Source of the DNA: Ignavibacteriota bacterium | GTDB lineage: Bacteria > Bacteroidota > Ignavibacteria > UBA10030 | Direction: 5' to 3' | Assembly (NCBI GenBank): GCA_963727825.1 | Contig: CAVSHO010000001.1 | Location: forward strand, 404,879 to 468,878 | DNA: 64,000 nt | In this document: piece after piece, positions 1-64,000 of the stretch | Numbering within the stretch: the stretch's first letter is position 1 | Layout: each line of letters begins with the position of its first letter | Position numbers and translations under genes: made by a program | Notes under the pieces: model-generated | Seen by the model: the letters and a program-made list of their open reading frames with translations, nothing else | What the model was told of the DNA's origin: nothing | The model's database searches: none

Positions 1-165
1 TACTAAACACATAAATGTACTTTCCCATCCATTACTTTGTTGCTGACACCGTTAACGAATTCAGCACCGCCCCAATTAACCGAATAATAAAAAAATATTA
101 TCGCTGTTATTTAAATTCGATACTTAATTGAGTGCTCCGAAATGGTAAATGCTCTTCTGAAAACG

Positions 166-203
166 AAAAAGGCATACAACCTTATGTGATGTACGCCTTT
201 TTT
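166..203 (-). terminator. Intrinsic terminator of cspA
   Basis: Minus strand reads AAAAAAGGCGTACA-loop-TGTATGCCTTTTT, about 45 bp past the cspA stop; A/T tracts on both sides. Confidence 0.75.
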
Positions 204-248
204 GATTCTACAACAGAGTGATCATTCGCAAGAAATCAAACGATTCTC

Positions 249-449
249 CTACACTTTAGAAACGTTCACTGCTTGCAGGCCCTTCGGCCCCGTCTGGACT
301 TCGAACTGCACTTTGTCGCCATCGTTCAGGGTCTTGTACCCATCGCCAACAATCGACTTGTAATGGACGAATACATCTTCGCCATTTGCGCGAGAAATAA
401 ATCCAAAACCTTTAGCGCCGTTGAACCACTTGACTGTTCCTTCTTCCAT
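249..449 (-). CDS. cspA: Cold-shock protein (CSD)
   Basis: 66 aa with RNP1 KGFGFI and RNP2 DVFVHY; GTVKWFN start; AAAGGA upstream. Confidence 0.95.
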
Positions 450-1051
450 GGAACAAATCCTTTCCTAAAAAGTTACCCCGATCAACCGTCGGGTCGGTGT
501 ACGCAGCCGTTACCGACTCTCGCGAAAAATATCAACGAACATTGTTGCCAATTGGTGGATGTTCGATGACAGCTTCTTACACTTAGGATGCAAAACTTTG
601 TCCATCAAAAGATTATTGAAGCGATTTCCCTTATATATTATTGTATTCGGGAATTCTCACAAAGAAGCAAGTACGGTGTACTGTTACTTGGCATGCATAT
701 AATACAGATTGTTCGGATAAGTTCCAAGGGGAAAAACGACTGATATTTATTTTTGGTCGGTACATCCCCTTTGTCTTTCTGGAGATCAAATTCCTTTTTA
801 GATGGTTTTCGCCATTTCCGTACTTACCTCTTAAAGCCGTAGGTACAAAACTCATAACTAAATGGGATTTGGCATATTTACGAAATTATTATTATGTTTT
901 TTTACGTTATTATTCAATTTTAATGAGAGTTAGATTATGCTCTTTAAGCACATTTAAAGCGATAATATTTGGCTATTATTACGCTGTGCATTTTATTCGC
1001 CAAGTATAACACACGGGATTATATCAATCAGGTCTTAAAATAGGCAATAAA

Positions 1052-1939
1052 ATGACTCAAGATCCTCATCAAATACTTAAAAATATAAAGCCAACAAAGC
1101 CGTTTTTTGTAGGGATAGATTCCGACGGCTGTGTGTTCGATACTATGGAAATAAAACATAAGGAGTGCTTTTGTCCAAATTTCATTCGTTATTGGGAATT
1201 ACAAAACATTTCAAATTATGTTCGTGATACTTGGGATTTTGTAAATTTGTATTCTCAGACGAGAGGATGTAACCGTTTCCATGCAGTTATAGAAACAATG
1301 CAACTTCTTGCAGAACGAAAAGAAGTGAAGGCATGTAATACAAAACTCCCGGATGTTACTCCTTTAGTTGAATGGATAAAGAAAGAAACAAAACTTGGTA
1401 ATCCTGCACTGGAACGCTATGCAAAAGAAGTAAATAATCCAATAATTGACAGAGCCCTTGCATGGTCGAAAGCAGTCAACAAATCAATTAGTGAACTAGT
1501 TCATGGTATTCCTCCTTTTCCGTGGGTTCGTGAATCGCTTATTAAGTTTAATGAAAATGCTGATGTAATAGTTGTTTCTCAAACCCCACAAGAGGCGTTG
1601 GATCGTGAATGGATCGAACATAATATCAACAAGTATGTTAGAATTATTTGCGGGCAAGAATATGGCACTAAGGCTAAACATATTCAATATGCTGCAAAAG
1701 GAAAGTATCCCTATGATAAAATATTGATGGTAGGCGATGCTCCAGGGGATATGAATGCGGCGAAATCAAACGGTGCACTGTTCTATCCAATCAATCCAGG
1801 GCATGAAGAGGATTCTTGGGAACAATTATACAAAGAAGAAATCGATCGTTTTTTCGATGGTTCGTTTGCAGGCGAGCATGAGAAAAAGTTGATTGAAGAA
1901 TTCAATAAGTGCCTACCGAAAACGCCGAGCTGGGTATAA
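1052..1939 (+). CDS. HAD-superfamily hydrolase
   Basis: Motif I GIDSDGCVFD, motif II VVSQT, motif IV MVGDAPGD. Confidence 0.85.
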   Translation: MTQDPHQILKNIKPTKPFFVGIDSDGCVFDTMEIKHKECFCPNFIRYWELQNISNYVRDTWDFVNLYSQTRGCNRFHAVIETMQLLAERKEVKACNTKLPDVTPLVEWIKKETKLGNPALERYAKEVNNPIIDRALAWSKAVNKSISELVHGIPPFPWVRESLIKFNENADVIVVSQTPQEALDREWIEHNINKYVRIICGQEYGTKAKHIQYAAKGKYPYDKILMVGDAPGDMNAAKSNGALFYPINPGHEEDSWEQLYKEEIDRFFDGSFAGEHEKKLIEEFNKCLPKTPSWV

Positions 1940-1991
1940 CGACTTGCATTATCTATGAGTTAGCTTTGCTTTAATTATTGTGATGTTAATC

Positions 1992-2621
1992 TCATAGTCC
2001 CTTTACGAGGTTAACAGCTTCTTTTACAAGAGTCGTCATTTCGTTGAATTTGCCGTTAGAGATCATTTCTTCTGAAACCATCCAGCTTCCTCCACAAGCA
2101 AATACTTGTTTAAGGGAGAGATAGTTGCGGACATTCTTTGCGTTTATGCCGCCTGTCGGAATAAATTTAATCATGCTATACGGTGCGCTGATCGCTTTTA
2201 GTGTTTTTATGCCGCCATAGGCTTCTGCAGGGAAAAACTTAAAAATACTCAAACCGTAATCAATACCCATTCCAATTTCTGTCGGAGTGCAGATTCCAGG
2301 AGTAATTGGGATTTTATTTTCGACACAATACTTTACAACTTTTGGATTGAAACCAGGAGACACAATAAACGATGCACCGGAATCAACAGCTGACTTTACT
2401 TGATCCACCGAAAGAACGGTTCCGGCACCAAGGCAAATTTCCTTAAACCGCGAAATACGCTTTATAGATTCTACCGCTGCGGCAGTTCGAAACGTGACTT
2501 CAGCACATGGCAAACCACCGGCAATAAGAACTTCAGCCAACGGTTCGGCATTTTTTGCATCCTCCAAAACAACGACAGGTACTAAACGTATTTTACCAAG
2601 TCTTTTAAAGACTTCTGACAT
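1992..2621 (-). CDS. eda: KDPG/KHG aldolase
   Basis: AEVTFRT, GAGTVL, FIVSPG, FKFFPAEAYGG and FIPTGGI motifs. Confidence 0.93.
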   Translation of the reverse strand: MSEVFKRLGKIRLVPVVVLEDAKNAEPLAEVLIAGGLPCAEVTFRTAAAVESIKRISRFKEICLGAGTVLSVDQVKSAVDSGASFIVSPGFNPKVVKYCVENKIPITPGICTPTEIGMGIDYGLSIFKFFPAEAYGGIKTLKAISAPYSMIKFIPTGGINAKNVRNYLSLKQVFACGGSWMVSEEMISNGKFNEMTTLVKEAVNLVKGL

Positions 2622-3082
2622 AATATTGTCCTTATAAATTGTTAATTATTATTGAATACTACTTTAACACTTAAAATGAATTGTCCACGGCAACAGAAAC
2701 AGCCCTGTCAATAATTTCTATCTAGGATTCCGATTACCTTTAAACGTTTTACCAGTCGCTGGTCTTCAGACGATTTCTGGACAAATGCATTAACAGTAAC
2801 ATCATCAATTTCTAGTTAAACTTTCTTTTGTCGTATGTACAATATACGTTCCATTTTTCATTATATCGATAGCTACTTTATCAACAAATGACTTTTAACA
2901 GTCCTGCATGGTGCAAACCTATAATGAGCGATTTTTTTGGGGTAGGATGCGAAATGATGGCAAATCCTTAATGAGGTAATACTACGGAAATTGGTGTGGA
3001 GGAACTAAAATCACTCTCGGAGAGTCACTTATAATCTGGTCGAACAAAGCGTCAGGCGCCCTTCAAAATGCACTTAAATTTT

Positions 3083-3722
3083 TTAGGCAACCCTGCTGAG
3101 TGTTCTTTGCTCATTACTATTTTCTTGCGAAACTTCTATAATAGTTTCATTAAGAGGACGGGATGCCAACAGGGCACGGACCATTTCTTCCAATATTAAC
3201 GGCTTTGTGACATAATCATTCATGCCAATCGAAAGAAAACTCTCTCGATCATCAGCTGATGCATTGGCTGTCATCGCGATGATATGCGGTTGTTGATCGG
3301 CAGGAAAATCTTTTCGTATCGCCATAGTTGCTTCTCGACCATCCATTTCCGGCATTTCTGCATCCATCAAAATTACGTCGTAAGATTGGCGTTTTAATGC
3401 ATCTATTGCTTCGATACCAGTGAACGCTACGTCTGCGCGATACCCAAGTTTCTTTTAAAAACCATAGAGTAATCTTCAGATTGACAAGACTATCCTCTGC
3501 AAGCAAAATTCTTAATGGATGCTGTTGTCCTATCTGCACATTGAATGTTGGCAGATTTTCGATTGTTGCCCGTAGCAACCGGTGGTCTGCTTCCCTTGGG
3601 TCTAGTATCCGGTTATTTCCGGTTTCTGTTGTTTCTGCTTGGTACGTGTGGCTTTGACCTTCAACCGGCTCGCAGGGAGTTTCTGTAATTGTAATCGCTG
3701 TATATTCCATAACAACCTCCAA
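3083..3722 (-). pseudogene. Receiver-domain protein split by a +1 frameshift (probably a sequencing error)
   Basis: Removing one base from the T4 run at 3453-3456 joins LRILLAEDSLVNLKITLWFL to KKLGYRADVAFTGIEAIDALKRQSYDVILMDAEMPEMDG...AMTANA...DYVTKP, a complete REC domain. Confidence 0.8.
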
Positions 3723-4194
3723 TCGTTTGTTCTAAAGAAACCGAATCTTATTTGAAAACCACAACCCTTGTGCCGATATGTGAAAAAGCAAAATTTTTCT
3801 AAAAAGGGTCGTATTTATTGAATTTGAGCTAGTTCTATCGTTTATGAAGATACCATCAATTGAGAACTTTGTAGAGATTTCAATTGTGATCTTTGATAGG
3901 AAATTATTCTAGCGTTAAAGTGAAGAGGAGGGGTAGTTATTAAGCTAGGAAATGCTGATCATTATATTTAGCAGCGCTTCCAATATAAAAAAAAAGGTCT
4001 TTTTCTCTTGAAATTAATTTATTGACAGTTTTTATCGTTATTAGAGATATTTTTAAAAGTCTACTTTGTGAGGATGCATCGACTAGAAGGACGCACCAGT
4101 AGTTTTAATGCCAAAGTAACACAATTATTATGTGGATCAGTTTGAGCGTAAATTCATAGATCATAACTCTAAATCGAATTTTTCTAATGGCTGG

Positions 4195-4554
4195 TTATGG
4201 AATAGGAAGGGAGATGTTGAATGTCGTGCCTACTTTAAGACGGCTTTCTGCCCAGACTTTCCCGTTATGTGCTTCGATGATCTTACGTACAATAACAAGC
4301 CTGAGACCAGTGTTGGATTCACCTGAAGTAGTCTTTATACTAAACCTTGGAAATGGTTTAAAAAGCTTATCCATATCGGCCGTTGGAATTCCTTGACCTG
4401 TATCATGCACGGAAATCACATGCGCCCCATTCTCACGCTTTGCTACCATTCTATGTAGAATTAACTATATAACCGTTTTTTCGAGAACAAGACGAAGGAG
4501 TTTTATTTGCGTCGGACTATCGTCGACAATAAGAATATTTATATACGCTGCCAT
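4195..4554 (-). pseudogene. Remnant hybrid REC/histidine kinase with a large internal deletion
   Basis: 4554-4430 translates MAAYINILIVDDSPTQIKLLRLVLEKNGYIVNST*NGSKA*E, a paralogue of the next gene's N-terminus with stops. It is joined to a HATPase_c tail (SVHDTGQGIP...GLRLVIVRKIIEAHNGKVWAES). Confidence 0.8.
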
Positions 4555-4569
4555 CTTCAGCGCAATCCA

Positions 4570-5382
4570 TTACGACTTTTGTGTCGCATCAGGGAAGAAC
4601 TTCTCTGCACAGCTCGGACAGATACCATGAGTGAACTCAACATCAATTCTTTTTGCCATATAAGTTTCGATTTGATTCCAGTAACCCTGGTCATCACGGA
4701 TCTTTTTGCAGTGCGCACAAATCGGTAGCAATCCACTTAAAGTTTTTACTTCGGTCAATGCATGTTGTAAATTCTGATTTAACTTTTCAAGCTCAATATT
4801 CTTCTGTTCAAGTTGACGGTATATGTCGATAAGATCGTTATGAGCCTTCTTAAGTTCATTGGTTTTCTGAACAGCGTTTTCATAGGTTGATAGTAGAAGA
4901 TCAATAATTTGCAATTTGTCAGAGTTGATGAAGTACTTCTGACCTGCAAACATGATTTCGATCTCCGAACCCAAAGGTTGACTTTTTCGCAACTCCTGAT
5001 TAGCGAATATATAATGAATACGAGAAACGAGAAAAGCACTTTCGTAAGGTTTAGTAAGGAAGTTATCAGCTCCTGCTTGAAGACCTTTAATCACATCTTG
5101 GGGATTGGAAAGCGATGTTAGCAGTATTACCGGAATAAGTTTTAAGTCGGGATCACTTTTCAATACCTTGCATAGTGCAAAACCATCCATCTCCGGCATC
5201 ACGACGTCGGTGATAATGAGGTTGGGATTTTTATAGCGAATGCGTTCTAATGCTTTGACACCATTTGGCGCAGAATCAACAGTGTAACCGTTTTCTTCAA
5301 GAATAAGACGAAGAAGTTTTGTTTGCGTCGGACTATCTTCGACAATAAGAATATTTATCTGTGCTGCCATTGTTATTGCCAT
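4570..5382 (-). CDS. Response regulator: REC + coiled coil + C-terminal Cys/His motif
   Basis: LIVEDS/TDVVMP/FLTKP receiver; C-terminal LPICAHCKKIRDDQGYW...HGICPSC. Confidence 0.88.
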   Translation of the reverse strand: MAITMAAQINILIVEDSPTQTKLLRLILEENGYTVDSAPNGVKALERIRYKNPNLIITDVVMPEMDGFALCKVLKSDPDLKLIPVILLTSLSNPQDVIKGLQAGADNFLTKPYESAFLVSRIHYIFANQELRKSQPLGSEIEIMFAGQKYFINSDKLQIIDLLLSTYENAVQKTNELKKAHNDLIDIYRQLEQKNIELEKLNQNLQHALTEVKTLSGLLPICAHCKKIRDDQGYWNQIETYMAKRIDVEFTHGICPSCAEKFFPDATQKS

Positions 5383-5763
5383 CCATTTCTGTTATGCGTA
5401 TGTTAGAATTACCTACTGTTAGACATCATTAGTAAAAATAGTGCTAGTTCTTTTCTATAATATATACTTCGATTTGATTCCAATAGTTCTCATTGCTACG
5501 GATCTTCAGCTTCTTGGATAACTAAGTATATATTAAATTATTAATACAATTTGCCTTTATCCATAATTTATACCAAAATGTGTAATAAGCAAACCGTAAT
5601 AGGAAGTATTTCTGCAGTATTTGAAACAACAAACATTATTTTGTGCCAAGTATCAAGAATATGATGTAAAAGTTATTTATTGTCTGATAACTTTGGTTAA
5701 TCAATTATGAGTAAACATCGTGAGAGCAACTTGTTGGAGCGTTAGTAAAAGGAGGTAAAAAAC

Positions 5764-6933
5764 ATGAAACTTGAACAAAAGAGATGGGATAGTGTTCATG
5801 GATGGATACCCGAACTTACGAAAACCGAAATTGGAGATGCTCAATTAATTTTGGTTTTTGGTGCCACATCACTATTAAGAAAGCAGATTCAGCTTCAGCA
5901 AATCAAAGAAACGTATCCTCATGCCCATACTTTTGGCTGTTCGACTGCCGGAGAAATTTGTGGTACACAGGTCACAGATGGTTCAATTGTAGTAACAGCA
6001 ATTAAATTTGAACACACACAAATCAAAGATGTTAAAGTGAATTTAAATCAAGTAGAAAGCAGTTATCAAGCAGGAGAACTCTTAGCGAAAGCTTTGCCTT
6101 TAACTTTACCATCGTCAATGTCAGGTGGAGAAGATAAACTGGTGCATGTCTTGGTTCTATCGGAAGGATTAAAGGTAAATGGAAGTGATTTAGTCAGAGG
6201 ATTAACATCACAACTGCCAGATGGAACAACTGTTACCGGCGGATTGGCTGGTGATGGTGATCGGTTTGAAGAAACACTTGTCTTTGGAGATAGTGAACCA
6301 CTGAAAGAAACTATTGCTGTAGTCGGATTATATGGAAGTCGATTAAAGGTTGGTTTTAGTTCTTTCGGTGGATGGGACTCCTTTGGACCAGAGAGGCTGA
6401 TAACAAATTCGAAGGGGAATGTGTTATACGAGCTTGATGGACATTCGGCTTTGGAACTGTACAAGAATTATCTCGGTGAGCATGCGGAAGGTCTTCCATC
6501 AACAGGGCTTTTGTTTCCTTTGGGTATTCGGAACAAGTCAGGAAAGAGGGGAGTAGTGCGAACAATTTTATCGGTAGATGAAAATGATCATAGTATAACA
6601 TTTGCAGGAGATGTTCCAGAAGGTTCATACGCACGATTTATGAAGGCGAACTTTGATCGCCTAATTGATGGCGCTGTTGAAGCGGCAAAGACAGCCGACC
6701 AAGCAATTGGTTCTGTTGCGCCTAATTTAGCGATTCTTATAAGTTGTGTCGGACGGAAACTAATTCTAAAACAGCGAGTTGAAGAAGAGGTGGAAGGCGT
6801 TCGAGATGTTTTAGGTGAACAGACTATATTATCCGGATTTTATTCATATGGAGAGATAGCTCCATTTACTACCGGTGCCCAATGCGAATTGCAAAACCAA
6901 ACAATGACTATTACAACTCTTTTAGAGGAATAG
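5764..6933 (+). CDS. FIST-domain (NosP-like) sensor protein
   Basis: GCSTAGEI, GGLAGDG, ISCVGRK, GFYSYGEI and NQTMT motifs; AAGGAGG RBS. Confidence 0.92.
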   Translation: MKLEQKRWDSVHGWIPELTKTEIGDAQLILVFGATSLLRKQIQLQQIKETYPHAHTFGCSTAGEICGTQVTDGSIVVTAIKFEHTQIKDVKVNLNQVESSYQAGELLAKALPLTLPSSMSGGEDKLVHVLVLSEGLKVNGSDLVRGLTSQLPDGTTVTGGLAGDGDRFEETLVFGDSEPLKETIAVVGLYGSRLKVGFSSFGGWDSFGPERLITNSKGNVLYELDGHSALELYKNYLGEHAEGLPSTGLLFPLGIRNKSGKRGVVRTILSVDENDHSITFAGDVPEGSYARFMKANFDRLIDGAVEAAKTADQAIGSVAPNLAILISCVGRKLILKQRVEEEVEGVRDVLGEQTILSGFYSYGEIAPFTTGAQCELQNQTMTITTLLEE

Positions 6934-6937
6934 TGGC

Positions 6938-9900
6938 ATGGAACAAATGCACAGTTTACTAAAACGTCAACTTAGACGATGTTTCGGCGATCAGTTCCAC
7001 ATTCCTGAGGATTGGCAGGAATTTATTAATGCGGTGGATAACGCCTATTGGGAATCCGATATGGATCGGGGGATGCTGGAACGTTCTCTTGAGCTGAGTT
7101 CACAAGAGCTTCTCCAGGCAAATTCGGAAATGCGGGCAATATTTTTAGCAATACCTGATTTACTCTTTCGAATTGATGGTGAGGGCAGGATACTTAATTA
7201 CAAAGCAGGTTCTACCACAGATCTATTTCTTGATCCCAAGGAATTACTGGGGAAACGAATTCAAGATGTTCCATTAAAACAGGTTAGTGAGAAATTCAGT
7301 GAAGCGATTCAACAAGTGCAAGAATTAAAAACAATTGTCAGCATAGAGTATTCACTATCCATGCAAAATCAACCGCTTTTCTTTGAAGCCAGACTTGTGC
7401 CACTCCACAAGGATCAAATTGTGGTCATTATTCGCAACATCACTGAGCGTAAGCGGACGGAAGAGGCGCTTCAGGAAAGCGAGCTGCGTTTTCGCATGCT
7501 TTACGAGAATGCCAAAATAGGTCTTTACAGAACTACTCCCGATGGAAAAATACTAATGGCAAATAAAATGTTAGTAAAATTGCTTGGTTATCCGTCTTTT
7601 GAAAAACTTGTTGAAAGGAACCTTGAAGGAGAGGATTATGAACCAACGTATAAACGCAAAGAGTTTCTTGAAATAATCGAAAAAGATGGTGAGATAAATG
7701 ATTTTGAATCAGCGTGGATTCGTCAAGATGGCAGTATGTTTTTCATACGAGAGAGTGCTCAAGCAATTCGTGATTCTCAAGGTAACACAATATACTACGA
7801 CGGAGTAATGGAGGATATCACCGAACGCAAACAAGTGGAAAAAGCATTGCAAGAGAGCGAGAATAAATTTAGAGCGATAATTAATGGAATGATAGATTCA
7901 GTATGGGTGATTGATTCCTCTGCCAATATCATTGATGTCAACAATTCTGCCATAGAAATTATGGGTTATTCAAGGGAAGAATTGCTTTCTATGAAAATTG
8001 GTGATATTGATGCTTACAATTATCCCAAAGAAATAAAAGAGCTTACAAGTAAGGTGCCAATAGATAAAATTCAGACTTTTGAAACCTGTCATAAAATTAA
8101 AGATGGGAGAAAAATTCCAGTAGAGATTAATTCCAGTCTTATTGCGTATGGAGATAAAAAAGCTATTTTGTGTATTGCAAGAGATATTACCGAACGCAAA
8201 CGAGCTGAAGAAGCATTAGAATTAGCTGCAAAACGCTTCAAATTGGTAGCATTAGCTACACGAGATGCGATCTTCGATTGGGACTTGAACACACATCAAA
8301 TCTGGAGAAATGAAAACTATCAACAACTCTTCGGATCAATGGAAGTGAGTCTGGATAATACCGATTGGTGGGTGGATCGCATTCATCCGGAGGATCGGGA
8401 ACATGTCCGTAATACTCACAATGCTGCTTTGAAGGGCGATACTGATATGGTATCGGTTGAGTATCGCTTGTGTCGCCCTGATGGATCGTATGCATTTGTT
8501 TTTGATCGTTCACATATTGTTCGTGATACTACAGGCCAACCTACTAGGATGATCGGTGCAATCACTGATATCACCCAACAAAAACGGGCAATGGAGACAT
8601 TAACATTGCTCAGCCATACGGTGAAAAGCATCGGCGAATCTATCAGCATAACCGATTTGAGGAATAATATCCTTTTTGTCAACGAGGCGTTTTTGAAAAC
8701 CTACGGATATACCGAGCAAGAAATTATTGGTAAACCAATCAGCATTGTCACTTGCGACCCGGTTACGAGTGAGCAAACGATACTGGCAGAAACGTTTAAA
8801 GGCGGCTGGCAGGGAGAACTGGTGAATAGAAAAAAAGACGGTACAACTTTCCCAATACATCTTTCTACTTCCATCGTCTATAATGAAAATCAAGAACCAA
8901 TTGGTCTTGTCGGAGTTGCTACGGATATCACAGAGCGTAAGCACGCTGAAGAAGCGCTGCGAGAATCTCAAGCTATCTACCGTTCTTTTATTGAACATTT
9001 GCCAGCCGGAGTTTTCCGTAAAGATACTGAGGGTCGCTTTGTTTTCGTCAATTCATTGTTTTGCCGGCTCAAAGGGATGGAAATGGATGAAATCATAGGT
9101 AAAACACCACATGAACTTGCAGTATTTACATCTACAATAAAAGCTACCCGACCTGCTATAATGAAAATGCAATACGAAATAGCGGATGAAGCTGTAAAGC
9201 ATCAAGAAATGATTATGCAGACAGGTAAATCTATTGAGACGGAGGAAGTCTATCCACAACAAGATGGCACAACACGATATTTTCATGTTGTAAAATCGCC
9301 AGTCTTTGCTGCCGACGGAAAAATAATCGGCATTCAAGGAGTCCAGTTCGATATCACCGAACGTAGGATCGCACAAGAAGAACTCCAACGGGAACGTAAT
9401 TTACTTCGGACGGTAATCGATAATCTGCCCGATGGAATCTATACGAAGGATTTGAATTGTCGAAAGACACTCACAAATAAAACTGATATTTATAATATGG
9501 GTCGTGAATCAGATGCTGATGTGTTAGGAAGAGACGACTATGATCTATTCCCGAAAGAAATGGCGGATAAGTTTATAGCTGATGACCGATATGTTATCCA
9601 AACCGGTCTGCCAGTTATTAACAGAGAAGAATATGTGGTTGATGCAAAAGGACAGAAACATTTTCTGCTGACCACAAAGTTGCCGTTTCGAGATGAACAA
9701 GGCCAGATTATTGGCTTAATAGGCATCGGTCGCGATATTACCGAGAGAAAACGTGCGGAAGAAGCATTACAAGAAAGCAACGAAAAATTACGAAACATCG
9801 TCGAAAATAGTACGAACCTTTTCTATTCGCGCAACACCGATCAGGTGTTCACGTACCTCAGCCCTCAAGCCAAAGATATTTTTGATTGTGAGCCAAATGA

Positions 9901-11575
9901 AGCCTTGAATCGTTTTACAGATTTTATGACAGATAATCCGATTAATAAGCTCGGTTGTGAGCTGGCAGAGAAAGCAATCCAGACTTGTCTGCGGCAGGAG
10001 ACCTATGAACTCGAGCTGATGAGTAGGAAAGGGCGCCGTGTTTGGGTAGAAATTCAGGAAGCACCTGTCGTGAAGAATGGAAAAACGATTTCTATAGTAG
10101 GAGCTGCAACGGATATCACCGAGCGTAGGTGGGCAGAAATGGCGCTTCAAGTTAGTGAGAAAAAATATAGAGATATTGTTACATGGGCTCCAGTTGGAAT
10201 ATACCAATCAACTCTATCAGGAAAACTACTCAGTGGTAATAGTCGTATCGCAGAAATGTTGGGTTATGATGATGTGAACGAATTGATTGGGTATAATATG
10301 AGGCAAACTATATATTATGATGAAAAAGATTGGGAGCGTTTTGTTGCTGAAGATGACCTTCATAAAAAAAAGGTGGCTTTGAGTCATGAAACTCGATGGA
10401 AGAAAAAAAATGGCTCTGTTATATGGGTCTTAATAACGATCCACGATGTACGAGATAAATCTTCTGAAATTCTCTATTACGAAGGATTTGTGTTTGATAT
10501 TACCGAGCGTAAGCATGCAGAAGAAGCTTTACGCGAAAGCGAGGAACGTTATCGTTTGCTTGTTGAGAATTCGACGGATATCGTGACCGAGATTGACGCT
10601 GAAGGCAAGTATCTGTACGTCAGTGCAAATGTTAAATCGATTTTAGACCTTGAACCAATGAGCCTGGTTGGCACTAATGTACTATCAAGAGTATATGGGA
10701 AAGATAAAGCTGTAATTGGAGAGATATTAAGCAAATTAGGTGGAAGTGCAACATACCGATACCGCGATCGATTGAGTGGTTGGCATTGGTTTGAATCCTC
10801 GGGGCGAGTCTATTATACATCTTCAGGTGAACAAAGGATGGTTATGGTCAGCCGCGATGTCACACAGCGACGTAAAGCTGAGCAAGAACTTGAATTATCG
10901 AGAAAGCAATTACAGCATTTCACAGAACACCTTGAGAATGTTCTTGAAGAAGAGCGAAAAAGAATCTCGCGTGAACTTCATGATGAACTAGGTCAATTGT
11001 TAACTATCTTGAAATTTGACTTAAGTTGGCTTAAATTAGAAGAGGTCAATAGCGATTCCGACACTATTGCGAGAATTGATGCAATGATGGAATCGGTAAA
11101 TGAAGCACTGACGTCGGTGAAGCGGATCGCTCGAGAGATGCGACCACCGCAACTTGATGCGCTCGGTCTAATCGGCGCAATGCGATGGGATATTGATCAG
11201 ACAGAAAAAAAGACAGGACTGAAAGGAGTTGTTACTGGCGAACTTGCAGATGTTGAGATAAAAGGTCAAATTAGTAACGTTCTTTATCGTGTATTTCGAG
11301 AAGCATTGACTAATGTTCTACGCCATTCGCAAGCTAAGCAAATATTTATAAGATTATCTCAGCGGCAGGATTCCATAATCTTTACAATAAGAGATGATGG
11401 ACGCGGGATCACCAAAAAGGAATTGAAGGGAACGACATCATTAGGTCTTGTAGGTATTCGTGAACGGATCCGGATGATTGGAGGAACATTCACTATCGAA
11501 GGTAAGCCTGGAAGTGGGACAGTATTATCTGTAGAAGTTCCGCTTAAAAAAAAGAATGGAGATAGTATATCATGA
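6938..11575 (+). CDS. Cytoplasmic multi-PAS (10 PAS/PAC) HisKA_3 histidine kinase
   Basis: Ten repeats ending in DITERK-like linkers; ERKRISRELHDELGQ H-box, EALTNVLRHS, DDGRG and GLVGIRER; N-terminal MHSLLKRQL. Confidence 0.93.
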   Translation: MEQMHSLLKRQLRRCFGDQFHIPEDWQEFINAVDNAYWESDMDRGMLERSLELSSQELLQANSEMRAIFLAIPDLLFRIDGEGRILNYKAGSTTDLFLDPKELLGKRIQDVPLKQVSEKFSEAIQQVQELKTIVSIEYSLSMQNQPLFFEARLVPLHKDQIVVIIRNITERKRTEEALQESELRFRMLYENAKIGLYRTTPDGKILMANKMLVKLLGYPSFEKLVERNLEGEDYEPTYKRKEFLEIIEKDGEINDFESAWIRQDGSMFFIRESAQAIRDSQGNTIYYDGVMEDITERKQVEKALQESENKFRAIINGMIDSVWVIDSSANIIDVNNSAIEIMGYSREELLSMKIGDIDAYNYPKEIKELTSKVPIDKIQTFETCHKIKDGRKIPVEINSSLIAYGDKKAILCIARDITERKRAEEALELAAKRFKLVALATRDAIFDWDLNTHQIWRNENYQQLFGSMEVSLDNTDWWVDRIHPEDREHVRNTHNAALKGDTDMVSVEYRLCRPDGSYAFVFDRSHIVRDTTGQPTRMIGAITDITQQKRAMETLTLLSHTVKSIGESISITDLRNNILFVNEAFLKTYGYTEQEIIGKPISIVTCDPVTSEQTILAETFKGGWQGELVNRKKDGTTFPIHLSTSIVYNENQEPIGLVGVATDITERKHAEEALRESQAIYRSFIEHLPAGVFRKDTEGRFVFVNSLFCRLKGMEMDEIIGKTPHELAVFTSTIKATRPAIMKMQYEIADEAVKHQEMIMQTGKSIETEEVYPQQDGTTRYFHVVKSPVFAADGKIIGIQGVQFDITERRIAQEELQRERNLLRTVIDNLPDGIYTKDLNCRKTLTNKTDIYNMGRESDADVLGRDDYDLFPKEMADKFIADDRYVIQTGLPVINREEYVVDAKGQKHFLLTTKLPFRDEQGQIIGLIGIGRDITERKRAEEALQESNEKLRNIVENSTNLFYSRNTDQVFTYLSPQAKDIFDCEPNEALNRFTDFMTDNPINKLGCELAEKAIQTCLRQETYELELMSRKGRRVWVEIQEAPVVKNGKTISIVGAATDITERRWAEMALQVSEKKYRDIVTWAPVGIYQSTLSGKLLSGNSRIAEMLGYDDVNELIGYNMRQTIYYDEKDWERFVAEDDLHKKKVALSHETRWKKKNGSVIWVLITIHDVRDKSSEILYYEGFVFDITERKHAEEALRESEERYRLLVENSTDIVTEIDAEGKYLYVSANVKSILDLEPMSLVGTNVLSRVYGKDKAVIGEILSKLGGSATYRYRDRLSGWHWFESSGRVYYTSSGEQRMVMVSRDVTQRRKAEQELELSRKQLQHFTEHLENVLEEERKRISRELHDELGQLLTILKFDLSWLKLEEVNSDSDTIARIDAMMESVNEALTSVKRIAREMRPPQLDALGLIGAMRWDIDQTEKKTGLKGVVTGELADVEIKGQISNVLYRVFREALTNVLRHSQAKQIFIRLSQRQDSIIFTIRDDGRGITKKELKGTTSLGLVGIRERIRMIGGTFTIEGKPGSGTVLSVEVPLKKKNGDSIS

Positions 11576-12204
11576 TTCGTGTTCTTATTGCTGATGATCA
11601 TCCGATTGTCCGAAGAGGACTCAAAACGATCTTGAAAGATGTACCGGATATTAAAGTTGAAGATGAAGCATCCGATGGTCTTGAAGTTATGGAGAAGATT
11701 CGGAATGCCGAGTTTGATGTTCTCGTACTTGATCTCTCGATGCCAAAGCTTGACGGCCTTGAAGCTATTAAAAGAATAAAAGCAGAAAAGCCTGATTTAG
11801 CTATACTTGTGTTGAGCATGAACCCTGAAGAAGTATTCGGGATTCGAGCGTTGAATCTCGGTGCATCTGGATATCTTTCTAAAGACACCGCACTTGAACA
11901 ACTTATTCAAGCAATCCGACGCGTAGCTTCTGGAAAAGTTTATATCTCACAATTGCTCGCTGAATCAATTGCACAAAATGTAAGTCGAGGTTCACCTAAG
12001 CTTCCGCATGAGCATCTTTCCGATCGAGAATATCAAATTATGTTGATGATCGCTAGAGGTATGTCGTTAAAAGCGATTGGTATAGAACTTTCAGTAAGTG
12101 TTAAAACGGTAAGCACACACCGTACACACATTCTACAGAAAATGAGGCTGGAGAATAACGCCCAAATAGTAACCTACGCTCTACAAAATAATCTGTTGGG
12201 ATAA
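11572..12204 (+). CDS. NarL/FixJ (UvrY-like) response regulator
   Basis: IADDHPIVRRG receiver plus LSDREYQ...SVKTVSTHR LuxR HTH; 4-bp overlap with the kinase. Confidence 0.93.
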   Translation: MIRVLIADDHPIVRRGLKTILKDVPDIKVEDEASDGLEVMEKIRNAEFDVLVLDLSMPKLDGLEAIKRIKAEKPDLAILVLSMNPEEVFGIRALNLGASGYLSKDTALEQLIQAIRRVASGKVYISQLLAESIAQNVSRGSPKLPHEHLSDREYQIMLMIARGMSLKAIGIELSVSVKTVSTHRTHILQKMRLENNAQIVTYALQNNLLG

Positions 12205-12214
12205 TTACCTTCTA

Positions 12215-13266
12215 TGAGTTCTACAAGGAAGTGCAACGCTCTAAAAGAATTAGTAAAATTAGAGTATGGCACAACCCAGATGCTACAACCAGATAACGCA
12301 AGAAGAGCGAGATCAAATAGCAGCTCTTTATGCGCAGCGGGTATCTCTTAGTGAGATCGCCCGACAGTTACACCGAAACAAAAGCACGATATCCCGGGAA
12401 ATATCCAGGAACAAAGCTCCGGTCCGACGAGTTTATGGAGCTTGTCGTGCTCACAACAAAGCCAAGGAACGCAAAATACAAGCGGGACAACGTCCACGCT
12501 TAAAGAATGCAATCATCCGCAACTATGTCAAACAGCATCTGCGAATGGAATGGACACCGGAACAGATTGCTGGAAGATTGCGTATCAAGTATCCAGAACA
12601 TAGCCTTTGTGTTGAAAGTATTTATCGATTCATTTACGATCCCGAGGTTCGACGTCAGGAAAACTTTGTTCCAGTGCTTCCTCGAGCTCACAGAATCAGG
12701 AATTACCGAGGTCAACGTAAGACGCATCGAATGTCGAAAATTCCTGGGCGAAAATCGATTTTAGAACGTCCAGAAGCAGTTCAGCATCGTAAGCAAGCTG
12801 GACACTGGGAAACTGATACCGTTATTGCTAGATCCAGTGATGCAGTGCTACTGGCAACGGTGGAACGTAAATCCCGATATACGAAACTCGCCAGACTGAA
12901 ACGGCGAACAGCACAACAGGTTCGGATATCATTGAACCGGACTCTGAGTCAGTATAAACGACATCTTCGCCGAACGATTACTTATGATAACGGCCTAGAA
13001 AATGTTGAACATATGATCGTGAATCAAACACTTGGAACCCGTTCGTATTTTTGCCAACCGTATCACAGTTGGGAAAAAGGAACTGTTGAAAACACGATCG
13101 GCATCATTCGCAGAACCTATCCGAAGAAAACAAACTTCGATCTTGTCTCTGCTTCTGATGTGAAACGTTTAGAACGCAAGCTCAACAATACTCCAAGAAA
13201 AATATTACATTACTTAACACCGAAGGAAGTCTTCGATCAGATCGTTGCACTTCCTCATTGAATTCA
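12215..13266 (+). mobile_element. IS30-family insertion sequence (about 1052 bp)
   Basis: 26-bp imperfect terminal inverted repeats: 12215-12240 TGAGTTCTACAAGGAAGTGCAACGCT versus the reverse complement of 13241-13266 (21/26 match), enclosing the transposase. Confidence 0.88.
12266..13261 (+). CDS. IS30-family DDE transposase
   Basis: HTH EIARQLHRNKSTISREISRN, WTPEQIAG, GHWETDTV, TITYDNG, PYHSWEKGTVEN, LNNTPRK. Confidence 0.95.
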   Translation: MAQPRCYNQITQEERDQIAALYAQRVSLSEIARQLHRNKSTISREISRNKAPVRRVYGACRAHNKAKERKIQAGQRPRLKNAIIRNYVKQHLRMEWTPEQIAGRLRIKYPEHSLCVESIYRFIYDPEVRRQENFVPVLPRAHRIRNYRGQRKTHRMSKIPGRKSILERPEAVQHRKQAGHWETDTVIARSSDAVLLATVERKSRYTKLARLKRRTAQQVRISLNRTLSQYKRHLRRTITYDNGLENVEHMIVNQTLGTRSYFCQPYHSWEKGTVENTIGIIRRTYPKKTNFDLVSASDVKRLERKLNNTPRKILHYLTPKEVFDQIVALPH

Positions 13267-13682
13267 GCTTCCTTAGATTATTATAATTGGATAATCTGTA
13301 GGAAGTTTTTTTACGATCCTTTTCGATCTAAGTCTTTTATGTGGCCGCATAGGTACTTTCTCAGTACTGAACTATCTAGTTCTATATTTCTTATTAAAGA
13401 TTTCTTCTATTTACCTCTCTAATTGCACACAAAGCTAAATAATACTGCTTTTTAATTGGTTTTTAGGGATTAAAGCTGATAAAGTGATAAAAATAAAAAA
13501 TTATCGAAAAAGGTCCGAATTCACTAAATATTACCCACCAGAGTAGGTTAAATCTTATAGAAGAATCAGCGTTATACCGATATCGTTACTTGCCACTATT
13601 ATGCAAATTAAATCCGCATTAGTTCCTCACATTGGCTACGCAAGGAATTAAGAATTTACGTCTCAATGAAAGGAGTATTCTG

Positions 13683-14186
13683 ATGGCAACTACAATAAAC
13701 ACAAAAGCTCAAAAGGAAATGAAAGCACAAGCGGAAGAACTTCTCCAGCTTGTTAGCTTTAATATTGGCCAAGAAGAATTCGGATTGGACATTCAATGTA
13801 TTCAGGAAATCAACCGGATGGTGGAAATTACACGAGTGCCAAACTCACCTGAATTTGTTACTGGTGTGATTAATTTGCGTGGGAAAGTCATTCCCATTAT
13901 TAATCTGCGGAAACGATTTGGATTTCCTCCAAAAGAAAGTGATAGGAACACACGAATTATTGTTGTTGAGTTAAGCAACATGGTTGTTGGTTTCGTAGTG
14001 GATTCGGTTAGCGAAGTACTTCGGATTCCAAAGAATATCACTGAACCTCCTCCACCTATTGTAGCTGGAATTGGATCGGAGTATATCACTGCGGTCGCGA
14101 AACTGGAAAACCGTTTGTTGATTCTTTTAGATCTCGAACGAATTCTTAAAGACAAAGAAAAACAACAACTTGAATCGTCAAAATAA
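13683..14186 (+). CDS. cheW: CheW coupling protein
   Basis: QLVSF...GVINLRGKVIPIINLRKRF...GFVVDSVSEV; start moved to ATG 13683, after GAAAGGAG. Confidence 0.95.
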   Translation: MATTINTKAQKEMKAQAEELLQLVSFNIGQEEFGLDIQCIQEINRMVEITRVPNSPEFVTGVINLRGKVIPIINLRKRFGFPPKESDRNTRIIVVELSNMVVGFVVDSVSEVLRIPKNITEPPPPIVAGIGSEYITAVAKLENRLLILLDLERILKDKEKQQLESSK

Positions 14187-14254
14187 TTCACTGAGATAAA
14201 ATTTCACATCGCACTAAAACATACTAATTATTAATCTATTAAAGAGGTAAAGCC

Positions 14255-15229
14255 ATGAAAAATATATGCTTTCGTTTCATAATTGTCGTCATTATTATGC
14301 TTGGATTACAACCTTTAGTGTTAACACAAGAAAAACTCAAGATTGCCGTTATTCCCAAAAGTGGCACCGCACTATTTTGGAAATCGACACGTGTAGGCGC
14401 AAGAATGGGAGCTATGTCCGCAGCAAACGTTGATATTATCTGGAAAGCTCCATCTTCAGAAAGCGATAAAGCACAACAAATCGCAATCGTTGAGCAATGT
14501 ATCACAGAGGGTGTATCCGGAATAGTTCTGTCGCCAATAAGCTACGAAGGACTTAGTGAATCCGTCTCTAAAGCGATGAAGAAAAAAATACCTGTCTTAA
14601 TTTTTGACAGTCCACTTAAGGGGAAAGCGGGAACGGATTTTATCAGTTTTGTCGGGATAGATAATAAAAAGGCGGGGGGAACTGCTGGTGAATATCTTGC
14701 CACATTGCTTAATGGCAAGGGTAATGTCGTTTTACTGCGGTATGTGAAAGGTCAAGCCAACACTACAGAACGTGAAGAGGGATTCCTCGATGCGATTGCC
14801 AAGCACGAGAACATTCGAATAATCATGAAAGACCATTATGCTGGCGGTACCGTGGAAGAGGCTAAGAGTGCAAGTATGAGTTTACTAGATCAACTTAAAG
14901 AAGCCGACGGTATTTTCTGTCCAAACGAGCAGTCAACAATGGGCATGCTGCTTGCATTACGAGACGCCAAATTGACCGGTAAGGTTAAACTAATTGGTTT
15001 CGATACGCCGGCATCCTCCATCGAAGCGTTAAAGAAAGGTGAAGTCAGTGCGCTCATTGCCCAGGATCCAACACGAATGGGATTCCTTAGCGTCAAAACG
15101 ATTACCGATAATATCCGTGGAAAGAAAATTCCCCCGATGATTGATATCGGTGTTCATGTAGTGACTCGCGAGAATCTGAATGATCCAGCTATTCAGAAAT
15201 TGCTTGTGCTACCAAGTATGTCAGAATAA
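14255..15229 (+). CDS. RbsB/LacI-fold periplasmic sugar-binding protein
   Basis: Signal peptide; IAVIPK...FW, DNKKAG, EREEGF, IGFD, QDPTRMG; no adjacent permease. Confidence 0.88.
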   Translation: MKNICFRFIIVVIIMLGLQPLVLTQEKLKIAVIPKSGTALFWKSTRVGARMGAMSAANVDIIWKAPSSESDKAQQIAIVEQCITEGVSGIVLSPISYEGLSESVSKAMKKKIPVLIFDSPLKGKAGTDFISFVGIDNKKAGGTAGEYLATLLNGKGNVVLLRYVKGQANTTEREEGFLDAIAKHENIRIIMKDHYAGGTVEEAKSASMSLLDQLKEADGIFCPNEQSTMGMLLALRDAKLTGKVKLIGFDTPASSIEALKKGEVSALIAQDPTRMGFLSVKTITDNIRGKKIPPMIDIGVHVVTRENLNDPAIQKLLVLPSMSE

Positions 15230-15329
15230 AGCAGATTAAGAAAAAAAATCCAAACTCTTTAAGAATATTATGTTGACGTTAACGGACGATGAAAAACAGA
15301 TTTAATCAGAATGAACCGAAGAAGATTTT

Positions 15330-16793
15330 ATGAATGAAAAAACGAAAAATCTTATCTGTCTTCTGTTGACGGACCCTGACCCTGACGTTCGGCGTAGAGC
15401 AGCAGAAGATCTCGCTGAAGGTAACGACCAAAATGTCTTAGCGGTTCTGTCGATTGCCCTACAAGATGAAAACAAGGGGGTCGAAGATGCAGTTTCACGT
15501 TCGTTTTTGAGTATTGGTGGAGTGGCTGCAGCTCGAGCTATAGTTTATCATATTGAAGACGAAAATATTACGTCCCGAAATCTTGCTGCAAAATTGCTTG
15601 TCAAGTTGGGCGAAAACTCAGTTCATGCACTTGTCCCATATCTAAGATCTGAAAACAAAGATGTCCGTAAATTAGCAGTTGATATTCTCGGAGATATAAA
15701 GAGCAAAGAGCCTGTTTATTATTTATTGCCGCTTTTAAATGATACAGATCCGAATGTCATTGCTGCCGCACTTGAAGCGCTTGGCAATATTGGCAGCAAT
15801 GCGGCGATAGAACCAATCAGTGACACATATGAGCAATATCCATTTGCGCGTATTATGGCAATTGAAGCTCTTGGAAAAATTGGCGGCAAATCCGTTAAAA
15901 ATTTACTCGAAAATAAGTTCAAAGAAGCACTCACTGTTCGGGATGCGGACGGAGTGTATTTATTTGCATTGCTCGATGCTATTGGAATTGTAGGAGACAA
16001 TGAAACACTCGAAATACTTCTCGCCAACTATGAAAACATTAAGGGACCTCTTCGAGACGTGTTACTGCACGAAACGGTACAGGTTATAGAACGTTGTAAC
16101 TTAGAATTTCGATTCGAGGTTAAAGCAAAAGATGATTTGTTGCATGCACTACGCAGTGATAATCAACATATACAACTGAGCGCGGCAAAAGGGTTGGTAC
16201 AATTCAAAGAGCAAGATGTGACGAGAGCTCTTCTTCTTTCCCTTGGTATTTCTGAAGAATTGGATTTTGTTGTGATAGCCCAAATGTCTGGCAGGCCGCG
16301 GGCTTTTCAAACTGCCGTTGAATGTCTCGATGAAGGTGCGATTAAAGGTAAGATTCAAATAATAATGTTGATTGGAAAACTTGCCACTGAATTTATTCAC
16401 TCGTTTAAAAGTTTTCATGCTTTCCCAATAAATGATACTGAATTGAAACGGGCAATTAATGTAACGAAAGAGGCATGGCAGGATGCAAGTGAGGAAGATC
16501 GGGAAATCATTGCGGATACACTTTTCCGACTCAACTGTGATAGCGCCGTCACCTTTTTAAACGATGCTCTAATTGAGCTGGATCCATGGTCTCGAGTTCA
16601 TATAATAGATCAAATTAGTACGATGCCGACGCGACGCGCTCTTGAATGCATTGCTCGCTTTGTTAATGATGAGAATGAAATGGTGCGAGAAGCAGCTATA
16701 TCGTCATTGAGAGCTGCTGGACTTCCTGTGGAAATTGGTACATCATTCACTGGAATGGAATCTCTTGATAAAGGAGACGATGATAGTGTTTGA
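15330..16793 (+). CDS. HEAT/PBS-repeat protein
   Basis: Repeated DPDVRRRAAEDL, DVRKLAVDILGDI, NVIAAALEALGNIG and EMVREAA units. Confidence 0.88.
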   Translation: MNEKTKNLICLLLTDPDPDVRRRAAEDLAEGNDQNVLAVLSIALQDENKGVEDAVSRSFLSIGGVAAARAIVYHIEDENITSRNLAAKLLVKLGENSVHALVPYLRSENKDVRKLAVDILGDIKSKEPVYYLLPLLNDTDPNVIAAALEALGNIGSNAAIEPISDTYEQYPFARIMAIEALGKIGGKSVKNLLENKFKEALTVRDADGVYLFALLDAIGIVGDNETLEILLANYENIKGPLRDVLLHETVQVIERCNLEFRFEVKAKDDLLHALRSDNQHIQLSAAKGLVQFKEQDVTRALLLSLGISEELDFVVIAQMSGRPRAFQTAVECLDEGAIKGKIQIIMLIGKLATEFIHSFKSFHAFPINDTELKRAINVTKEAWQDASEEDREIIADTLFRLNCDSAVTFLNDALIELDPWSRVHIIDQISTMPTRRALECIARFVNDENEMVREAAISSLRAAGLPVEIGTSFTGMESLDKGDDDSV

Positions 16794-17667
16794 ACAAGTT
16801 CCCGATAGAGTCCGAACTGAGATTTCCTCCACTCCAAAGCTTTCTGACGAAACCTTCGCGTTGCTTAGAGATTTTGTTTATTCAAAAACTGGAATCTATT
16901 TCCCAGAAAAAAAGAAGTATCTGATCGAAGGAAGACTTGCAAAACGTTTGCAATTACTTAATATAGCACGTTTTGAAGATTATATTCATCTATTGAAATA
17001 TGGTCAGCAAAGGGAAAGTGAGTTCGAACTCCTGTGTAACACAGTGACGATTAATGAAACTTCTTTCTTTCGAAATGAAGCACAGATGAACGCCTTTCAG
17101 CAAAAACTTGCTGTGGAAATCATTAACGCCAAGAAAACGTTTGGCAAACAAATCCTCAGAATATGGAGCGCAGCGTGTTCTTCCGGTGAGGAACCTTACA
17201 CACTAGCGATCTTATATTTAGAATATCTCAAGCCTCGATATCCCGATCTGCAAATCGAAATTATAGGCACCGATATTAACACGGCAGTGGTCGAAATGGC
17301 ACGGGTCGCAGAATATAGCCATTATGCAATCCGTTCTTTACCAGAGCCATATGTGAAAAAATATTTTAATAATTACAATGGACTCTATCGGCTGCGAACG
17401 GAGGTAAAGGAGCTAGTACGATTTGAATATAATAATTTAATTGACCACCAATCAATGCGGCAAATGGCGCATTTCGATTTCATTTTTTGCTCGAATGTTC
17501 TTATCTATTTTGATTTAAAAGCAAAAATACAAGTGGTCGGAGATTTATACGACAGTCTCAATCGAGGTGGATATCTCTTTATAGGTTCTTCGGAAATGCT
17601 GCACAAGATTTCGAGTGCATTTAAATTGGTGAGTTTTCCGAAAGCCACCGTATATAAAAAGGAGTAA
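16780..17667 (+). CDS. cheR: Chemoreceptor methyltransferase CheR
   Basis: TINETSFFR, IWSAACSSGEEPYTLA, FCSNVLIYFD; start at ATG 16780 after AAGGAG. Confidence 0.95.
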   Translation: MIVFEQVPDRVRTEISSTPKLSDETFALLRDFVYSKTGIYFPEKKKYLIEGRLAKRLQLLNIARFEDYIHLLKYGQQRESEFELLCNTVTINETSFFRNEAQMNAFQQKLAVEIINAKKTFGKQILRIWSAACSSGEEPYTLAILYLEYLKPRYPDLQIEIIGTDINTAVVEMARVAEYSHYAIRSLPEPYVKKYFNNYNGLYRLRTEVKELVRFEYNNLIDHQSMRQMAHFDFIFCSNVLIYFDLKAKIQVVGDLYDSLNRGGYLFIGSSEMLHKISSAFKLVSFPKATVYKKE

Positions 17668-17674
17668 TGTAAGT

Positions 17675-18061
17675 ATGGACAAGGTAGTTTTGGTTGTTGA
17701 TGATTCAGCGACAGTGAGGAAGTTTGTAGCTGCATCGCTGAATATGAAAGGATTCCGAGTGGTTACTGCGGCGGATGGTGTTGAAGCACTGGAACTAATG
17801 CCTGCGGAAAAATTCGATCTTATCATCACAGATCTCAATATGCCCGATATGGATGGATTTGAATTTATCCGTACGCTTCGAGAGACACCGGAAAATTGCG
17901 ACATCCCAATAATTGTCCTTTCTTCAATGACAGATTTGAAAAATAAAGACTATGCGTTAGAGCTTGGAGCGCTCGCGTTCCTTGAAAAACCACTGAGCAC
18001 TGAAGCTATACAACGTGAAGTTTTTCGGTTTGTCAATAAAACAATTCAGCATACGGAATGA
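17675..18061 (+). CDS. CheY-like single-domain response regulator
   Basis: VLVVDDS, ITDLNMP, LEKP. Confidence 0.9.
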   Translation: MDKVVLVVDDSATVRKFVAASLNMKGFRVVTAADGVEALELMPAEKFDLIITDLNMPDMDGFEFIRTLRETPENCDIPIIVLSSMTDLKNKDYALELGALAFLEKPLSTEAIQREVFRFVNKTIQHTE

Positions 18062-18063
18062 GT

Positions 18064-18079
18064 ATAGGAAATTTCCTAT
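18064..18079. promoter_or_regulatory. Perfect 16-bp palindrome, candidate regulator site upstream of cheY
   Basis: ATAGGAAATTTCCTAT equals its own reverse complement; a related TAGGTTAAATCTTA lies at 13544-13557 upstream of cheW. Confidence 0.5.
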
Positions 18080-18206
18080 TAACAAATCGTTCCTTTACTT
18101 ATATCTTTTACGATAGCAAAATAACACTTTGATGTAGAGTTAAAATGAATAGTCTGCGAAGAAAAAGAATAAAACTTAACAATAACACCAAACAAAGGAT
18201 AATGTC

Positions 18207-18599
18207 ATGACATCAATGAAAATCCTAATTGTGGACGATTCGATCACAATACGACGTATTATAACCAATGCGTTGAAAACCGTAGGTTTCCCAGATACTG
18301 TTGAGGCTGTAAATGGGAAAGATGCTCTCGAGAAACTGGCTAATGTCAATGTGGATTTTATTATCACGGACTGGAATATGCCGGAAATGAACGGCCTAGA
18401 TTTTATTAAACAAGTCCGTGCAAATCCGATATACTCATCTTTACCAATTCTGATGATCACCACTCGCGGCACAGAGCATGATGTAATTGAAGCGCTTCAG
18501 GCAAAAGTGAACAGCTACATTGTAAAGCCGTTTACACCGCAGGAACTGAAAGAAAAGATTGAAGGTATTCTCAAAACCGTTCAAGTCAATACGGTGTAG
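18207..18599 (+). CDS. cheY: Chemotaxis response regulator CheY
   Basis: ILIVDDS...ITDWNMPEMNG...PILMITT...YIVKPFTP. Confidence 0.92.
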   Translation: MTSMKILIVDDSITIRRIITNALKTVGFPDTVEAVNGKDALEKLANVNVDFIITDWNMPEMNGLDFIKQVRANPIYSSLPILMITTRGTEHDVIEALQAKVNSYIVKPFTPQELKEKIEGILKTVQVNTV

Positions 18600-18651
18600 A
18601 ACAGATGAATAAATCAATCTCAATACAATTTGTTCTGGAGAGGATAGAGTT

Positions 18652-19395
18652 ATGAACCAAAAGGAACTTGATGGCATCTTGAGAAAAGCCGCCGAATTAA
18701 AGGTGTTTTGCGAGTACGGTCAGCGCACCGTTCCGGTTCTAGATGAGATCTCTTCTTTTGTTAAGGAAATTAGCCCTGCTATTGAAGATCTCAAGGCGGT
18801 TGTAGAGGTGTCGATGGTTAACATTCCCAAAGCAGCAGATCAGCTCGGACGGGTTACACAAGCGACTGAACAGGCATCGACTGACATCTTAAACACTTTA
18901 GATAGAATGGTGGCAACTCTTGACGAAATAATCGGATCGGTTGCCTCGGGTATGACATCTTCAAACCTAGGCGCAGCGACAAAAAAAATGGCAGCAATCG
19001 TAAAATCATTAGTAGATAAATCAGGTTGGGATGAAGATATTGTAAAGCTTGCAGAAGCATGGGACATTCATCTGCAAAGTTTGAGGATGAGCGGTCCAAC
19101 AAGCAACCTTGAACGCTTGTTGAAGGATCTTCAAAGTGATTGCACTGAAATAATGATGGCACTTCAGGTACAGGATATCACTCAGCAGCATATTGGCGCC
19201 GTAATGGGAACTATCCAGGCAGTCGCCGAAGGACTTCGAAAGCTCACAACCGGATTTTTCAGTTCAGGTATGGCAGAGAATCTCCCACCATTGCCCACTA
19301 TGTCGGTTCGATTCGAACAGGAGAATGTTGGCGAAGCGGAAAGGAAAAAAATGGTCGAGTCCTTGTTAAGTAAAGCACGTGCAGGACAACTATAG
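18652..19395 (+). CDS. cheZ: CheZ-like phosphatase (paralogue 1)
   Basis: VTQATEQASTDIL and IMMALQVQDITQQ (catalytic D-x3-Q motif); directly after cheY. Confidence 0.75.
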   Translation: MNQKELDGILRKAAELKVFCEYGQRTVPVLDEISSFVKEISPAIEDLKAVVEVSMVNIPKAADQLGRVTQATEQASTDILNTLDRMVATLDEIIGSVASGMTSSNLGAATKKMAAIVKSLVDKSGWDEDIVKLAEAWDIHLQSLRMSGPTSNLERLLKDLQSDCTEIMMALQVQDITQQHIGAVMGTIQAVAEGLRKLTTGFFSSGMAENLPPLPTMSVRFEQENVGEAERKKMVESLLSKARAGQL

Positions 19396-19464
19396 AAACT
19401 GAAATGTGAAAAACTGAATTAAAGTGAAATTTATTATTCACTTGTATAAGAAAAAGGTGAAAGT

Positions 19465-20073
19465 ATGGCACATGAAGAGATAATTGAAAATGTCGAAGGG
19501 ACAACAGAAAGCGTAATAACTGCGCTGCAGAAGGTTATCACATTACTTGATCGTATTAAGAATGCGATTGAGGAAAGCTCTCGCAAAATTCCCAATGCGG
19601 CAGTCCAGTTAAACGGGGTAACACAAGCAACAGAACTCGCTACAGTGGAAATTCTTGACGTTCTCGATGTGATGGGAACCAAAATTCATATGGTGGAAAA
19701 CGGAATGAAAGAATTCGATCAAGCTGGAATTTCTGAAAAGCAAGTCTTAATGCTCACAGGTATTAAACAGACTCTGGCAGAATTAAAAGAAAATACAAGC
19801 AATATCACGGTTGCTTTGCAGGTGCAGGATATAACGGCACAAAAAATAGGAGCAGCAAATCATTTAATAGAATCTGTCCGTAAAGAATTATTAAGCGAAT
19901 TGAACTTTTTCGAGACAGCTAAACAGAAAACCGACGATGCGCGGCGTAAAGTTGAAGTGGAGATAGAAGGACCTAAAGCATTTGATTTGAATGCATCGTA
20001 TATGAAGACGCCTGAACATCAATCCAAAATTGATGAGGTCGTGACGGCATGGCAGGAAAAAGAAGCAAAGTAA
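19465..20073 (+). CDS. cheZ: CheZ-like phosphatase (paralogue 2)
   Basis: VTQATELATVEIL and ALQVQDITAQ; C-terminal QSKIDEV. Confidence 0.75.
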   Translation: MAHEEIIENVEGTTESVITALQKVITLLDRIKNAIEESSRKIPNAAVQLNGVTQATELATVEILDVLDVMGTKIHMVENGMKEFDQAGISEKQVLMLTGIKQTLAELKENTSNITVALQVQDITAQKIGAANHLIESVRKELLSELNFFETAKQKTDDARRKVEVEIEGPKAFDLNASYMKTPEHQSKIDEVVTAWQEKEAK

Positions 20074-20125
20074 GTGAATGTATTTTTCTTTGCGAGATTG
20101 TATAAAAATGATGGAATGTTAATAA

Positions 20126-21835
20126 ATGGATGATAAACAAGATATAGCTGGTTTTGATGAGGATATGCGAGAGATCTTTGACAGTTATCTTGTCGAATCT
20201 AAAGAAATTCTTGACCATCTCAGTCAAGATCTACTTGTTCTAGAAAAAAAACCTTCTAATACAAATTTATTAAATAATATCTTTCGAGGAGTACACACAC
20301 TCAAAGGCACTTCGTCATTTCTCGGTTTTAACCAGATGACAGAACTGACCCATACTAGTGAAGATTTATTGAACAAACTCCGGAAAGGCGAAATTATTGC
20401 CGATGGTAAAATAATTGATGTGCTGATCGAAGTTCACAATGCAGCGAACGTCCTCCTACACCGAATTGAAAGCCGCGATCTTCAGCCTGTTGAACTGAAT
20501 GGTATTCTTGAGAAATTACGAGGAGCAATGCAACAACAACCTGCTTTAGTGCAGGTTGAAGATGTTGTGCAGGAAAAAAATGAACAGGCACAGCAAGCGG
20601 CTGAAACATTTGAAGTTATGCATCAACGCGCAGCTGATTCGACAATCCGGGTTGACATTGGCCGGCTTGACGATTTAATGAATCTTGTCGGTGAGCTTGT
20701 TCTCGCGCGTAATCGTCTTGCACAGGCGACCCAATCTTTGATAGAAAAATATGAGCGGATTGAAATGTCAAAAAATATTGTTGATGTCAGCAATCAGATT
20801 GATTTTGTAACGACAGAACTTCAGATGGCTGTCATGAAAACGCGAATGGTTCCGATTGAGAAAGTGTTCAGCGGACTACCGCTTGTCGCTAGAGACCTTA
20901 TGCGTACAATAGGTAAAGATGTTGATCTTCAAATTTATGGTCGGGAAACAGAATTAGATAAATCTATAGTTGAAGAATTGAATGATCCGCTTGTCCATAT
21001 GCTCCGCAATGCCATTGATCATGGTATTGAATCACCAGAAGAGAGAACGAAACAGGGAAAACCACAACGAGGAATCGTCGTTGTCAACGCTGAGCGAGAT
21101 GGAAATTATATTCTAATCACAATGGAAGATGATGGACGCGGAATTGATGCTGAGCAAGTTAAACAGAAAGCAATAGAAAAAGGATTAATCGAGGAAGCAC
21201 AGGCACGAGAACTGTCAACATCCGACATTCTCAACTTGTTGTTTATTCCTGGCTTCAGTACGAAGCATGAAATCACAAATGTATCTGGTAGAGGCGTCGG
21301 GATGGATATTGTTAAGACGAATATCGCGAAATTAAAGGGTATTGTGGAAATAGCCTCCGAGGTTGGTAAAGGAACTATTATTACTTTGAAGGTACCGTTA
21401 ACGCTAGCGATTATTCAAGGGCTTCTCATGAAGGTAGTGGACGAAATTTTTGCCGTTCCATTGAGCGCAGTACTGGAGATTATTTGCATCAGACCTAATG
21501 AAATATACACTATTCAAGGGCGGGAAGTAATACGCGTCAGGGACGTTATATTGCCGCTTGCAAGGATGTCCGATATTATTGGCAACTCAAAAGCTATGAA
21601 AGCATCGGAAGTTTCGTATGTTGTTGTAGTCGGTTGGGCAGAGAAGCGTATTGGTCTTCTGGTTGATTCTCTCAGGGGACAAAAAGAGATTGTTATTAAA
21701 GGGTTAGGCAATTATCTGGGTGATGTTCCTGGAATTGCCGGGTCCACCATCCTCGGAGATGGAAGTGTTATTTTAGTAATCGATGTTGGTCAGTTTATCG
21801 AATTGTTTGCACGCCATTTTGGAAAAGTAGCATAA
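20126..21835 (+). CDS. cheA: Chemotaxis histidine kinase CheA (no obvious P2 domain)
   Basis: Hpt IFRGVHTLKG; dimerisation RLDDLMNLVGELV; HMLRNAIDHGIE; SGRGVGMDIV; C-terminal CheW-like P5. Confidence 0.96.
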   Translation: MDDKQDIAGFDEDMREIFDSYLVESKEILDHLSQDLLVLEKKPSNTNLLNNIFRGVHTLKGTSSFLGFNQMTELTHTSEDLLNKLRKGEIIADGKIIDVLIEVHNAANVLLHRIESRDLQPVELNGILEKLRGAMQQQPALVQVEDVVQEKNEQAQQAAETFEVMHQRAADSTIRVDIGRLDDLMNLVGELVLARNRLAQATQSLIEKYERIEMSKNIVDVSNQIDFVTTELQMAVMKTRMVPIEKVFSGLPLVARDLMRTIGKDVDLQIYGRETELDKSIVEELNDPLVHMLRNAIDHGIESPEERTKQGKPQRGIVVVNAERDGNYILITMEDDGRGIDAEQVKQKAIEKGLIEEAQARELSTSDILNLLFIPGFSTKHEITNVSGRGVGMDIVKTNIAKLKGIVEIASEVGKGTIITLKVPLTLAIIQGLLMKVVDEIFAVPLSAVLEIICIRPNEIYTIQGREVIRVRDVILPLARMSDIIGNSKAMKASEVSYVVVVGWAEKRIGLLVDSLRGQKEIVIKGLGNYLGDVPGIAGSTILGDGSVILVIDVGQFIELFARHFGKVA

Positions 21836-21848
21836 TAATGAATTTGTC

Positions 21849-22988
21849 ATGAAACAATCCGAAGAAAACATTATAAAAGTAATCGTCATTGATGATTCTG
21901 CATTTATGAGGAAATCATTAACGCTTATGTTGGAATCGGACCGAGAAATCCGTGTCATTGCTACTGCCCGGGATGGAAGTGAGGGAATAGAGAAGATTAG
22001 TAAATTGAAGCCCGACATAGTTACATTAGATATTGAAATGCCTGGTATGGATGGCATCACCGCTTTAAAAATTATTATGGAACAAATGCCGTTGCCGGTG
22101 CTCATGGTCAGCTCGTTAACGACAGAGAGCGCGCAAGCTACAATGCAGGCATTTGAATTAGGAGCAGTTGACTTCATTTCAAAAGATTTGGCATCTATCT
22201 CGACGAATATCAAGTATATCAAAGGCGAACTTATAGATAAGATAAAACAAATTGCACGAAGCCGTTTAATCCAAACACGATTCCGAATGAGACGGCTTGT
22301 GCAATCATCGCGTGAAAGAAAAGGTCAAATTGCATCACCATCTAAAATTGTCTCTTTCGAAAGTGTGGCACCAGGTTTTCAAGCTGTTGTTGTCGGAATA
22401 TCAACAGGTGGACCTGAAGCTTTACACAATCTAATTCCAAAAATTCCGGAGCAGTTCCCTATCGGTATGACAATAGTACAACATATGCCCCCTCATTTTA
22501 CAAAATCGCTGGCAGATAGACTGAATAATATAAGCAAAGTCAATGTAAGGGAAGCGGAACAAGGGGAAGTTGTTGAACCTGGAAAAGTACTAATTGCGCC
22601 CGGTGGAAAGCATTTGACGTTTCGCAATGATGGTCCAAATGTAGTAACGGAAATTTCTGATGAACCTATTAACGCATTATATCGGCCTTCTGCAGATATA
22701 ATGATGAAATCTGCTTGTGTAACATTTCATGGACCGCTGCTCGGCATCATTATGACTGGAATGGGAAGAGATGGCGTTGAAGGATTAAAATGCATTAAAT
22801 CAAAGGGTGGATATGTAATTGCTCAAGATGAAGAAAGCTGTGTTGTATATGGTATGCCTCAGGCGGCACTTGATGAAGGTGTTGTTGATTCTATGATGCC
22901 ACTCGAGAATATTTCTCTGGCATTTAGCCGGTTGATAAAATTAAGAGCACAAGAATACCTGCCTATGGGCAGGGAAGAGGGTATATGA
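21849..22988 (+). CDS. cheB: Methylesterase response regulator CheB
   Basis: REC (LDIEMP) plus GISTGGP, QHMP, MTGMGRDG and VYGMP. Confidence 0.96.
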   Translation: MKQSEENIIKVIVIDDSAFMRKSLTLMLESDREIRVIATARDGSEGIEKISKLKPDIVTLDIEMPGMDGITALKIIMEQMPLPVLMVSSLTTESAQATMQAFELGAVDFISKDLASISTNIKYIKGELIDKIKQIARSRLIQTRFRMRRLVQSSRERKGQIASPSKIVSFESVAPGFQAVVVGISTGGPEALHNLIPKIPEQFPIGMTIVQHMPPHFTKSLADRLNNISKVNVREAEQGEVVEPGKVLIAPGGKHLTFRNDGPNVVTEISDEPINALYRPSADIMMKSACVTFHGPLLGIIMTGMGRDGVEGLKCIKSKGGYVIAQDEESCVVYGMPQAALDEGVVDSMMPLENISLAFSRLIKLRAQEYLPMGREEGI

Positions 22989-24455
22989 TTGAATATACCG
23001 TTAATGAAAATTTGAATATTGCTTTCGGTGGGTCGGATGCCAAACGCGTTTCCGATAAGCAGAATAGCAAATCATTCATGCGCCTATTAGAGAATAACGA
23101 CCAGTGTTCAAAATCAAATGACTCTTTTTCAGAGAGCACAGACGGTAAGTTGATGCCAATGATGAACATTCAAGGTGCATTCCGTGCACTAGAACAATTA
23201 GCGTTGCACCGTCAAGAAACAAAACAACTCGCTGAACAAATTATTAAAGTTTATACCGAAATGCTTCGAGTTGATGGTGCTTGCATATACAAATACACAA
23301 CCGAAAATAAACTTGAGATACTGGCTTGTAATAATACTTGGTCAAATATATTCTCTTCTCTGCAAGCAGCGGAAAAAGTCGATGATCAAAATCTCCTTTT
23401 ATCCACAGATGTTTTATTGCCTTATCACGTGAACCTAAACATAAGAGAGATAGACCAATCGCCGAAAGCAGTGCCATTATTCTTGGGAACACGTAATTAT
23501 GGTTCTATCTTATCCTTACCACTGGTATGCGATGGAACGACGATTGGAGTTATATCGTTATTCAGTATCAATTCGCAATTCTTTTTGCCAGAGCATATCA
23601 ACGAACTTCGAATGATTGCCTATCTATCTGCTTTACTTTATATGAACATTCATATGAAGAGTATTCTAGAAAAAGAACAGATTGAACGAATAACTCTTCA
23701 AAATGATGTTCGGATGTTACATGAGCAATTAGAGTCTCATCAACATAATCTTAACACTTATGAAGGAGCCGGTTCAGCTTATGAAGAATTGGAAGCATTG
23801 TCGTATTCGGTTTCTCATGATTTACGTTCACCAATAATTGCAGTGCGGAACAATTGCGAATGGTTGAGTACACGGGCATGCAGCAAACCTCGACACGGAA
23901 GGGCAATCACTTGTTCGGCAAATTGCCGCAAGCTCTGAGCACATGGAAAAGCTTCTTGATGGATTCCTGGATTTCTCAAAAGTTGTTCGACTCGAGCTGC
24001 GACAATCACAGATTGACATGACGACTCTTGTGCATACAGTTATCGATGAATTGTTGAAATGTGAATGCGGATCATCTTCTCTTTCAATAGCTGTCCGACC
24101 CCTACTGCCTGCATATGGCGATGCAACACTGATACGACAAGTATGGTACAATCTTCTTTCGAATGCATTTAAATATACGCGCTATAAACAAATACGAGAA
24201 GTGACCATTGATTCATTTTCGTTCAACGGTGGCGTGAAATATTGCGTGAGTGATAACGGGGTCGGATTTGATATGCAATATGTTAACCGCCTTTTCGGTG
24301 CATTTCACAGACTGCACGCTGCCGAAGAATTTGAAGGAACGGGAGTTGGTTTGGCTATTGTCCAACGGATTGTTAGAAGACACGGTGGACAGGTTTGGGC
24401 TGAAGGCAAAGTGGATAATGGTGCTAAGTTCTATTTTACACTTCCAAAAACATAG
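22985..24455 (+). CDS. GAF-domain HisKA histidine kinase, split by a +1 frameshift (probably an artefact)
   Basis: GAF plus H-box SYSVSHDLRSP in 22985-23938; HATPase (NLLSNAFKY, DNGVGFD, GTGVGLAIV) in 23943-24455. Deleting one G of GGG at 23874-23876 restores RHAANLDTEGQSLVRQIAASSEHME. Confidence 0.88.
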
Positions 24456-24488
24456 AAAAACAATAAATGTAATGACAGGCACAATGCA

Positions 24489-26783
24489 ATGACACACCAA
24501 GATGGAAATTTAAATATTCTGATGCTGGAAGATATTCCGATTGATGCTGAAATGATCGAGAGGGAACTCCAGAACGCAAACATTTTGTACAACGCGCGAC
24601 GGGTAGCTTCTAAGAATAAGTTCATAAAAGAACTTGAAATGTCTTACCCAGATTTAGTGCTCGCAGATTATTCACTGCCTCAGTTTAGCGGTTTGGAAGC
24701 ATTGAAGATGGTCCGTGAAATGAAAAAAAGAATTCCATTTATCCTTGTCACAGGAATGAAGAATGAAGAAATAGCCGTCGAATGCCTTAAGGAAGGTGCC
24801 GATGATTATATCCTGAAGTCAAGTCTCCGTCGGTTACCGGGCGCAATTCAAAATGCACTCGAAAAACAGAGAGCAGAACAGGAGAATGAGCGGCTTGAGG
24901 AGGAACTCAGGCGATCTCAGAAACAGATGCTCACCATCTTTGAGAGTATCACGGATGCATTTTTTTCCGTAAACAAGTCTTGGTATGTGATGTATTTAAA
25001 CCCACGGTCCGATACATTTCTTGCGAAAGTGAATAAGAGACGTGAAGACCTCTGGGGAAAGAATTGGTGGACTGAATTTCCTGCTGCGAGAGATTCGGTA
25101 GCATATAAGGCTTTACATCGAGCGATGGCAGCCCATGAATTTGCTGAATTTGAAGAGTACAACTCTGCACTAAATTCATGGTTGCAAGTTCGGGCATACC
25201 CAGCAGAAGATGGACTTGCTATTTATATGCAAGATATCTCTGAACGTAAAATAGCAGAGGAAAAAATTAGAGAGCAAGCGAATTTACTGGATATCGCACA
25301 AGATGCGATTATTGTTCGTGATCTTAACGATAATATCATCTATTGGAATAATAGCGCTGAGAGAATCTATGGATGGAAGCAAGAAGAAGCAATTTTAAAA
25401 AATGCTTCTCAATTGTTAAGCACAGAATTAGACAGTATTGAACGTGCGTTGCAAGATGTTAAAAAGAAGGGATCGTGGTTTGGTGAATTGCACCAAGTGA
25501 CCAAGATGCAAAAGAGTGTTATTGTCGAAAGCAGATGGAGTATTGTTCGAGATGGGCAAGGAAAGCCAAAGTCAATTCTTACCATCAATACAGACATCAC
25601 AGATAAAAAGAATATCGAACAGCAGTTTCTTCGAGCGCAACGTTTAGAGAGCGTGGGTACACTGGCAAGCGGTCTTTTACATGATTTAAATAATGTCCTA
25701 ACGCCAATAATTTTAGCTGTTCCCTTTATGCGAGAAAAATTAACAGATGAACCAAGTCAAGATATCTTAAGAACGCTGGAAAGCTCCGCAAAACGAGGTG
25801 AAGGAGTTGTAAGACAACTAATATCGTTCGTCCGGGGGGTTAAAGGCGAACGTGTTGTGCTTCAACTGAAACATCTTGTTAGGGAATTGTTAAATTTCAT
25901 TGCGGAAACGTTCCCGCCAATAATAAAAGTGGTGAAACATTGTCCGAAAGGTATTTGGTACGTCGTAGGAGATTCAACTCAATTATATCAGGTATTGATG
26001 AATCTTTCGATCAATGCTCGTGATGCAATGCCCAATGGCGGAACACTCGCAATTGAATTACAGAACATTACACTCAGTGAACAAGAGGCAGGTTTACACC
26101 TTGGGGCCACACCCGGAATGTATGTTATTTTAACTGTGAAAGATACTGGCAGTGGCATTCCACCAGAAATAATCAATCGAATATTCGACCCATTTTTCAC
26201 AACAAAGGAACCAGGTAAAGGAACTGGTTTAGGTCTCTCGTCAGCGTTAAGTATTGTAAAAAGCCATGGTGGTTTCATTGATGTTCATAGCGAGGTGGGA
26301 AAAGGAACAGAGTTTAAGGTCTTCCTTCCTGCCAATGAAGAAACAATGGAGGAACAGGTTGAACAAAGCTACACTATCCCGATGGGCAATGGTGAAACTA
26401 TTCTTATTGTGGATGATGAAAAAAACCTGCGTGATCTTTTACGATCGACACTCGAAAAACAGAACTTTAAAGTATTATCTGCGTATGATGGAGAAAATGC
26501 AATTGCTGTATATAAAGAAAATCAAGATAAGATTGATATTGTATTGATGGACATGCTGATGCCTAAACTAAGTGGGCTATCGGCAATTCCTGAGCTCAAG
26601 CAAATGAATCCGCAATTAAAAATAATTGGTATGACAGGAAGCATGTTGGACAACCCGCGCAGTGAAATGAAAACGTTAATGCAAGAATTACCTTTTATTC
26701 AAAAGCCTTTTAGTTGTGAGGATATAATCAAAATGGTGAACAATGTACTGTTTGAAGCTCCAAAGGCCTACATAGAGGAATGA
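24489..26783 (+). CDS. Hybrid kinase REC-PAS-PAS-HisKA-HATPase-REC
   Basis: N-terminal REC; two PAS domains; LASGLLHDLNN; FDPFFTTKEPGKGTGLGL; C-terminal REC. Confidence 0.93.
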   Translation: MTHQDGNLNILMLEDIPIDAEMIERELQNANILYNARRVASKNKFIKELEMSYPDLVLADYSLPQFSGLEALKMVREMKKRIPFILVTGMKNEEIAVECLKEGADDYILKSSLRRLPGAIQNALEKQRAEQENERLEEELRRSQKQMLTIFESITDAFFSVNKSWYVMYLNPRSDTFLAKVNKRREDLWGKNWWTEFPAARDSVAYKALHRAMAAHEFAEFEEYNSALNSWLQVRAYPAEDGLAIYMQDISERKIAEEKIREQANLLDIAQDAIIVRDLNDNIIYWNNSAERIYGWKQEEAILKNASQLLSTELDSIERALQDVKKKGSWFGELHQVTKMQKSVIVESRWSIVRDGQGKPKSILTINTDITDKKNIEQQFLRAQRLESVGTLASGLLHDLNNVLTPIILAVPFMREKLTDEPSQDILRTLESSAKRGEGVVRQLISFVRGVKGERVVLQLKHLVRELLNFIAETFPPIIKVVKHCPKGIWYVVGDSTQLYQVLMNLSINARDAMPNGGTLAIELQNITLSEQEAGLHLGATPGMYVILTVKDTGSGIPPEIINRIFDPFFTTKEPGKGTGLGLSSALSIVKSHGGFIDVHSEVGKGTEFKVFLPANEETMEEQVEQSYTIPMGNGETILIVDDEKNLRDLLRSTLEKQNFKVLSAYDGENAIAVYKENQDKIDIVLMDMLMPKLSGLSAIPELKQMNPQLKIIGMTGSMLDNPRSEMKTLMQELPFIQKPFSCEDIIKMVNNVLFEAPKAYIEE

Positions 26784-26840
26784 TTTATACATTTAGTGAA
26801 ATGCTGTTTGTACTTCGGTTCGATAATGAGATAAAATATT

Positions 26841-28439
26841 ATGGCTACTGTTAAGACAATTTGGGATCAAAAAAGAATCGGTGTAATTCGGAAGGTTACA
26901 ACCTCAACTGCGACTGTTGCACTTGATTCGCAATTATCAAGTCTTTCAGTACAATTGAATGGGAAATCATACCCTATTGGACAGATAGGTACCTATGTGC
27001 TTGTACCGGTTGGCAGACAAGTTTTACTTGGCATGGTAGCAGAATTCAAAAAGTTCGAATATGGCGAAAATGGGAAAACAAAATCTCATTATGAAATGAT
27101 AATTTCTCTTATTGGATCTGTAAAGAACGGTATTTTTGAACGTGGTGTTTCCACTTTTCCAACAGCAGAAACGCCGGTGTATATTCTTGAAGAAAAGGAT
27201 CTTGCTGTTGCTTTTTCAGTGTTTCAGCGGTTCGGGTTTTCGACTGGCAGACTTTCACTCTTTGAAAACGAACGAGCCTATGTTGATCCAAATCGATTTT
27301 TTGGAAAGCACCTTGCAGTGATTGGAACAAGTGGCTCCGGTAAGTCGTGCACTGTTGCTTCAATTCTTCAAAAAGTGGTGGGCTTCCCTGACACGAAGGT
27401 TATCATTTTAGACATACACAATGAATATCGAAAAGCTTTTCCAAAAAACAGTCAGTATCTAAATCTGACGGAACTCGAGTTGCCATTCTGGCTAATGACT
27501 TTTCAAGAAATGATGGAAGTGTTCGTTAATCCTTCAGATGAACACGCTGCAACTCATATTACCGTTTTAAAAGAGCTCGTATTTCAAGCAAAACGCTTGC
27601 AAAATCCGGAATTAAAAAACGTCTTGACTATCGATACACCTGTATACTACGATTTCGAAAAAGTCCGTTCGAAAATAGAGGCACTTGATTCTGAAAAAAA
27701 CGGTCCCTTTTACGGAAAGTTTGCCAGATTCTTAGTACAACTGGATACTAAATTGAATGACCCGCGTTACGACTTCATGTTTAAACCCAGACAATTTATT
27801 CACTCTGCTTCTTTTTCGGAATTACTGACAAAAATGTTTGGACCTAATGGGGGCGCGAAGATTACGATAATGGACATGAGTGGCGTTCCCTTCGACATCG
27901 TGAACACTGTTGTTTCTCTTATGGCGAGATTAGCATTTGATTTTAATTTTTGGAATATTAGCCGTCGTGAATGTCCTATCCTTTTAGTCTTTGAAGAAGC
28001 ACATAACTATTTATCAACAAGTACAGAAGGAACACAAGCGGCCAGGCGCACCGTTGAACGTATCGCAAAAGAAGGCAGAAAATACGGTGTAAGTTGTATG
28101 ATCGTAAGCCAGAGGCCCTCTGATATTTCAGAAACTATTTTGTCTCAATGTAATAACTTTGTAGTAATGCGTCTCACAAATCCGGTGGATCAGAATTATG
28201 TTTGTCGGCTCGTTGCAGATACATATCCCGGTCTTGAAAGCCTTCTACCATCGCTTCGGCAGGGAGAGGGATTATTTGTTGGTGATGCTGTTCCTATGCC
28301 CTTACGTATTCAAATTGATCCGCCAGATCCTGAACCGGCAAGCGCCGATATACAATTTTTTGATAAATGGAAACGTAAGAATGAACCGACAAATGTTAGT
28401 GAAATAGTCAGAAGATGGTGGCACCAAGAGCGTTGTTAA
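26841..28439 (+). CDS. HerA/DUF87-family (HerA-FtsK superfamily) ATPase with N-terminal HAS-barrel-like domain
   Basis: KHLAVIGTSGSGKS Walker A, ILDIHNEY, LVFEEAHNY Walker B, RIAKEGRKYG, SQRPSDISETILSQC, RLTNPVDQ. Confidence 0.92.
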   Translation: MATVKTIWDQKRIGVIRKVTTSTATVALDSQLSSLSVQLNGKSYPIGQIGTYVLVPVGRQVLLGMVAEFKKFEYGENGKTKSHYEMIISLIGSVKNGIFERGVSTFPTAETPVYILEEKDLAVAFSVFQRFGFSTGRLSLFENERAYVDPNRFFGKHLAVIGTSGSGKSCTVASILQKVVGFPDTKVIILDIHNEYRKAFPKNSQYLNLTELELPFWLMTFQEMMEVFVNPSDEHAATHITVLKELVFQAKRLQNPELKNVLTIDTPVYYDFEKVRSKIEALDSEKNGPFYGKFARFLVQLDTKLNDPRYDFMFKPRQFIHSASFSELLTKMFGPNGGAKITIMDMSGVPFDIVNTVVSLMARLAFDFNFWNISRRECPILLVFEEAHNYLSTSTEGTQAARRTVERIAKEGRKYGVSCMIVSQRPSDISETILSQCNNFVVMRLTNPVDQNYVCRLVADTYPGLESLLPSLRQGEGLFVGDAVPMPLRIQIDPPDPEPASADIQFFDKWKRKNEPTNVSEIVRRWWHQERC

Positions 28440-28535
28440 TGTGAACAATAATGTACTTTGCAGAAACTGAACAATTGTAGAATTCATAAATTATCGACGT
28501 GGTAACAATATTATCAACAATATTGTGTAAAAATT

Positions 28536-29801
28536 GTGATTGACCGACAAGTAATGGCTACAACACCGAATGCATCAGAAGAAATTCGAATGGAAGCCAA
28601 CCATATCTTAAAAGTGGTTGATCAAGCCATAAAAGCAGGATTTCTAAATGAGGCAAAAGAGCATCTTGATAAAGCAAAGATGATTGATCCGACCAATGCA
28701 TACATTTATGCATTCCAGGAGCGAATCGCCTTCCTGAAAGAGGAAGCAGAAAAGAAAAAAGCTGCAGTATCTAACCGTGGAGCGATGGAGGATGCAGCAC
28801 GAGCAAAACTCGATGCAGATCGTCGGTTAGCAGAAGAGGACCGGTTAAAAAAAGAAGATGCGCAGGTGAAACAACTAGAAGAGTGGCATCTGAAAAAACT
28901 CGAAGCGGAGAAACGGCACCAGGAAGAATTGATACGGGCTACTAAAGGACAAACAACATCTAACGCAACTCCTGCTTCAGATGCCCCGGAACAGCATAAA
29001 AAAACTGAGGGTGTACAGAAGGGAAAATCGGTACCACAGCAAAGACTTGTACCAACAACGACACAGCAGAATGAACCGGCGACTAAAGTGGGCGATCAAG
29101 CCCACGATATGTACAAACGAGTGTTGCTGCTTGCTTGGGCAGATGGTGCGATCTCACCGGAAGAGGAGAGTCAACTCAGGGATTTAAGAACATCACTCCG
29201 TATTACAATGGAGGAACATACACAACTTGAGTTAGAAGCCAAGGAAGAATCCTATGCACATGCATTCACACTTGTTTGGACTTCCGGTATGAATGCGAGG
29301 GAGCGTTCAGCTGTCATTAATGAACTCCGACAAAAGTATCATATTTCATCCGAAGCACATTCAAGAGTCGAAGCAAATGTTCTCATGGAATTTGGTGATC
29401 GTCAGAATAAGCCAACGCTCTATGTTATTGATGACGACGAGAATACGCTTGGGATGATCGTGCGAGTACTTGAAGCTGGTGGATTTGCTGTAAAGGCTTT
29501 CAATACGTCTGATGAAGCACTTGTCGGACTTAAAAGTGATTTGCCTGATTTAATCATCTCTGATATCAATCTTGAAACTTCAACAATTGGAGGATTTTCG
29601 TTCTATGAAAAAGTCCGACAATTGCATCATCTAAGTCACGTACCGTTCATTTTTCTAAGTGGAATGATTGATGAGGGTATGATACGATATGGGAAAGGTT
29701 TAGGGGCAGATGATTATCTGACAAAACCGTTTTCCGGTGAAATGCTTCTCGATACTATCAAAGGGAAATTAAAACGCTATAAACAGCTAAAAAACAATTA
29801 G
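28536..29801 (+). CDS. TPR-like/coiled-coil/TerB-like/receiver fusion protein
   Basis: EAKEHLDKAKMIDPTN (TPR-like); charged coil; AWADGAISPEEESQLRDLR (TerB-like); C-terminal REC (YVIDDD, SDINL, YLTKP). Start is GTG 28536 or ATG 28554. Confidence 0.75.
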   Translation: MIDRQVMATTPNASEEIRMEANHILKVVDQAIKAGFLNEAKEHLDKAKMIDPTNAYIYAFQERIAFLKEEAEKKKAAVSNRGAMEDAARAKLDADRRLAEEDRLKKEDAQVKQLEEWHLKKLEAEKRHQEELIRATKGQTTSNATPASDAPEQHKKTEGVQKGKSVPQQRLVPTTTQQNEPATKVGDQAHDMYKRVLLLAWADGAISPEEESQLRDLRTSLRITMEEHTQLELEAKEESYAHAFTLVWTSGMNARERSAVINELRQKYHISSEAHSRVEANVLMEFGDRQNKPTLYVIDDDENTLGMIVRVLEAGGFAVKAFNTSDEALVGLKSDLPDLIISDINLETSTIGGFSFYEKVRQLHHLSHVPFIFLSGMIDEGMIRYGKGLGADDYLTKPFSGEMLLDTIKGKLKRYKQLKNN

Positions 29802-29850
29802 TATTGACATAACAATATAGTAAGCTGACTTCATTTAAAGGAGCAAAGCC

Positions 29851-31491
29851 ATGATTGAAAAACTTAGAAAATCTTTAGAAACCAGAATGATCGCCTCTTT
29901 TCTCGTACCATTATTGGCTATATCCATCTGCGGAGTCATTATTACTTGGATTAATCAGGAGTCGGCAGGACGGGAAGCGATAAATAACAATGCTCGAGTG
30001 ATTTCGGAAACCATTTCCTTTGCTGCCGGTGCGGGATTGAATGACGGCAATTTCGACCTTGTACAAACATCCTTCGATTGGGCAAGAAAAGATCCCGCTG
30101 TTATATTTATTTTAATTTTAGACGAATCCAACCAAACGATTATTGAACATAATCCTAGAAACTTGAAATACAATGCAACAACACTTATGCAAGAATTAAA
30201 ATTTGAAGATACAAAAGATATCGTGCTAGTGTCACGTCCTGTCGAATATAAGGGGAAAAAGCTGGGAACAACGCTTGTTGGTTTATCGATGGAATCTGTA
30301 ATGTCGGTAATTATGAGACAAATCTTGGTCGAATTGGTTATATTTTTCGTCTTCGTAGTATTAGGAACATGGTGGGTTGTTCGATACACACGAAGTTTGG
30401 TCAGTGACATAAAGATGATACAAAAAAATATTGAAAACGCAGATCTTAACACACAGATAAATTCAGAACGGCAAGACGAAATGGGTCAGCTTCAACATTC
30501 CTTCGATCAATTTGTAGAGTCTATTCGGGACACATTGATTCAAGTATCGGAAACGGCGTCTTCCGTTGCGAGCGCAAGTGCCGAGATAAGCTCGAGCACA
30601 GAAGAGATGGCAGCTGGTTCTCAAGAACAGACCACGCAATCGGAGGAAATAGCAAGGGCGGTTGAGCAAATGGCCAAAAGCATCGCCGTGAATTCAGAGA
30701 ATGCCGGGGAAACTGCACATACTGCAGAGCAAGCTAAAATCGCTGCAGAACAAGGTGGAAAGGTCGTTACAGACACGGTCGCCGAAATGAAACAAATTGC
30801 GAATGTTGTACGAGAATCTGCAGGGACAATTCAAAATCTTGGCAAATCAAGCGACGAAATTGGCGAGATAATTGGCGTAATCGAACATATTGCCGACCAG
30901 ACAAACTTGTTAGCACTTAATGCGGCTATCGAAGCGGCGAGGGCGGGTGAGCAAGGTCGCGGATTTGCAGTGGTTGCCGACGAAGTGAGGAAATTGGCAG
31001 AACAAACTACGAAAGCAACAAAACAAATAGCCGGCATGATTCAACAAATTCAATCAGATAGCCATGGTGCTGTTAGCTCAATGGCAAATGCGACAAAGCA
31101 GGTGGATGCAGGGATTGTGTTAGCGGATCAGGCTGGAGCATCGCTGCAGGAGATCGTTAAGACTTCGCAAAAGGTTACAGACATGGTTACACAAATTGCA
31201 GTTGCAAACGAAGAGCAGTCAAGCACCAGTGAACAAATCAGCAAAAACATGGAAGCCATTGCCACGGTTACTCAACAAACAGCTTCAGGGACTCAACAAA
31301 TTGCTCGTGCAGCGGAAGATCTGAATCGATTGACAGAAACTCTTCAACAACTTGTCAATCAGTTCAAATTAACATCACAAAAGGAACATGATACATTTTC
31401 ATCATCTTCTCAGAAATCATTTGAATTGAAACCACGATCGAAATATGCTCTTGGCGAGAATTCGTCGTTGCCGACTAATCAAAAGAATTAA
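29851..31491 (+). CDS. Methyl-accepting chemotaxis protein
   Basis: Two TM segments, HAMP-like QDEMGQL, hairpin [38 protein letters not shown]. Confidence 0.96.
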
Positions 31492-31608
31492 CAAAAAAAT
31501 AGAAAAGGATACAATTTTATCAAATTCTAAGTAATAACAATTATCTGTTTTGATGAACACTGTGCCTATTGAAGAGTAACCAAGAACATACGGAAGGAGA
31601 GGAATATA

Positions 31609-32601
31609 ATGAAAAACGGAATAGTTTTTTTGTTCTGCCTTATTCTTATAAGCTTTGGTTTGATTTTAGCACAGCCTAATAATAGAAGTGAGAAAAGCAT
31701 CACGATAGGACTTATAGGAAAGAGCCAATCAAATCCTGTGTTTATAGCCGCATATTCTGGAGCCCGTGTAGCCGCAAAAGAACTTGGCGCTAAATATGGT
31801 GTGGATGTTATTATCGATTGGCAGACACCGGAGACTGAGAACCCAAAGGAGCAAGTTCAGGCAATTGAACGGCTTAGTCATTCTGGTGCGGCTGGAATTG
31901 CCATTGCTTGCAGCGATGCAAAAATTCTTACTCCATCTATCGACAAAGCGGTTGATCTTGGTATACAAGTAGTTTGCTTTGATGCCGATGCACCGAAGAG
32001 TAAACGTTTTGCCTATTATGGTTCGGATAATGCTGAATTTGGACGCACACTTATGAAGGAACTTGCTCAAGTAATGAATAAACATGGAGTTGTGGCAATT
32101 ATTGGTGGTAATAAGAGTGCATTGAATCTTCAAAGCCGTATTCAAGCTGCCAAAGAAGAACTTAAGAATTATCCATCGATGAGTCTTCTCACAAATGGAG
32201 TTTTTTATCATGAGGAACTTCCGGAGAAGGCGGCTGAAGCAGTAGCTCGAGCACAAAAAGCAAATCCCCAAATTGGAGGTTGGATATTTATCGGTGGATG
32301 GCCGCTCTGGAATAAAAATGCGATAAAATGGGAACCAGGGAAAGTAAAAATCGTTGCCTGCGATGCGCTACCCGATGAATTAGAATATGTCAAGAGTGGT
32401 CATGTTCAAGTTCTTATCGCGCAGGGTTGCTTTTTATGGGGATATAAATCAGTCGAAATTTTGCTTAATAAGATCCTGAAGAATCAGACACCAACTATTG
32501 AATTGATTGTCGATCCACCGACTCGTGTCACGAAAGAAAACATGGAGGAATGGTCATTGAATTGGAAGAAATGGTTATTCAAAGAAGCATTGAATCGTTG
32601 A
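31609..32601 (+). CDS. RbsB/LacI-fold periplasmic sugar-binding protein
   Basis: Signal peptide; KSQSNPVF, VCFDADAP, GSDNAEFG, VACD, LIAQ...G; no permease nearby. Confidence 0.85.
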   Translation: MKNGIVFLFCLILISFGLILAQPNNRSEKSITIGLIGKSQSNPVFIAAYSGARVAAKELGAKYGVDVIIDWQTPETENPKEQVQAIERLSHSGAAGIAIACSDAKILTPSIDKAVDLGIQVVCFDADAPKSKRFAYYGSDNAEFGRTLMKELAQVMNKHGVVAIIGGNKSALNLQSRIQAAKEELKNYPSMSLLTNGVFYHEELPEKAAEAVARAQKANPQIGGWIFIGGWPLWNKNAIKWEPGKVKIVACDALPDELEYVKSGHVQVLIAQGCFLWGYKSVEILLNKILKNQTPTIELIVDPPTRVTKENMEEWSLNWKKWLFKEALNR

Positions 32602-32647
32602 GAATAACTAACAAGCAACATTGATAAGTGTGTTATAAATTGTAAAT

Positions 32648-32687
32648 AAAACGAAATTGCCAAATTTAAAATGAACGATTTCGTTTT
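32648..32687. terminator. Inverted repeat ending the chemosensory cluster
   Basis: AAAACGAAATTG ... CGATTTCGTTTT, immediately followed by GTAGCAGTGG. Confidence 0.5.
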
Positions 32688-33391
32688 GTAGCAGTGGAAA
32701 ATCTCAAGTTGAAATTCGTATATTATTTAAGAGGATCTTTATAGTTTCCATTATTGGCTTCAGCCCCGAACTTGCCATTGTTTGAATCAACGATCGTAAT
32801 CATTACATAATCGTAACTGCAACAAAATTCCGCATTCTTTCAAATTGACGTTTTGGCGGATGAAGTAATGTTTACAGCACCAGAAGCCTTTTTCCCTAAT
32901 CAAATTGCCGACGCTTGATAATGAAAAAATACTAACTTATCATTAGTACATCCTTTTAGGTAGGTCAATTCATTTTTAAATCGATATAAAGATTGACATT
33001 ACGATCTCGAAAGTGTAGATTTCTCAAGGGTGCAAATCTAGAAAACTATGCGAGACAGAAAACAGGGAATCGGGAAATAATATTGTCCCACTTTTACAAA
33101 GGAATTCAAACCTAGAATGGGATCGCATGGTTCTTTGGGGAATATAATAAAAGTCAATTGACGCGTGATCCTTTCGATGGGGACTTACTCTGTGGGGATG
33201 ATTTGTAAGAAGACAAAACCCGTTTACGATTTTAATCGGTTTTTTTATCATCCGATCTCGAGGTTCATAGAGCCATTTTATCTACAAATAATCGGTGATA
33301 CAGACTATGGAATTACCTATAGACACAATAACTCCAAGTTTTTTCTAATTAGTAACCGCAACTATTTTCACACCTGTTCTATTGATCGCAC

Positions 33392-34135
33392 ATGAATAAT
33401 TGGTGGCTCGATATTATCCTTATTGTAAGTGCATGTGCTGTATATATTGGCGGTGCATTTCAATATCGCTATATCAAAAGGGGACAAAAACGTGAGCAAG
33501 AATTATCACATATGCTGATCGATCTTCAGGAAAAAGAGAGAAAAAGAATTGCAGCTGAATTACATGACAGTATTGGTCAGGATATTCTAATTATAAAGAA
33601 TTATGCATTGATAGGACTTCGGTCAAAGAAGAACCTGTCCAAAATGGCTAAACAGTTACATGAAATATCATCTTTTGCTTCTCAAACACTGGAAGACGTG
33701 CGGAAGATCTCGCAAAATCTGCGCCCAGTTCTTTTGGATCGTCTAGGACTCACAGAAGCACTTAAACATCTTGTGGCAACAATTGGCACTGTGACTTCAA
33801 TCGATATTACAGCGTCCATTATAGAAGTGGATAATATTTTTGACAAAGATTCCGAGATTAATCTTTTCAGGTTGGTTCAGGAAGCTCTTAATAATATCAT
33901 AAAACATTCTCAAGCGAAAGAAGCTGACGTAAAAATCACAAAAGATGATAAAATGATTCATTTGATCATCTCTGACAATGGCAAAGGTTTGGTTAAGACG
34001 ACGCCTGAGAGAAAAATGTATGATGGATTTGGACTTATAGTTATGTCAGAAAGAGTAAAGATGCTTAATGGTTCATTGAATTGTGTCTCCACTCCAGGAA
34101 TCGGAACAATGCTCTTGATCGATATACCTTTGTAG
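33392..34135 (+). CDS. HisKA_3 histidine kinase with a single TM and no sensor domain
   Basis: One N-terminal TM; ERKRIAAELHDSIGQ, QEALNNIIKHS, DNGKG, GFGL. Confidence 0.9.
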   Translation: MNNWWLDIILIVSACAVYIGGAFQYRYIKRGQKREQELSHMLIDLQEKERKRIAAELHDSIGQDILIIKNYALIGLRSKKNLSKMAKQLHEISSFASQTLEDVRKISQNLRPVLLDRLGLTEALKHLVATIGTVTSIDITASIIEVDNIFDKDSEINLFRLVQEALNNIIKHSQAKEADVKITKDDKMIHLIISDNGKGLVKTTPERKMYDGFGLIVMSERVKMLNGSLNCVSTPGIGTMLLIDIPL

Positions 34136-34141
34136 ATAACA

Positions 34142-34795
34142 GTGATAAAAATTATTCAAATACTCATTGTCGATGATCATCCCGTATTCCGGAGTGGTCT
34201 ACGGAGTATCATTGAATCCGAAAAAAAAATGCATATCGTTGGCGATGTACCTAATGGTGAAGTAGCGCTCGAATTTCTCAAAGATCATTCTATCGATGTT
34301 GTAATACTTGACCTAGACATGCCAAAGATGAACGGCCTAGAATTTGCAGAGGCGGTTGCTAAACAAAATATTCCCGTCGAGATTATCATTCTTACCATGT
34401 ATAAAGAGGAAGAGCTGTTTTCCCGCGCGATGGACCTTGGAGTAAAAGGATTCGTGAGCAAAGAAAATGCTGTAACCGAGATTGCTGAAGCAATACGTAC
34501 GGTGACCGATGGACGTTATTTTGTCAGTTCTATGTACTCTCATTATTTGGTTCGTCGAAGTAGTTCACCGCCGGCACTATCGGGTAGATCGACCGATCTT
34601 GAACTATTAACAGCGGCTGAACGAAAAGTTCTTAAACTTATTGCAGAGAATAAAAGCACTAAACAGATTGCAGAAGAGCTATTCATAAGTCCAAAAACCG
34701 TTGAAAATCATCGTACAAATATTTGCATAAAATTGGGTATTCATGGCAGCCATGCACTCTTGCGGTTCCTACTAGAGAACAGATCTCTTCTCTAA
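34142..34795 (+). CDS. NarL-family response regulator
   Basis: IVDDHPVFRSG receiver; LTAAERKVL...ISPKTVENHRTNI HTH. Confidence 0.93.
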   Translation: MIKIIQILIVDDHPVFRSGLRSIIESEKKMHIVGDVPNGEVALEFLKDHSIDVVILDLDMPKMNGLEFAEAVAKQNIPVEIIILTMYKEEELFSRAMDLGVKGFVSKENAVTEIAEAIRTVTDGRYFVSSMYSHYLVRRSSSPPALSGRSTDLELLTAAERKVLKLIAENKSTKQIAEELFISPKTVENHRTNICIKLGIHGSHALLRFLLENRSLL

Positions 34796-34979
34796 GCGCC
34801 ATATTGGTCAATTGCAACGAAAATTGAATAAAATTTCAAGGTATTGACTTAACTCTCCATTTCTTGCTTAAGTGGAAACACCTAGGGAACAGAATAAGGG
34901 AAAACCCCGATTGCATATGTGTAGGCAAAAGAATAAACTATACCCAAGAAATTAAGCCGTTATACTTTGAGATAGAATT

Positions 34980-35333
34980 ATGAATTCATGTTTAAGCGTT
35001 TTAATTGTCGATGATAATGCAAAAATGAGATCGATGATTGCGGAAATTTTAAAACAAAAGACAAGTAAGATATTCGAATGTTCGGATGGTGTGGATGCAC
35101 TTAGTGAATATATTATTCATCGTCCTGATTGGATATTGATGGATGTAAAGATGAATAATATGGATGGTCTCACTGCGACTGGATTGATTCATGAATATTT
35201 TCCCAAAGCTAAGGTCATGATTGTTTCTCAAGATGACACCAAAGCGATAAGACAAGCCGCATACGAGGTTGGTGCATCGGCATTTGTTGGGAAAGAAAAT
35301 TTATTAGGCATCTTGGATAAATTAAAGCAATAA
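34980..35333 (+). CDS. Single-domain receiver protein
   Basis: VLIVDDN, MDVKM, FVGKEN. Confidence 0.88.
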   Translation: MNSCLSVLIVDDNAKMRSMIAEILKQKTSKIFECSDGVDALSEYIIHRPDWILMDVKMNNMDGLTATGLIHEYFPKAKVMIVSQDDTKAIRQAAYEVGASAFVGKENLLGILDKLKQ

Positions 35334-35365
35334 GAATATTGCAGGACATTAAGGGATAAATCAGC

Positions 35366-35809
35366 GTGAATGGGAGTGTAAAAGTTGTATTAGTAATTGG
35401 GTTTAGTGTTGTATTTGGTTTCTATGCTTTCATGATCCAAGGAAACAACAACAGGATCATACAGGTAGGAAATCAAAGAAGTTATTACACAGAAGCGTGT
35501 ATGATCACAACTGCCGGTCTAAATGATGCTATCTACAATATGAGAGATACGTCGTTGTGGGCGGGCGGGTTAAGCAACCCAGTGAAAGTCAATAATCTAG
35601 TGCTGGCAGGTGGTGATACTGCATCATATATTGTTGAAAGAAATCTAAGTGGTCTTTCCTCTGATGAAGCGCGAGTAACTGTGACTGGAAAATATGGAGG
35701 TGTTTCAGCGAAACAAATTGCGGTCATCAAAAAAGTTCTAACATATCCATATTATAGATGTCAGGTTGTTAATGTTTATGTCTATCCATATCAACTCCCC
35801 GCTTCCTAG
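35366..35809 (+). CDS. PilX-like pilin-type membrane protein
   Basis: N-terminal hydrophobic helix, EACMITTAGLNDAI (PilX-like AxxG helix), VTVTGKYG; upstream of pilC/pilB-like genes. Confidence 0.55.
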   Translation: MNGSVKVVLVIGFSVVFGFYAFMIQGNNNRIIQVGNQRSYYTEACMITTAGLNDAIYNMRDTSLWAGGLSNPVKVNNLVLAGGDTASYIVERNLSGLSSDEARVTVTGKYGGVSAKQIAVIKKVLTYPYYRCQVVNVYVYPYQLPAS

Positions 35810-36138
35810 CTTTACCAAGAATCTACACACACTACATTTTTTATTTTGCACTTCTTTTTCGATAAACTGATCAGATCTTCTTTGCATTAAATGAATATCG
35901 AGTTCATTGCATAAGAGATAGTGCAAATCGTACTTGTATTTGCCCCTTTATCCTGACTCCAATTAGAATTCATGTGCGTGCAAATTTCTTTAATAATGGA
36001 TATATTACCAATAGATTAATATGGAAATATCAAAGTGAGCTGATGGAAACTACTATTGAGACTCTATTGCAATATTTTTACTATATTACTTTTCAAGTGA
36101 TATACTAAGTATGTATGAAAGACTAGAATGGAAATTTA

Positions 36139-37473
36139 ATGCAAACATCTAGTACAAATGAATATCGAGTAACGATTCGCGACAAGTCTGGCAATATCAC
36201 ACGGCGACAAATTGTTGCGACATCAACAGCCCATGCAAAAAAACGTGCAACCGCTTTTATTCAGCAGGGCAGCATAATTCAATCCATAAAGCAAAAGGTC
36301 ACGTATCGATATCGAGTTTTACAGGGTAAAAATATCATAGAAGGATCTCAAAGTGCCTATTCACGGGAAGAGGTTGTTCTTGGTCTTCAACGCTTGGGAT
36401 TCAAAATTAAATCGGTACAAAGACGCACAAATTTTTTTATAAAAGCTCCAGCTAGTGAAATAGTAGGCTTCATTAAGCAATCCGCAAAGCTAATCGAGCA
36501 GAAGCTTCCTTTTAATGATGTCCTCCAATTAATGGCAAACCATATAAAGGAAAAGAACCTCCGTGGTGCTTTACACGAAATTATTAATGACCTGCGAAAT
36601 GGAATAGATTCACAAGAAGCTTTTATACGTCAAGCACCTGTGTTTGGATATCATACGAGCCTCATGCTGGGAATCGCGACCAAGAGCGGTAACATAGAAC
36701 AAGTATTTGAAAGTGTGGCACAGCTGGTGGAACGACAAGCGGATTTTAAAAAAGGATTGACCAGTTCTCTTATGCTTCCAGCTGTTACAGCAATCACAAT
36801 GGTTGGAGCGATTGGATTCTATGTGGTATATCTTTTGCCTCAAATGATGGAGATGTTGGGGCCCAACATGGAAGAAATTCCACCATTGACTGCGATGACA
36901 TTGGGAGTAAGTGATTGGCTTAAAGAATATTATATATATATAGCTGCCCTTATCTTTGTCGTCTCGCTTATTTTCTATTTATACATAACTTCTACACAAG
37001 GACGCTTGAAGTATCATCAATTTCTCATTCGCGTTCCATATATTGGCCGAATTCTGCGTGATACAAGCACCGAAATCTTTTGTCGGGTGTTTGGAATTAT
37101 GTATGCCTCCTCAGGCGAGAACATTGATGCGATTCAAATTGCCGGAGATACTTGTGGTAATCCGTATTTGGCTTATCAGATCCGGAATGTGGCAGTTCCA
37201 CATATGTTGCGGTTTGGAGTGGAACTCGGAAAAGCGATAGAAGAAACGGGATTCTTCCCCGAGTTGGTTACATCGCGATTCAAAACTGGTGCGGAGACTG
37301 GCAACGTCAAAGCGACAGCAATGCAACTTGCTGATTATTATCAAATGGAAAACGGATACGCCATGAAAAATTTGGCAAATGTTATTGAAATGGCAGTGAC
37401 AGTGATGATTACAATCTCACTTGTTTTTCTTACACTTCTTTCAACAGAAACAGCGAATGTGCATCTTAAATGA
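36139..37473 (+). CDS. pilC: Type IV pilus/T2SS platform protein (PilC/GspF family)
   Basis: Two T2SSF repeats (SGNIEQVF, GAETGNV...LADYY), LLPQM, IPPLT, RVPYIG. Confidence 0.88.
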   Translation: MQTSSTNEYRVTIRDKSGNITRRQIVATSTAHAKKRATAFIQQGSIIQSIKQKVTYRYRVLQGKNIIEGSQSAYSREEVVLGLQRLGFKIKSVQRRTNFFIKAPASEIVGFIKQSAKLIEQKLPFNDVLQLMANHIKEKNLRGALHEIINDLRNGIDSQEAFIRQAPVFGYHTSLMLGIATKSGNIEQVFESVAQLVERQADFKKGLTSSLMLPAVTAITMVGAIGFYVVYLLPQMMEMLGPNMEEIPPLTAMTLGVSDWLKEYYIYIAALIFVVSLIFYLYITSTQGRLKYHQFLIRVPYIGRILRDTSTEIFCRVFGIMYASSGENIDAIQIAGDTCGNPYLAYQIRNVAVPHMLRFGVELGKAIEETGFFPELVTSRFKTGAETGNVKATAMQLADYYQMENGYAMKNLANVIEMAVTVMITISLVFLTLLSTETANVHLK

Positions 37474-37535
37474 AGATAACAACGATATGTTCTTGAGTAA
37501 AGATTAGTCATCATCCATCGACGAGAGCAAGTAAT

Positions 37536-39380
37536 ATGATGAATTCAATGGGATCCGAGACGACGAGTAGTTTTAAAAAACGCGACCTTGGTGATATCCT
37601 AGTAGAAAAAGGGATTGTCACTCCTGAAATTTTATCTGAAGCAATTAAGACCATGAGCGGAGATACTCAAAAACAAAGACGAAACCTCCCATGGATCCTA
37701 TGTAACACGTTTAATGTAGATCGTGAACTACTGTATATGGAGGTTGCTAAGTTTTACGCATTTCGCATCTTGGATATTTCCAAAACAAAGCTCGAGGATA
37801 GTCATCTCGCATTTATCCGACGTGAGTTCAATGCACTCCCAGATTCAATAAAAGATAAGGCTATTGACCACAGTGTGTTGCCATATTCAGTTGATCCGAA
37901 TCGGTTGGATCGTCTCCTTATTGCAACGCCGGATCCTACCGGTGCGGGGGCTGTGTCCGTTGCACGCGCATTTCGCTATGGCAAATTCGAGATTTGTTAT
38001 ATGCCCTTTTCGCAGTGGAACGATCTGTGGAAACGTGTTGCGATCGATCGATCATCCTATCAGCAGCATTTAGATGAGTCAAGTTATCTGCAGGATGAAA
38101 CTGAAGAGGAAGCAGAACAATACGAACAAGCCCTGGAAGATGAAATTAGCAAAAGCGGACTTGTCGAGCTCGTTGAAAAAATATTTGTTGATGGTGTTCG
38201 TGTCGGTGCGAGCGATATCCATGTAATTCCACGAGGTGAAAAGGTTACGGAATTTCACTTTCGAGTCGATGGAAAACTTTCGCTCTGGTATACCTACACC
38301 GATGCACGCGCAGAAGCTGTGTCCGCTGTAGTGAAGGATCGAGCAAAAAACCTCGATCGTTTTGAGCGGAATGTCGCTCAGGATGGATTTGCCCAAATTA
38401 TAATTGACCGAAAAGCCGTTCGCTATCGACTTTCAGTAATTCCAATAGTGGGAAAGGAACTGAAAAGCAGATATGAATCGATTGTAATCAGAATACTGCA
38501 AGAACCAAATCTTAGTATCCGCATCGAAGAACTTGGGTTTGAACCATATGCTGAACAAGCACTTCGCAACGCTCTATCAAAACCCCATGGAATCGTCATT
38601 GTGACAGGTCCGACGGGCAGCGGTAAAAGCACGACACTCGTTGCTGCGCTGAGGACGATCATGAACCCATCTGTCAATATAATGACCGTTGAAGATCCGG
38701 TGGAATATTTAATTGAGGGTGGTCGTCAGGTAAAACTTAACCCGAAACTCGATTTCGAAGGAGCACTACGAGCCATACTTCGTCACGATCCAGATATTAT
38801 TATGGTAGGCGAGATACGTGACCGCATCACTGCTGATATTGCTATCAAGTTTGCAAACACCGGCCACCTGACTTTATCGACACTGCACACGAACGATGCC
38901 CCGAGCGCCATCTCGCGTCTCTTCAAGATGGGAGTGGAGCCATTCCTGATCGGCTATGCGATCAATCTTATCCTTGCGCAGCGTCTCGTACGCAAACTTT
39001 GTCCAAAATGTAAGGCGGTCATCGATGAAATAGATATGGAAGCTCTCCGAAAACTCGGAATCGATCCTGACGATTTAAAACAAACTAAGATCTACCGTCC
39101 TATGGGTTGCGGAGATTGTGTGCATGGGTACAAAGGCCGGATGGCCATACACGAAGCTTTATATTTCTATAAAAATATCAGACAGCTCATTCTTAGATCG
39201 GATCAATTAGTGGATGAAGATGCATTGCGAGTTCTTGCGGCAAAAAACGGAATGCAGACACTAAGACACTCGGCGATAGAATTAATGAAGAAAGGTATCA
39301 CCTCTATAGAAGAGGTCGCCACTGTGACTATGGAAGACGAGTCTCAGATTGTTTCAACATATCTTGATGTTAATAATTAA
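37536..39380 (+). CDS. pilB: Type IV pilus/T2SS assembly ATPase (PilB/GspE family)
   Basis: MshEN-like LGDILVEKG; ASDIH; GPTGSGKSTT; EDPVEY; LRHDPDIIMVGEIRD; TGHLTLSTLHTND; tetra-Cys. Confidence 0.93.
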   Translation: MMNSMGSETTSSFKKRDLGDILVEKGIVTPEILSEAIKTMSGDTQKQRRNLPWILCNTFNVDRELLYMEVAKFYAFRILDISKTKLEDSHLAFIRREFNALPDSIKDKAIDHSVLPYSVDPNRLDRLLIATPDPTGAGAVSVARAFRYGKFEICYMPFSQWNDLWKRVAIDRSSYQQHLDESSYLQDETEEEAEQYEQALEDEISKSGLVELVEKIFVDGVRVGASDIHVIPRGEKVTEFHFRVDGKLSLWYTYTDARAEAVSAVVKDRAKNLDRFERNVAQDGFAQIIIDRKAVRYRLSVIPIVGKELKSRYESIVIRILQEPNLSIRIEELGFEPYAEQALRNALSKPHGIVIVTGPTGSGKSTTLVAALRTIMNPSVNIMTVEDPVEYLIEGGRQVKLNPKLDFEGALRAILRHDPDIIMVGEIRDRITADIAIKFANTGHLTLSTLHTNDAPSAISRLFKMGVEPFLIGYAINLILAQRLVRKLCPKCKAVIDEIDMEALRKLGIDPDDLKQTKIYRPMGCGDCVHGYKGRMAIHEALYFYKNIRQLILRSDQLVDEDALRVLAAKNGMQTLRHSAIELMKKGITSIEEVATVTMEDESQIVSTYLDVNN

Positions 39381-39481
39381 TCGTAGAGGCTGCAACAGTC
39401 TCGATGGAAGGCGATTAAAGTGTTTGGCTGTTTTGGTTTGTATGTTTTGCGGGAGTTAGGATCATTGTATAAAGGGGCAAG

Positions 39482-40027
39482 ATGAGTTTAGGACAATCGA
39501 TATTGGCGGCTGCTGCACTCATTGTGCTTACAATATTGGTGATCAGTGCAAATAGAATGATTGTTCAGAGTCAGCAGGACGAATATAGGATTATAGCCGT
39601 TAAAGAAGCCAGCGAAATCGCAAGCTCTATAATCAATGAAGCACTGAGTAAACAATACGATTCATATAATCCATCCACGTATGTGACGAATCCCAACGAT
39701 TTTTCTAATCCAGGACCAAACCCAACAACAGAGCAACCTTATGTTCCATCGAACCCATATTACGATACGTCTTTGATTCCGTATGCATCTAAGTTCCGTT
39801 CGATGATATATTATAATGATTTTGATGATTATAATGGATATTGGCGGAAAGTCGACACTCAAACCCTAAAAGGATATTTAGCAAAATGTACAGTGGGGTA
39901 TGTACAATCCAGCAATTTCAATATTTCCACGGGTACAAAAGGATACTTTAAACGAATAGTTGTGACAGTGGAACATCCAATGTATCTTGAACCACCAATA
40001 TCTTTCAGTGCAGTAAAAACCTACTAG
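39482..40027 (+). CDS. Pilin/pseudopilin-like protein without a canonical prepilin leader
   Basis: N-terminal hydrophobic helix from residue 1; FDDYNG; C-terminal KRIVVTV beta strand typical of PilV/GspI-like minor pilins. Confidence 0.55.
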   Translation: MSLGQSILAAAALIVLTILVISANRMIVQSQQDEYRIIAVKEASEIASSIINEALSKQYDSYNPSTYVTNPNDFSNPGPNPTTEQPYVPSNPYYDTSLIPYASKFRSMIYYNDFDDYNGYWRKVDTQTLKGYLAKCTVGYVQSSNFNISTGTKGYFKRIVVTVEHPMYLEPPISFSAVKTY

Positions 40028-40029
40028 TT

Positions 40030-40560
40030 ATGGTATTCTTTGATATAATCCAATCCTACATTATTAAAGGAGCTATCATTCTCGTTATTCTCCAAACGAT
40101 GCTTTTATTGCAGAACTTACTCTATCAACATACTGAAAAGGCGGTGTTGGAGGAGGAACTCGGTACTGCCTCATTTACCTTCTCTTCCGATATGCAACAG
40201 GCGGGGTACAATTCTGCGACGGCTTTTACGATTGCAGATACAAGCGGGATTGGAATAAAAGGTGATATCGATAACGATGGTACTGCTGACGATGTAAGAT
40301 ATTATCTTGCCCCAATGCCATCTTCAACGAAATTCTATTTGGAGAGAACGGTCAACAACGGGACGCCGTCCATAGTGGGAAGAAATTTTAGAAAATTTTA
40401 TCTCACTTACTATGATAATGCCGGTAATACGACATCTATTTTGTCGAATATCAAATCAATCTCCATTCAAGCGACTATGGAAAACGATGTACAATTTTAT
40501 GGCGACTATCTCAGATCCTCTTGGCAGACTCAGATATTCCCTCCCAGTATTAATAATTAA
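40030..40560 (+). CDS. PilW/PulJ-like minor pilin-type protein
   Basis: Hydrophobic N-helix, DMQQAGY, DIDNDGTADDVRYYL, FYLTYYD, IKSISI. Confidence 0.6.
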   Translation: MVFFDIIQSYIIKGAIILVILQTMLLLQNLLYQHTEKAVLEEELGTASFTFSSDMQQAGYNSATAFTIADTSGIGIKGDIDNDGTADDVRYYLAPMPSSTKFYLERTVNNGTPSIVGRNFRKFYLTYYDNAGNTTSILSNIKSISIQATMENDVQFYGDYLRSSWQTQIFPPSINN

Positions 40561-40849
40561 AGGGAGCCTCTCCGAAATTCCATCCCCCAAAAAGCCGTTG
40601 CATACCTTTGACGGTAAAAAAGCGCTATATCAGGTTAACATTTATACTGGCTTGGTTTATGAAGTATCAGTTAATACAGAAAGATCCGAACAATCCGCTC
40701 TCGATTTAATTACTACTCATCGGGATTATTTCTTAAAAGATGTATAATTTGACTATTAATTTATTATTGTATACAAATTGATAATTTAGTAAAATACAAC
40801 GGGGATCATCATAAAGTATCAAGAATGAAGGACAGAAAAAGGAATTGAA

Positions 40850-41902
40850 ATGGCAGATAAAAATGAAAAAGAAATGATATATCTGGATCGTAATGAAAAT
40901 AATTATGGTCCGGCTCCTAAGTGTTATGGGGTTCTGAAAAACATTGATTTTCGACAATTAAGCTGGTATACACGAATATATGAAAAAAGTGCAAAAGGAG
41001 AATTATCGCTGAGGTTAGCCAAAGAATATAATCTTCCTGAAAAAAATATTGTTATGGGCTACGGCGGTGAGGACCTTCTCAAAGCTATAATTCATTGCTA
41101 TCTTAAAAAAGGAGAAACACTTCTGATTCCGGCTTTTTCCTGGTGGTATTATAAATCTATTGCATCAGAAGTTGGCGGAAATACGGCTGAGTATCCATTA
41201 TATGCGGGTGAAGAAAGTTATCATTATGATATTGAGGGAACGCTTAAGGTATATCGTCAATTTAGGCCTAAAATTGTATTCATCAGTTCACCAAATAACC
41301 CTACAGGTAACAGTTTAACTCCTGAACAACTCAATAAAATACTCGATGAAATGAAAGACACTATTGTTGTTCTGGATGAAGCCTATGCTATGTTCAAAAC
41401 TACGGATAAATCTTACGTTAAGGATGTTGTAGAAAAATATCCGAAAGTGGCCGTTATCAGGACATTCTCAAAATATTTTGCCTTAGCTGGCGTTAGAATT
41501 GGTTATGCCTTAATCGGTAGTGAATTGGACTATTTTGGACTGCTCAATTCCAAATACCTGGGTTATGACCGGATCAATGAACAGGTTGCTATTGCCGCGC
41601 TGGATTCAATGCCTTATTATGAACGTATAACAGCACAGATGAATGAAGATAAAGAAATGTTTTTTAATGAATTCCGCAAACTTCCAGGATTCAAACCCTA
41701 CCGTTCGGATGCAAATTTTATATTGGTCGATATGGAAAAAAATAAAATGGCTGCTATGGATGATTTTCTGAAGAGAAAAGGGTTTGTTATCAAATTTATG
41801 AATGAAAAGATTTTGGATTCTCAATTACGAATTACAGTTGGAACGCATCAGGAAAACGTTCAATTAATGAATGCCATTAAGGAATTTGCCGCCAAGCAAT
41901 AA
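40850..41902 (+). CDS. PLP-dependent HisC/CobD-family aminotransferase or decarboxylase
   Basis: LDRNENNY, SPNNPTG, LDEAY, RTFSKYFALAGVRIGY, SDANF, RITVG. Confidence 0.9.
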   Translation: MADKNEKEMIYLDRNENNYGPAPKCYGVLKNIDFRQLSWYTRIYEKSAKGELSLRLAKEYNLPEKNIVMGYGGEDLLKAIIHCYLKKGETLLIPAFSWWYYKSIASEVGGNTAEYPLYAGEESYHYDIEGTLKVYRQFRPKIVFISSPNNPTGNSLTPEQLNKILDEMKDTIVVLDEAYAMFKTTDKSYVKDVVEKYPKVAVIRTFSKYFALAGVRIGYALIGSELDYFGLLNSKYLGYDRINEQVAIAALDSMPYYERITAQMNEDKEMFFNEFRKLPGFKPYRSDANFILVDMEKNKMAAMDDFLKRKGFVIKFMNEKILDSQLRITVGTHQENVQLMNAIKEFAAKQ

Positions 41903-41918
41903 TTCTAAATCACTACCT

Positions 41919-42797
41919 ATGAAACTCACGGAAGAATATAAAAAGTCGCTCAAGCATATTGAAGCTGAAGAGCCTCTTGATCTGAGTTTTTACCGTATTA
42001 TTTCTTTTCTATTTGTAAAAGTCATTCTGCCCTTTCCCATTACGCCGAACCAGATATCCATTGCCGCGCTTATTATGGGGGTGATTAGTGCTGTCTTCTA
42101 TGCCTTTGGAAGTAAAGAAGCCTTTTTAATTGCCGCGGTTTTTTATGCAATTTATTATTTATTCGATCTGAGCGATGGACAGGTTGCCCGGCTGAAAAAA
42201 AACGGCACCAGGATTGGCAGGATCGTTGATGGCATTGCCGATTATGTGACTCATGTTTCTATTTATATCGGATTGGGTATCGGACTGGGGAATGATCTCA
42301 ATACCTGGCTCCTAGTAATTGGGACCTTGATTTGCCTGATGGCTCAGGTTATCCTGTTTGATTTTTACAGAAACCGCTATCTAGAATATAAACTTGGAGA
42401 GATAAATCTTTTCGGGGAAGATTTGAGACAATTCCAGCATGAATATGAAGAATTAAAAAGCTCGCCGGGTAAAAAAATAGAAAAACTGGTTTATTTTTTG
42501 TATCTGAAATATCTGGCCGTGCAGCAATTCTTTATTCCTAAAGCCGAAAAAGAGCAAAAAAGGAAGAAATTTGATACGGTTGATTTTTTAAAGAAGAACA
42601 AACTGGTTATCCGGCTCTGGTCATTTATGGGCAGTTCACTGCATATTACTCTGCTTCTTATCATGTCGGTTTTGAATCGTATTGATTTATATCTGTATGG
42701 GATTCTTATTTTTATCAATATTTATGCTGTACTTTTGGTTATTCTGCAGACCTTTATAGATTCAAAAACAAAATTAGCAGAAAAGGATGTTATATAA
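41919..42797 (+). CDS. CDP-alcohol phosphatidyltransferase family protein
   Basis: ITPNQIS and signature DLSDGQVARLKKNGTRIGRIVDGIAD; likely start ATG 41919. Confidence 0.9.
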   Translation: MKLTEEYKKSLKHIEAEEPLDLSFYRIISFLFVKVILPFPITPNQISIAALIMGVISAVFYAFGSKEAFLIAAVFYAIYYLFDLSDGQVARLKKNGTRIGRIVDGIADYVTHVSIYIGLGIGLGNDLNTWLLVIGTLICLMAQVILFDFYRNRYLEYKLGEINLFGEDLRQFQHEYEELKSSPGKKIEKLVYFLYLKYLAVQQFFIPKAEKEQKRKKFDTVDFLKKNKLVIRLWSFMGSSLHITLLLIMSVLNRIDLYLYGILIFINIYAVLLVILQTFIDSKTKLAEKDVI

Positions 42798-43513
42798 TGC
42801 ATGCTGTTATTCTTGCTGCCGGTATAGCTTCCCGATTAAGACCGTTGACTGATTCCACTCCCAAATGCCTGCTCAGGGTAAAAGATAAACCAATCCTTGG
42901 CTTGATGATTGAAAATCTTTGTTTATCAGGAATTGAACATATTGTTTTAGTGACAGGGTATCTTGAAGATCAAATTCATCGTTTTATCAAAGAAAATTAC
43001 CCGGCAGTTAATGTGACATTTATTTCCAACGAACTGTTTGCCTCAACTAACAATATCTATTCCCTATGGCTGGCTAAAGATATAGTAAAATCAATGGATT
43101 TCCTTCTGTTAGACGGGGATATTGTTTTTGATCGAGAAATCATTGATCTATTATTGAATGGAATGCATCACTCTACCCTTGCTTTGAGAACTAATGGACA
43201 TGTGGGGGAGGAAGATGTGAAAGTAATGATAGATAAAAATGGATTTGTAAAGGAAATCAATAAAACCATGAATCCAGCGGAAGCGGCAGGAGAATCCATT
43301 GGCATTGAGCTATTTTTAAAGAACACTTCAATCAGATTATTTGATGAGTTACAGGTAATGATGGAGCGTGAGAAAAAAGTCAATGTCTGGTATGAAGAAG
43401 CTTTTCAGAGAATCATTAACCTTGGAACGAAGATTGCGGCTATTGATGTGGGGAATTTGAAATGCATGGAATTGGATACGGTTGAAGATTTTAGAAATGC
43501 CGAAAATCTGTAA
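42797..43513 (+). CDS. LicC-like phosphocholine/aminoalcohol-phosphate cytidylyltransferase
   Basis: VILAAGIASRLRPLT..PKCLL, VTGY, TNNIYSL, DGDIVF, GESIG, ELDTVEDF. Confidence 0.85.
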   Translation: MHAVILAAGIASRLRPLTDSTPKCLLRVKDKPILGLMIENLCLSGIEHIVLVTGYLEDQIHRFIKENYPAVNVTFISNELFASTNNIYSLWLAKDIVKSMDFLLLDGDIVFDREIIDLLLNGMHHSTLALRTNGHVGEEDVKVMIDKNGFVKEINKTMNPAEAAGESIGIELFLKNTSIRLFDELQVMMEREKKVNVWYEEAFQRIINLGTKIAAIDVGNLKCMELDTVEDFRNAENL

Positions 43514-43667
43514 TTCGCCTTAATCTGATTCAATAAATTTTTTTCTTAAGCGAGTTGTCCGTGAAATAAAAAAGCCCTTCGAATTGCGAGGATTCTTTTT
43601 GATTCCATTGCCTCAGTACGCCGATCATTTGTTTTTATCGGTTAAAATAAATTGGACATTTGCTGGA

Positions 43668-44291
43668 TTAGAATCCGATCAGTCTACTACAAAGTGCAAC
43701 GATTCCAAATAGTATAAGGACGGAACCGGCAATCTTGTTCATAAGAGATATACCATCGGTGTTAATCCTTTCCTTGAAAAAATGGACGAGTGTTGTGAGC
43801 AGTGTGAACCAACTCATCGTACCAAGAAATATTCCCGTAACAAGAAATAATCCAAAAATATGATTGTCTGTGATATCCCCAAGTCCTACGCTTGCAAAAA
43901 CAGCAGCGAAGGTAAATACTGTCATCGGATTGGTCAATGCCAACAGGAAGGTTGAGAAGAATGCACGAACATGTCTATTTGTTCCATTTGTTTCTTTATC
44001 TGTCGAAGGGCGGGAGTGTAACGTATGATATCCCAATATGATCAGAACGGAACCGCCTATAAGCCTGATCCATTGTTGTTGATTATAGATAAAATCGGAA
44101 ATAAGTGTAACACCGAATGCAGCGACAATACCATAAAGTATATCTGCCACAGCTGCACTTAGACCAACAATTAGTCCGCGTTTACCTCCATGTGCGAGTG
44201 TTCGCCGAATACAAAGTACCCCGAGAGGTCCAACCGGTGCTGCCAGCGAAAATCCTATCGCAATACCTTTCAGAATATAGATCAAACCCAT
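43668..44291 (-). CDS. LysE-family transporter
   Basis: GFSLAAPVGPLGVLCIRRTL, LTNP; multiple TM segments. Confidence 0.9.
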   Translation of the reverse strand: MGLIYILKGIAIGFSLAAPVGPLGVLCIRRTLAHGGKRGLIVGLSAAVADILYGIVAAFGVTLISDFIYNQQQWIRLIGGSVLIILGYHTLHSRPSTDKETNGTNRHVRAFFSTFLLALTNPMTVFTFAAVFASVGLGDITDNHIFGLFLVTGIFLGTMSWFTLLTTLVHFFKERINTDGISLMNKIAGSVLILFGIVALCSRLIGF

Positions 44292-44536
44292 TTATAAGAC
44301 CGATAATAAAATTATTATTGTCACTCTATAATAAAACAAGTTTCTTAAAATAGACAGAGAAAAAAATATGAAACAAATAATAAACAGTGAAAAAGTAAAA
44401 TATAATTTTAATTACAGAAAGTAATACAGTGTTTTGTGCGAAAAAATTCTATTGCTAAATATGAAGTGATAGATCTTTTTGCTGAGAGTGATAAGAAAAT
44501 AATGGCGACCCTACAGTCGCAAGTTGTCAAGGATAA

Positions 44537-44598
44537 GTAGCGGCGGGCGGAACCTATCCGAACTCAGTCCAAAAATTTATGCTCCTTTCAGCGATTTT
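44537..44598. repeat. 62-bp dispersed repeat copy A (tRNA-3'-like att candidate)
   Basis: GTAGCGGCGGGCGGAACCTATCCGAACTCAGTCCAAAAATTTATGCTCCTTTCAGCGATTTT; 49/62 ungapped identity to copy C. Confidence 0.85.
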
Positions 44599-44712
44599 TA
44601 ATCAAAATAGTGAGTCGTTTGCGATAACATTGCCATTCAGTTTCTATTTTAGCACATTTATAATGTAAATTATTTTGTAACTACAAAAATTGCTATAAAA
44701 AAAAACACCACC

Positions 44713-46200
44713 ATGAGCACAGTCATCGTCATATTTGGCGCGACAGGCGACCTAACAGCTCGGAAACTCATTCCGGCTTTATACAACAATTTCCGCAAGA
44801 GACGTCTCCCTAAGTACATCTCTATCATCGGCTTTGCTCGCAAACCTTACACTGACGATAGCTTCCGCGAAAAGATGAAGGAATCGATTGCCGCGTTTGT
44901 GCCCGACGATTATGATGAAAACAATTGGCGTGAGTTCGCCTCACATCTTTTCTATCAACAAGGAGATTTTAAAAGTGCTGAATCCTATAGCGCCTTGTCG
45001 GTAAAGATCGATACTCACGGCGCTTCGGAAAAAAATTGTCTTTACTACCTTGCCACGTCTCCGGAATATTATACAAATGTCGTTGCACTGTTGGCTGAAG
45101 TGAATTTACTGAAAGAAAAGAACGAAAATGGATACCGCCGGATCATAGTCGAAAAACCACTCGGGCATGATCGTCAATCAGCAATTATTCTCAATCGTGA
45201 ATTTCATCGTGTACTAAATGAAGACCAAATTTACCGTATTGATCATTATCTTGGAAAAGAAACAGTACAGAATCTCGTTGTGCTTCGATTCGGCAACGCG
45301 ATCTTTGAACCGCTCTGGAATAGAAACTACATCGACCATGTTCAAATCTCGGTTGCAGAAACTGTTGGAGTAGAACATAGGGCTGGCTATTATGACAACG
45401 CAGGTGTTTTACGCGATATCTTTCAGAACCACCTATTGCAGATCCTAACGGTTGTTGCAATGGAACCACCGGCTACAATTCAAGCAGACGCGTTGCGAAA
45501 CGAAAAGGTGAAAGTTCTCACTGCACTAAGGGAGATTTCAAAGGAACATTCTGCGCAAGCAACTGTGCGTGCGCAGTATGAAGGCTATACATCGGAACCT
45601 GGTGTTGGATTACATTCAACAACTGAGACATATGCCGCTCTAAAGTTATTTATCGATAACTGGAGATGGCAGGGTGTACCGTTTTATCTACGTTCCGGGA
45701 AAATGATGAAAGAAAAATCATCGGATATCACGATTCAGTTCCGCCGTCCACCGACACAGATCTTTGATGTGCAGACGGGCACAACAGAGTTGTTTACTAA
45801 CTGCCTAACCGTTCGTATCCAACCTGACGAAGGGATTCATTTACGATTCATTGCAAAGGTTCCAAATCAGGGTATGCAAACCAGACCGGTTGAAATGGAT
45901 TTTCACTTCAGGGATTCTTTCGGTGTAAATGCCATACCTGATGCGTACGAAAGACTCCTTCTTGAAGCCCTTAACGGAGATGCCTCGCTGTTTGCCCGTA
46001 GTGACGAAATCGAACTTGCTTGGAATTTTATCGATGGCGTTCGTTCCGGGTGGGAAAGCGAGTTTGCACCGCCGTTGCTTAGCTATAAACCAAATACTTG
46101 GGGCCCCGACGCTGCAAACAAACTGCTTGGTTCTGATGGACGATGGTGGATTCACGACAATAAAATTCCTCATGGAAGTGATCCGATAACAGTGATGTAA
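44713..46200 (+). CDS. zwf: Glucose-6-phosphate 1-dehydrogenase
   Basis: FGATGDL, EKPLG, YRIDHYLGKE, RWQGVPFYLRSGK, DAYERL. Confidence 0.97.
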   Translation: MSTVIVIFGATGDLTARKLIPALYNNFRKRRLPKYISIIGFARKPYTDDSFREKMKESIAAFVPDDYDENNWREFASHLFYQQGDFKSAESYSALSVKIDTHGASEKNCLYYLATSPEYYTNVVALLAEVNLLKEKNENGYRRIIVEKPLGHDRQSAIILNREFHRVLNEDQIYRIDHYLGKETVQNLVVLRFGNAIFEPLWNRNYIDHVQISVAETVGVEHRAGYYDNAGVLRDIFQNHLLQILTVVAMEPPATIQADALRNEKVKVLTALREISKEHSAQATVRAQYEGYTSEPGVGLHSTTETYAALKLFIDNWRWQGVPFYLRSGKMMKEKSSDITIQFRRPPTQIFDVQTGTTELFTNCLTVRIQPDEGIHLRFIAKVPNQGMQTRPVEMDFHFRDSFGVNAIPDAYERLLLEALNGDASLFARSDEIELAWNFIDGVRSGWESEFAPPLLSYKPNTWGPDAANKLLGSDGRWWIHDNKIPHGSDPITVM

Positions 46201-46202
46201 GA

Positions 46203-46931
46203 ATGAAGCTTTATCCAAATATCGAAGTGCATCGATCGATTAAGAATCTCGAACAGAACGCTGCAAAGAGAATTGTCTTAATAATCATTAAAGCAATAAA
46301 AGAACGAGGAGATTGCTTCATTGCTTTATCGGGTGGCAACACTCCCCGGCCCGTATATCGCTTGTTGGGAACGCCGCCTATGAAAGACCAAGTTGATTGG
46401 AGGCATGTTCATTTGTTCTTTGCGGATGAACGTATTGTACCACCAACTGATACTCAGAGTAATTATGGCATGGTCAACCGGGAATTAATTTCACATATTG
46501 ACATACCTCGCAAGAATATTCATAGAATTAAAGTTGAGAAAAAACCTAAACTTGCGGCGGCGGCGTATGAAGAGGAATTGCGAAATATTTTTAAGGATGT
46601 TGTTCGGTTTGACTTGGTTTTGCTTGGCATCGGAAATGATGGTCACACCGCATCTATATTTCCAGGATCAGCTGCAGTGGAGGAAGAAAGAGCATTAGCT
46701 TTTGCAGTTTTCGTCCAACGCTTGAACAGTTGGCGTGTGACATTGACATTCCGGAGCATCAATAATTCGCGAGAAGTATTATTTCTCGTATCAGGCAAGA
46801 AGAAAGCGCCCATTGTTCAACGTGTTCTTAACTCACCGAATCCAAGAAAAGAATTACCGGCAACAATGGTCCAACCGGTAGACGGAAATCTTCTTTGGAT
46901 GATTGACGGAGATGCAGCCGAGGGAAAATAG
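46203..46931 (+). CDS. pgl: 6-phosphogluconolactonase
   Basis: ALSGGNTP, DERIVP...SNY, LGIGNDGHTASIFP, RVTLT. Confidence 0.95.
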   Translation: MKLYPNIEVHRSIKNLEQNAAKRIVLIIIKAIKERGDCFIALSGGNTPRPVYRLLGTPPMKDQVDWRHVHLFFADERIVPPTDTQSNYGMVNRELISHIDIPRKNIHRIKVEKKPKLAAAAYEEELRNIFKDVVRFDLVLLGIGNDGHTASIFPGSAAVEEERALAFAVFVQRLNSWRVTLTFRSINNSREVLFLVSGKKKAPIVQRVLNSPNPRKELPATMVQPVDGNLLWMIDGDAAEGK

Positions 46932-47116
46932 CGCTATGTGTGCTACCTCGTTTCTCTCGGTTAGAACTTCGATAATCCAATTATAGCAGAAAAAGCCGGC
47001 ATAATATTACCGACCTATTCAATTATTTATTTTTTAATTAAAAAATCTTCAATCCTTTGTAACGGAGGAGGGATTCCCCGACACACAACGTCGTAGCTGG
47101 GTCAAAAAATAAAAGA

Positions 47117-47140
47117 GGCCGAATCTTTTCAGATTCGGCC
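47117..47140 (-). terminator. Perfect hairpin with minus-strand U-tract but no minus-strand gene upstream
   Basis: GGCCGAATCT-TTTC-AGATTCGGCC, preceded by AAAAAATAAAAGA on the plus strand. Confidence 0.6.
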
Positions 47141-47285
47141 AAAAGTGTAGTGAGGACCTGATACTTGGTCAAAAGAAATTCTTACCTACTATACATTTAA
47201 GCGGATTTTGATATCAAATTTGATCCCGTCATGTTGTCCGCGACGGAAGAAATTGCACTACTGTTTGGAGAAATCATAAAAATAT

Positions 47286-47334
47286 TTGACTTTCAACCAT
47301 AAATAGAATATATTAATAATAGTAACGATTACTA
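47286..47334 (+). promoter_or_regulatory. sigma70-like promoter with a Fur/PerR-type palindromic box
   Basis: TTGACT (47286)-17 bp-TATATT (47309); palindrome TAGTAA-CGA-TTACTA at 47320-47334, just before the RBS. Confidence 0.7.
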
Positions 47335-47345
47335 ACAAGGGGAAT

Positions 47346-49939
<2,594 letters not shown>

Positions 49940-49993
49940 CGAAGAAGTCACTCTTGTTGAAACCGGTAAACATAATGTCTATGTGAAACAACA

Positions 49994-50020
49994 AACGCCC
50001 AAGCTCACCACTTGGGCGTT
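49994..50020 (+). terminator. Hairpin downstream of katG
   Basis: AACGCCCAAG-CTCACCA-CTTGGGCGTT, a perfect 10-bp stem; weak U-tract. Confidence 0.55.
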
Positions 50021-50111
50021 GCTATAAATGACAATTCCCAATCAAATAACTGCGATTCGTTTAATTATTTTTAAACAACTATTGACATTAATTCATTTTT
50101 ATATTAATTTG

Positions 50112-50126
50112 GTTAATATAATTAAC
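50112..50126. promoter_or_regulatory. Operator candidate 1 for the wHTH regulator
   Basis: GTTAAT-ATA-ATTAAC downstream of TTGACA (50082); second copy at 51074. Confidence 0.65.
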
Positions 50127-50169
50127 TTGTTTATAATAGTATCAATATTTATTTTTAAAACATAATGCA

Positions 50170-50775
50170 ATGGACAATACAATGGACAAAATAACTTTAA
50201 CACCCGAAGAAAGTCTCTTGTTAATTACAAAGACAATTGAAGAGACGAAACAAAGATTTAAAGAAAATGGCCACATTTTTATTTTGTGGGGAGTTATTAC
50301 GTTCACAGTATTTTCAAGTCAGTATATTCTTGTACTACTGGGATGGTATAAGTTATTTGACATAATATGGACTACTATATTATTTCCTATTGGGGCAATC
50401 TATACATTTATATATGTTAGAAAAAATGTAAAAAAGAATAATCTACCTAGTACTATCATCGGTAGGATAATAGGAACAATGGGATGGACGATGTGTTTGA
50501 ATATTATGATATTAAGTTATCTTTTTAGGCAGCAACTTGGTGATGCCATTGGCCCGATATTTTTAGTTATACTTGCCTTATTTATAATTGTTATCGGAGC
50601 ATCCATTAAATTTAAGCCGATATTAATTGGAGGTATCTTACTGAATTTAATCGGACTCGGTTCTTTCTATATTAGCAGGGATTATCATGGGCTGAGCATG
50701 ATGTTAGGAGCTTTGGTAGGATTGATAATTCCCGGGATATTACTCAATAGGGCAGATAGGAAAGAACATGTTTAA
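50170..50775 (+). CDS. Multi-TM membrane protein paired with a wHTH regulator
   Basis: EESLLLITKTIEETK N-terminus, FILWG, about 6 TM segments; overlaps the downstream regulator. Confidence 0.75.
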   Translation: MDNTMDKITLTPEESLLLITKTIEETKQRFKENGHIFILWGVITFTVFSSQYILVLLGWYKLFDIIWTTILFPIGAIYTFIYVRKNVKKNNLPSTIIGRIIGTMGWTMCLNIMILSYLFRQQLGDAIGPIFLVILALFIIVIGASIKFKPILIGGILLNLIGLGSFYISRDYHGLSMMLGALVGLIIPGILLNRADRKEHV

Positions 50776-51055
50776 CGATTTAGATCCCATATTACACTCG
50801 CAGCTTCGTTTATCAATCGTTTCTATTTTAATGACCGTTGATGAAGCCAATTTTACTTTTATACAAGAAACTACAAAAGCTGCAGCAGGTAATATAAGTA
50901 TCCAGATAAAAAAATTACAGGAGGCAGAATATGTTAAAGTTAAAAAAACCTTTAAAAATAATTATCCAAATACTACCATATCAATTACCAGTAAAGGAAT
51001 AAAAGCATTTGAGGATTATGTACATAATCTTAAAAAATATATAAATCCCAAATAA
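50768..51055 (+). CDS. Winged-HTH (MarR/ArsR-like) transcriptional regulator
   Basis: LDPILHSQLRLSIVSIL...GNISIQIKKL...T.KG.KAF. Confidence 0.88.
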   Translation: MFNDLDPILHSQLRLSIVSILMTVDEANFTFIQETTKAAAGNISIQIKKLQEAEYVKVKKTFKNNYPNTTISITSKGIKAFEDYVHNLKKYINPK

Positions 51056-51073
51056 TATTTTTTTGTCAATTAG

Positions 51074-51088
51074 GTTAATAATATTAAC
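51074..51088. promoter_or_regulatory. Operator candidate 2 for the wHTH regulator
   Basis: GTTAAT-AAT-ATTAAC between the regulator and the next gene. Confidence 0.65.
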
Positions 51089-51106
51089 TACTTAAAAGGA
51101 TTAATT

Positions 51107-52795
51107 ATGAAAACCACAATATTTATTTTAATGATTTCCATCCTGATGGAATTTGGTTTTGCTCAAAATAACCCGCAAAAGTTTGATGGGCAGATTATGA
51201 AAAACACATTTAACAAAGACAGCATTTCGGTATTAGACTTCTATCGCCGGTATAGTTCATTTACTGATCCTGGAGAGTATGTATATTTGTATAAGAATCT
51301 TCCTGATTCATTGCCTGAACTTTGTAGTTTAGTAAAATCCCAGTTTATTCATCCCATCGTAGAATTACCGCAATATCGTGATCAAATTCCTAAAGAAAGA
51401 TGGAATGAGACAGAAAAGTATACAACAGTTAAATCGGTTCTGCAGGGACTTCTATCCTATGACTCCAGGGGTTTTGTGAAAGACCGGAAACCTGAAGATC
51501 GATTAGTTTTAGGTTGCCGGGAAAATTCCCTCTTACTGGCATCTATACTTAAATACCGTGGTATTCCGGCCAGGATCCGTTACGGACACGCCGCGTATTT
51601 AATACCCGGATTTCATGCGAATCACGTAATCTGTGAAGTATGGAACGAAAAAGACAAGCGTTGGATGCTTGTGGATCCAAGCACAAATATGATTGATTTC
51701 AGCAGAGAAAAATTTGCTTTTGGCAATGATTCATGGTTGAAAATGAAAAAGGGGGAAATAGATCCAAATCTGTATGGGATACCAGGCAAATTTAGCAATA
51801 ATAACGGATTGGTTATAATAGCAACTATGGTTTGCCTGGACTTAGCCTCTGTATTAGGGAACGAAAATACAATATATCAATATGCACCAATTGTTGATTA
51901 TGCTTTCGATAACAATAAAAAATTACCAGAAGATCAAATAGAAATTCTAAACAGGATCAGCAAATTAATGAAATCGTTCAGCTCTGAAAATCTTTCGAAA
52001 TTACAAGAGATTTATGACAATACACCTCAAATTCAAATTACAAAAACATTTGTATTCGATGTCTCTTCATTGCTATCCAATAATTTTGATACAAAAACAT
52101 CAGAAAACGATCCGAAAGTTAAACATACTTCAAAAAATAACCCGGATATTGAATTTGTCGATATACCGGAAGGAACATTCATGATGGGAAGCCCTGTAAC
52201 AGAAATGGGTAGAAAAGATGACGAGGTACAACACAAAGTAACTTTGAGCGCATTTAAGATGAGTAAATATTGCATAACCTATGATCAGTACGATAAGTTT
52301 TGTGAAGCTACCGGCAGAAATAAACCGTGGGGATTTAAACGCGGTAATATGCCTGTATCACAAATAACATGGTACGATGCCGATGCATTTGCCAGATGGA
52401 CGGGCTGCAGGTTGCCTACAGAAGCTGAGCGGGAATATGCTACCCGAGCAAATACTACAACTCCTTTTTATACCGGTGATAGCCTTACATTAGATCAGGC
52501 ATATTTTAATAACAGTTCAGGAAGGGAAGCCAAGCCCGTTGGAAGTTTTCCGCCTAATGCCTTTGGTTTATATGATATGCATGGCAATATGGTGGAATGG
52601 TGCAGTGATTGGTATGGTGAGTATAACATTAATGAAAAAATGAATCCAAAAGGACCAGAAACAGGCAAAATCAAAGTTTTTCGCGGTGGAGGTTTTTGGC
52701 TTCCTGCATGGAGATGCCGGTCTGCATGCCGAGGAGGAGATCCTCAAGGTAATAGAGGCGCAGGTCTTAGTTTTAGAATTGTAAAAGATAAATAA
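51107..52795 (+). CDS. Secreted transglutaminase-like + FGE-sulfatase (SUMF1) domain fusion
   Basis: Signal peptide; GCRENSLLLASIL..GIPARIRYG, H.ICEVW, W..VD triad; C-terminal RLPTEAEREYA, PNAFGLYDMHGNMVEW. Confidence 0.85.
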   Translation: MKTTIFILMISILMEFGFAQNNPQKFDGQIMKNTFNKDSISVLDFYRRYSSFTDPGEYVYLYKNLPDSLPELCSLVKSQFIHPIVELPQYRDQIPKERWNETEKYTTVKSVLQGLLSYDSRGFVKDRKPEDRLVLGCRENSLLLASILKYRGIPARIRYGHAAYLIPGFHANHVICEVWNEKDKRWMLVDPSTNMIDFSREKFAFGNDSWLKMKKGEIDPNLYGIPGKFSNNNGLVIIATMVCLDLASVLGNENTIYQYAPIVDYAFDNNKKLPEDQIEILNRISKLMKSFSSENLSKLQEIYDNTPQIQITKTFVFDVSSLLSNNFDTKTSENDPKVKHTSKNNPDIEFVDIPEGTFMMGSPVTEMGRKDDEVQHKVTLSAFKMSKYCITYDQYDKFCEATGRNKPWGFKRGNMPVSQITWYDADAFARWTGCRLPTEAEREYATRANTTTPFYTGDSLTLDQAYFNNSSGREAKPVGSFPPNAFGLYDMHGNMVEWCSDWYGEYNINEKMNPKGPETGKIKVFRGGGFWLPAWRCRSACRGGDPQGNRGAGLSFRIVKDK

Positions 52796-52810
52796 TAAAA
52801 AAGAGACCAC

Positions 52811-53737
52811 ATGATTAATGTATCAAACCTAAGAAAAACATTCGATACAATTGAGGCGTTGAAAGATATTTCATTCAACATTCAGCAAGGTGAATGTTAT
52901 GGGATACTGGGGCCGAATGGTGCAGGTAAAACAACGACCATCTCCATCTTGAGTACAATAGTAGAACCAAATGACGGAGAAGTGAGAATTGCCGGATATG
53001 ATTTGAAAAAGAATCCGTTGGAATGTAAGAAAAACATTGGCGTTGTTACACAGGAAATAGCACTTTATAATGAACTCTCGGCATATGATAACTTACTATT
53101 TTGGGGAGGCTTGTATAATGTTCCGAAACCGGAACTAACAAAACGAATTGATGAAACTATAAACCTGCTCGGACTGGCCGAGAGGAAGAATGATAAGGTA
53201 AAAACCTATTCCGGTGGAATGAAACGCAGAATTAATATCGCTTCTGCATTGCTTCACAGGCCTCATGTCTTATTTATGGATGAACCCACCGTGGGTATTG
53301 ACCCTCAAAGCCGGAATTTGATTTTTGAAGTGGTAGAAAAGCTGCATAAAGATGGAATGACAATTGTTTATACCACTCATTATATGGAAGAAGCTGAACG
53401 TTTGTGCGATCGTATCGGAATTATTGACAACGGAGAAATCATTGCACAGGGAACATTGGATGAATTAAGGACTTCGGGTTCGATGAAAGAAACCGTTGTA
53501 ATTTCTTTTACTAATCTTTCGGATGAGCGCTTCAATATAATTGCAAATTTTTGGAATGATCTGCAACGTTTTGAAGATACGATACATTTTTATTCCATGA
53601 ATATTCAGCATGATTTATCGAAAATAATATTAAAGTGCAGTGAATTCGATCTTGATATCAAGCATATTGATATCCGAAAAATAAACCTTGAAACCATATT
53701 CTTAAGTTTAACCGGTAAACAACTGAGAGACAAATGA
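52811..53737 (+). CDS. ABC exporter ATP-binding protein
   Basis: GPNGAGKTT, YSGGMKRR, FMDEPTVGID, TTHYMEE. Confidence 0.95.
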   Translation: MINVSNLRKTFDTIEALKDISFNIQQGECYGILGPNGAGKTTTISILSTIVEPNDGEVRIAGYDLKKNPLECKKNIGVVTQEIALYNELSAYDNLLFWGGLYNVPKPELTKRIDETINLLGLAERKNDKVKTYSGGMKRRINIASALLHRPHVLFMDEPTVGIDPQSRNLIFEVVEKLHKDGMTIVYTTHYMEEAERLCDRIGIIDNGEIIAQGTLDELRTSGSMKETVVISFTNLSDERFNIIANFWNDLQRFEDTIHFYSMNIQHDLSKIILKCSEFDLDIKHIDIRKINLETIFLSLTGKQLRDK

Positions 53738-54489
53738 TAAAACTAGTTAAGAAAGATTTGAAATTATTTTTCAGTAATAGGCAAGACATGATGCTTACTT
53801 TTATAATGCCCATAATATTTATTACCCTATTTGCTTTTGTTTTCGGAAAAATGAACAATTCCGAAGAAAATCATTTAGCGAGTCTTGTTCACTCGGTGGC
53901 AGGTACATCAGTAATGATGCTATTATTTTCAGTAGCTGGAATAGGTGGAGGTCTTTTGGATGAAAAGCAGGAAGGCATGTTAAAGAAGTTACTTTGCTCA
54001 CCCATACACCGTAATTATATCCTCTTTGGGAAATTAGTATTTGCGAATATCATTTCCATTATTCAGCTAATAATCGTGTTTGTTTACGCCTGGCTGATTT
54101 TTGGTTTAGACATTATACATCATCTCCCTTCTCTTGTCCTTATGATTTTTACAATAGCCTTTGCCTGTTCCGGTTTTGGTGTAGTTCTTGCCTCGTTTGC
54201 TAGAACACGCCAACAGGTGCAGGGATTTTCAACTATAATTGTACTTGTTATGAGTGCTATCGGAGGTAGTATGATTCCTATATTTGCAATGCCGGAAATT
54301 ATGCAAAAGATTGCTGTTTTTTCCGTTAATTATTGGGGGATTCAGGGGATTTATGATATCTTCTGGAAACTTGTTCCGTTTACAGATATTACATTCTTAT
54401 CAAGAGTCTTAGTTTTATTAGGCGTTGGAACTTTATTGAATTTCATTGCTCTTCAGATGTACAGGAGAAATATTTTAAAGATTGTTTAA
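53734..54489 (+). CDS. ABC-2 type exporter permease
   Basis: Six TM segments; EKQEGMLKKLLCSP, ILFGK, GGSMIP. Confidence 0.9.
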   Translation: MIKLVKKDLKLFFSNRQDMMLTFIMPIIFITLFAFVFGKMNNSEENHLASLVHSVAGTSVMMLLFSVAGIGGGLLDEKQEGMLKKLLCSPIHRNYILFGKLVFANIISIIQLIIVFVYAWLIFGLDIIHHLPSLVLMIFTIAFACSGFGVVLASFARTRQQVQGFSTIIVLVMSAIGGSMIPIFAMPEIMQKIAVFSVNYWGIQGIYDIFWKLVPFTDITFLSRVLVLLGVGTLLNFIALQMYRRNILKIV

Positions 54490-54798
54490 ATGGACAAATG
54501 TGAACATACCCACCAAAGGACAAAAAACACTCTACTCTATACTTGGAGATTATTTTGCTTGGTTGTGTATTCTTTTCTTTGTAATTATAAGTGGAACTAT
54601 TCTTAAACGCAATCCAATCAGTCACACAAGTTAGAGGATTCTATGGGTTGATTCATTATTCTCCACAACTCGTATTCTAGTCTTGTTAAGTTAATGATAA
54701 TTCAACGAAATTTAAAAAAAGAAGATATATTGGAAATGGATGTTTTCCCAGAAGAGGTTTTGTAGGCATCCTGAAAATACAAAAAAATAGGAGCAAAT

Positions 54799-55401
54799 AT
54801 GGATAGAAAGGATTTTTTAAAAAGGTCATGCGGATTGGGCATCTGTTCATGCATAGGAATGAGTTTGATGACGACAGAAGAATTGTCGGCAGCGGTAATG
54901 CAAAGTCCTTTCGATGATAAAAAAACTCCGCTCGTGCCGGTAGATGCCAGACAAATACAAAATATGTTGAGCTATATCGATTCCTCGATGGATGAGTCCG
55001 TAAAGAAAAGTGTATTTGAAAAACTTGGCGCTGAGCATTTGACCCACCCGGGATTTAAAAAATTTATCCACGATGCAAAGAAAAATCTGCAAGTGTATTT
55101 TGACAACATTAATTCAAACAAAGATACGTATTGGGAAAAGATCGAATACCTTCCGGCAACTTCGACGATTAAAATCACGGGGAAGCCAGTGGACCGTTGC
55201 GCGTGTCCCTATGCTCAATCAGAAAATCCGCCGTTATCACTTTGTAACCATTGCTGCGTAGGATTTCAGAAAACCATGTTCGGAATGCTTCTCGAGAAAC
55301 CGGTGATTAAAGTACAGATCGATGAAAGTTTTCTCTTGGGCGGGAAGAGATGTAGTTCAACGGTATTTATTGATGGAAAATTGGGTTTGAAAAAAAGCTA
55401 A
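54799..55401 (+). CDS. Cys-rich hypothetical protein with a Tat-like signal
   Basis: MDRKDFLK; CACP, LCNHCCVG and GGKRC motifs; GGAG RBS. Confidence 0.7.
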   Translation: MDRKDFLKRSCGLGICSCIGMSLMTTEELSAAVMQSPFDDKKTPLVPVDARQIQNMLSYIDSSMDESVKKSVFEKLGAEHLTHPGFKKFIHDAKKNLQVYFDNINSNKDTYWEKIEYLPATSTIKITGKPVDRCACPYAQSENPPLSLCNHCCVGFQKTMFGMLLEKPVIKVQIDESFLLGGKRCSSTVFIDGKLGLKKS

Positions 55402-55465
55402 TGATTTATTGAATGGAAAGAGAATTCTCAACCGACCTCGGTCAATTTAATTATAGGCCCGATGT

Positions 55466-55615
55466 ATGAAAAAGATTATCCTTGCCTCAATTCTATCCTT
55501 TATCTTATTATTGGTGAGGTTTTCCGGCACAGAAGCTCAATCTTCAAAAATCGATTTTACAGGATCAAGGTATCCGTCACACATCAGAGTGTTATATTTG
55601 GCCAGCCCCGAATGA
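55466..55615 (+). pseudogene. Possible truncated secreted-protein remnant
   Basis: 49-codon ORF MKKIILASILSFILLLVRFSGTEAQ... looks like a signal peptide followed by an early stop. Confidence 0.3.
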
Positions 55616-55785
55616 TATGCCAATGATAAGTTAGTATTTTTTTATTATGGTACTTGCCCCCATCGTAGGTCCAAATTCAATGTAAGTATTTCTGCGATCA
55701 AACATTTTTGACCTAGCAAGCAATATAGATATTCAATATTGATGGACGTACTTCCATCGCATTCAATGCTCCGAGTCGTGGGTTC

Positions 55786-55847
55786 GTAGCGGGGGGGGGG
55801 ACTGTTGCGAACTAATACGCGAATTTGAAGCTCCTTTCATCGATTTT
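55786..55847. repeat. 62-bp dispersed repeat copy B
   Basis: GTAGC-G10-ACTGTTGCGAACTAATACGCGAATTTGAAGCTCCTTTCATCGATTTT; 46/62 ungapped identity to copy C. Confidence 0.8.
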
Positions 55848-55908
55848 ATGTAAATTTCAACGAAAGTAATTTTTAATTTGACTTTTTTTGAAACCTTTAA
55901 TATTATTA

Positions 55909-55929
55909 GACCGTAATACGAATATAGTC
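55909..55929. promoter_or_regulatory. TetR operator candidate 1
   Basis: GACCGTAATACGAATATAGTC, similar to GACCATAATACCGTATTGGTC at 56535; TTGACT upstream. Confidence 0.55.
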
Positions 55930-55941
55930 GAAAGGACTAAA

Positions 55942-56514
55942 ATGAACAAAGATGATATTGTCAGAGCCGAAATTTTAAAAGCTGCTGAACAAGTTTTTCA
56001 AAAATGGGGAAGCAATAAAACCACTATGGAAGATATTGCCCGCGAAGCAGGTAAAGGAAAGAGTACGCTTTATTACTATTATCAAAGTAAAGAAGAAATA
56101 TTTGATGCTGTAGTAATTGTTGAATTTGAAAATATCCTTCAAAAGGCAAAAGAATTAGCACAAGAGACTAAGACAGCAAAAGAAAGGTTGATCAAGTATA
56201 TGGTTGAATCAATCAATGAAATGAAAAGCAGGATTAGCGCGTATACAATTATCCGGGAAGAAATTAAACGAAACCAAAATTTTATCAGTAAACTTCGAGA
56301 TAGGTTTCAGGCAAGAGAGGAAAAATATATTCAGGAAATATTAGAACTTGGTTTGAAAAACAAAGAGTTCACATTTATTCATAAAAGTGAATTAACTACC
56401 GCAGCAAAGACAATAACAGGAATGATGCACGCACTTGAGCTTTATTTATTATTGGAAAATGATGATACTGCTCAGATAGATATTGCTGCCCGCTTTATCG
56501 CGAACGGACTTTAA
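55942..56514 (+). CDS. TetR/AcrR-family regulator
   Basis: TTMEDIAREAGKGKSTLYYYYQSKEEIF; ATG 55942 after AAAGGA. Confidence 0.95.
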   Translation: MNKDDIVRAEILKAAEQVFQKWGSNKTTMEDIAREAGKGKSTLYYYYQSKEEIFDAVVIVEFENILQKAKELAQETKTAKERLIKYMVESINEMKSRISAYTIIREEIKRNQNFISKLRDRFQAREEKYIQEILELGLKNKEFTFIHKSELTTAAKTITGMMHALELYLLLENDDTAQIDIAARFIANGL

Positions 56515-56534
56515 GTTTTTTTTGTCAATAATTC

Positions 56535-56555
56535 GACCATAATACCGTATTGGTC
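56535..56555. promoter_or_regulatory. TetR operator candidate 2
   Basis: GACCA-N11-TGGTC inverted repeat before the efflux genes. Confidence 0.6.
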
Positions 56556-56577
56556 TAATAATCCAAAGGATACAATT

Positions 56578-57615
56578 ATGAAAAATAAAAAGAATCAACT
56601 TGTCATTTTCTTTATTGGAATCGCACTTTCTGTGTGTGGCTGTTCCGGTAATTCTGGCGATCAAAATAATACTTCTGTTAAAGTTCAGGTTGAAAAAGTA
56701 AAACCCGCCGATGTAAGTCAGGAGCTTTCATACAGCGGCACCATAGAAGAATCCGAAACCATTCCGCTTAGTTTTTCTTCGGTAGGAACTGTGTCGAAAG
56801 TATTTGTTTCCGAAGGTGCAATTGTAAGGAAGGGACAAATCCTTGCGGAATTAGACAATGCAACGTATCAAAATACCTATGCTATGATGCATGCGTCCGA
56901 GGAGCAGGCAGAAGATGCTTTTAAACGCTTAACGCCGATGCATAATAATGGTAATCTGCCGGATGTAAAATATGTAGAAGTGGAAACCGGTTTGCAAAAA
57001 GCAAAAGCGGGAGCATCCATTGCCAGGAAAAATTTGGATGACTGCAAGTTATATGCAACTACCGATGGATATATCGGCAAACGATCCATCGAACCCGGAA
57101 TGACTGCTATGCCGAACCTCACTTCGATAACGATTGTGAAAATAAACAAAGTGTTAGCTCGCGTATCGGTTTCTGAGAACGAAATTGCCCTTATTCATAA
57201 AGGGCAAAAGGCAAACGTAACTATCGGTGCTTTGGGAACTGCAAGCTATGATGGCGTGGTGGAAGAAATCGGTGTCGTTGCTGACCCAATAGCACATTCA
57301 TATAAAATAAAAATTGGAATAGAGAACAAAGATTTGTCCATCAAGCCGGGGATGATCTGTTCTACAATCATTGAAAGCCCAAGCGCATTCCACGGTGTCG
57401 TTGTTCCGAGCAGAGCGGTTATGATCGATGAGTTGGGAAAGAATTTTGTATATGTCGTTTCATCACAAAATAAAGCACTGCGCAAATATATTCTCACCGG
57501 TCAGTTGCTGAACAGCGGTATTGAAGTACTGGATGGATTACAAATGAACGATACGATCGTTGTGGAAGGCCAACATAAACTCATTGAAAACGCCTTTGTG
57601 CAAATTGTGAAATAA
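56578..57615 (+). CDS. RND efflux membrane fusion protein
   Basis: Lipoprotein-like signal; VSEGAIVRKGQILAELD, KPGM, GLQMND..VVEG. Confidence 0.93.
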   Translation: MKNKKNQLVIFFIGIALSVCGCSGNSGDQNNTSVKVQVEKVKPADVSQELSYSGTIEESETIPLSFSSVGTVSKVFVSEGAIVRKGQILAELDNATYQNTYAMMHASEEQAEDAFKRLTPMHNNGNLPDVKYVEVETGLQKAKAGASIARKNLDDCKLYATTDGYIGKRSIEPGMTAMPNLTSITIVKINKVLARVSVSENEIALIHKGQKANVTIGALGTASYDGVVEEIGVVADPIAHSYKIKIGIENKDLSIKPGMICSTIIESPSAFHGVVVPSRAVMIDELGKNFVYVVSSQNKALRKYILTGQLLNSGIEVLDGLQMNDTIVVEGQHKLIENAFVQIVK

Positions 57616-57632
57616 TAGCAAACGGAAAGTAC

Positions 57633-60600
57633 ATGAATATGGAAAAGAAACATACATTGCTAGAAAGGCTTTTGCAGTACAAACAGGTGCTGTATATCTT
57701 TACCGTTATTTGTATTCTAGTAGGAGTGGTAGCCCTCTTCCAGATGCCGCGCGATGAATATCCGACATTTACAGTACCAACAGGTCTCATCGTTGGTGTG
57801 TTCCCCGGCGCCTCTTCTCATCAGGTAGAAGAACAATTGACAGCTAAAGTAGAGAATTATCTGTTCCAGTATAAGTCGGTTGATCGCTCCAAGACGTATT
57901 CCGTTTCAAAAGAGAACGTCATGCTCATCTATGTTCAGGTCTCAGATGCTGAAAAGGATAAAGATGGATTTTGGGCGAAATTGCGCCATGGCTTGAATGA
58001 TTTGAAAGTAGAACTGCCTGCCGGAGTCACTTCTTTAACGGCGGATAATGATTTTGGTAGTACGTCTGCAATGCTGCTTGCTGTTCAGTCTGAGACAAAG
58101 ACATATAAAGAACTTGAAAATTATATTAAGTCTTTTGAAGACGATGTGCGTAAAGTACCGTCGGTCTCTAAAGTAAAACATTACGGCCTGCATAAAGAAC
58201 AAATCAGTATTTACATGGATGATGCCAAGCTCGCTAATTATGGCATAAAACCTATTCAGGTCCTTATTGCTCTTAAGCCGCAAAGCACCGTAAATTATAT
58301 GGGGGAGATAGATGATGGTAAATATGTGCGTCCGATCCATATTACCTCAAACCTTAAAACCGAACAGGATGTAGCAAGCCAAATTATTTATTCCGATCCG
58401 CAAGGCAATGTTGTACGCGTCAAGGATATTGCAAAAGTAGTGCGTGAATATGAGGATATGGATTCCTATATCCGTGTCAACGGAAAAAAATGCTTGCTTG
58501 TTTCGCTTGAAATGAAATCAGGGGAGAATATTGTCCAATTTGGTGATGCAGTACAAAAAGCCATTGATAAGTTCTCTGTCATGCTTCCACCTGATATAAA
58601 GATCATCACTATTTCCAATATCCCCAATGTCGTGTCGAAAGCTATTGCAAATTTTCTCAAAGAATTTGCCATTGCAATGTTAGCTGTAATATTGGTTACT
58701 GTCCTTCTGCTTCCATTAAGAGTTGCCCGTATTGCGGCAATGTCAATTCCAACTTCTATACTGACAGCTATCGGGATCATGTGGATAAATGGAATAGAGC
58801 TGCAAACCGTTTCACTAGCAGGTTTAATTATTGTCCTTGGTATCACTGTGGATGATGCTATCGTTATAGTCGATAATTATATAGAGAAGTTGGATCAGGG
58901 CATGACTCCGTTCGATGCTGGAACAAAAAGTGTAACCCAGCTCTTTAGTTCCGTGCTTTCCGCTACGCTTATTATCATAGCATGTTTTATGCCGATGCCG
59001 ATATTTATGACCGGTCAAGGTGGAGATTTTATCCAGTCACTTCCGACTACCATTATGTATGCATTGCTCATATCATTGCTGCTTTCAGTCTCTATCATAC
59101 CCTTGTTAAGTTACACATTTATTAAAACAGGCATAAAAGGCAGTTCATCAAAAAAAGGGAAAGTGACATTTCTCGATAGACTTCAGAATTTTTATAACAA
59201 ACTTCTTGAGAATGCCTTCAAAAGAAAAAAACTGGTCGTTCTTGCAGGTGGTCTTTCGTTCATTATAGGACTTGTGTTGATTGCGGTTACTCCGCAGCAG
59301 TCATTCCCAAAACTTGAAAGGAACCAATTTGCAGTGGAAGTATTTCTGCCCATCGGAAGTTCTCTGCAAAAAACAGATTCTGTTATCACAGATCTTGAGG
59401 GAATACTTCAAAAAGACCCGCGCGTTCAAGTCGTGACGTCATTTATTGGAACAAGCTCACCACGTTTTAATGCTCTCTATGCACCCAATTTTCCTGCAAA
59501 GAATTATGGTCAATTGGTTGTGGTCACGGAATCGAACAAGGCTACGGTTGAAATTCTCGACGAGTACAGCAAGAAATTGGAAGGCAAATATCCCCTTGCC
59601 AATATAAAATGGAAGCAATTGGCTTTCGAAATATTCAAGGCTCCAATCGAGATCCGTATTTCGGGAGATAGTATTCAGACCAACAAACAGACGGCAAATC
59701 GTGTCTCTGATATTTTACGCCAATTCAAGGATCTCGAATTCATACGTACCGATTATGAACAACCTTTGCAATCTGCCGATCTGGTCGTAAGGAGAGATGA
59801 AGCAGCGCGGCTTGGTTATTCGAATTCGCTTCTGGCGTATTCGCTGATGGTAGGAACAAAAGGATTCCCGATCTCAACCGTATGGGAAGGAGATTATCCC
59901 GTTGAGGTGAAATTAAAAATCAATAAAAAGATCAAATCCAGTCCTAGTGATATCATGAATCAATATGTGACCTCTCCATTTACGTTCTCCTCTGTTCCGG
60001 TTCGTCAGTTGGCAACAATAAAGCCAGGTTGGACAGAAGGAGAAATTGTACGGCGTAACGGAGTACGAACCATAACTGTTTTTGCAGAAATAAAAAGAGG
60101 ATTACTTCCTGCAACGATATTTAGTAAAATCAAACCTCTTGTCGATAAAATGGACTTGCCTCCCGGCGTTTCGGTCGAATACGGCGGCGATTATCAAATG
60201 AGCATTGAGAATATTACGCCGATGTACTATTCACTTATAGTAAGTATCACCCTGATATTTCTTATCCTTATGTTTCAATTCAAGAATATTAAAACAACGC
60301 TTTTGATCATGGTGACGCTCCCGCTAAGTGTCTTCGGCGCCGCGTTTGGCGTGTTTGTAACAGGATATCCATTCGGGACAACGGCGTTTATTGGACTGAT
60401 CGGCTTAATGGGTATCGTTGTACGAAATGGAGTAATATTTGTTTCGTATGCAGAAGAACTTCGTCACGAGCATGGACATTCATTAGAAGAAGCGGCGATC
60501 TCGGCGGGTAAGAGAAGAATGCGTCCGATATTCCTTACTTCAGCCGCTGCTGCCGTAGGCGTTATTCCGATGATTGTGAGCGGTTCTTCGCTGTGGGGAC

Positions 60601-60728
60601 CGCTTGGTACTGTAATATGTTTCGGGCTGCTTTTTGCACTTGTGCTCTCATTGCTGGTGCTGCCCGTGCTGTACTATTTGTTCCACAGAAAAGATTTTAA
60701 AATAGTTGAAGAAAGTGAGACACTATGA
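57633..60728 (+). CDS. RND (AcrB/AcrD/AcrF family) efflux permease
   Basis: 1031 aa; FPGAS, GITVDDAIV, GIVVRNG, RMRPIFLTS. Confidence 0.95.
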   Translation: MNMEKKHTLLERLLQYKQVLYIFTVICILVGVVALFQMPRDEYPTFTVPTGLIVGVFPGASSHQVEEQLTAKVENYLFQYKSVDRSKTYSVSKENVMLIYVQVSDAEKDKDGFWAKLRHGLNDLKVELPAGVTSLTADNDFGSTSAMLLAVQSETKTYKELENYIKSFEDDVRKVPSVSKVKHYGLHKEQISIYMDDAKLANYGIKPIQVLIALKPQSTVNYMGEIDDGKYVRPIHITSNLKTEQDVASQIIYSDPQGNVVRVKDIAKVVREYEDMDSYIRVNGKKCLLVSLEMKSGENIVQFGDAVQKAIDKFSVMLPPDIKIITISNIPNVVSKAIANFLKEFAIAMLAVILVTVLLLPLRVARIAAMSIPTSILTAIGIMWINGIELQTVSLAGLIIVLGITVDDAIVIVDNYIEKLDQGMTPFDAGTKSVTQLFSSVLSATLIIIACFMPMPIFMTGQGGDFIQSLPTTIMYALLISLLLSVSIIPLLSYTFIKTGIKGSSSKKGKVTFLDRLQNFYNKLLENAFKRKKLVVLAGGLSFIIGLVLIAVTPQQSFPKLERNQFAVEVFLPIGSSLQKTDSVITDLEGILQKDPRVQVVTSFIGTSSPRFNALYAPNFPAKNYGQLVVVTESNKATVEILDEYSKKLEGKYPLANIKWKQLAFEIFKAPIEIRISGDSIQTNKQTANRVSDILRQFKDLEFIRTDYEQPLQSADLVVRRDEAARLGYSNSLLAYSLMVGTKGFPISTVWEGDYPVEVKLKINKKIKSSPSDIMNQYVTSPFTFSSVPVRQLATIKPGWTEGEIVRRNGVRTITVFAEIKRGLLPATIFSKIKPLVDKMDLPPGVSVEYGGDYQMSIENITPMYYSLIVSITLIFLILMFQFKNIKTTLLIMVTLPLSVFGAAFGVFVTGYPFGTTAFIGLIGLMGIVVRNGVIFVSYAEELRHEHGHSLEEAAISAGKRRMRPIFLTSAAAAVGVIPMIVSGSSLWGPLGTVICFGLLFALVLSLLVLPVLYYLFHRKDFKIVEESETL

Positions 60729-62069
60729 AAAAGTATATTATAATCTGCCTGATCTGGATATGTGCGTTTCCTGTTTTTGCTCAACGAGCGTTGACATTGG
60801 ACGAAAGCAAACAGCTTGCACTGCAGAACAACGCCAAGATAAAAAATGGCGCGCTGGAAATAGAGTCAATGCGGCAAACGAAAAAGGCAGCGTTCACAAA
60901 TTTTTTTCCATCAATCAGTGCCAGCGGAGCTATGTTTGAAGCGCAGAAGAACTTGATGGAAATATCCACGCAAGGCGGTAATCTTCCTGTCTTTGATGGA
61001 AAAGACCTTGCTGCTCTTTCTACAACCGCACAGTTTGCGTATATGCCGGCTTCAACTATGGGATTGCTGAAATCGGGAACGTTCGGTATGGTTACCGCTG
61101 TGCAGCCGATCTTTGCTGGTGGCAGAATCTGGAATGGCAATAAACTTGCGTCACTGGGCGAAAATATCAGCGAGTACAAGAACCAGCTTTCCCGAAACGA
61201 AGTGATTCTGAAGACAGAAGAACAGTATTGGTTGGTGGTATCATTGAATGAAAAATTTAAAACCATACAACGATATGAAGAACTATTAAACGATTTATTA
61301 GCGCAAGTAGAAGATGCTTATAAATCCGGTTTGGCTATGAAAAATGATCTGCTCAAGGTAAAAGTGAAGCGTAGCGAAGTTCTTCTCAATAAATCAAAAT
61401 TGGAAAACAGCCGAAAGCTCGCAACAATAGCGTTTTGCCAGTATATCGGCATCCCCTTCGATTCGGCATTGGTGTTAAAGGACTCGTTAGTGGTAAATGA
61501 ACTTCCTCAAACATATTTCATCGATCATTCTGCGGCACTTAACAATAGATCGGAATATCATTTGTTGCAAGCATCTGTACAAGCAGAGGAATTACAGACC
61601 AATATGAAACTTGGCGAGTATTTACCACAAGCCGGTATCGGCGTGAGCGGCCTGTATATGAAGTTGGACGAAGGAAAAGATCGAACTATTGGAATGGTCT
61701 TTGGTACTGTTTCCATTCCGATTTCTGACTGGTGGGAGTGCATCGCACACTCTGCAGGAGCGGAGCATTAAAGAACAAATCGCACATAACTCTATGAAAG
61801 ACAATTCAGAATTATTATTGCTCCAGATGCAGAAAGCATGGCAGGATTTTTCAGATGCATATAAACAAGTCTTGTTAAGCGAAGAAGCTAAGGTGCAGGC
61901 TGAAGAAAACCTGAAAGTGAATCAAGATAGCTACAACAATGGCATGAGCAATCTTTCTGATCTGTTGGAAGCGCAAGCGCTGCAGCAGCAGATGAATGAT
62001 CAGTTGATAGATGCCAGGGCAGGATATCGAAGTAAGCAGATTATGTACTTGCAGGTAACAGGAAGATAG
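60725..62069 (+). CDS. TolC-family outer membrane factor, split by a +1 frameshift (probably an artefact)
   Basis: OEP motifs (ALQNN, VQPIFAGG, YLPQ) continue in 61689-62069 (AEENLK...DLLEAQ). Deleting one G of GGG at 61734-61736 gives DWWSASHTLQER. Confidence 0.88.
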
Positions 62070-62144
62070 CCGTCTATTTTCATATTCTATATTTTATTTT
62101 TTGCACAAGTTTAAGTCGTAGGTTTGTATCGGGGTGAAGAAATT

Positions 62145-62179
62145 AAAAAGGCGAATTCAAAATGGATTCGCCTGTTTTT
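62145..62179. terminator. Bidirectional terminator-like hairpin abutting repeat copy C
   Basis: AAAAAGGCGAATTCA-AAA-TGGATTCGCCTGTTTTT. Confidence 0.75.
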
Positions 62180-62241
62180 GTAGCGGGGGAGGGAACTCAT
62201 CCGAACTCAGCCTAATTGTTGAAGCTCCTATCAGCGATTTT
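62180..62241. repeat. 62-bp dispersed repeat copy C
   Basis: GTAGCGGGGGAGGGAACTCATCCGAACTCAGCCTAATTGTTGAAGCTCCTATCAGCGATTTT; the first 15 nt are the reverse complement of TCCCTCCCCCGCTAC, a tRNA-fMet-like 3' end. Confidence 0.85.
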
Positions 62242-62267
62242 CTCTAAAAAACGGGGGGTCGCTGAAC

Positions 62268-62924
62268 ATGAGAATCAACTATTCGGCAATAGTTGGTTCG
62301 GTTATCATTTTATTCCCTGTACTGATTTTCAGCCAGGTAACCGACACCATCACTATCCATCACAAGTATTATTCTGCCACTTTCAGTAAGTCGAAGCGCT
62401 TTCCGATTGTGGTTAAATATTGGCTTACTAGGGATATGCTCAATTGTGAACAAAGATATAAAAGGCAGAAGAGATTTAAGCCGGATCCATCGATTCCTGA
62501 GTATACCAATCTGGATAGGGATTACAAGAAATCCGGATACGATCGAGGGCATCAAATGGATGCCTTTGACTGTGGCTGCGATTCAATTGCTATGGCTGAA
62601 AGCTTTTATTATTCAAATATAGCTCCTCAGGTACCGGCATTGAATCGGGGCAATTGGAAGAAACTTGAAGATTACACACGAAAATTAGTAAAAGATTTCG
62701 ATAGCGTTCTTGTATGGTGTGGCTCAGTGACGATTGAATTGAAATATATTGGAAGGGTAGCCATCCCGGATTATTGCTGGAAAGTCCTGTACATCAAGAA
62801 GCTCGATAGAGTGGAATCCTATTCGTTTCGGAATGATGGTCCGCGATTGGGAGACTTTCATTCTTATGAGGTATCTCTCGATTCAATACAGCAGTTATCG
62901 AGAATAGCATTTTCGCAACAATAG
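62268..62924 (+). CDS. Secreted DNA/RNA non-specific endonuclease (NucA-like)
   Basis: Signal peptide; YKKSGYDRGH, SFYYSNIAPQ..LNRG.W..LE, AIPDYCWK. Confidence 0.92.
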   Translation: MRINYSAIVGSVIILFPVLIFSQVTDTITIHHKYYSATFSKSKRFPIVVKYWLTRDMLNCEQRYKRQKRFKPDPSIPEYTNLDRDYKKSGYDRGHQMDAFDCGCDSIAMAESFYYSNIAPQVPALNRGNWKKLEDYTRKLVKDFDSVLVWCGSVTIELKYIGRVAIPDYCWKVLYIKKLDRVESYSFRNDGPRLGDFHSYEVSLDSIQQLSRIAFSQQ

Positions 62925-63020
62925 AGGACACCATGGGCTCTGAAAAATGTGCATTCATTGATTCTTATTCATTTTTAGTCTAACTTTTTGCAATACAATT
63001 ACTGATTGGTATTAAATCCA

Positions 63021-64000
63021 ATGGCATTTCAAACCGATACTCCATTTAACGATTTACCAAAACTTCCGCCAAAAGCGGATGTTGAAACTGCGCGGTTATT
63101 AAAAAAGGCCGCCAGTGCCCGCGGTGCACTCGGTGAATTAAAGGGTGTTGGCAAGTTGCTCCCCAATGAGGCTATTTTGCTCAATACTTTAATTCTCGAA
63201 GAAGCGCGGGATAGCTCTGAAATTGAAAATATTATTACTACACGTGACAATCTCTACAAAGCGTTTGCATCAGGCTCTAAGAATATTGACCCTGCAACAA
63301 AAGAAGTTCTTCGATATCGGTCTGCCTTGTGGAAAGGTTATGAACTTGTGCAGAAAAAGGGATTCATTTCCACAAATATGATCGTTGATATTCAAGAAGA
63401 ACTCATCGAAACGAATGCCGGTATCCGAAAACTTCCTGGAACAAAGCTCGCGAATGACAAGACCGGTCAAGTGATCTATACGCCACCAGAAGGAGAGCAC
63501 GTCATCCGGGATCTACTTGGTAACTTGGAAAAATATCTCAATGATGAACAGGGTATTGATCCTCTCATTGTCATGGCAATCTTGCATTATCAGTTTGAAG
63601 CTATTCATCCATTCTATGATGGTAATGGACGAACGGGCAGGATTATCAACGTTCTCTATTTAACTGCTACGGGAATTGCTTGACCTCCCTATTCTGTATC
63701 TGAGCAGTTATATTATCAACCATAAAACAGAATATTATAAGCTGCTTCTTCGTGTAACAACGCATAACGAATGGGAAGCCTGGATTATATTTATCCTCAA
63801 TGCAATAGAAAAGACCGCACACGATACAATTAAGAAGGTTAATATTATTCATGAACTATTGCAGAATACAATTGAAGAAGTAAAAAAGAAGCTCCCCGAT
63901 ATTTATACAAAAGAACTAGTCGAACTTCTCTTTGATCAACCATACAGTAAGATCCAATTATTGGTTGAGCATAAGATTGCCAAACGGCAAACAGCGGCAG
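63021..64000 (+). CDS. Fic-domain protein (frameshift at about 63672; runs off the window end)
   Basis: SSEIENI, HPFYDGNGRTGR. Deleting one G of GGG at 63671-63673 continues ELLDLPILYLSSYII...YYKLL...WEAWI in a frame open to 64000. Confidence 0.9.

Follow-up and report, generated by a model that had tools for sequence, protein, structure and literature searches.

A HerA-type ring ATPase beside phospho-signaling enzymes in Ignavibacteria: possible domestication of a defense-type motor

Introduction

What might a HerA-type ring ATPase do at the far end of a chemosensory gene cluster? In current understanding, HerA proteins act in DNA repair and phage defense, as motors or platforms whose partners are nucleases or NADases. 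In the 64,000-nucleotide stretch of an Ignavibacteriota genome analyzed here, which we call the window, the gene for such a protein lies between genes for a hybrid histidine kinase and a response regulator (Table 1). Its relatives are repeatedly paired with signaling enzymes, which points to an undescribed signaling role. On the sequence evidence assembled below, we give a probability of about 0.5 to the reading that the window gene encodes a defense-type HerA hexameric ATPase domesticated as an accessory component of phospho-signaling.

Table 1 Features of the window around the HerA gene
Feature	Position	Strand	Basis or remark
IS30-like transposase gene	12266-13261		13.6 kb upstream of HerA
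che core: CheW, periplasmic binding protein, HEAT-repeat protein, CheR and two CheY, with two CheZ-like proteins, CheA and CheB	13632..22988	+	Pfam
Pair of neighboring ORFs, each in its own frame: one GAF+HisKA (317 aa), the other HATPase_c (170 aa)	22985..24455	+	Between cheB and hybrid kinase
Hybrid histidine kinase, 764 aa, REC-PAS-PAS-HisKA-HATPase_c-REC	24489..26783	+	Pfam; directly upstream of HerA
Kinase–HerA intergenic spacer, 57 bp	26784..26840	+	ORF coordinates
HerA-type (DUF87) ring ATPase, 532 aa: N-terminal HAS-barrel-like region, RecA-like core, HerA_C region	26841..28439	+	ORF call, Pfam, PADLOC, PDB sequence matches
Response regulator without known output domain, 421 aa, GTG start	28536..29801	+	Pfam, alignment, model
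Methyl-accepting chemotaxis protein (MCP), 546 aa, HAMP + MCPsignal	29851..31491	+	Pfam, MCPsignal 7.9e-56
Periplasmic sugar-binding-type protein, 330 aa	31609..32601	+	Pfam
PilC-like (T2SSF) and PilB-like (T2SSE) genes	36139..39380	+	Pfam; 7.7 kb downstream of HerA

Results

The window protein resembles HerA ATPases of defense systems

The reading frame of the window HerA is uninterrupted, and its product matches the Pfam family DUF87 ('Helicase HerA, central domain', PF01935) with E 1.9e-35 and 123.4 bits against a cut-off of 23.2, as well as HerA_C with 22.6 bits against a cut-off of 22. It carries GTSGSGKS at residues 162–169 and LLVFEEAH at residues 381–388, which we take to be Walker A and Walker B, respectively, and residues G167, K168, S169, E386, Q424, R425, P426 and R444 are invariant in an alignment of 24 HerA sequences. 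Judged by its sequence, the protein is catalytically intact; the open frame, the Pfam scores above cut-off and the invariant catalytic columns all agree with an earlier note on this DNA, which had described an intact HerA/DUF87 ATPase. The gene is also under purifying selection, with a dN/dS of about 0.035 at saturated dS and the lowest dN among four compared neighboring genes.

Several searches place the protein close to HerA proteins of defense systems. The PADLOC HerA model PDLC04105 matches with E 7.5e-147, residues 7–531 aligning to positions 6–574 of 576, a full-length match that takes in the N-terminus, where a HAS barrel would lie. Sequence searches of the PDB returned 9c1m (8.8e-95), 8ziq (2.6e-93) and 8xau (2.5e-89), which we take to be HerA chains of DUF4297–HerA two-gene defense systems, together with 8wiv (2.4e-76) and Sulfolobus HerA (4d2i, 7.6e-30). 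The published account of 8wiv identifies it as the HerA of Paenibacillus SIR2–HerA (PMC11472057). By these sequence criteria, the window protein is a defense-type HerA.

This kinship suggests an alternative, namely that the locus is a cryptic anti-phage (abortive-infection) module in which the phosphatase or kinase acts as the effector, or as a trigger relay, in place of SIR2 or DUF4297. The PADLOC match and the closest solved chains, taken to come from two-gene defense systems (as confirmed for 8wiv), favor this alternative, whereas the very low dN is unlike that of fast-evolving defense genes. Weighing these points with those given below, we consider an anti-phage module unlikely.

The HerA gene lies in a conserved signaling locus without its usual partners

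HerA follows the hybrid kinase by 57 bp and precedes the receiver protein by about 96–114 bp, with all three genes co-oriented. ORF coordinates and Pfam assignments thus uphold the gene order given in the earlier note, from hybrid kinase through HerA to receiver protein and MCP. The two ORFs that separate cheB from the hybrid kinase in the window correspond in position to a single 273-aa HisKA-HATPase ORF in relatives (L028).

No terminator-like site was called within the kinase–HerA spacer, and consensus scans of the window were uninformative: promoter-like sites numbered 69 where chance predicts 51.5, and terminator-like sites 14 where it predicts 14.9. One peat metatranscriptome run carries 0.06 of the sampled words, and its contigs derive from relatives, mostly at <95% identity. 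A 1086-nt contig from this run, differing in the spacer, spans the 3' end of the kinase gene and the 5' part of HerA, a weak hint of co-transcription from a library that may contain DNA and from contigs, which cannot show a single transcript.

The earlier note saw no scars of mobile elements, and this is mostly right: GC content is 0.389–0.413 at the locus and about 0.40 in its surroundings, the repeats flanking HerA are chance ones of 14–20 nt, and an Rfam scan of the window returned no match and hence no tRNA. The exception is the distant IS30-like transposase gene upstream. The lack of compositional anomaly and of flanking repeats beyond chance argues against an anti-phage module, as does the lack of defense genes among the neighbors in PADLOC, which returned nothing for the receiver protein or PP2C and weak receiver-domain matches alone for the kinase.

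The characterized partners of HerA were also sought. Pfam analysis of the neighbors found no NurA, SIR2 or Cap4-like (DUF4297) gene adjoining the window HerA, and neither mre11 nor rad50 occurred among the neighbors scanned. In the genome, which is 96.82% complete, there were 0 matches to NurA (PF09376; control matched in 7 of 14 genomes) and 0 to SIR2_2 (PF13289; control matched in just 1 of 14). PF14130 (Cap4/DUF4297 nuclease) also had 0 genome matches, as did its control. The absence of a NurA, Sir2 or DUF4297 partner from the window, asserted previously, is therefore borne out, and for NurA and SIR2_2 it extends to the genome.

The protein encoded downstream is probably the kinase's response regulator

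The receiver protein begins with a helical/coiled-coil part (residues 11–138) and a variable disordered linker, followed by a five-helix domain (182–286) and a C-terminal receiver domain (293–421; Pfam E 6e-17) with the acceptor Asp in 'ISDINL'. Translation more probably begins at the ATG at 28554, the start conserved in the alignment. The structural model has a mean pLDDT of 71.5, and its REC fold matches 3nhm with a Z score of 14.7. The sequence of the five-helix domain suggested a TerB-like fold, but the fold search was filled by receiver domains and the Atlas gave TPR-type leads alone, at 0.90 or below, so we leave the domain unassigned. The protein is probably the cognate response regulator of the hybrid kinase. 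Because the family is multi-copy, its presence beside HerA carries less weight: the genome encodes at least five paralogs, and two of these lie no more than 2 kb from kinases. A 426-aa protein encoded downstream of the PP2C-linked paralog was considered as a relative and rejected, because the alignment shows no receiver domain in it but a signal peptide and, at its C-terminus, a membrane helix.

Three HerA paralogs each follow a signaling enzyme

The window HerA is not the orphan that it was first taken to be. This Ignavibacteriales genome encodes three paralogous HerA proteins of 532–535 aa, of which the window copy is the youngest, and each gene directly follows one for a signaling enzyme: the hybrid kinase in the window, a sensor-PP2C phosphatase at L006 and a REC-HisKA-HATPase protein at L007. 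HATPase_c scores above cut-off in about 45 of the genome's roughly 2,700 genes, and a tblastn search with the PP2C found 8 pieces at 7 places in the genome, making such adjacency at all three paralogs unlikely by chance. The genome is, however, rich in signaling genes that cluster together, which inflates the chance of adjacency. The window HerA is 59% identical to the PP2C-linked copy of the same genome, and divergence between paralog types is greatest in the HAS region (39–48% identity, compared with 63–75% in the core).

For the window type, the kinase–HerA–receiver triad occurs in seven of seven loci from two genera (the window, L027, L028, L032, L039, L114 and L127), always downstream of cheB where examined. 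Kinase orthologs upstream of HerA were identified by Pfam at L027, L028, L039, L114 and L127 and by alignment at L032. The MCP gene holds the same position in L027, L028 and L127, whereas GalT takes its place in L114 (genus g20). Because the MCP does not adjoin the triad in g20, the conserved unit is kinase–HerA–regulator rather than HerA plus the che core. The earlier observation that HerA is embedded among signaling genes thus reflects a conserved, non-accidental linkage. This constancy of context across all seven loci differs from the island-like, variable surroundings of mobile defense systems, and vertical, syntenic inheritance through genus and family, together with three stable paralogs per genome, argues further against an anti-phage module.

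Among the basal-type loci, a sensor-PP2C phosphatase (410 aa) adjoins HerA in 23 of 27, the neighbor having been established by tblastn at L116 and L021. Family f17 has three loci where PP2C and HerA have exchanged places yet still adjoin. The N-terminal 184 residues of the phosphatase have no Pfam match. In the structural model they form an alpha/beta sensor-like domain, which by its order of secondary-structure elements, in place of a domain match, may be a GAF domain; Foldseek matches to the model were dominated by the PP2C domain.

The third paralog has a different history. In genus g20 the gene order is HerA-PilC-PilB-receiver-REC-hybrid kinase-REC kinase (L115), and in the genome studied here this cluster is broken, with HerA remaining beside two kinases (L007) and PilC/PilB lying elsewhere, in the window. 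The kinase beside the window type and the one beside the third type are not mutual closest paralogs, so kinase and HerA were not duplicated together. An arrangement like that in g20, where HerA is 3 bp from pilC-pilB, could mean that HerA is an accessory motor of a nearby type IV pilus or secretion apparatus, an idea that draws on the superfamily's kinship with secretion ATPases of the VirB4/FtsK type and on the downstream PilC/PilB genes of the window. The window HerA does not adjoin those genes, however, the HerA–pilC junction occurs in only 1 of 43 loci examined, and the third paralog of this genome lies on a different contig from pilC/pilB. We regard a pilus motor as very improbable.

The linkage to signaling genes is not universal, a point against the signaling reading. 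No signaling enzyme is adjacent to HerA in derived-clade rows L026, L036, L045 and L047 or in 4 of the 27 basal loci. MutS lies 1–3 genes from the PP2C–HerA pair in families f1 and f17, RmuC and RecG flank L026, and UvrB flanks L095. These contexts are consistent with an autonomous DNA translocase or helicase that performs a housekeeping role in repair, segregation or uptake, its signaling neighbors being the product of gene-order drift alone in a genome rich in signaling genes. The ATPase, helicase and DNA-pumping activities of the HerA family, as described in two accounts, also fit such a role (PMC11472057; PMC12198126). On the other side, adjacency to signaling genes recurs in three paralog types and in a second phylum, and it outlasts rearrangement, both where the PP2C has swapped sides in f17 and where HerA stays with kinases after the break from the pil genes. 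We judge a housekeeping DNA role to be improbable.

The window-type copy is dispensable, being split into two ORFs in G002 (L127) and not found in G007, and within the class the HerA family has a patchy distribution, 18 of 121 genomes having a match at E<=1e-60. Patchiness and loss or decay count against the signaling reading and would both suit an anti-phage module.

The window type is a young duplicate with SIR2-linked cousins

Ignavibacteria HerA proteins form a clade with support of 99, in which the PP2C-linked rows are basal and the window type (100) is nested inside a derived clade (98); the window type is a younger duplicate than the basal PP2C-linked type. In sister clades, SIR2_2 lies directly upstream of HerA in 16 of 60 loci and also at L124–L126, evidence that again favors an anti-phage module, as does the resemblance of the partner gene (340–410 aa) to SIR2 in size and upstream position. 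The earlier note had named a usual location beside sir2 as evidence against a link to chemosensory genes; such neighborhoods occur among the nearest relatives outside the phylum but not inside the Ignavibacteria clade.

In an independent HerA clade from Alphaproteobacteria, the gene directly upstream, sometimes overlapping, encodes a small histidine kinase that is orthologous between loci. This holds for 6 of 18 loci, and an even sample of the class added a further 6 of 22, the query's own locus among those six; such kinase–HerA loci total 11. Gammaproteobacterial relatives stand without an obvious partner, which is in keeping with a housekeeping DNA role.

Discussion

How might a HerA ring serve a phosphorelay? 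In this phylum the basal copy is paired with a sensor-PP2C, and later duplicates came to lie beside histidine kinases. The window copy, at the far end of the che cluster, has a hybrid kinase on one side and on the other a response regulator that is probably cognate to it. In SIR2–HerA and DUF4297–HerA, according to the published accounts, the partner docks on the HAS domains of adjacent subunits, and assembly activates both enzymes (PMC12198126; PMC11472057). By analogy, the HerA ring could bind a signaling enzyme, either the kinase or the receiver protein or both, and gate the activity of the bound enzyme in an ATP-dependent manner, so that the phosphorelay would receive a further signal, for instance on the state of nucleotides or DNA. 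That the proteins bind one another, which way information would pass and what the ring would sense are inferences, and HerA may serve the pathway as an output, an input or a scaffold. A complex prediction for HerA with kinase residues 380–764 gave a score of 0.00 in a run without controls and is evidence neither way.

The locus has parallels with, and differences from, several known systems. The solved chains most similar to the window protein are taken to be those of DUF4297–HerA, whose HerA is of the same length class and likewise has its partner encoded immediately upstream. In contrast to that system, the window HerA has a histidine kinase and a receiver protein as neighbors instead of a Cap4-like nuclease, and its locus is chromosomal, syntenic and vertically inherited. 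SIR2–HerA is linked to the window protein through the sister clades with SIR2_2 upstream and through 8wiv, whereas the window genome has no SIR2_2, no NADase partner and a non-defense context. The HerA–NurA end-resection machine has the same superfamily and domain plan but is much more distant from the window HerA than are the defense HerAs, as the 4d2i match illustrates, and NurA is absent from the window genome. The window HerA is a paralog of the HerA in the Ignavibacteria sensor-PP2C–HerA pair and, like it, has a signaling enzyme directly upstream; the window locus differs in its hybrid histidine kinase, the receiver protein that follows and its attachment to a che cluster. KaiC with SasA and CikA is a ring ATPase that gates histidine kinases, although its P-loop lineage is another one (RecA/DnaB-like, with a double domain). 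The proposed scheme would be comparable, a P-loop ATPase hexamer being encoded alongside two-component kinases that it controls, and we draw an analogy without claiming homology.

The earlier note knew of no described system with the arrangement seen here, and our literature search likewise returned none: no paper was found in which HerA is described alongside histidine kinases, PP2C phosphatases or genes of the che set, and the sensor-PP2C–HerA pair of Ignavibacteria was not found in print. In PMC7159879, HerA appears in the reference list alone.

More broadly, HerA rings could be a recurrent, undescribed class of partner for phospho-signaling enzymes, in which docking and activation gate a kinase or phosphatase and a DNA- or nucleotide-sensing motor feeds chemotaxis or pilus behavior. 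This extension, which would cover the sensor-PP2Cs and histidine kinases of Ignavibacteria and the small histidine kinases of Alphaproteobacteria, is tentative and somewhat doubtful. If it is true, motility or piliation could change in response to foreign DNA or to DNA damage. If the locus is instead a defense module wired to a phosphorelay, it would represent a new effector logic for HerA systems, one possible outcome being that motility or pili are shut down upon infection.

For the HerA family, the signaling reading, if true, would add kinase and phosphatase pairing as a new class of partner and would suggest a route by which defense machinery is domesticated into signaling. For these bacteria, it would offer a testable entry to an uncharted input of a chemosensory/two-component pathway in a little-studied phylum.

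Results

The earlier note's account of an intact HerA-type ATPase gene 57 bp after a hybrid kinase, followed by a receiver protein and an MCP, holds, because ORF, domain, neighbour, GC, repeat and Rfam results agree. The protein matches Pfam DUF87 ('Helicase HerA, central domain', E 1.9e-35) and, marginally above cut-off, HerA_C, and it carries GTSGSGKS at residues 162–169 and LLVFEEAH at 381–388. GC is flat along the gene, no meaningful flanking repeats were found around it and Rfam gave no match over the window.

Genes around the window HerA and neighbours of its paralogues in the genome
Feature	Position	Strand	Description
IS30-like transposase gene	12266-13261		HTH_38 + rve; between LuxR-type regulator and cheW
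Tandem weakly CheZ-like proteins	18652-20073		E ~1e-8 each; after two CheY genes
CheW, binding protein, HEAT protein, CheR, two CheY, two CheZ-like, CheA, CheB			Upstream of kinase–HerA
GAF+HisKA ORF (317 aa), HATPase_c ORF (170 aa)	22985-24455		4 nt apart, different frames; between cheB and hybrid kinase
764-aa hybrid kinase	24489-26783		REC-PAS-PAS-HisKA-HATPase-REC; ends 57 bp before HerA start
HerA-type ATPase	26841-28439	+	532 aa, frame open; preceded by hybrid kinase
421-aa receiver protein	28536-29801		3' of HerA, gap ~96-114 bp; C-terminal receiver is sole recognised domain
MCP, then periplasmic binding protein			3' of receiver protein
PilC/PilB	36139-39380		
Fur-family regulator, then 726-aa catalase-peroxidase-like gene	47346-49939		Two peroxidase stretches; GC 0.523 versus ~0.40 elsewhere
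HerA paralogue	contig 11		Preceded by 410-aa protein with C-terminal SpoIIE/PP2C domain
HerA paralogue	contig 10		Preceded by REC-HisKA-HATPase kinase, itself after HAMP-GAF hybrid kinase

The IS30-like gene is the sole mobile-element gene observed in the signalling neighbourhood. Relatives have one 273-aa HisKA-HATPase ORF (locus L028) in place of the ORF pair after cheB, which may be a kinase gene that was split or frameshifted. Given its GC, the Fur–peroxidase stretch may have been acquired by transfer.

This HerA had also been called an orphan, a description that fails: the genome carries three HerA genes (532–535 aa), each preceded by a signalling enzyme, and all three types (window type, PP2C-linked basal type and REC-kinase-linked third type) recur across the genus. 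The window type (83–97% identity) is present in 14 of 16 genus genomes, the window's own included; G002 has it split, and the search of the 16 did not find it in G007. It is therefore dispensable in some species. The split copy (L127, G002:C3:914000-933900, 9900-11496) comprises two ORFs of 211 and 339 aa, and its upstream kinase has no N-terminal receiver.

By sequence, the window protein is classed as a defence-type HerA. The PADLOC HerA model PDLC04105 matches its full length (E 7.5e-147), and the best-matching solved chains are 9c1m (8.8e-95), 8ziq and 8xau, which we take to be DUF4297-HerA, and 8wiv; Sulfolobus HerA 4d2i matches far more weakly (7.6e-30). 8wiv is HerA from Paenibacillus SIR2-HerA (PMC11472057). 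Neither NurA nor SIR2_2 was found (0 each) in the genome, which is 96.82% complete, and a PF14130 search of the genome was as silent as its control search.

Among 43 loci of the Ignavibacteria clade (L043 cut at the gene start), HerA lies between the kinase, upstream, and the receiver protein, downstream, in all seven of the window type (window, L027, L028, L032, L039, L114, L127). In L114, from a different genus (77% identity), cheB again precedes the triad, with GalT in place of the MCP, and the conserved unit is thus kinase–HerA–receiver. The window's own class has a match at E<=1e-60 in 18 of 121 genomes. In the basal type, 23 of 27 loci have a PP2C protein adjoining HerA; in family f17, three read MutS-HerA-PP2C, the order swapped and the adjacency retained. 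No adjacent kinase or PP2C was seen in L026, L036, L045 and L047 of the derived clade or in basal L018, L040, L041 and L117, three of which have a HAMP-cyclase adjoining HerA.

A recurrent neighbour of basal HerA (L023, L040, L041, L116, L117, L121-L123) is a HAMP adenylate/guanylate cyclase whose sensor is Mcp40H-20/Tll0287-like, placed either 5' of PP2C or 3' of HerA. Separately, the PP2C–HerA pair has mutS at a distance of one to three genes in two distant families (L118-L120 in f17; L006, L024, L025, L029, L030, L033), a pattern that may reflect conserved gene order or a connection with DNA metabolism.

The third type has a REC-kinase upstream in L007, L031 (=L037) and L038. In genus g20 its order is HisKA_3 kinase-LuxR-three small ORFs-HerA-PilC-PilB-receiver-REC-hybrid kinase-REC-kinase; in the window's genome this block is broken, HerA remaining with the two kinases (L007) and PilC/PilB lying in the window.

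In its model, the receiver protein starts with a long helical stretch, followed by a variable, disordered linker, a domain of five helices and the receiver. The genome encodes at least five paralogues of it, of which two lie within 2 kb of kinases; it is therefore probably the cognate regulator of the hybrid kinase, with HerA inserted between the two. The model of the PP2C partner has a sensor domain of alpha/beta type and, after a long helix, a PP2C resembling RsbU/RssB/SiaA.

In a quick IQ-TREE phylogeny (LG+G4; 90 rows, three truncated rows <480 aa left out), Ignavibacteria/Bacteroidota HerA forms a single clade (support 99). Its PP2C-linked rows branch basally as a paraphyletic set, and a derived clade (98) contains the REC-kinase type together with the window type (5 rows, 100). 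Neither of the kinases beside these two types has the other as its nearest paralogue, so adjacency to a kinase arose at least twice or partners were swapped. Against three orthologues, the window HerA has dN 0.08–0.10, the lowest of four genes compared, and dN/dS ~0.035 with dS saturated. Identity between paralogue types is 39–48% over the N-terminal 130 residues and 63–75% in the core.

Of 60 loci from other phyla (30–40% identity), 16 have SIR2_2 directly upstream of HerA. SIR2-linked clades neighbour Ignavibacteria HerA, and nested among them are gammaproteobacterial copies without an obvious partner (L052, L058, L059, L061-L065, L069, L095, L104, L105, L112, L113; records labelled Methylococcaceae, Sedimenticolaceae, Chromatiaceae), which look like a second, separate domestication of defence HerA. 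Alphaproteobacterial HerA forms a separate clade, and six of the 60 loci, all alphaproteobacterial, show a small, orthologous HisKA-HATPase kinase immediately before HerA, whose start it overlaps in some cases. An even alphaproteobacterial sample gave HerA in 21 of 151 genomes and the kinase upstream in 6 of 22 loci, the query's own included. This kinase is sensor-less, its stop overlapping or abutting the HerA-like start, across 11 distinct loci (among them L072 5439-7980, L108 2596-5213 and L128-L134; records labelled Hyphomicrobiales, Kiloniellaceae, Micropepsaceae).

Discussion

We found no description in the literature, supplements aside, of kinase-linked HerA paralogues, of the triad attached to che genes, of how the locus behaves when rearranged, or of the independent kinase–HerA pairs in Alphaproteobacteria; all of these are new. 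According to published work, the HAS face of the HerA ring is where SIR2 and DUF4297 dock, and assembly switches on both enzymes (PMC11472057, PMC12198126, PMC13434337). A cryptic defence role for the window HerA is unlikely, as is an autonomous one on DNA beside neighbours that are incidental, and a pilus-related role is very improbable. The most economical account of these comparisons, to which we give a probability of about 0.5, is that this lineage kept the HerA platform and exchanged its partner for phospho-signalling enzymes, whose binding to HerA is putative.

Follow-up and report, generated by a model that had tools for sequence, protein, structure and literature searches.

Genomic islands accumulated at the 3' end of a tRNA-Met gene in Ignavibacteriota, probably inserted by a CcrB-like serine recombinase with attP inside its own gene

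In an uncultured Ignavibacteriota bacterium, genomic islands appear to be stacked at the 3' end of a tRNA-Met gene, where they were probably inserted by a CcrB-like large serine recombinase (LSR) whose attachment site, attP, lies inside its own gene. We put the probability of this reading at roughly three in four. The window, i.e., the whole stretch of 64,000 nucleotides that was analyzed, contains three copies of a 62-nt repeat. Each of them is the left-hand att junction of one island in this stack, and the tRNA-Met gene is of the elongator type. Serine integrases are prized as tools for their short and simple sites. They have long been said not to target tRNA genes, as stated in a part of PMC4383910. 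In uncultured Ignavibacteriota, a whole LSR clade would target such a gene, with a recombinase gene that straddles its own attachment site. Growth of genomic islands in this manner is known in principle, and the array is an unusual variant of it.

The repeat and the modules of the window

The repeat is present in three ungapped copies, A, B and C, all on the plus strand and all intergenic according to ORF lists and Pfam; repeat finding yielded them as one family of three copies. Re-reading of the window reproduced exactly the identities of the initial annotation, i.e., 49/62 between A and C and 46/62 between B and C. A and B share 45/62 positions, and 41 columns are the same in all three copies, whilst the next-best ungapped match to copy C in the whole window, on either strand, is 31/62. 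Two conserved sub-motifs of the repeat have three matches each, against 0.23 and 0.05 expected, and three matches were reached in 0 of 100 shuffles. The three copies are the only ones in the genome (3.1 Mb, 14 contigs): beyond them, an nhmmer model of the three copies found nothing better than E=0.44, and a model of 21 copies nothing at E<=1. Searches of the window for tRNA genes and against Rfam gave no match. On the right, the window stops where contig C1 does, 1.8 kb beyond copy C. The features of the array and its surroundings are as follows.

43668-44291, minus strand: LysE-family transporter gene (Pfam PF01810), left neighbour of the array
44537-44598, plus strand: copy A, tRNA-Met 3' end (nt 1-15, 3 positions diverged) and putative displaced LSR tail; tail frame from 44536, stop codon TAA at codon 22 (44599-44601)
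44713-46200 and 46203-46931, plus strand: cargo genes zwf and pgl (Pfam G6PD_N/G6PD_C and Glucosamine_iso)
47059-47170, plus strand: decayed cluster of junction relics, read directly in the sequence
47346-47762 and 47759-49939, plus strand: cargo genes for a Fur-family regulator and a catalase-peroxidase (Pfam FUR and peroxidase)
50170-55401, plus strand: cargo block encoding an unknown 201-aa protein, an HTH_34 regulator, an FGE-sulfatase/transglutaminase protein, an ABC ATPase, an ABC-2 permease and an unknown 200-aa protein (Pfam)
55775-55785, plus strand: sequence immediately left of copy B, the 5' strand of the tRNA-Met T-arm in inverted form (class T3)
55786-55847, plus strand: copy B, tRNA 3' end with one extra G and putative type-3 LSR tail; tail frame from 55785, stop codon 55851-55853
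55943-62069, plus strand: cargo genes for a TetR regulator, a membrane-fusion protein, an RND pump and an outer-membrane factor, the latter in two overlapping ORFs (Pfam)
62150-62179, no strand: bidirectional terminator-like hairpin (class T1) and spacer, abutting copy C
62180-62241, plus strand: copy C, tRNA-Met 3' end (nt 1-15) and putative type-1 LSR tail; tail frame from 62179, stop codon 62245-62247
62268-64000, plus strand: start of the innermost island, with a DNA/RNA non-specific endonuclease gene at 62268-62924 (Pfam)
63006 to the contig end, plus strand: Fic-domain protein, two ORFs (Pfam)

The intergenic position of the copies and the terminator hairpin next to copy C, both noted initially, were found again; the hairpin and its T-run (62150-62179) directly precede the copy. 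In G015 and G001, two relatives of the bacterium, this T1 hairpin abuts the real 3' end of tRNA-Met. The zwf and pgl genes are present in one copy in the genome, and zwf was detected with this query in only 5 of the 15 other genomes of the genus. The relic cluster consists of a tRNA-like fragment (47059-47079) and a T2-type hairpin (47117-47140) followed by a degenerate core at 47147, which is too decayed to be matched by the 21-copy nhmmer model. Hairpin and spacer of this cluster also precede an intact junction in G005, and a metagenome contig (run X3) exits the window at 47131 and re-enters it at 62196 via a junction core.

The copies could be imagined to be cis-regulatory elements, i.e., promoters or operators of a regulon or structured RNA leaders of stress operons for zwf, efflux and nuclease. 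Consistently, every copy lies upstream of plus-strand operons, and the gene set recalls oxidative-stress regulons. We nevertheless regard this explanation as very improbable. No conserved structure was found (-1.9 and -3.6 kcal/mol for the two strands, with 0 and 1 compensatory pairs) and no Rfam match, and the copies are located at variable distances, 27 to 115 nt, from the start codon. Furthermore, copies in relatives adjoin unrelated genes, always beside tRNA-Met arrays, and the first 15 nt of the copy are a tRNA end.

The tRNA-Met gene as target

Nucleotides 1-15 of the copies match the reverse complement of the 3' ends of the tRNA-CAT genes of the same genome. In copy C, they agree at all positions with the tRNA-Met 3' end in G015 and G009; copy B has 14 nt in common with the tRNA on contig C8 of its own genome, and copy A differs at 3/15 positions. 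This tRNA, the sole one of the elongator (C8) type in the genome, is located on the minus strand, 10.8 kb from the start of C8. The target is this elongator type, not the initiator tRNA-Met named in the initial annotation. The broader proposal made there, i.e., att junctions of repeated integration at a minus-strand tRNA-Met gene to the right of the window, is borne out by relatives with an intact tRNA gene at the predicted place. We infer that the end of C1 continues into C8, which holds both the LSR gene and tRNA-Met. The two contig ends do not overlap, and the assembly, which is rated 6.55% contaminated, does not contain the remainder of the Fic gene.

The site is polymorphic. In G015, the order is junction, TetR-MFP-RND-OEP, terminator and intact tRNA-Met on the minus strand, and this stretch is 94.7% identical over 6413 bp to the part of the window that extends from copy B to nt 15 of copy C. 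Where the efflux module of G015 stops at the intact tRNA-Met gene, the window has copy C and a further island. The efflux module is also located between junction copies on both sides in G005 and G001. In 4/4 contiguous relatives (G015, G009, G002 and G001), the copies are co-oriented and located on the 3' side of tRNA-Met, with 1 to 4 copies per array and arrays of 6-78 kb. Altogether, 22 copies were found in 12 of 86 genomes of the family; all copies on the same contig are co-oriented, and a reversed-pattern control gave 0. LysE-like genes are found on the other (5') side of tRNA-Met in G001, G002, G009 and G015.

The order of the modules is not fixed, as it varies among G001, G002, G005, G009 and G019, and the copies mark the module boundaries. 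In both G009 and G019, the genes of block 50170-55401 up to that for ABC-2 are directly followed by a junction copy, and the first two genes of this block constitute a 2.8-kb mini-island adjoining the tRNA in G002. Also in G002, an endonuclease-Fic island, 94% identical to that of the window, follows a junction copy and ends near tRNA-Met in a remnant, at 92% identity, of the LSR described below. Between species, the island modules are 91-95% identical, whereas neighbouring DNA is mostly 68-76% identical, with a few segments of 85-87%. The arrays also illustrate how genes for accessory metabolism and efflux (zwf-pgl, katG and the RND pump) move between species of the phylum at one hotspot.

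The large serine recombinase and its proposed stranded tail

The initial annotation reported no recombinase in the modules in view, which is correct; the array as a whole is not devoid of one, though, as a cognate LSR gene abuts tRNA-Met on contig C8 of the same assembly. It is the only Resolvase-domain gene in the genome (PF00239, one match), with Resolvase, Recombinase and Zn_ribbon_recom domains, and the N-terminal YIRCSTEMQ resembles the catalytic-serine motif. Its best NCBIfam match is CcrB, with 93.4 bits against a cut-off of 900, followed by XisF with 81 bits, and comparison with structures of the SPbeta and TP901-1 integrases gave weak matches. Judged by these scores, the LSR appears to be a distant relative of CcrB and not an equivalog. 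The gene (ORFs 9097-9690 and 9633-10781) ends 10 nt from the 3' end of tRNA-Met. The gene is interrupted at an A-run and has its stop codon in another frame, 9 nt ahead of the core, and it lacks an inverted-repeat P arm; therefore, it may be dead in this genome. In G011, the LSR end of which is 85% identical to C8:2708-10866, the ORF is intact (586 aa, 92% identical) and runs through the core into the tRNA gene, ending 56 nt beyond core position 1. LSR homologues adjoin tRNA-Met in 6 of 12 LSR loci fetched, and LSRs of several clades abut this gene. A tRNA-encoded tail ends all eight database homologues (33-100% identity), and hence the overlap of LSR and tRNA genes is a family trait. The tail encoded at the junctions was found in none of these eight.

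In the junction copies, which are kin by descent so that counts over them are non-independent, the frame that continues the G011 ORF is open in 21/21 distinct copies, the other five frames in 0-9/19. In 20 copies, this frame ends with a stop at codon 23, in the remaining one at codon 22. Each junction would still bear the final 22 codons of the recombinase gene. The tails contain synonymous variants (CCT/CCA/CCG, four Leu codons and TTT/TTC); in total, 544 single-base codon differences are synonymous and 775 non-synonymous, and the signal by codon position is modest, with 14/12/18 variable columns. By this evidence, the 47-nt arm of the repeat would be the displaced 3' coding end of an LSR gene that spans its own attP. 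That the arm points to one recombinase family, as initially proposed, agrees with its being the 3' end of this ORF. A displaced recombinase C-terminus had been suggested as well, and rightly, but it was presented as an alternative to an att junction, which it is not, and had been translated in the wrong frame. Such stranded in-frame gene tails provide a sequence signature of old insertion boundaries, even without a recombinase.

The following mechanism may be proposed. The copies would be B-P' type junctions of islands that entered the 3' end of the minus-strand elongator-type tRNA-Met gene one by one. Nucleotides 1-15 would represent the tRNA 3' end, i.e., acceptor strand, T-stem strand and last T-loop base, and the remaining 47 nt the P' arm of the element, which, owing to the position of attP within the gene's 3' end, would double as the last ~17 LSR codons and the stop codon. 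In the circular form, the LSR ORF would extend across attP to a conserved TAA. Upon integration, it would run into the antisense tRNA gene, and its true tail would be left behind at the opposite end of the island. Each fresh integration would shift older islands outward, and these, with zwf-pgl, the PerR-type regulator and KatG, the ABC block and the RND efflux operon, would have lost their recombinase end, leaving at the right end only the terminator that once served the tRNA. We consider it probable that the LSR family of C8 and G011 made these junctions and that the LSR was lost after insertion. An LSR 3' end constitutes the left flank in only 1/33 non-tRNA junctions (in G002), the rest being terminators or other sequence; thus, either LSR loss is near-universal or some cassettes never carried an LSR.

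Virtual attP sites composed of the G011 P side and type-1/2 P' arms have 14-16/25 dyad-symmetric pairs, always about core position 9.5, against a mean best of ~11 and a maximum of 14-16 in 200 shuffles; four of the five P' arms are at or just above this best. By this symmetry, the crossover would likely occur between core positions 9 and 10. The type-3 tail of copy B combined with the G011 P arm gave 10/25 and no symmetry. Pattern scans for the attP form yielded 0 matches in viral contigs and 2 chance matches in metagenome contigs, none of them a real attP.

Classical tyrosine-integrase islands, in which the integrase genes would have been lost and the 47-nt arm would serve for arm-type binding, are hardly credible here. 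The genome does possess eight Phage_integrase genes, and most tRNA-targeting islands use such enzymes, as described in a part of PMC4383910. However, 0/8 of these genes are located in the array or on C8 near the tRNA, and no PF00589 match was found inside the arrays of G001, G002, G009, G011 and G015. Moreover, the arm is in frame with the LSR ORF and continues it, and it is LSRs, of several clades, that abut tRNA-Met.

Known systems and mobility of the cassettes

The closest precedents of these LSR-associated arrays are the ssrA islands of Dehalococcoides, with serine recombinase DsiB, and SCC composite islands. As described in parts of McMurdie et al. (2011; PMC3146451), ssrA islands likewise lie in tandem downstream of one small-RNA gene, with co-oriented repeats of its 3' end, an insertion point in the T-loop/T-stem region and additional conserved bases beside the repeat. 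A CcrB-like serine recombinase of ~540 aa next to the intact small-RNA gene has an ORF that overlaps the 3' end of the target on the complementary strand, with a stop that differs between integrated and circular forms. The same parts contain the proposals that the recombinase is complete only on the circle, or beside a neighbour that provides the missing end, and that islands without integration module are cis-mobilizable elements. The C-termini described there are divergent, whereas here the tail is conserved and in frame, with a fixed stop in 21/21 (PMC3146451, in part). For the idea of a recombinase complete only on the circle, or beside such a neighbour, these tails are the clearest support from sequence to date. 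Further differences are the target (elongator-type tRNA-Met, not tmRNA), the phylum (Ignavibacteriota, not Chloroflexota) and the cargo of ordinary stress and efflux genes. No second, DsiA-like small serine recombinase is present, given the single Resolvase match in the genome, and the six-gene integration module is absent among the Pfam matches of C8 ORFs.

In SCC (SCCmec, pseudo-SCC and composite islands), the 3' end of one conserved gene receives the cassettes, which are inserted by the LSRs CcrAB or CcrC, and the arrays are bounded by direct repeats and include recombinase-less cassettes. The Ignavibacteriota arrays share these features, and CcrB is the best NCBIfam match of the LSR, although far below the family cut-off (93 against 900 bits). 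In contrast to SCC, the target is a tRNA gene rather than rlmH/orfX, and a single recombinase gene, which spans attP, replaces the ccrA/ccrB pair. In accretion of CIMEs and ICEs, co-excision in cis is possible by a demonstrated mechanism that involves a tyrosine recombinase. As in ICESt1/ICESt3, a concept mentioned in a part of PMC3146451, elements without a recombinase retain their att sites in a stack beside one that has the enzyme; the mechanism of the present array is a proposed one. An attP inside the integrase gene is found in Myxococcus phage Mx8 (intP/intX) and Sulfolobus SSV1, both with tyrosine recombinases. In these, too, integration changes or splits the integrase ORF, whereas here ~17 serine-recombinase codons would be exchanged for antisense-tRNA codons. 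Like tDNA islands (Islander; PMC4383910, in part), the arrays, as seen in the contiguous relatives, have an intact tDNA, co-oriented displaced 3' fragments with islands between them and an island that restores the tRNA 3' end; here, however, the enzyme belongs to the serine recombinases, and the majority of members have none. Like integron cassettes, the modules are co-oriented and promoter-less-looking, with a repeated recombination site between them; this site, though, originates from the ends of a tRNA and of a recombinase gene. IntI and attI were not found (no PF00589 in the arrays), nor was a conserved attC hairpin in a 17-copy alignment on both strands.

Possibly, although we consider it rather doubtful, the tail swap acts as a built-in state switch, with the full-length LSR (...ELS..VEAPFSDF tail) present only in the circle. 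Replacement of the tail by antisense-tRNA codons on integration would change or silence the enzyme, and any stacked tail-bearing junction could restore the gene on excision. One LSR at the tRNA end could then export nested sets of recombinase-less cassettes, and right ends that mimic the inverted tRNA T-arm would regenerate a symmetric attB, inviting the next insertion. If so, switch and regenerated attB would together amount to a self-extending cassette chromosome at a tRNA gene.

We regard as unlikely an active cassette system, in which modules without a recombinase, each bounded by a tail-bearing junction on the left and by a right end of the terminator type, would be moved singly by the LSR in trans, like integron cassettes or pseudo-SCC. 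Hairpin classes T1 and T2 and tail types recur with different cargo across genomes, and hence ends and cargo have been reshuffled. One metagenome contig has a C-type tail before the TetR operon, in another a junction core connects the end of pgl with the endonuclease module, and in G015 the efflux module is alone between junction and tRNA, without a recombinase. The T3 flank would also rebuild a symmetric attB, as it has, when joined to the tRNA body, 16/25 dyad-symmetric pairs centred at core position 9.5. Against such a system, neither an excised circle nor an empty site was seen, and the inverted repeat of the P arm is absent from right ends except in G011 and G002. The zwf-pgl and efflux modules contain no recombinase gene, and G002, G009 and G015, which bear arrays and are 99-100% complete, have no Recombinase-domain gene anywhere; therefore, most cassettes look like fixed remnants. 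These LSR-free relatives fit fixed remnants at least as well as the mobilization in trans initially proposed, and homologous recombination via the conserved linkers of ~110 nt would reshuffle modules equally well.

The repeat family and its copies

The three 62-nt repeats of the initial annotation are real, as was confirmed in the sequence itself, by a repeat search of the window, which groups them as one family, and by nhmmer. All three are intergenic and located 5' of plus-strand genes:

44537-44598, plus strand: copy A, followed by zwf-pgl (plus strand)
55786-55847, plus strand: copy B, followed by TetR-MFP-RND-OEP (plus strand)
62180-62241, plus strand: copy C, followed by genes for a non-specific endonuclease and a Fic protein (plus strand)

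Ungapped identity amounts to 49/62 between copies A and C, 46/62 between B and C, and 45/62 between A and B, while the runner-up match to copy C in the rest of the window, on either strand, reaches 31/62. Two sub-motifs have three matches each, where 0.23 and 0.05 would be expected, and none of 100 shuffles attained three. In the whole assembly (3.12 Mb, 14 contigs), nhmmer retrieved these three copies only, and with a 21-copy model it detected no further decayed copies in the window; relics of decayed junctions at 47059-47170, after pgl, were recognized by eye only. The whole window yielded no Rfam match at gathering thresholds and no tRNA gene with ARAGORN. To the right, contig C1 ends together with the window.

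Several readings of the repeat were discarded. RNAalifold, applied to 17 copies on both strands, gave no supported structure for an RNA motif or attC-like site. The idea that the 62-mer is a whole pseudo-tRNA fails by inspection for lack of T-arm pairing. A promoter or sigma-factor site, judged on sequence only, was dismissed because the copies in relatives lie beside tRNA-Met. In copy C and its relatives in genomes G002 and G011, the tail end TTCAGCGA pairs with TCGCTGAA 21 nt downstream (window 62224-62265), immediately ahead of the start codon of the endonuclease; in the other cargo contexts, the pairing is missing.

The tRNA-Met target and its arrays

The first nucleotides of the repeat (the core) match the 3' end of tRNA-Met and the remaining 47 nt form an arm, or tail, and the initial annotation had proposed that the copies are junctions left by integration at one minus-strand tRNA-Met. 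This proposal was right. In the relative G015, a junction copy, TetR-MFP-RND-OEP, a hairpin and an intact minus-strand tRNA-Met follow each other in this order, and the segment from copy B through nt 15 of copy C aligns with it at 94.7% identity over 6413 bp. Therefore, copy C occupies the exact place of the G015 tRNA. The two are identical over 15 nt and then diverge, into the arm and into the T-loop and tRNA body, respectively. We regard G015 as the decisive case for the link with the tRNA. In G009, G002, and G001, the same tRNA-Met terminates arrays that comprise 2 to 4 junction copies and extend over 10-78 kb.

The genome under study contains three tRNA-CAT genes, two of which end in the motif named in the initial annotation. 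Anticodon-stem and first-base features suggest that the one on contig C9 is of the initiator type and the one on C8 of the elongator type; the latter, encoded on the minus strand, lies 10.8 kb into its contig. The T-stem mismatch was given up as a guide to the crossover position, because both tRNA variants have a mismatch at pair 50-64.

A 62-nt IUPAC pattern with up to 3 mismatches matched 10 of 40 relatives, nine of which belong to the 15 genomes of the same genus, and the reversed-pattern control matched nothing. With a looser pattern, 12 of the 86 family genomes, representing 2 of 33 genera, yielded 22 copies. Copies sharing a contig are co-oriented in every case. When aligned with their flanks, the likeness starts abruptly at core base 1 and ends at a stop codon a few bases past the 62-mer. 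Module order varies among genomes and module boundaries coincide with junction copies: a copy immediately follows the FGE-ABC block in G009 and G019, lies on either side of the efflux block in G005 and G001, and precedes the endonuclease-Fic island in G002. Thus, a matching tRNA exists, the copies are not scattered and the repeat marks the module boundaries, where the initial annotation had considered the opposite of each to speak against its reading. Between species, the modules are 91-95% identical, whereas neighboring DNA is mostly 68-76% identical, with a few segments at 85-87%. The zwf gene was detected in just 5 of the 15 other same-genus genomes.

The surroundings of the tRNA hold further features. 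A LysE-family gene (window 43668-44291) borders the array at its far left, and in four relatives (L026, L028, and the G001 and G002 arrays) a LysE-family gene with 65-70% amino-acid identity lies 1.7-3 kb 5' of tRNA-Met; its differing side of the array reflects either rearrangement or paralogy. The 5' part of tRNA-Met recurs, without a mismatch, 190-300 nt past the 5' end of the gene (G010:C16:61664-61705, G014:C123:10207-10248, and G001:C38:16256-16285), pointing to another kind of element that integrates on the other, 5' side of this tRNA gene. Other junction families with the same core occur at G009:C15:25186 and 31866 (L026), at the G002 junction by a recombinase remnant, in G019 (L018), and in G014:C49. 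One such family has a short arm starting TCCCGCTTGAGC; another has a longer arm, with 27 codons in the recombinase frame ending in E-M-P-L-D-E-I-P-L-N, 5' of an unk201-HTH_34 mini-island.

The arm and the serine recombinase gene

The alternative offered in the initial annotation, i.e., that the arm is a displaced recombinase C-terminus, is also right, albeit in another frame. In G011, the ORF of a large serine recombinase (LSR) has no stop codon ahead of the tRNA and continues through the core, 56 nt into the antisense tRNA gene. The same frame is open in all 21 distinct junction copies, with the stop at codon 23 in 20 of them and at codon 22 in copy A, while, of 19 copies, between 0 and 9 are open in each of the remaining five frames; the frame originally put forward (GTA GCG ...) is open over 20 codons in only 6/19. 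The encoded peptide, C-S-G-G-G-N-x-x-E-L-S-x-V-V-E-A-P-F-S-D-F-x, is conserved, and the tails vary synonymously in the codons for Pro, Leu, Ser, and Phe; codons that differ by a single base comprise 544 synonymous and 775 non-synonymous cases. The shared open frame, the conserved peptide and the read-through of the ORF argue that the arm is the displaced 3' end of the LSR gene, with attP inside the gene. All eight LSR homologues returned from the database (33-100% identity) end in the tRNA-encoded peptide, and none of them carries the junction-encoded tail. Two distant LSRs (30-32% identity) beside tRNA-Met also run into the tRNA, in a different frame.

On the P side in G011, i.e., the other half of attP, a hairpin is found whose 3' arm is an inverted repeat of the conserved middle of the repeat arm. 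When the P side was joined in silico to type-1/2 arms, 14-16 of 25 pairs were symmetric about core position 9.5, against a mean best of ~11 in shuffles. This symmetry suggests an LSR-like geometry with crossover at core positions 9-10.

The genome under study has a single Resolvase-domain gene, on C8 (9097-10781), with Resolvase, Recombinase and Zn_ribbon_recom domains; 10 nt separate its end from the 3' end of tRNA-Met, its stop precedes the core, and it lacks the inverted-repeat P arm. It consists of two overlapping ORFs, split at an A-run. The genes for the outer-membrane factor (window 60725-62069) and the Fic protein (63006-64000) likewise consist of two overlapping ORFs each, and at 61734 and 63665, in these two non-LSR genes, metagenome contigs have one base fewer. 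Hence, the splits, including that of the LSR gene, may stem from homopolymer errors in the assembly and not mark pseudogenes.

LSR homologues were found in 15 of 40 relatives. Beside the gene, the 12 loci fetched contain tRNA-Met (six), tRNA-Leu (one), tRNA-Glu/His (one) or no tRNA found (four). The G011 LSR is intact (586 aa) and 92% identical to that on C8. In G002, an LSR remnant (92%) lies at the tRNA end of an island that opens with a copy, the endonuclease and Fic, and the end of the G011 element shares 85% identity with C8:2708-10866. Because of this island layout and this likeness, the end of C1 and the start of C8 probably belong to one island. The C1-C8 join is not assembled: C1 shows no end overlap with any other contig, and the remainder of the Fic gene is absent from the assembly. 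Elsewhere on C1, outside the window (C1:3037-4237; L032), a 10-nt tRNA-Met-like core adjoins a tyrosine integrase gene (C1:3425-3868) and tRNA-Pro (4162-4237).

Orphan cassettes and comparison with known systems

An LSR gene end forms the left flank in only 1 of 33 non-tRNA junctions, in G002. At the remaining junctions, the left flank is either a terminator hairpin, with a handful of classes recurring, or the T-arm 5' strand of tRNA-Met, copied in inverted orientation:

Window 55775-55785: inverted T-arm strand abutting the core
Window 62113-62135: the same, decayed
G009:C15:4721, G001:C38:5880, G004:C101:7187 and one G002 array junction: inverted T-arm flank

When this inverted T-arm flank is joined to the tRNA body, a dyad of 12 bp centered on core position 9.5 results (16/25 pairs), and the flank may be a B-type half-site carried on island ends. 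No tyrosine integrase is present in any array, and no Recombinase-domain gene anywhere in G002, G009, and G015. Together with the single LSR flank, this means that most cassettes are orphans. The integron-like, recombinase-less mechanism proposed initially is a less likely candidate; unlike an integron, the array has neither IntI nor a hairpin site.

One metagenome contig departs from the window at the 47059-47170 relics and re-enters at copy C, and another has a C-type tail ahead of the TetR operon. Tails, right ends, and cargo are reshuffled, either by the recombinase or by homologous exchange. No public run contained more than 0.17 of the words sampled from the stretch, and contig cover was fragmentary, with these two informative joints only; such data are silent on habitat and on excision in this strain. 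The excised attP form, searched as two short natural motifs with a variable gap, had no match in viral contigs and two in metagenome contigs, both of which are due to chance, since the core is missing. The searched viral and metagenome contigs and LSR homologues contained neither a circle nor an empty site, and no LSR with the tail.

The nearest described system is that of the Dehalococcoides ssrA islands. They lie in tandem at the tmRNA 3' end and are produced by a CcrB-like serine recombinase, the ORF of which overlaps the target on the opposite strand; islands without recombinase were proposed to be cis-mobilizable, and the idea was raised, without evidence, that a complete recombinase requires either the circular form or a neighbor from which the fragment is supplied (PMC3146451). 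The LSR described here is closest to CcrB, yet far under the family cut-off. In contrast to the ssrA islands, the target is a tRNA, the phylum is different, a second small recombinase is absent, and the tail is conserved and in frame. According to the Islander paper, serine integrases were not known to target tRNA genes (PMC4383910). In the literature searched, arrays made by serine recombinases are described neither at tRNA-Met nor for Ignavibacteriota.

Elsewhere in the window, seven copies of a coding repeat of ~51 nt, encoding a D-I-T-E-R-K linker, are spaced ~370-810 nt apart at 7436-10546, i.e., in a multi-PAS sensor kinase, and paralogous response-regulator segments are located at 11572 and 34151.
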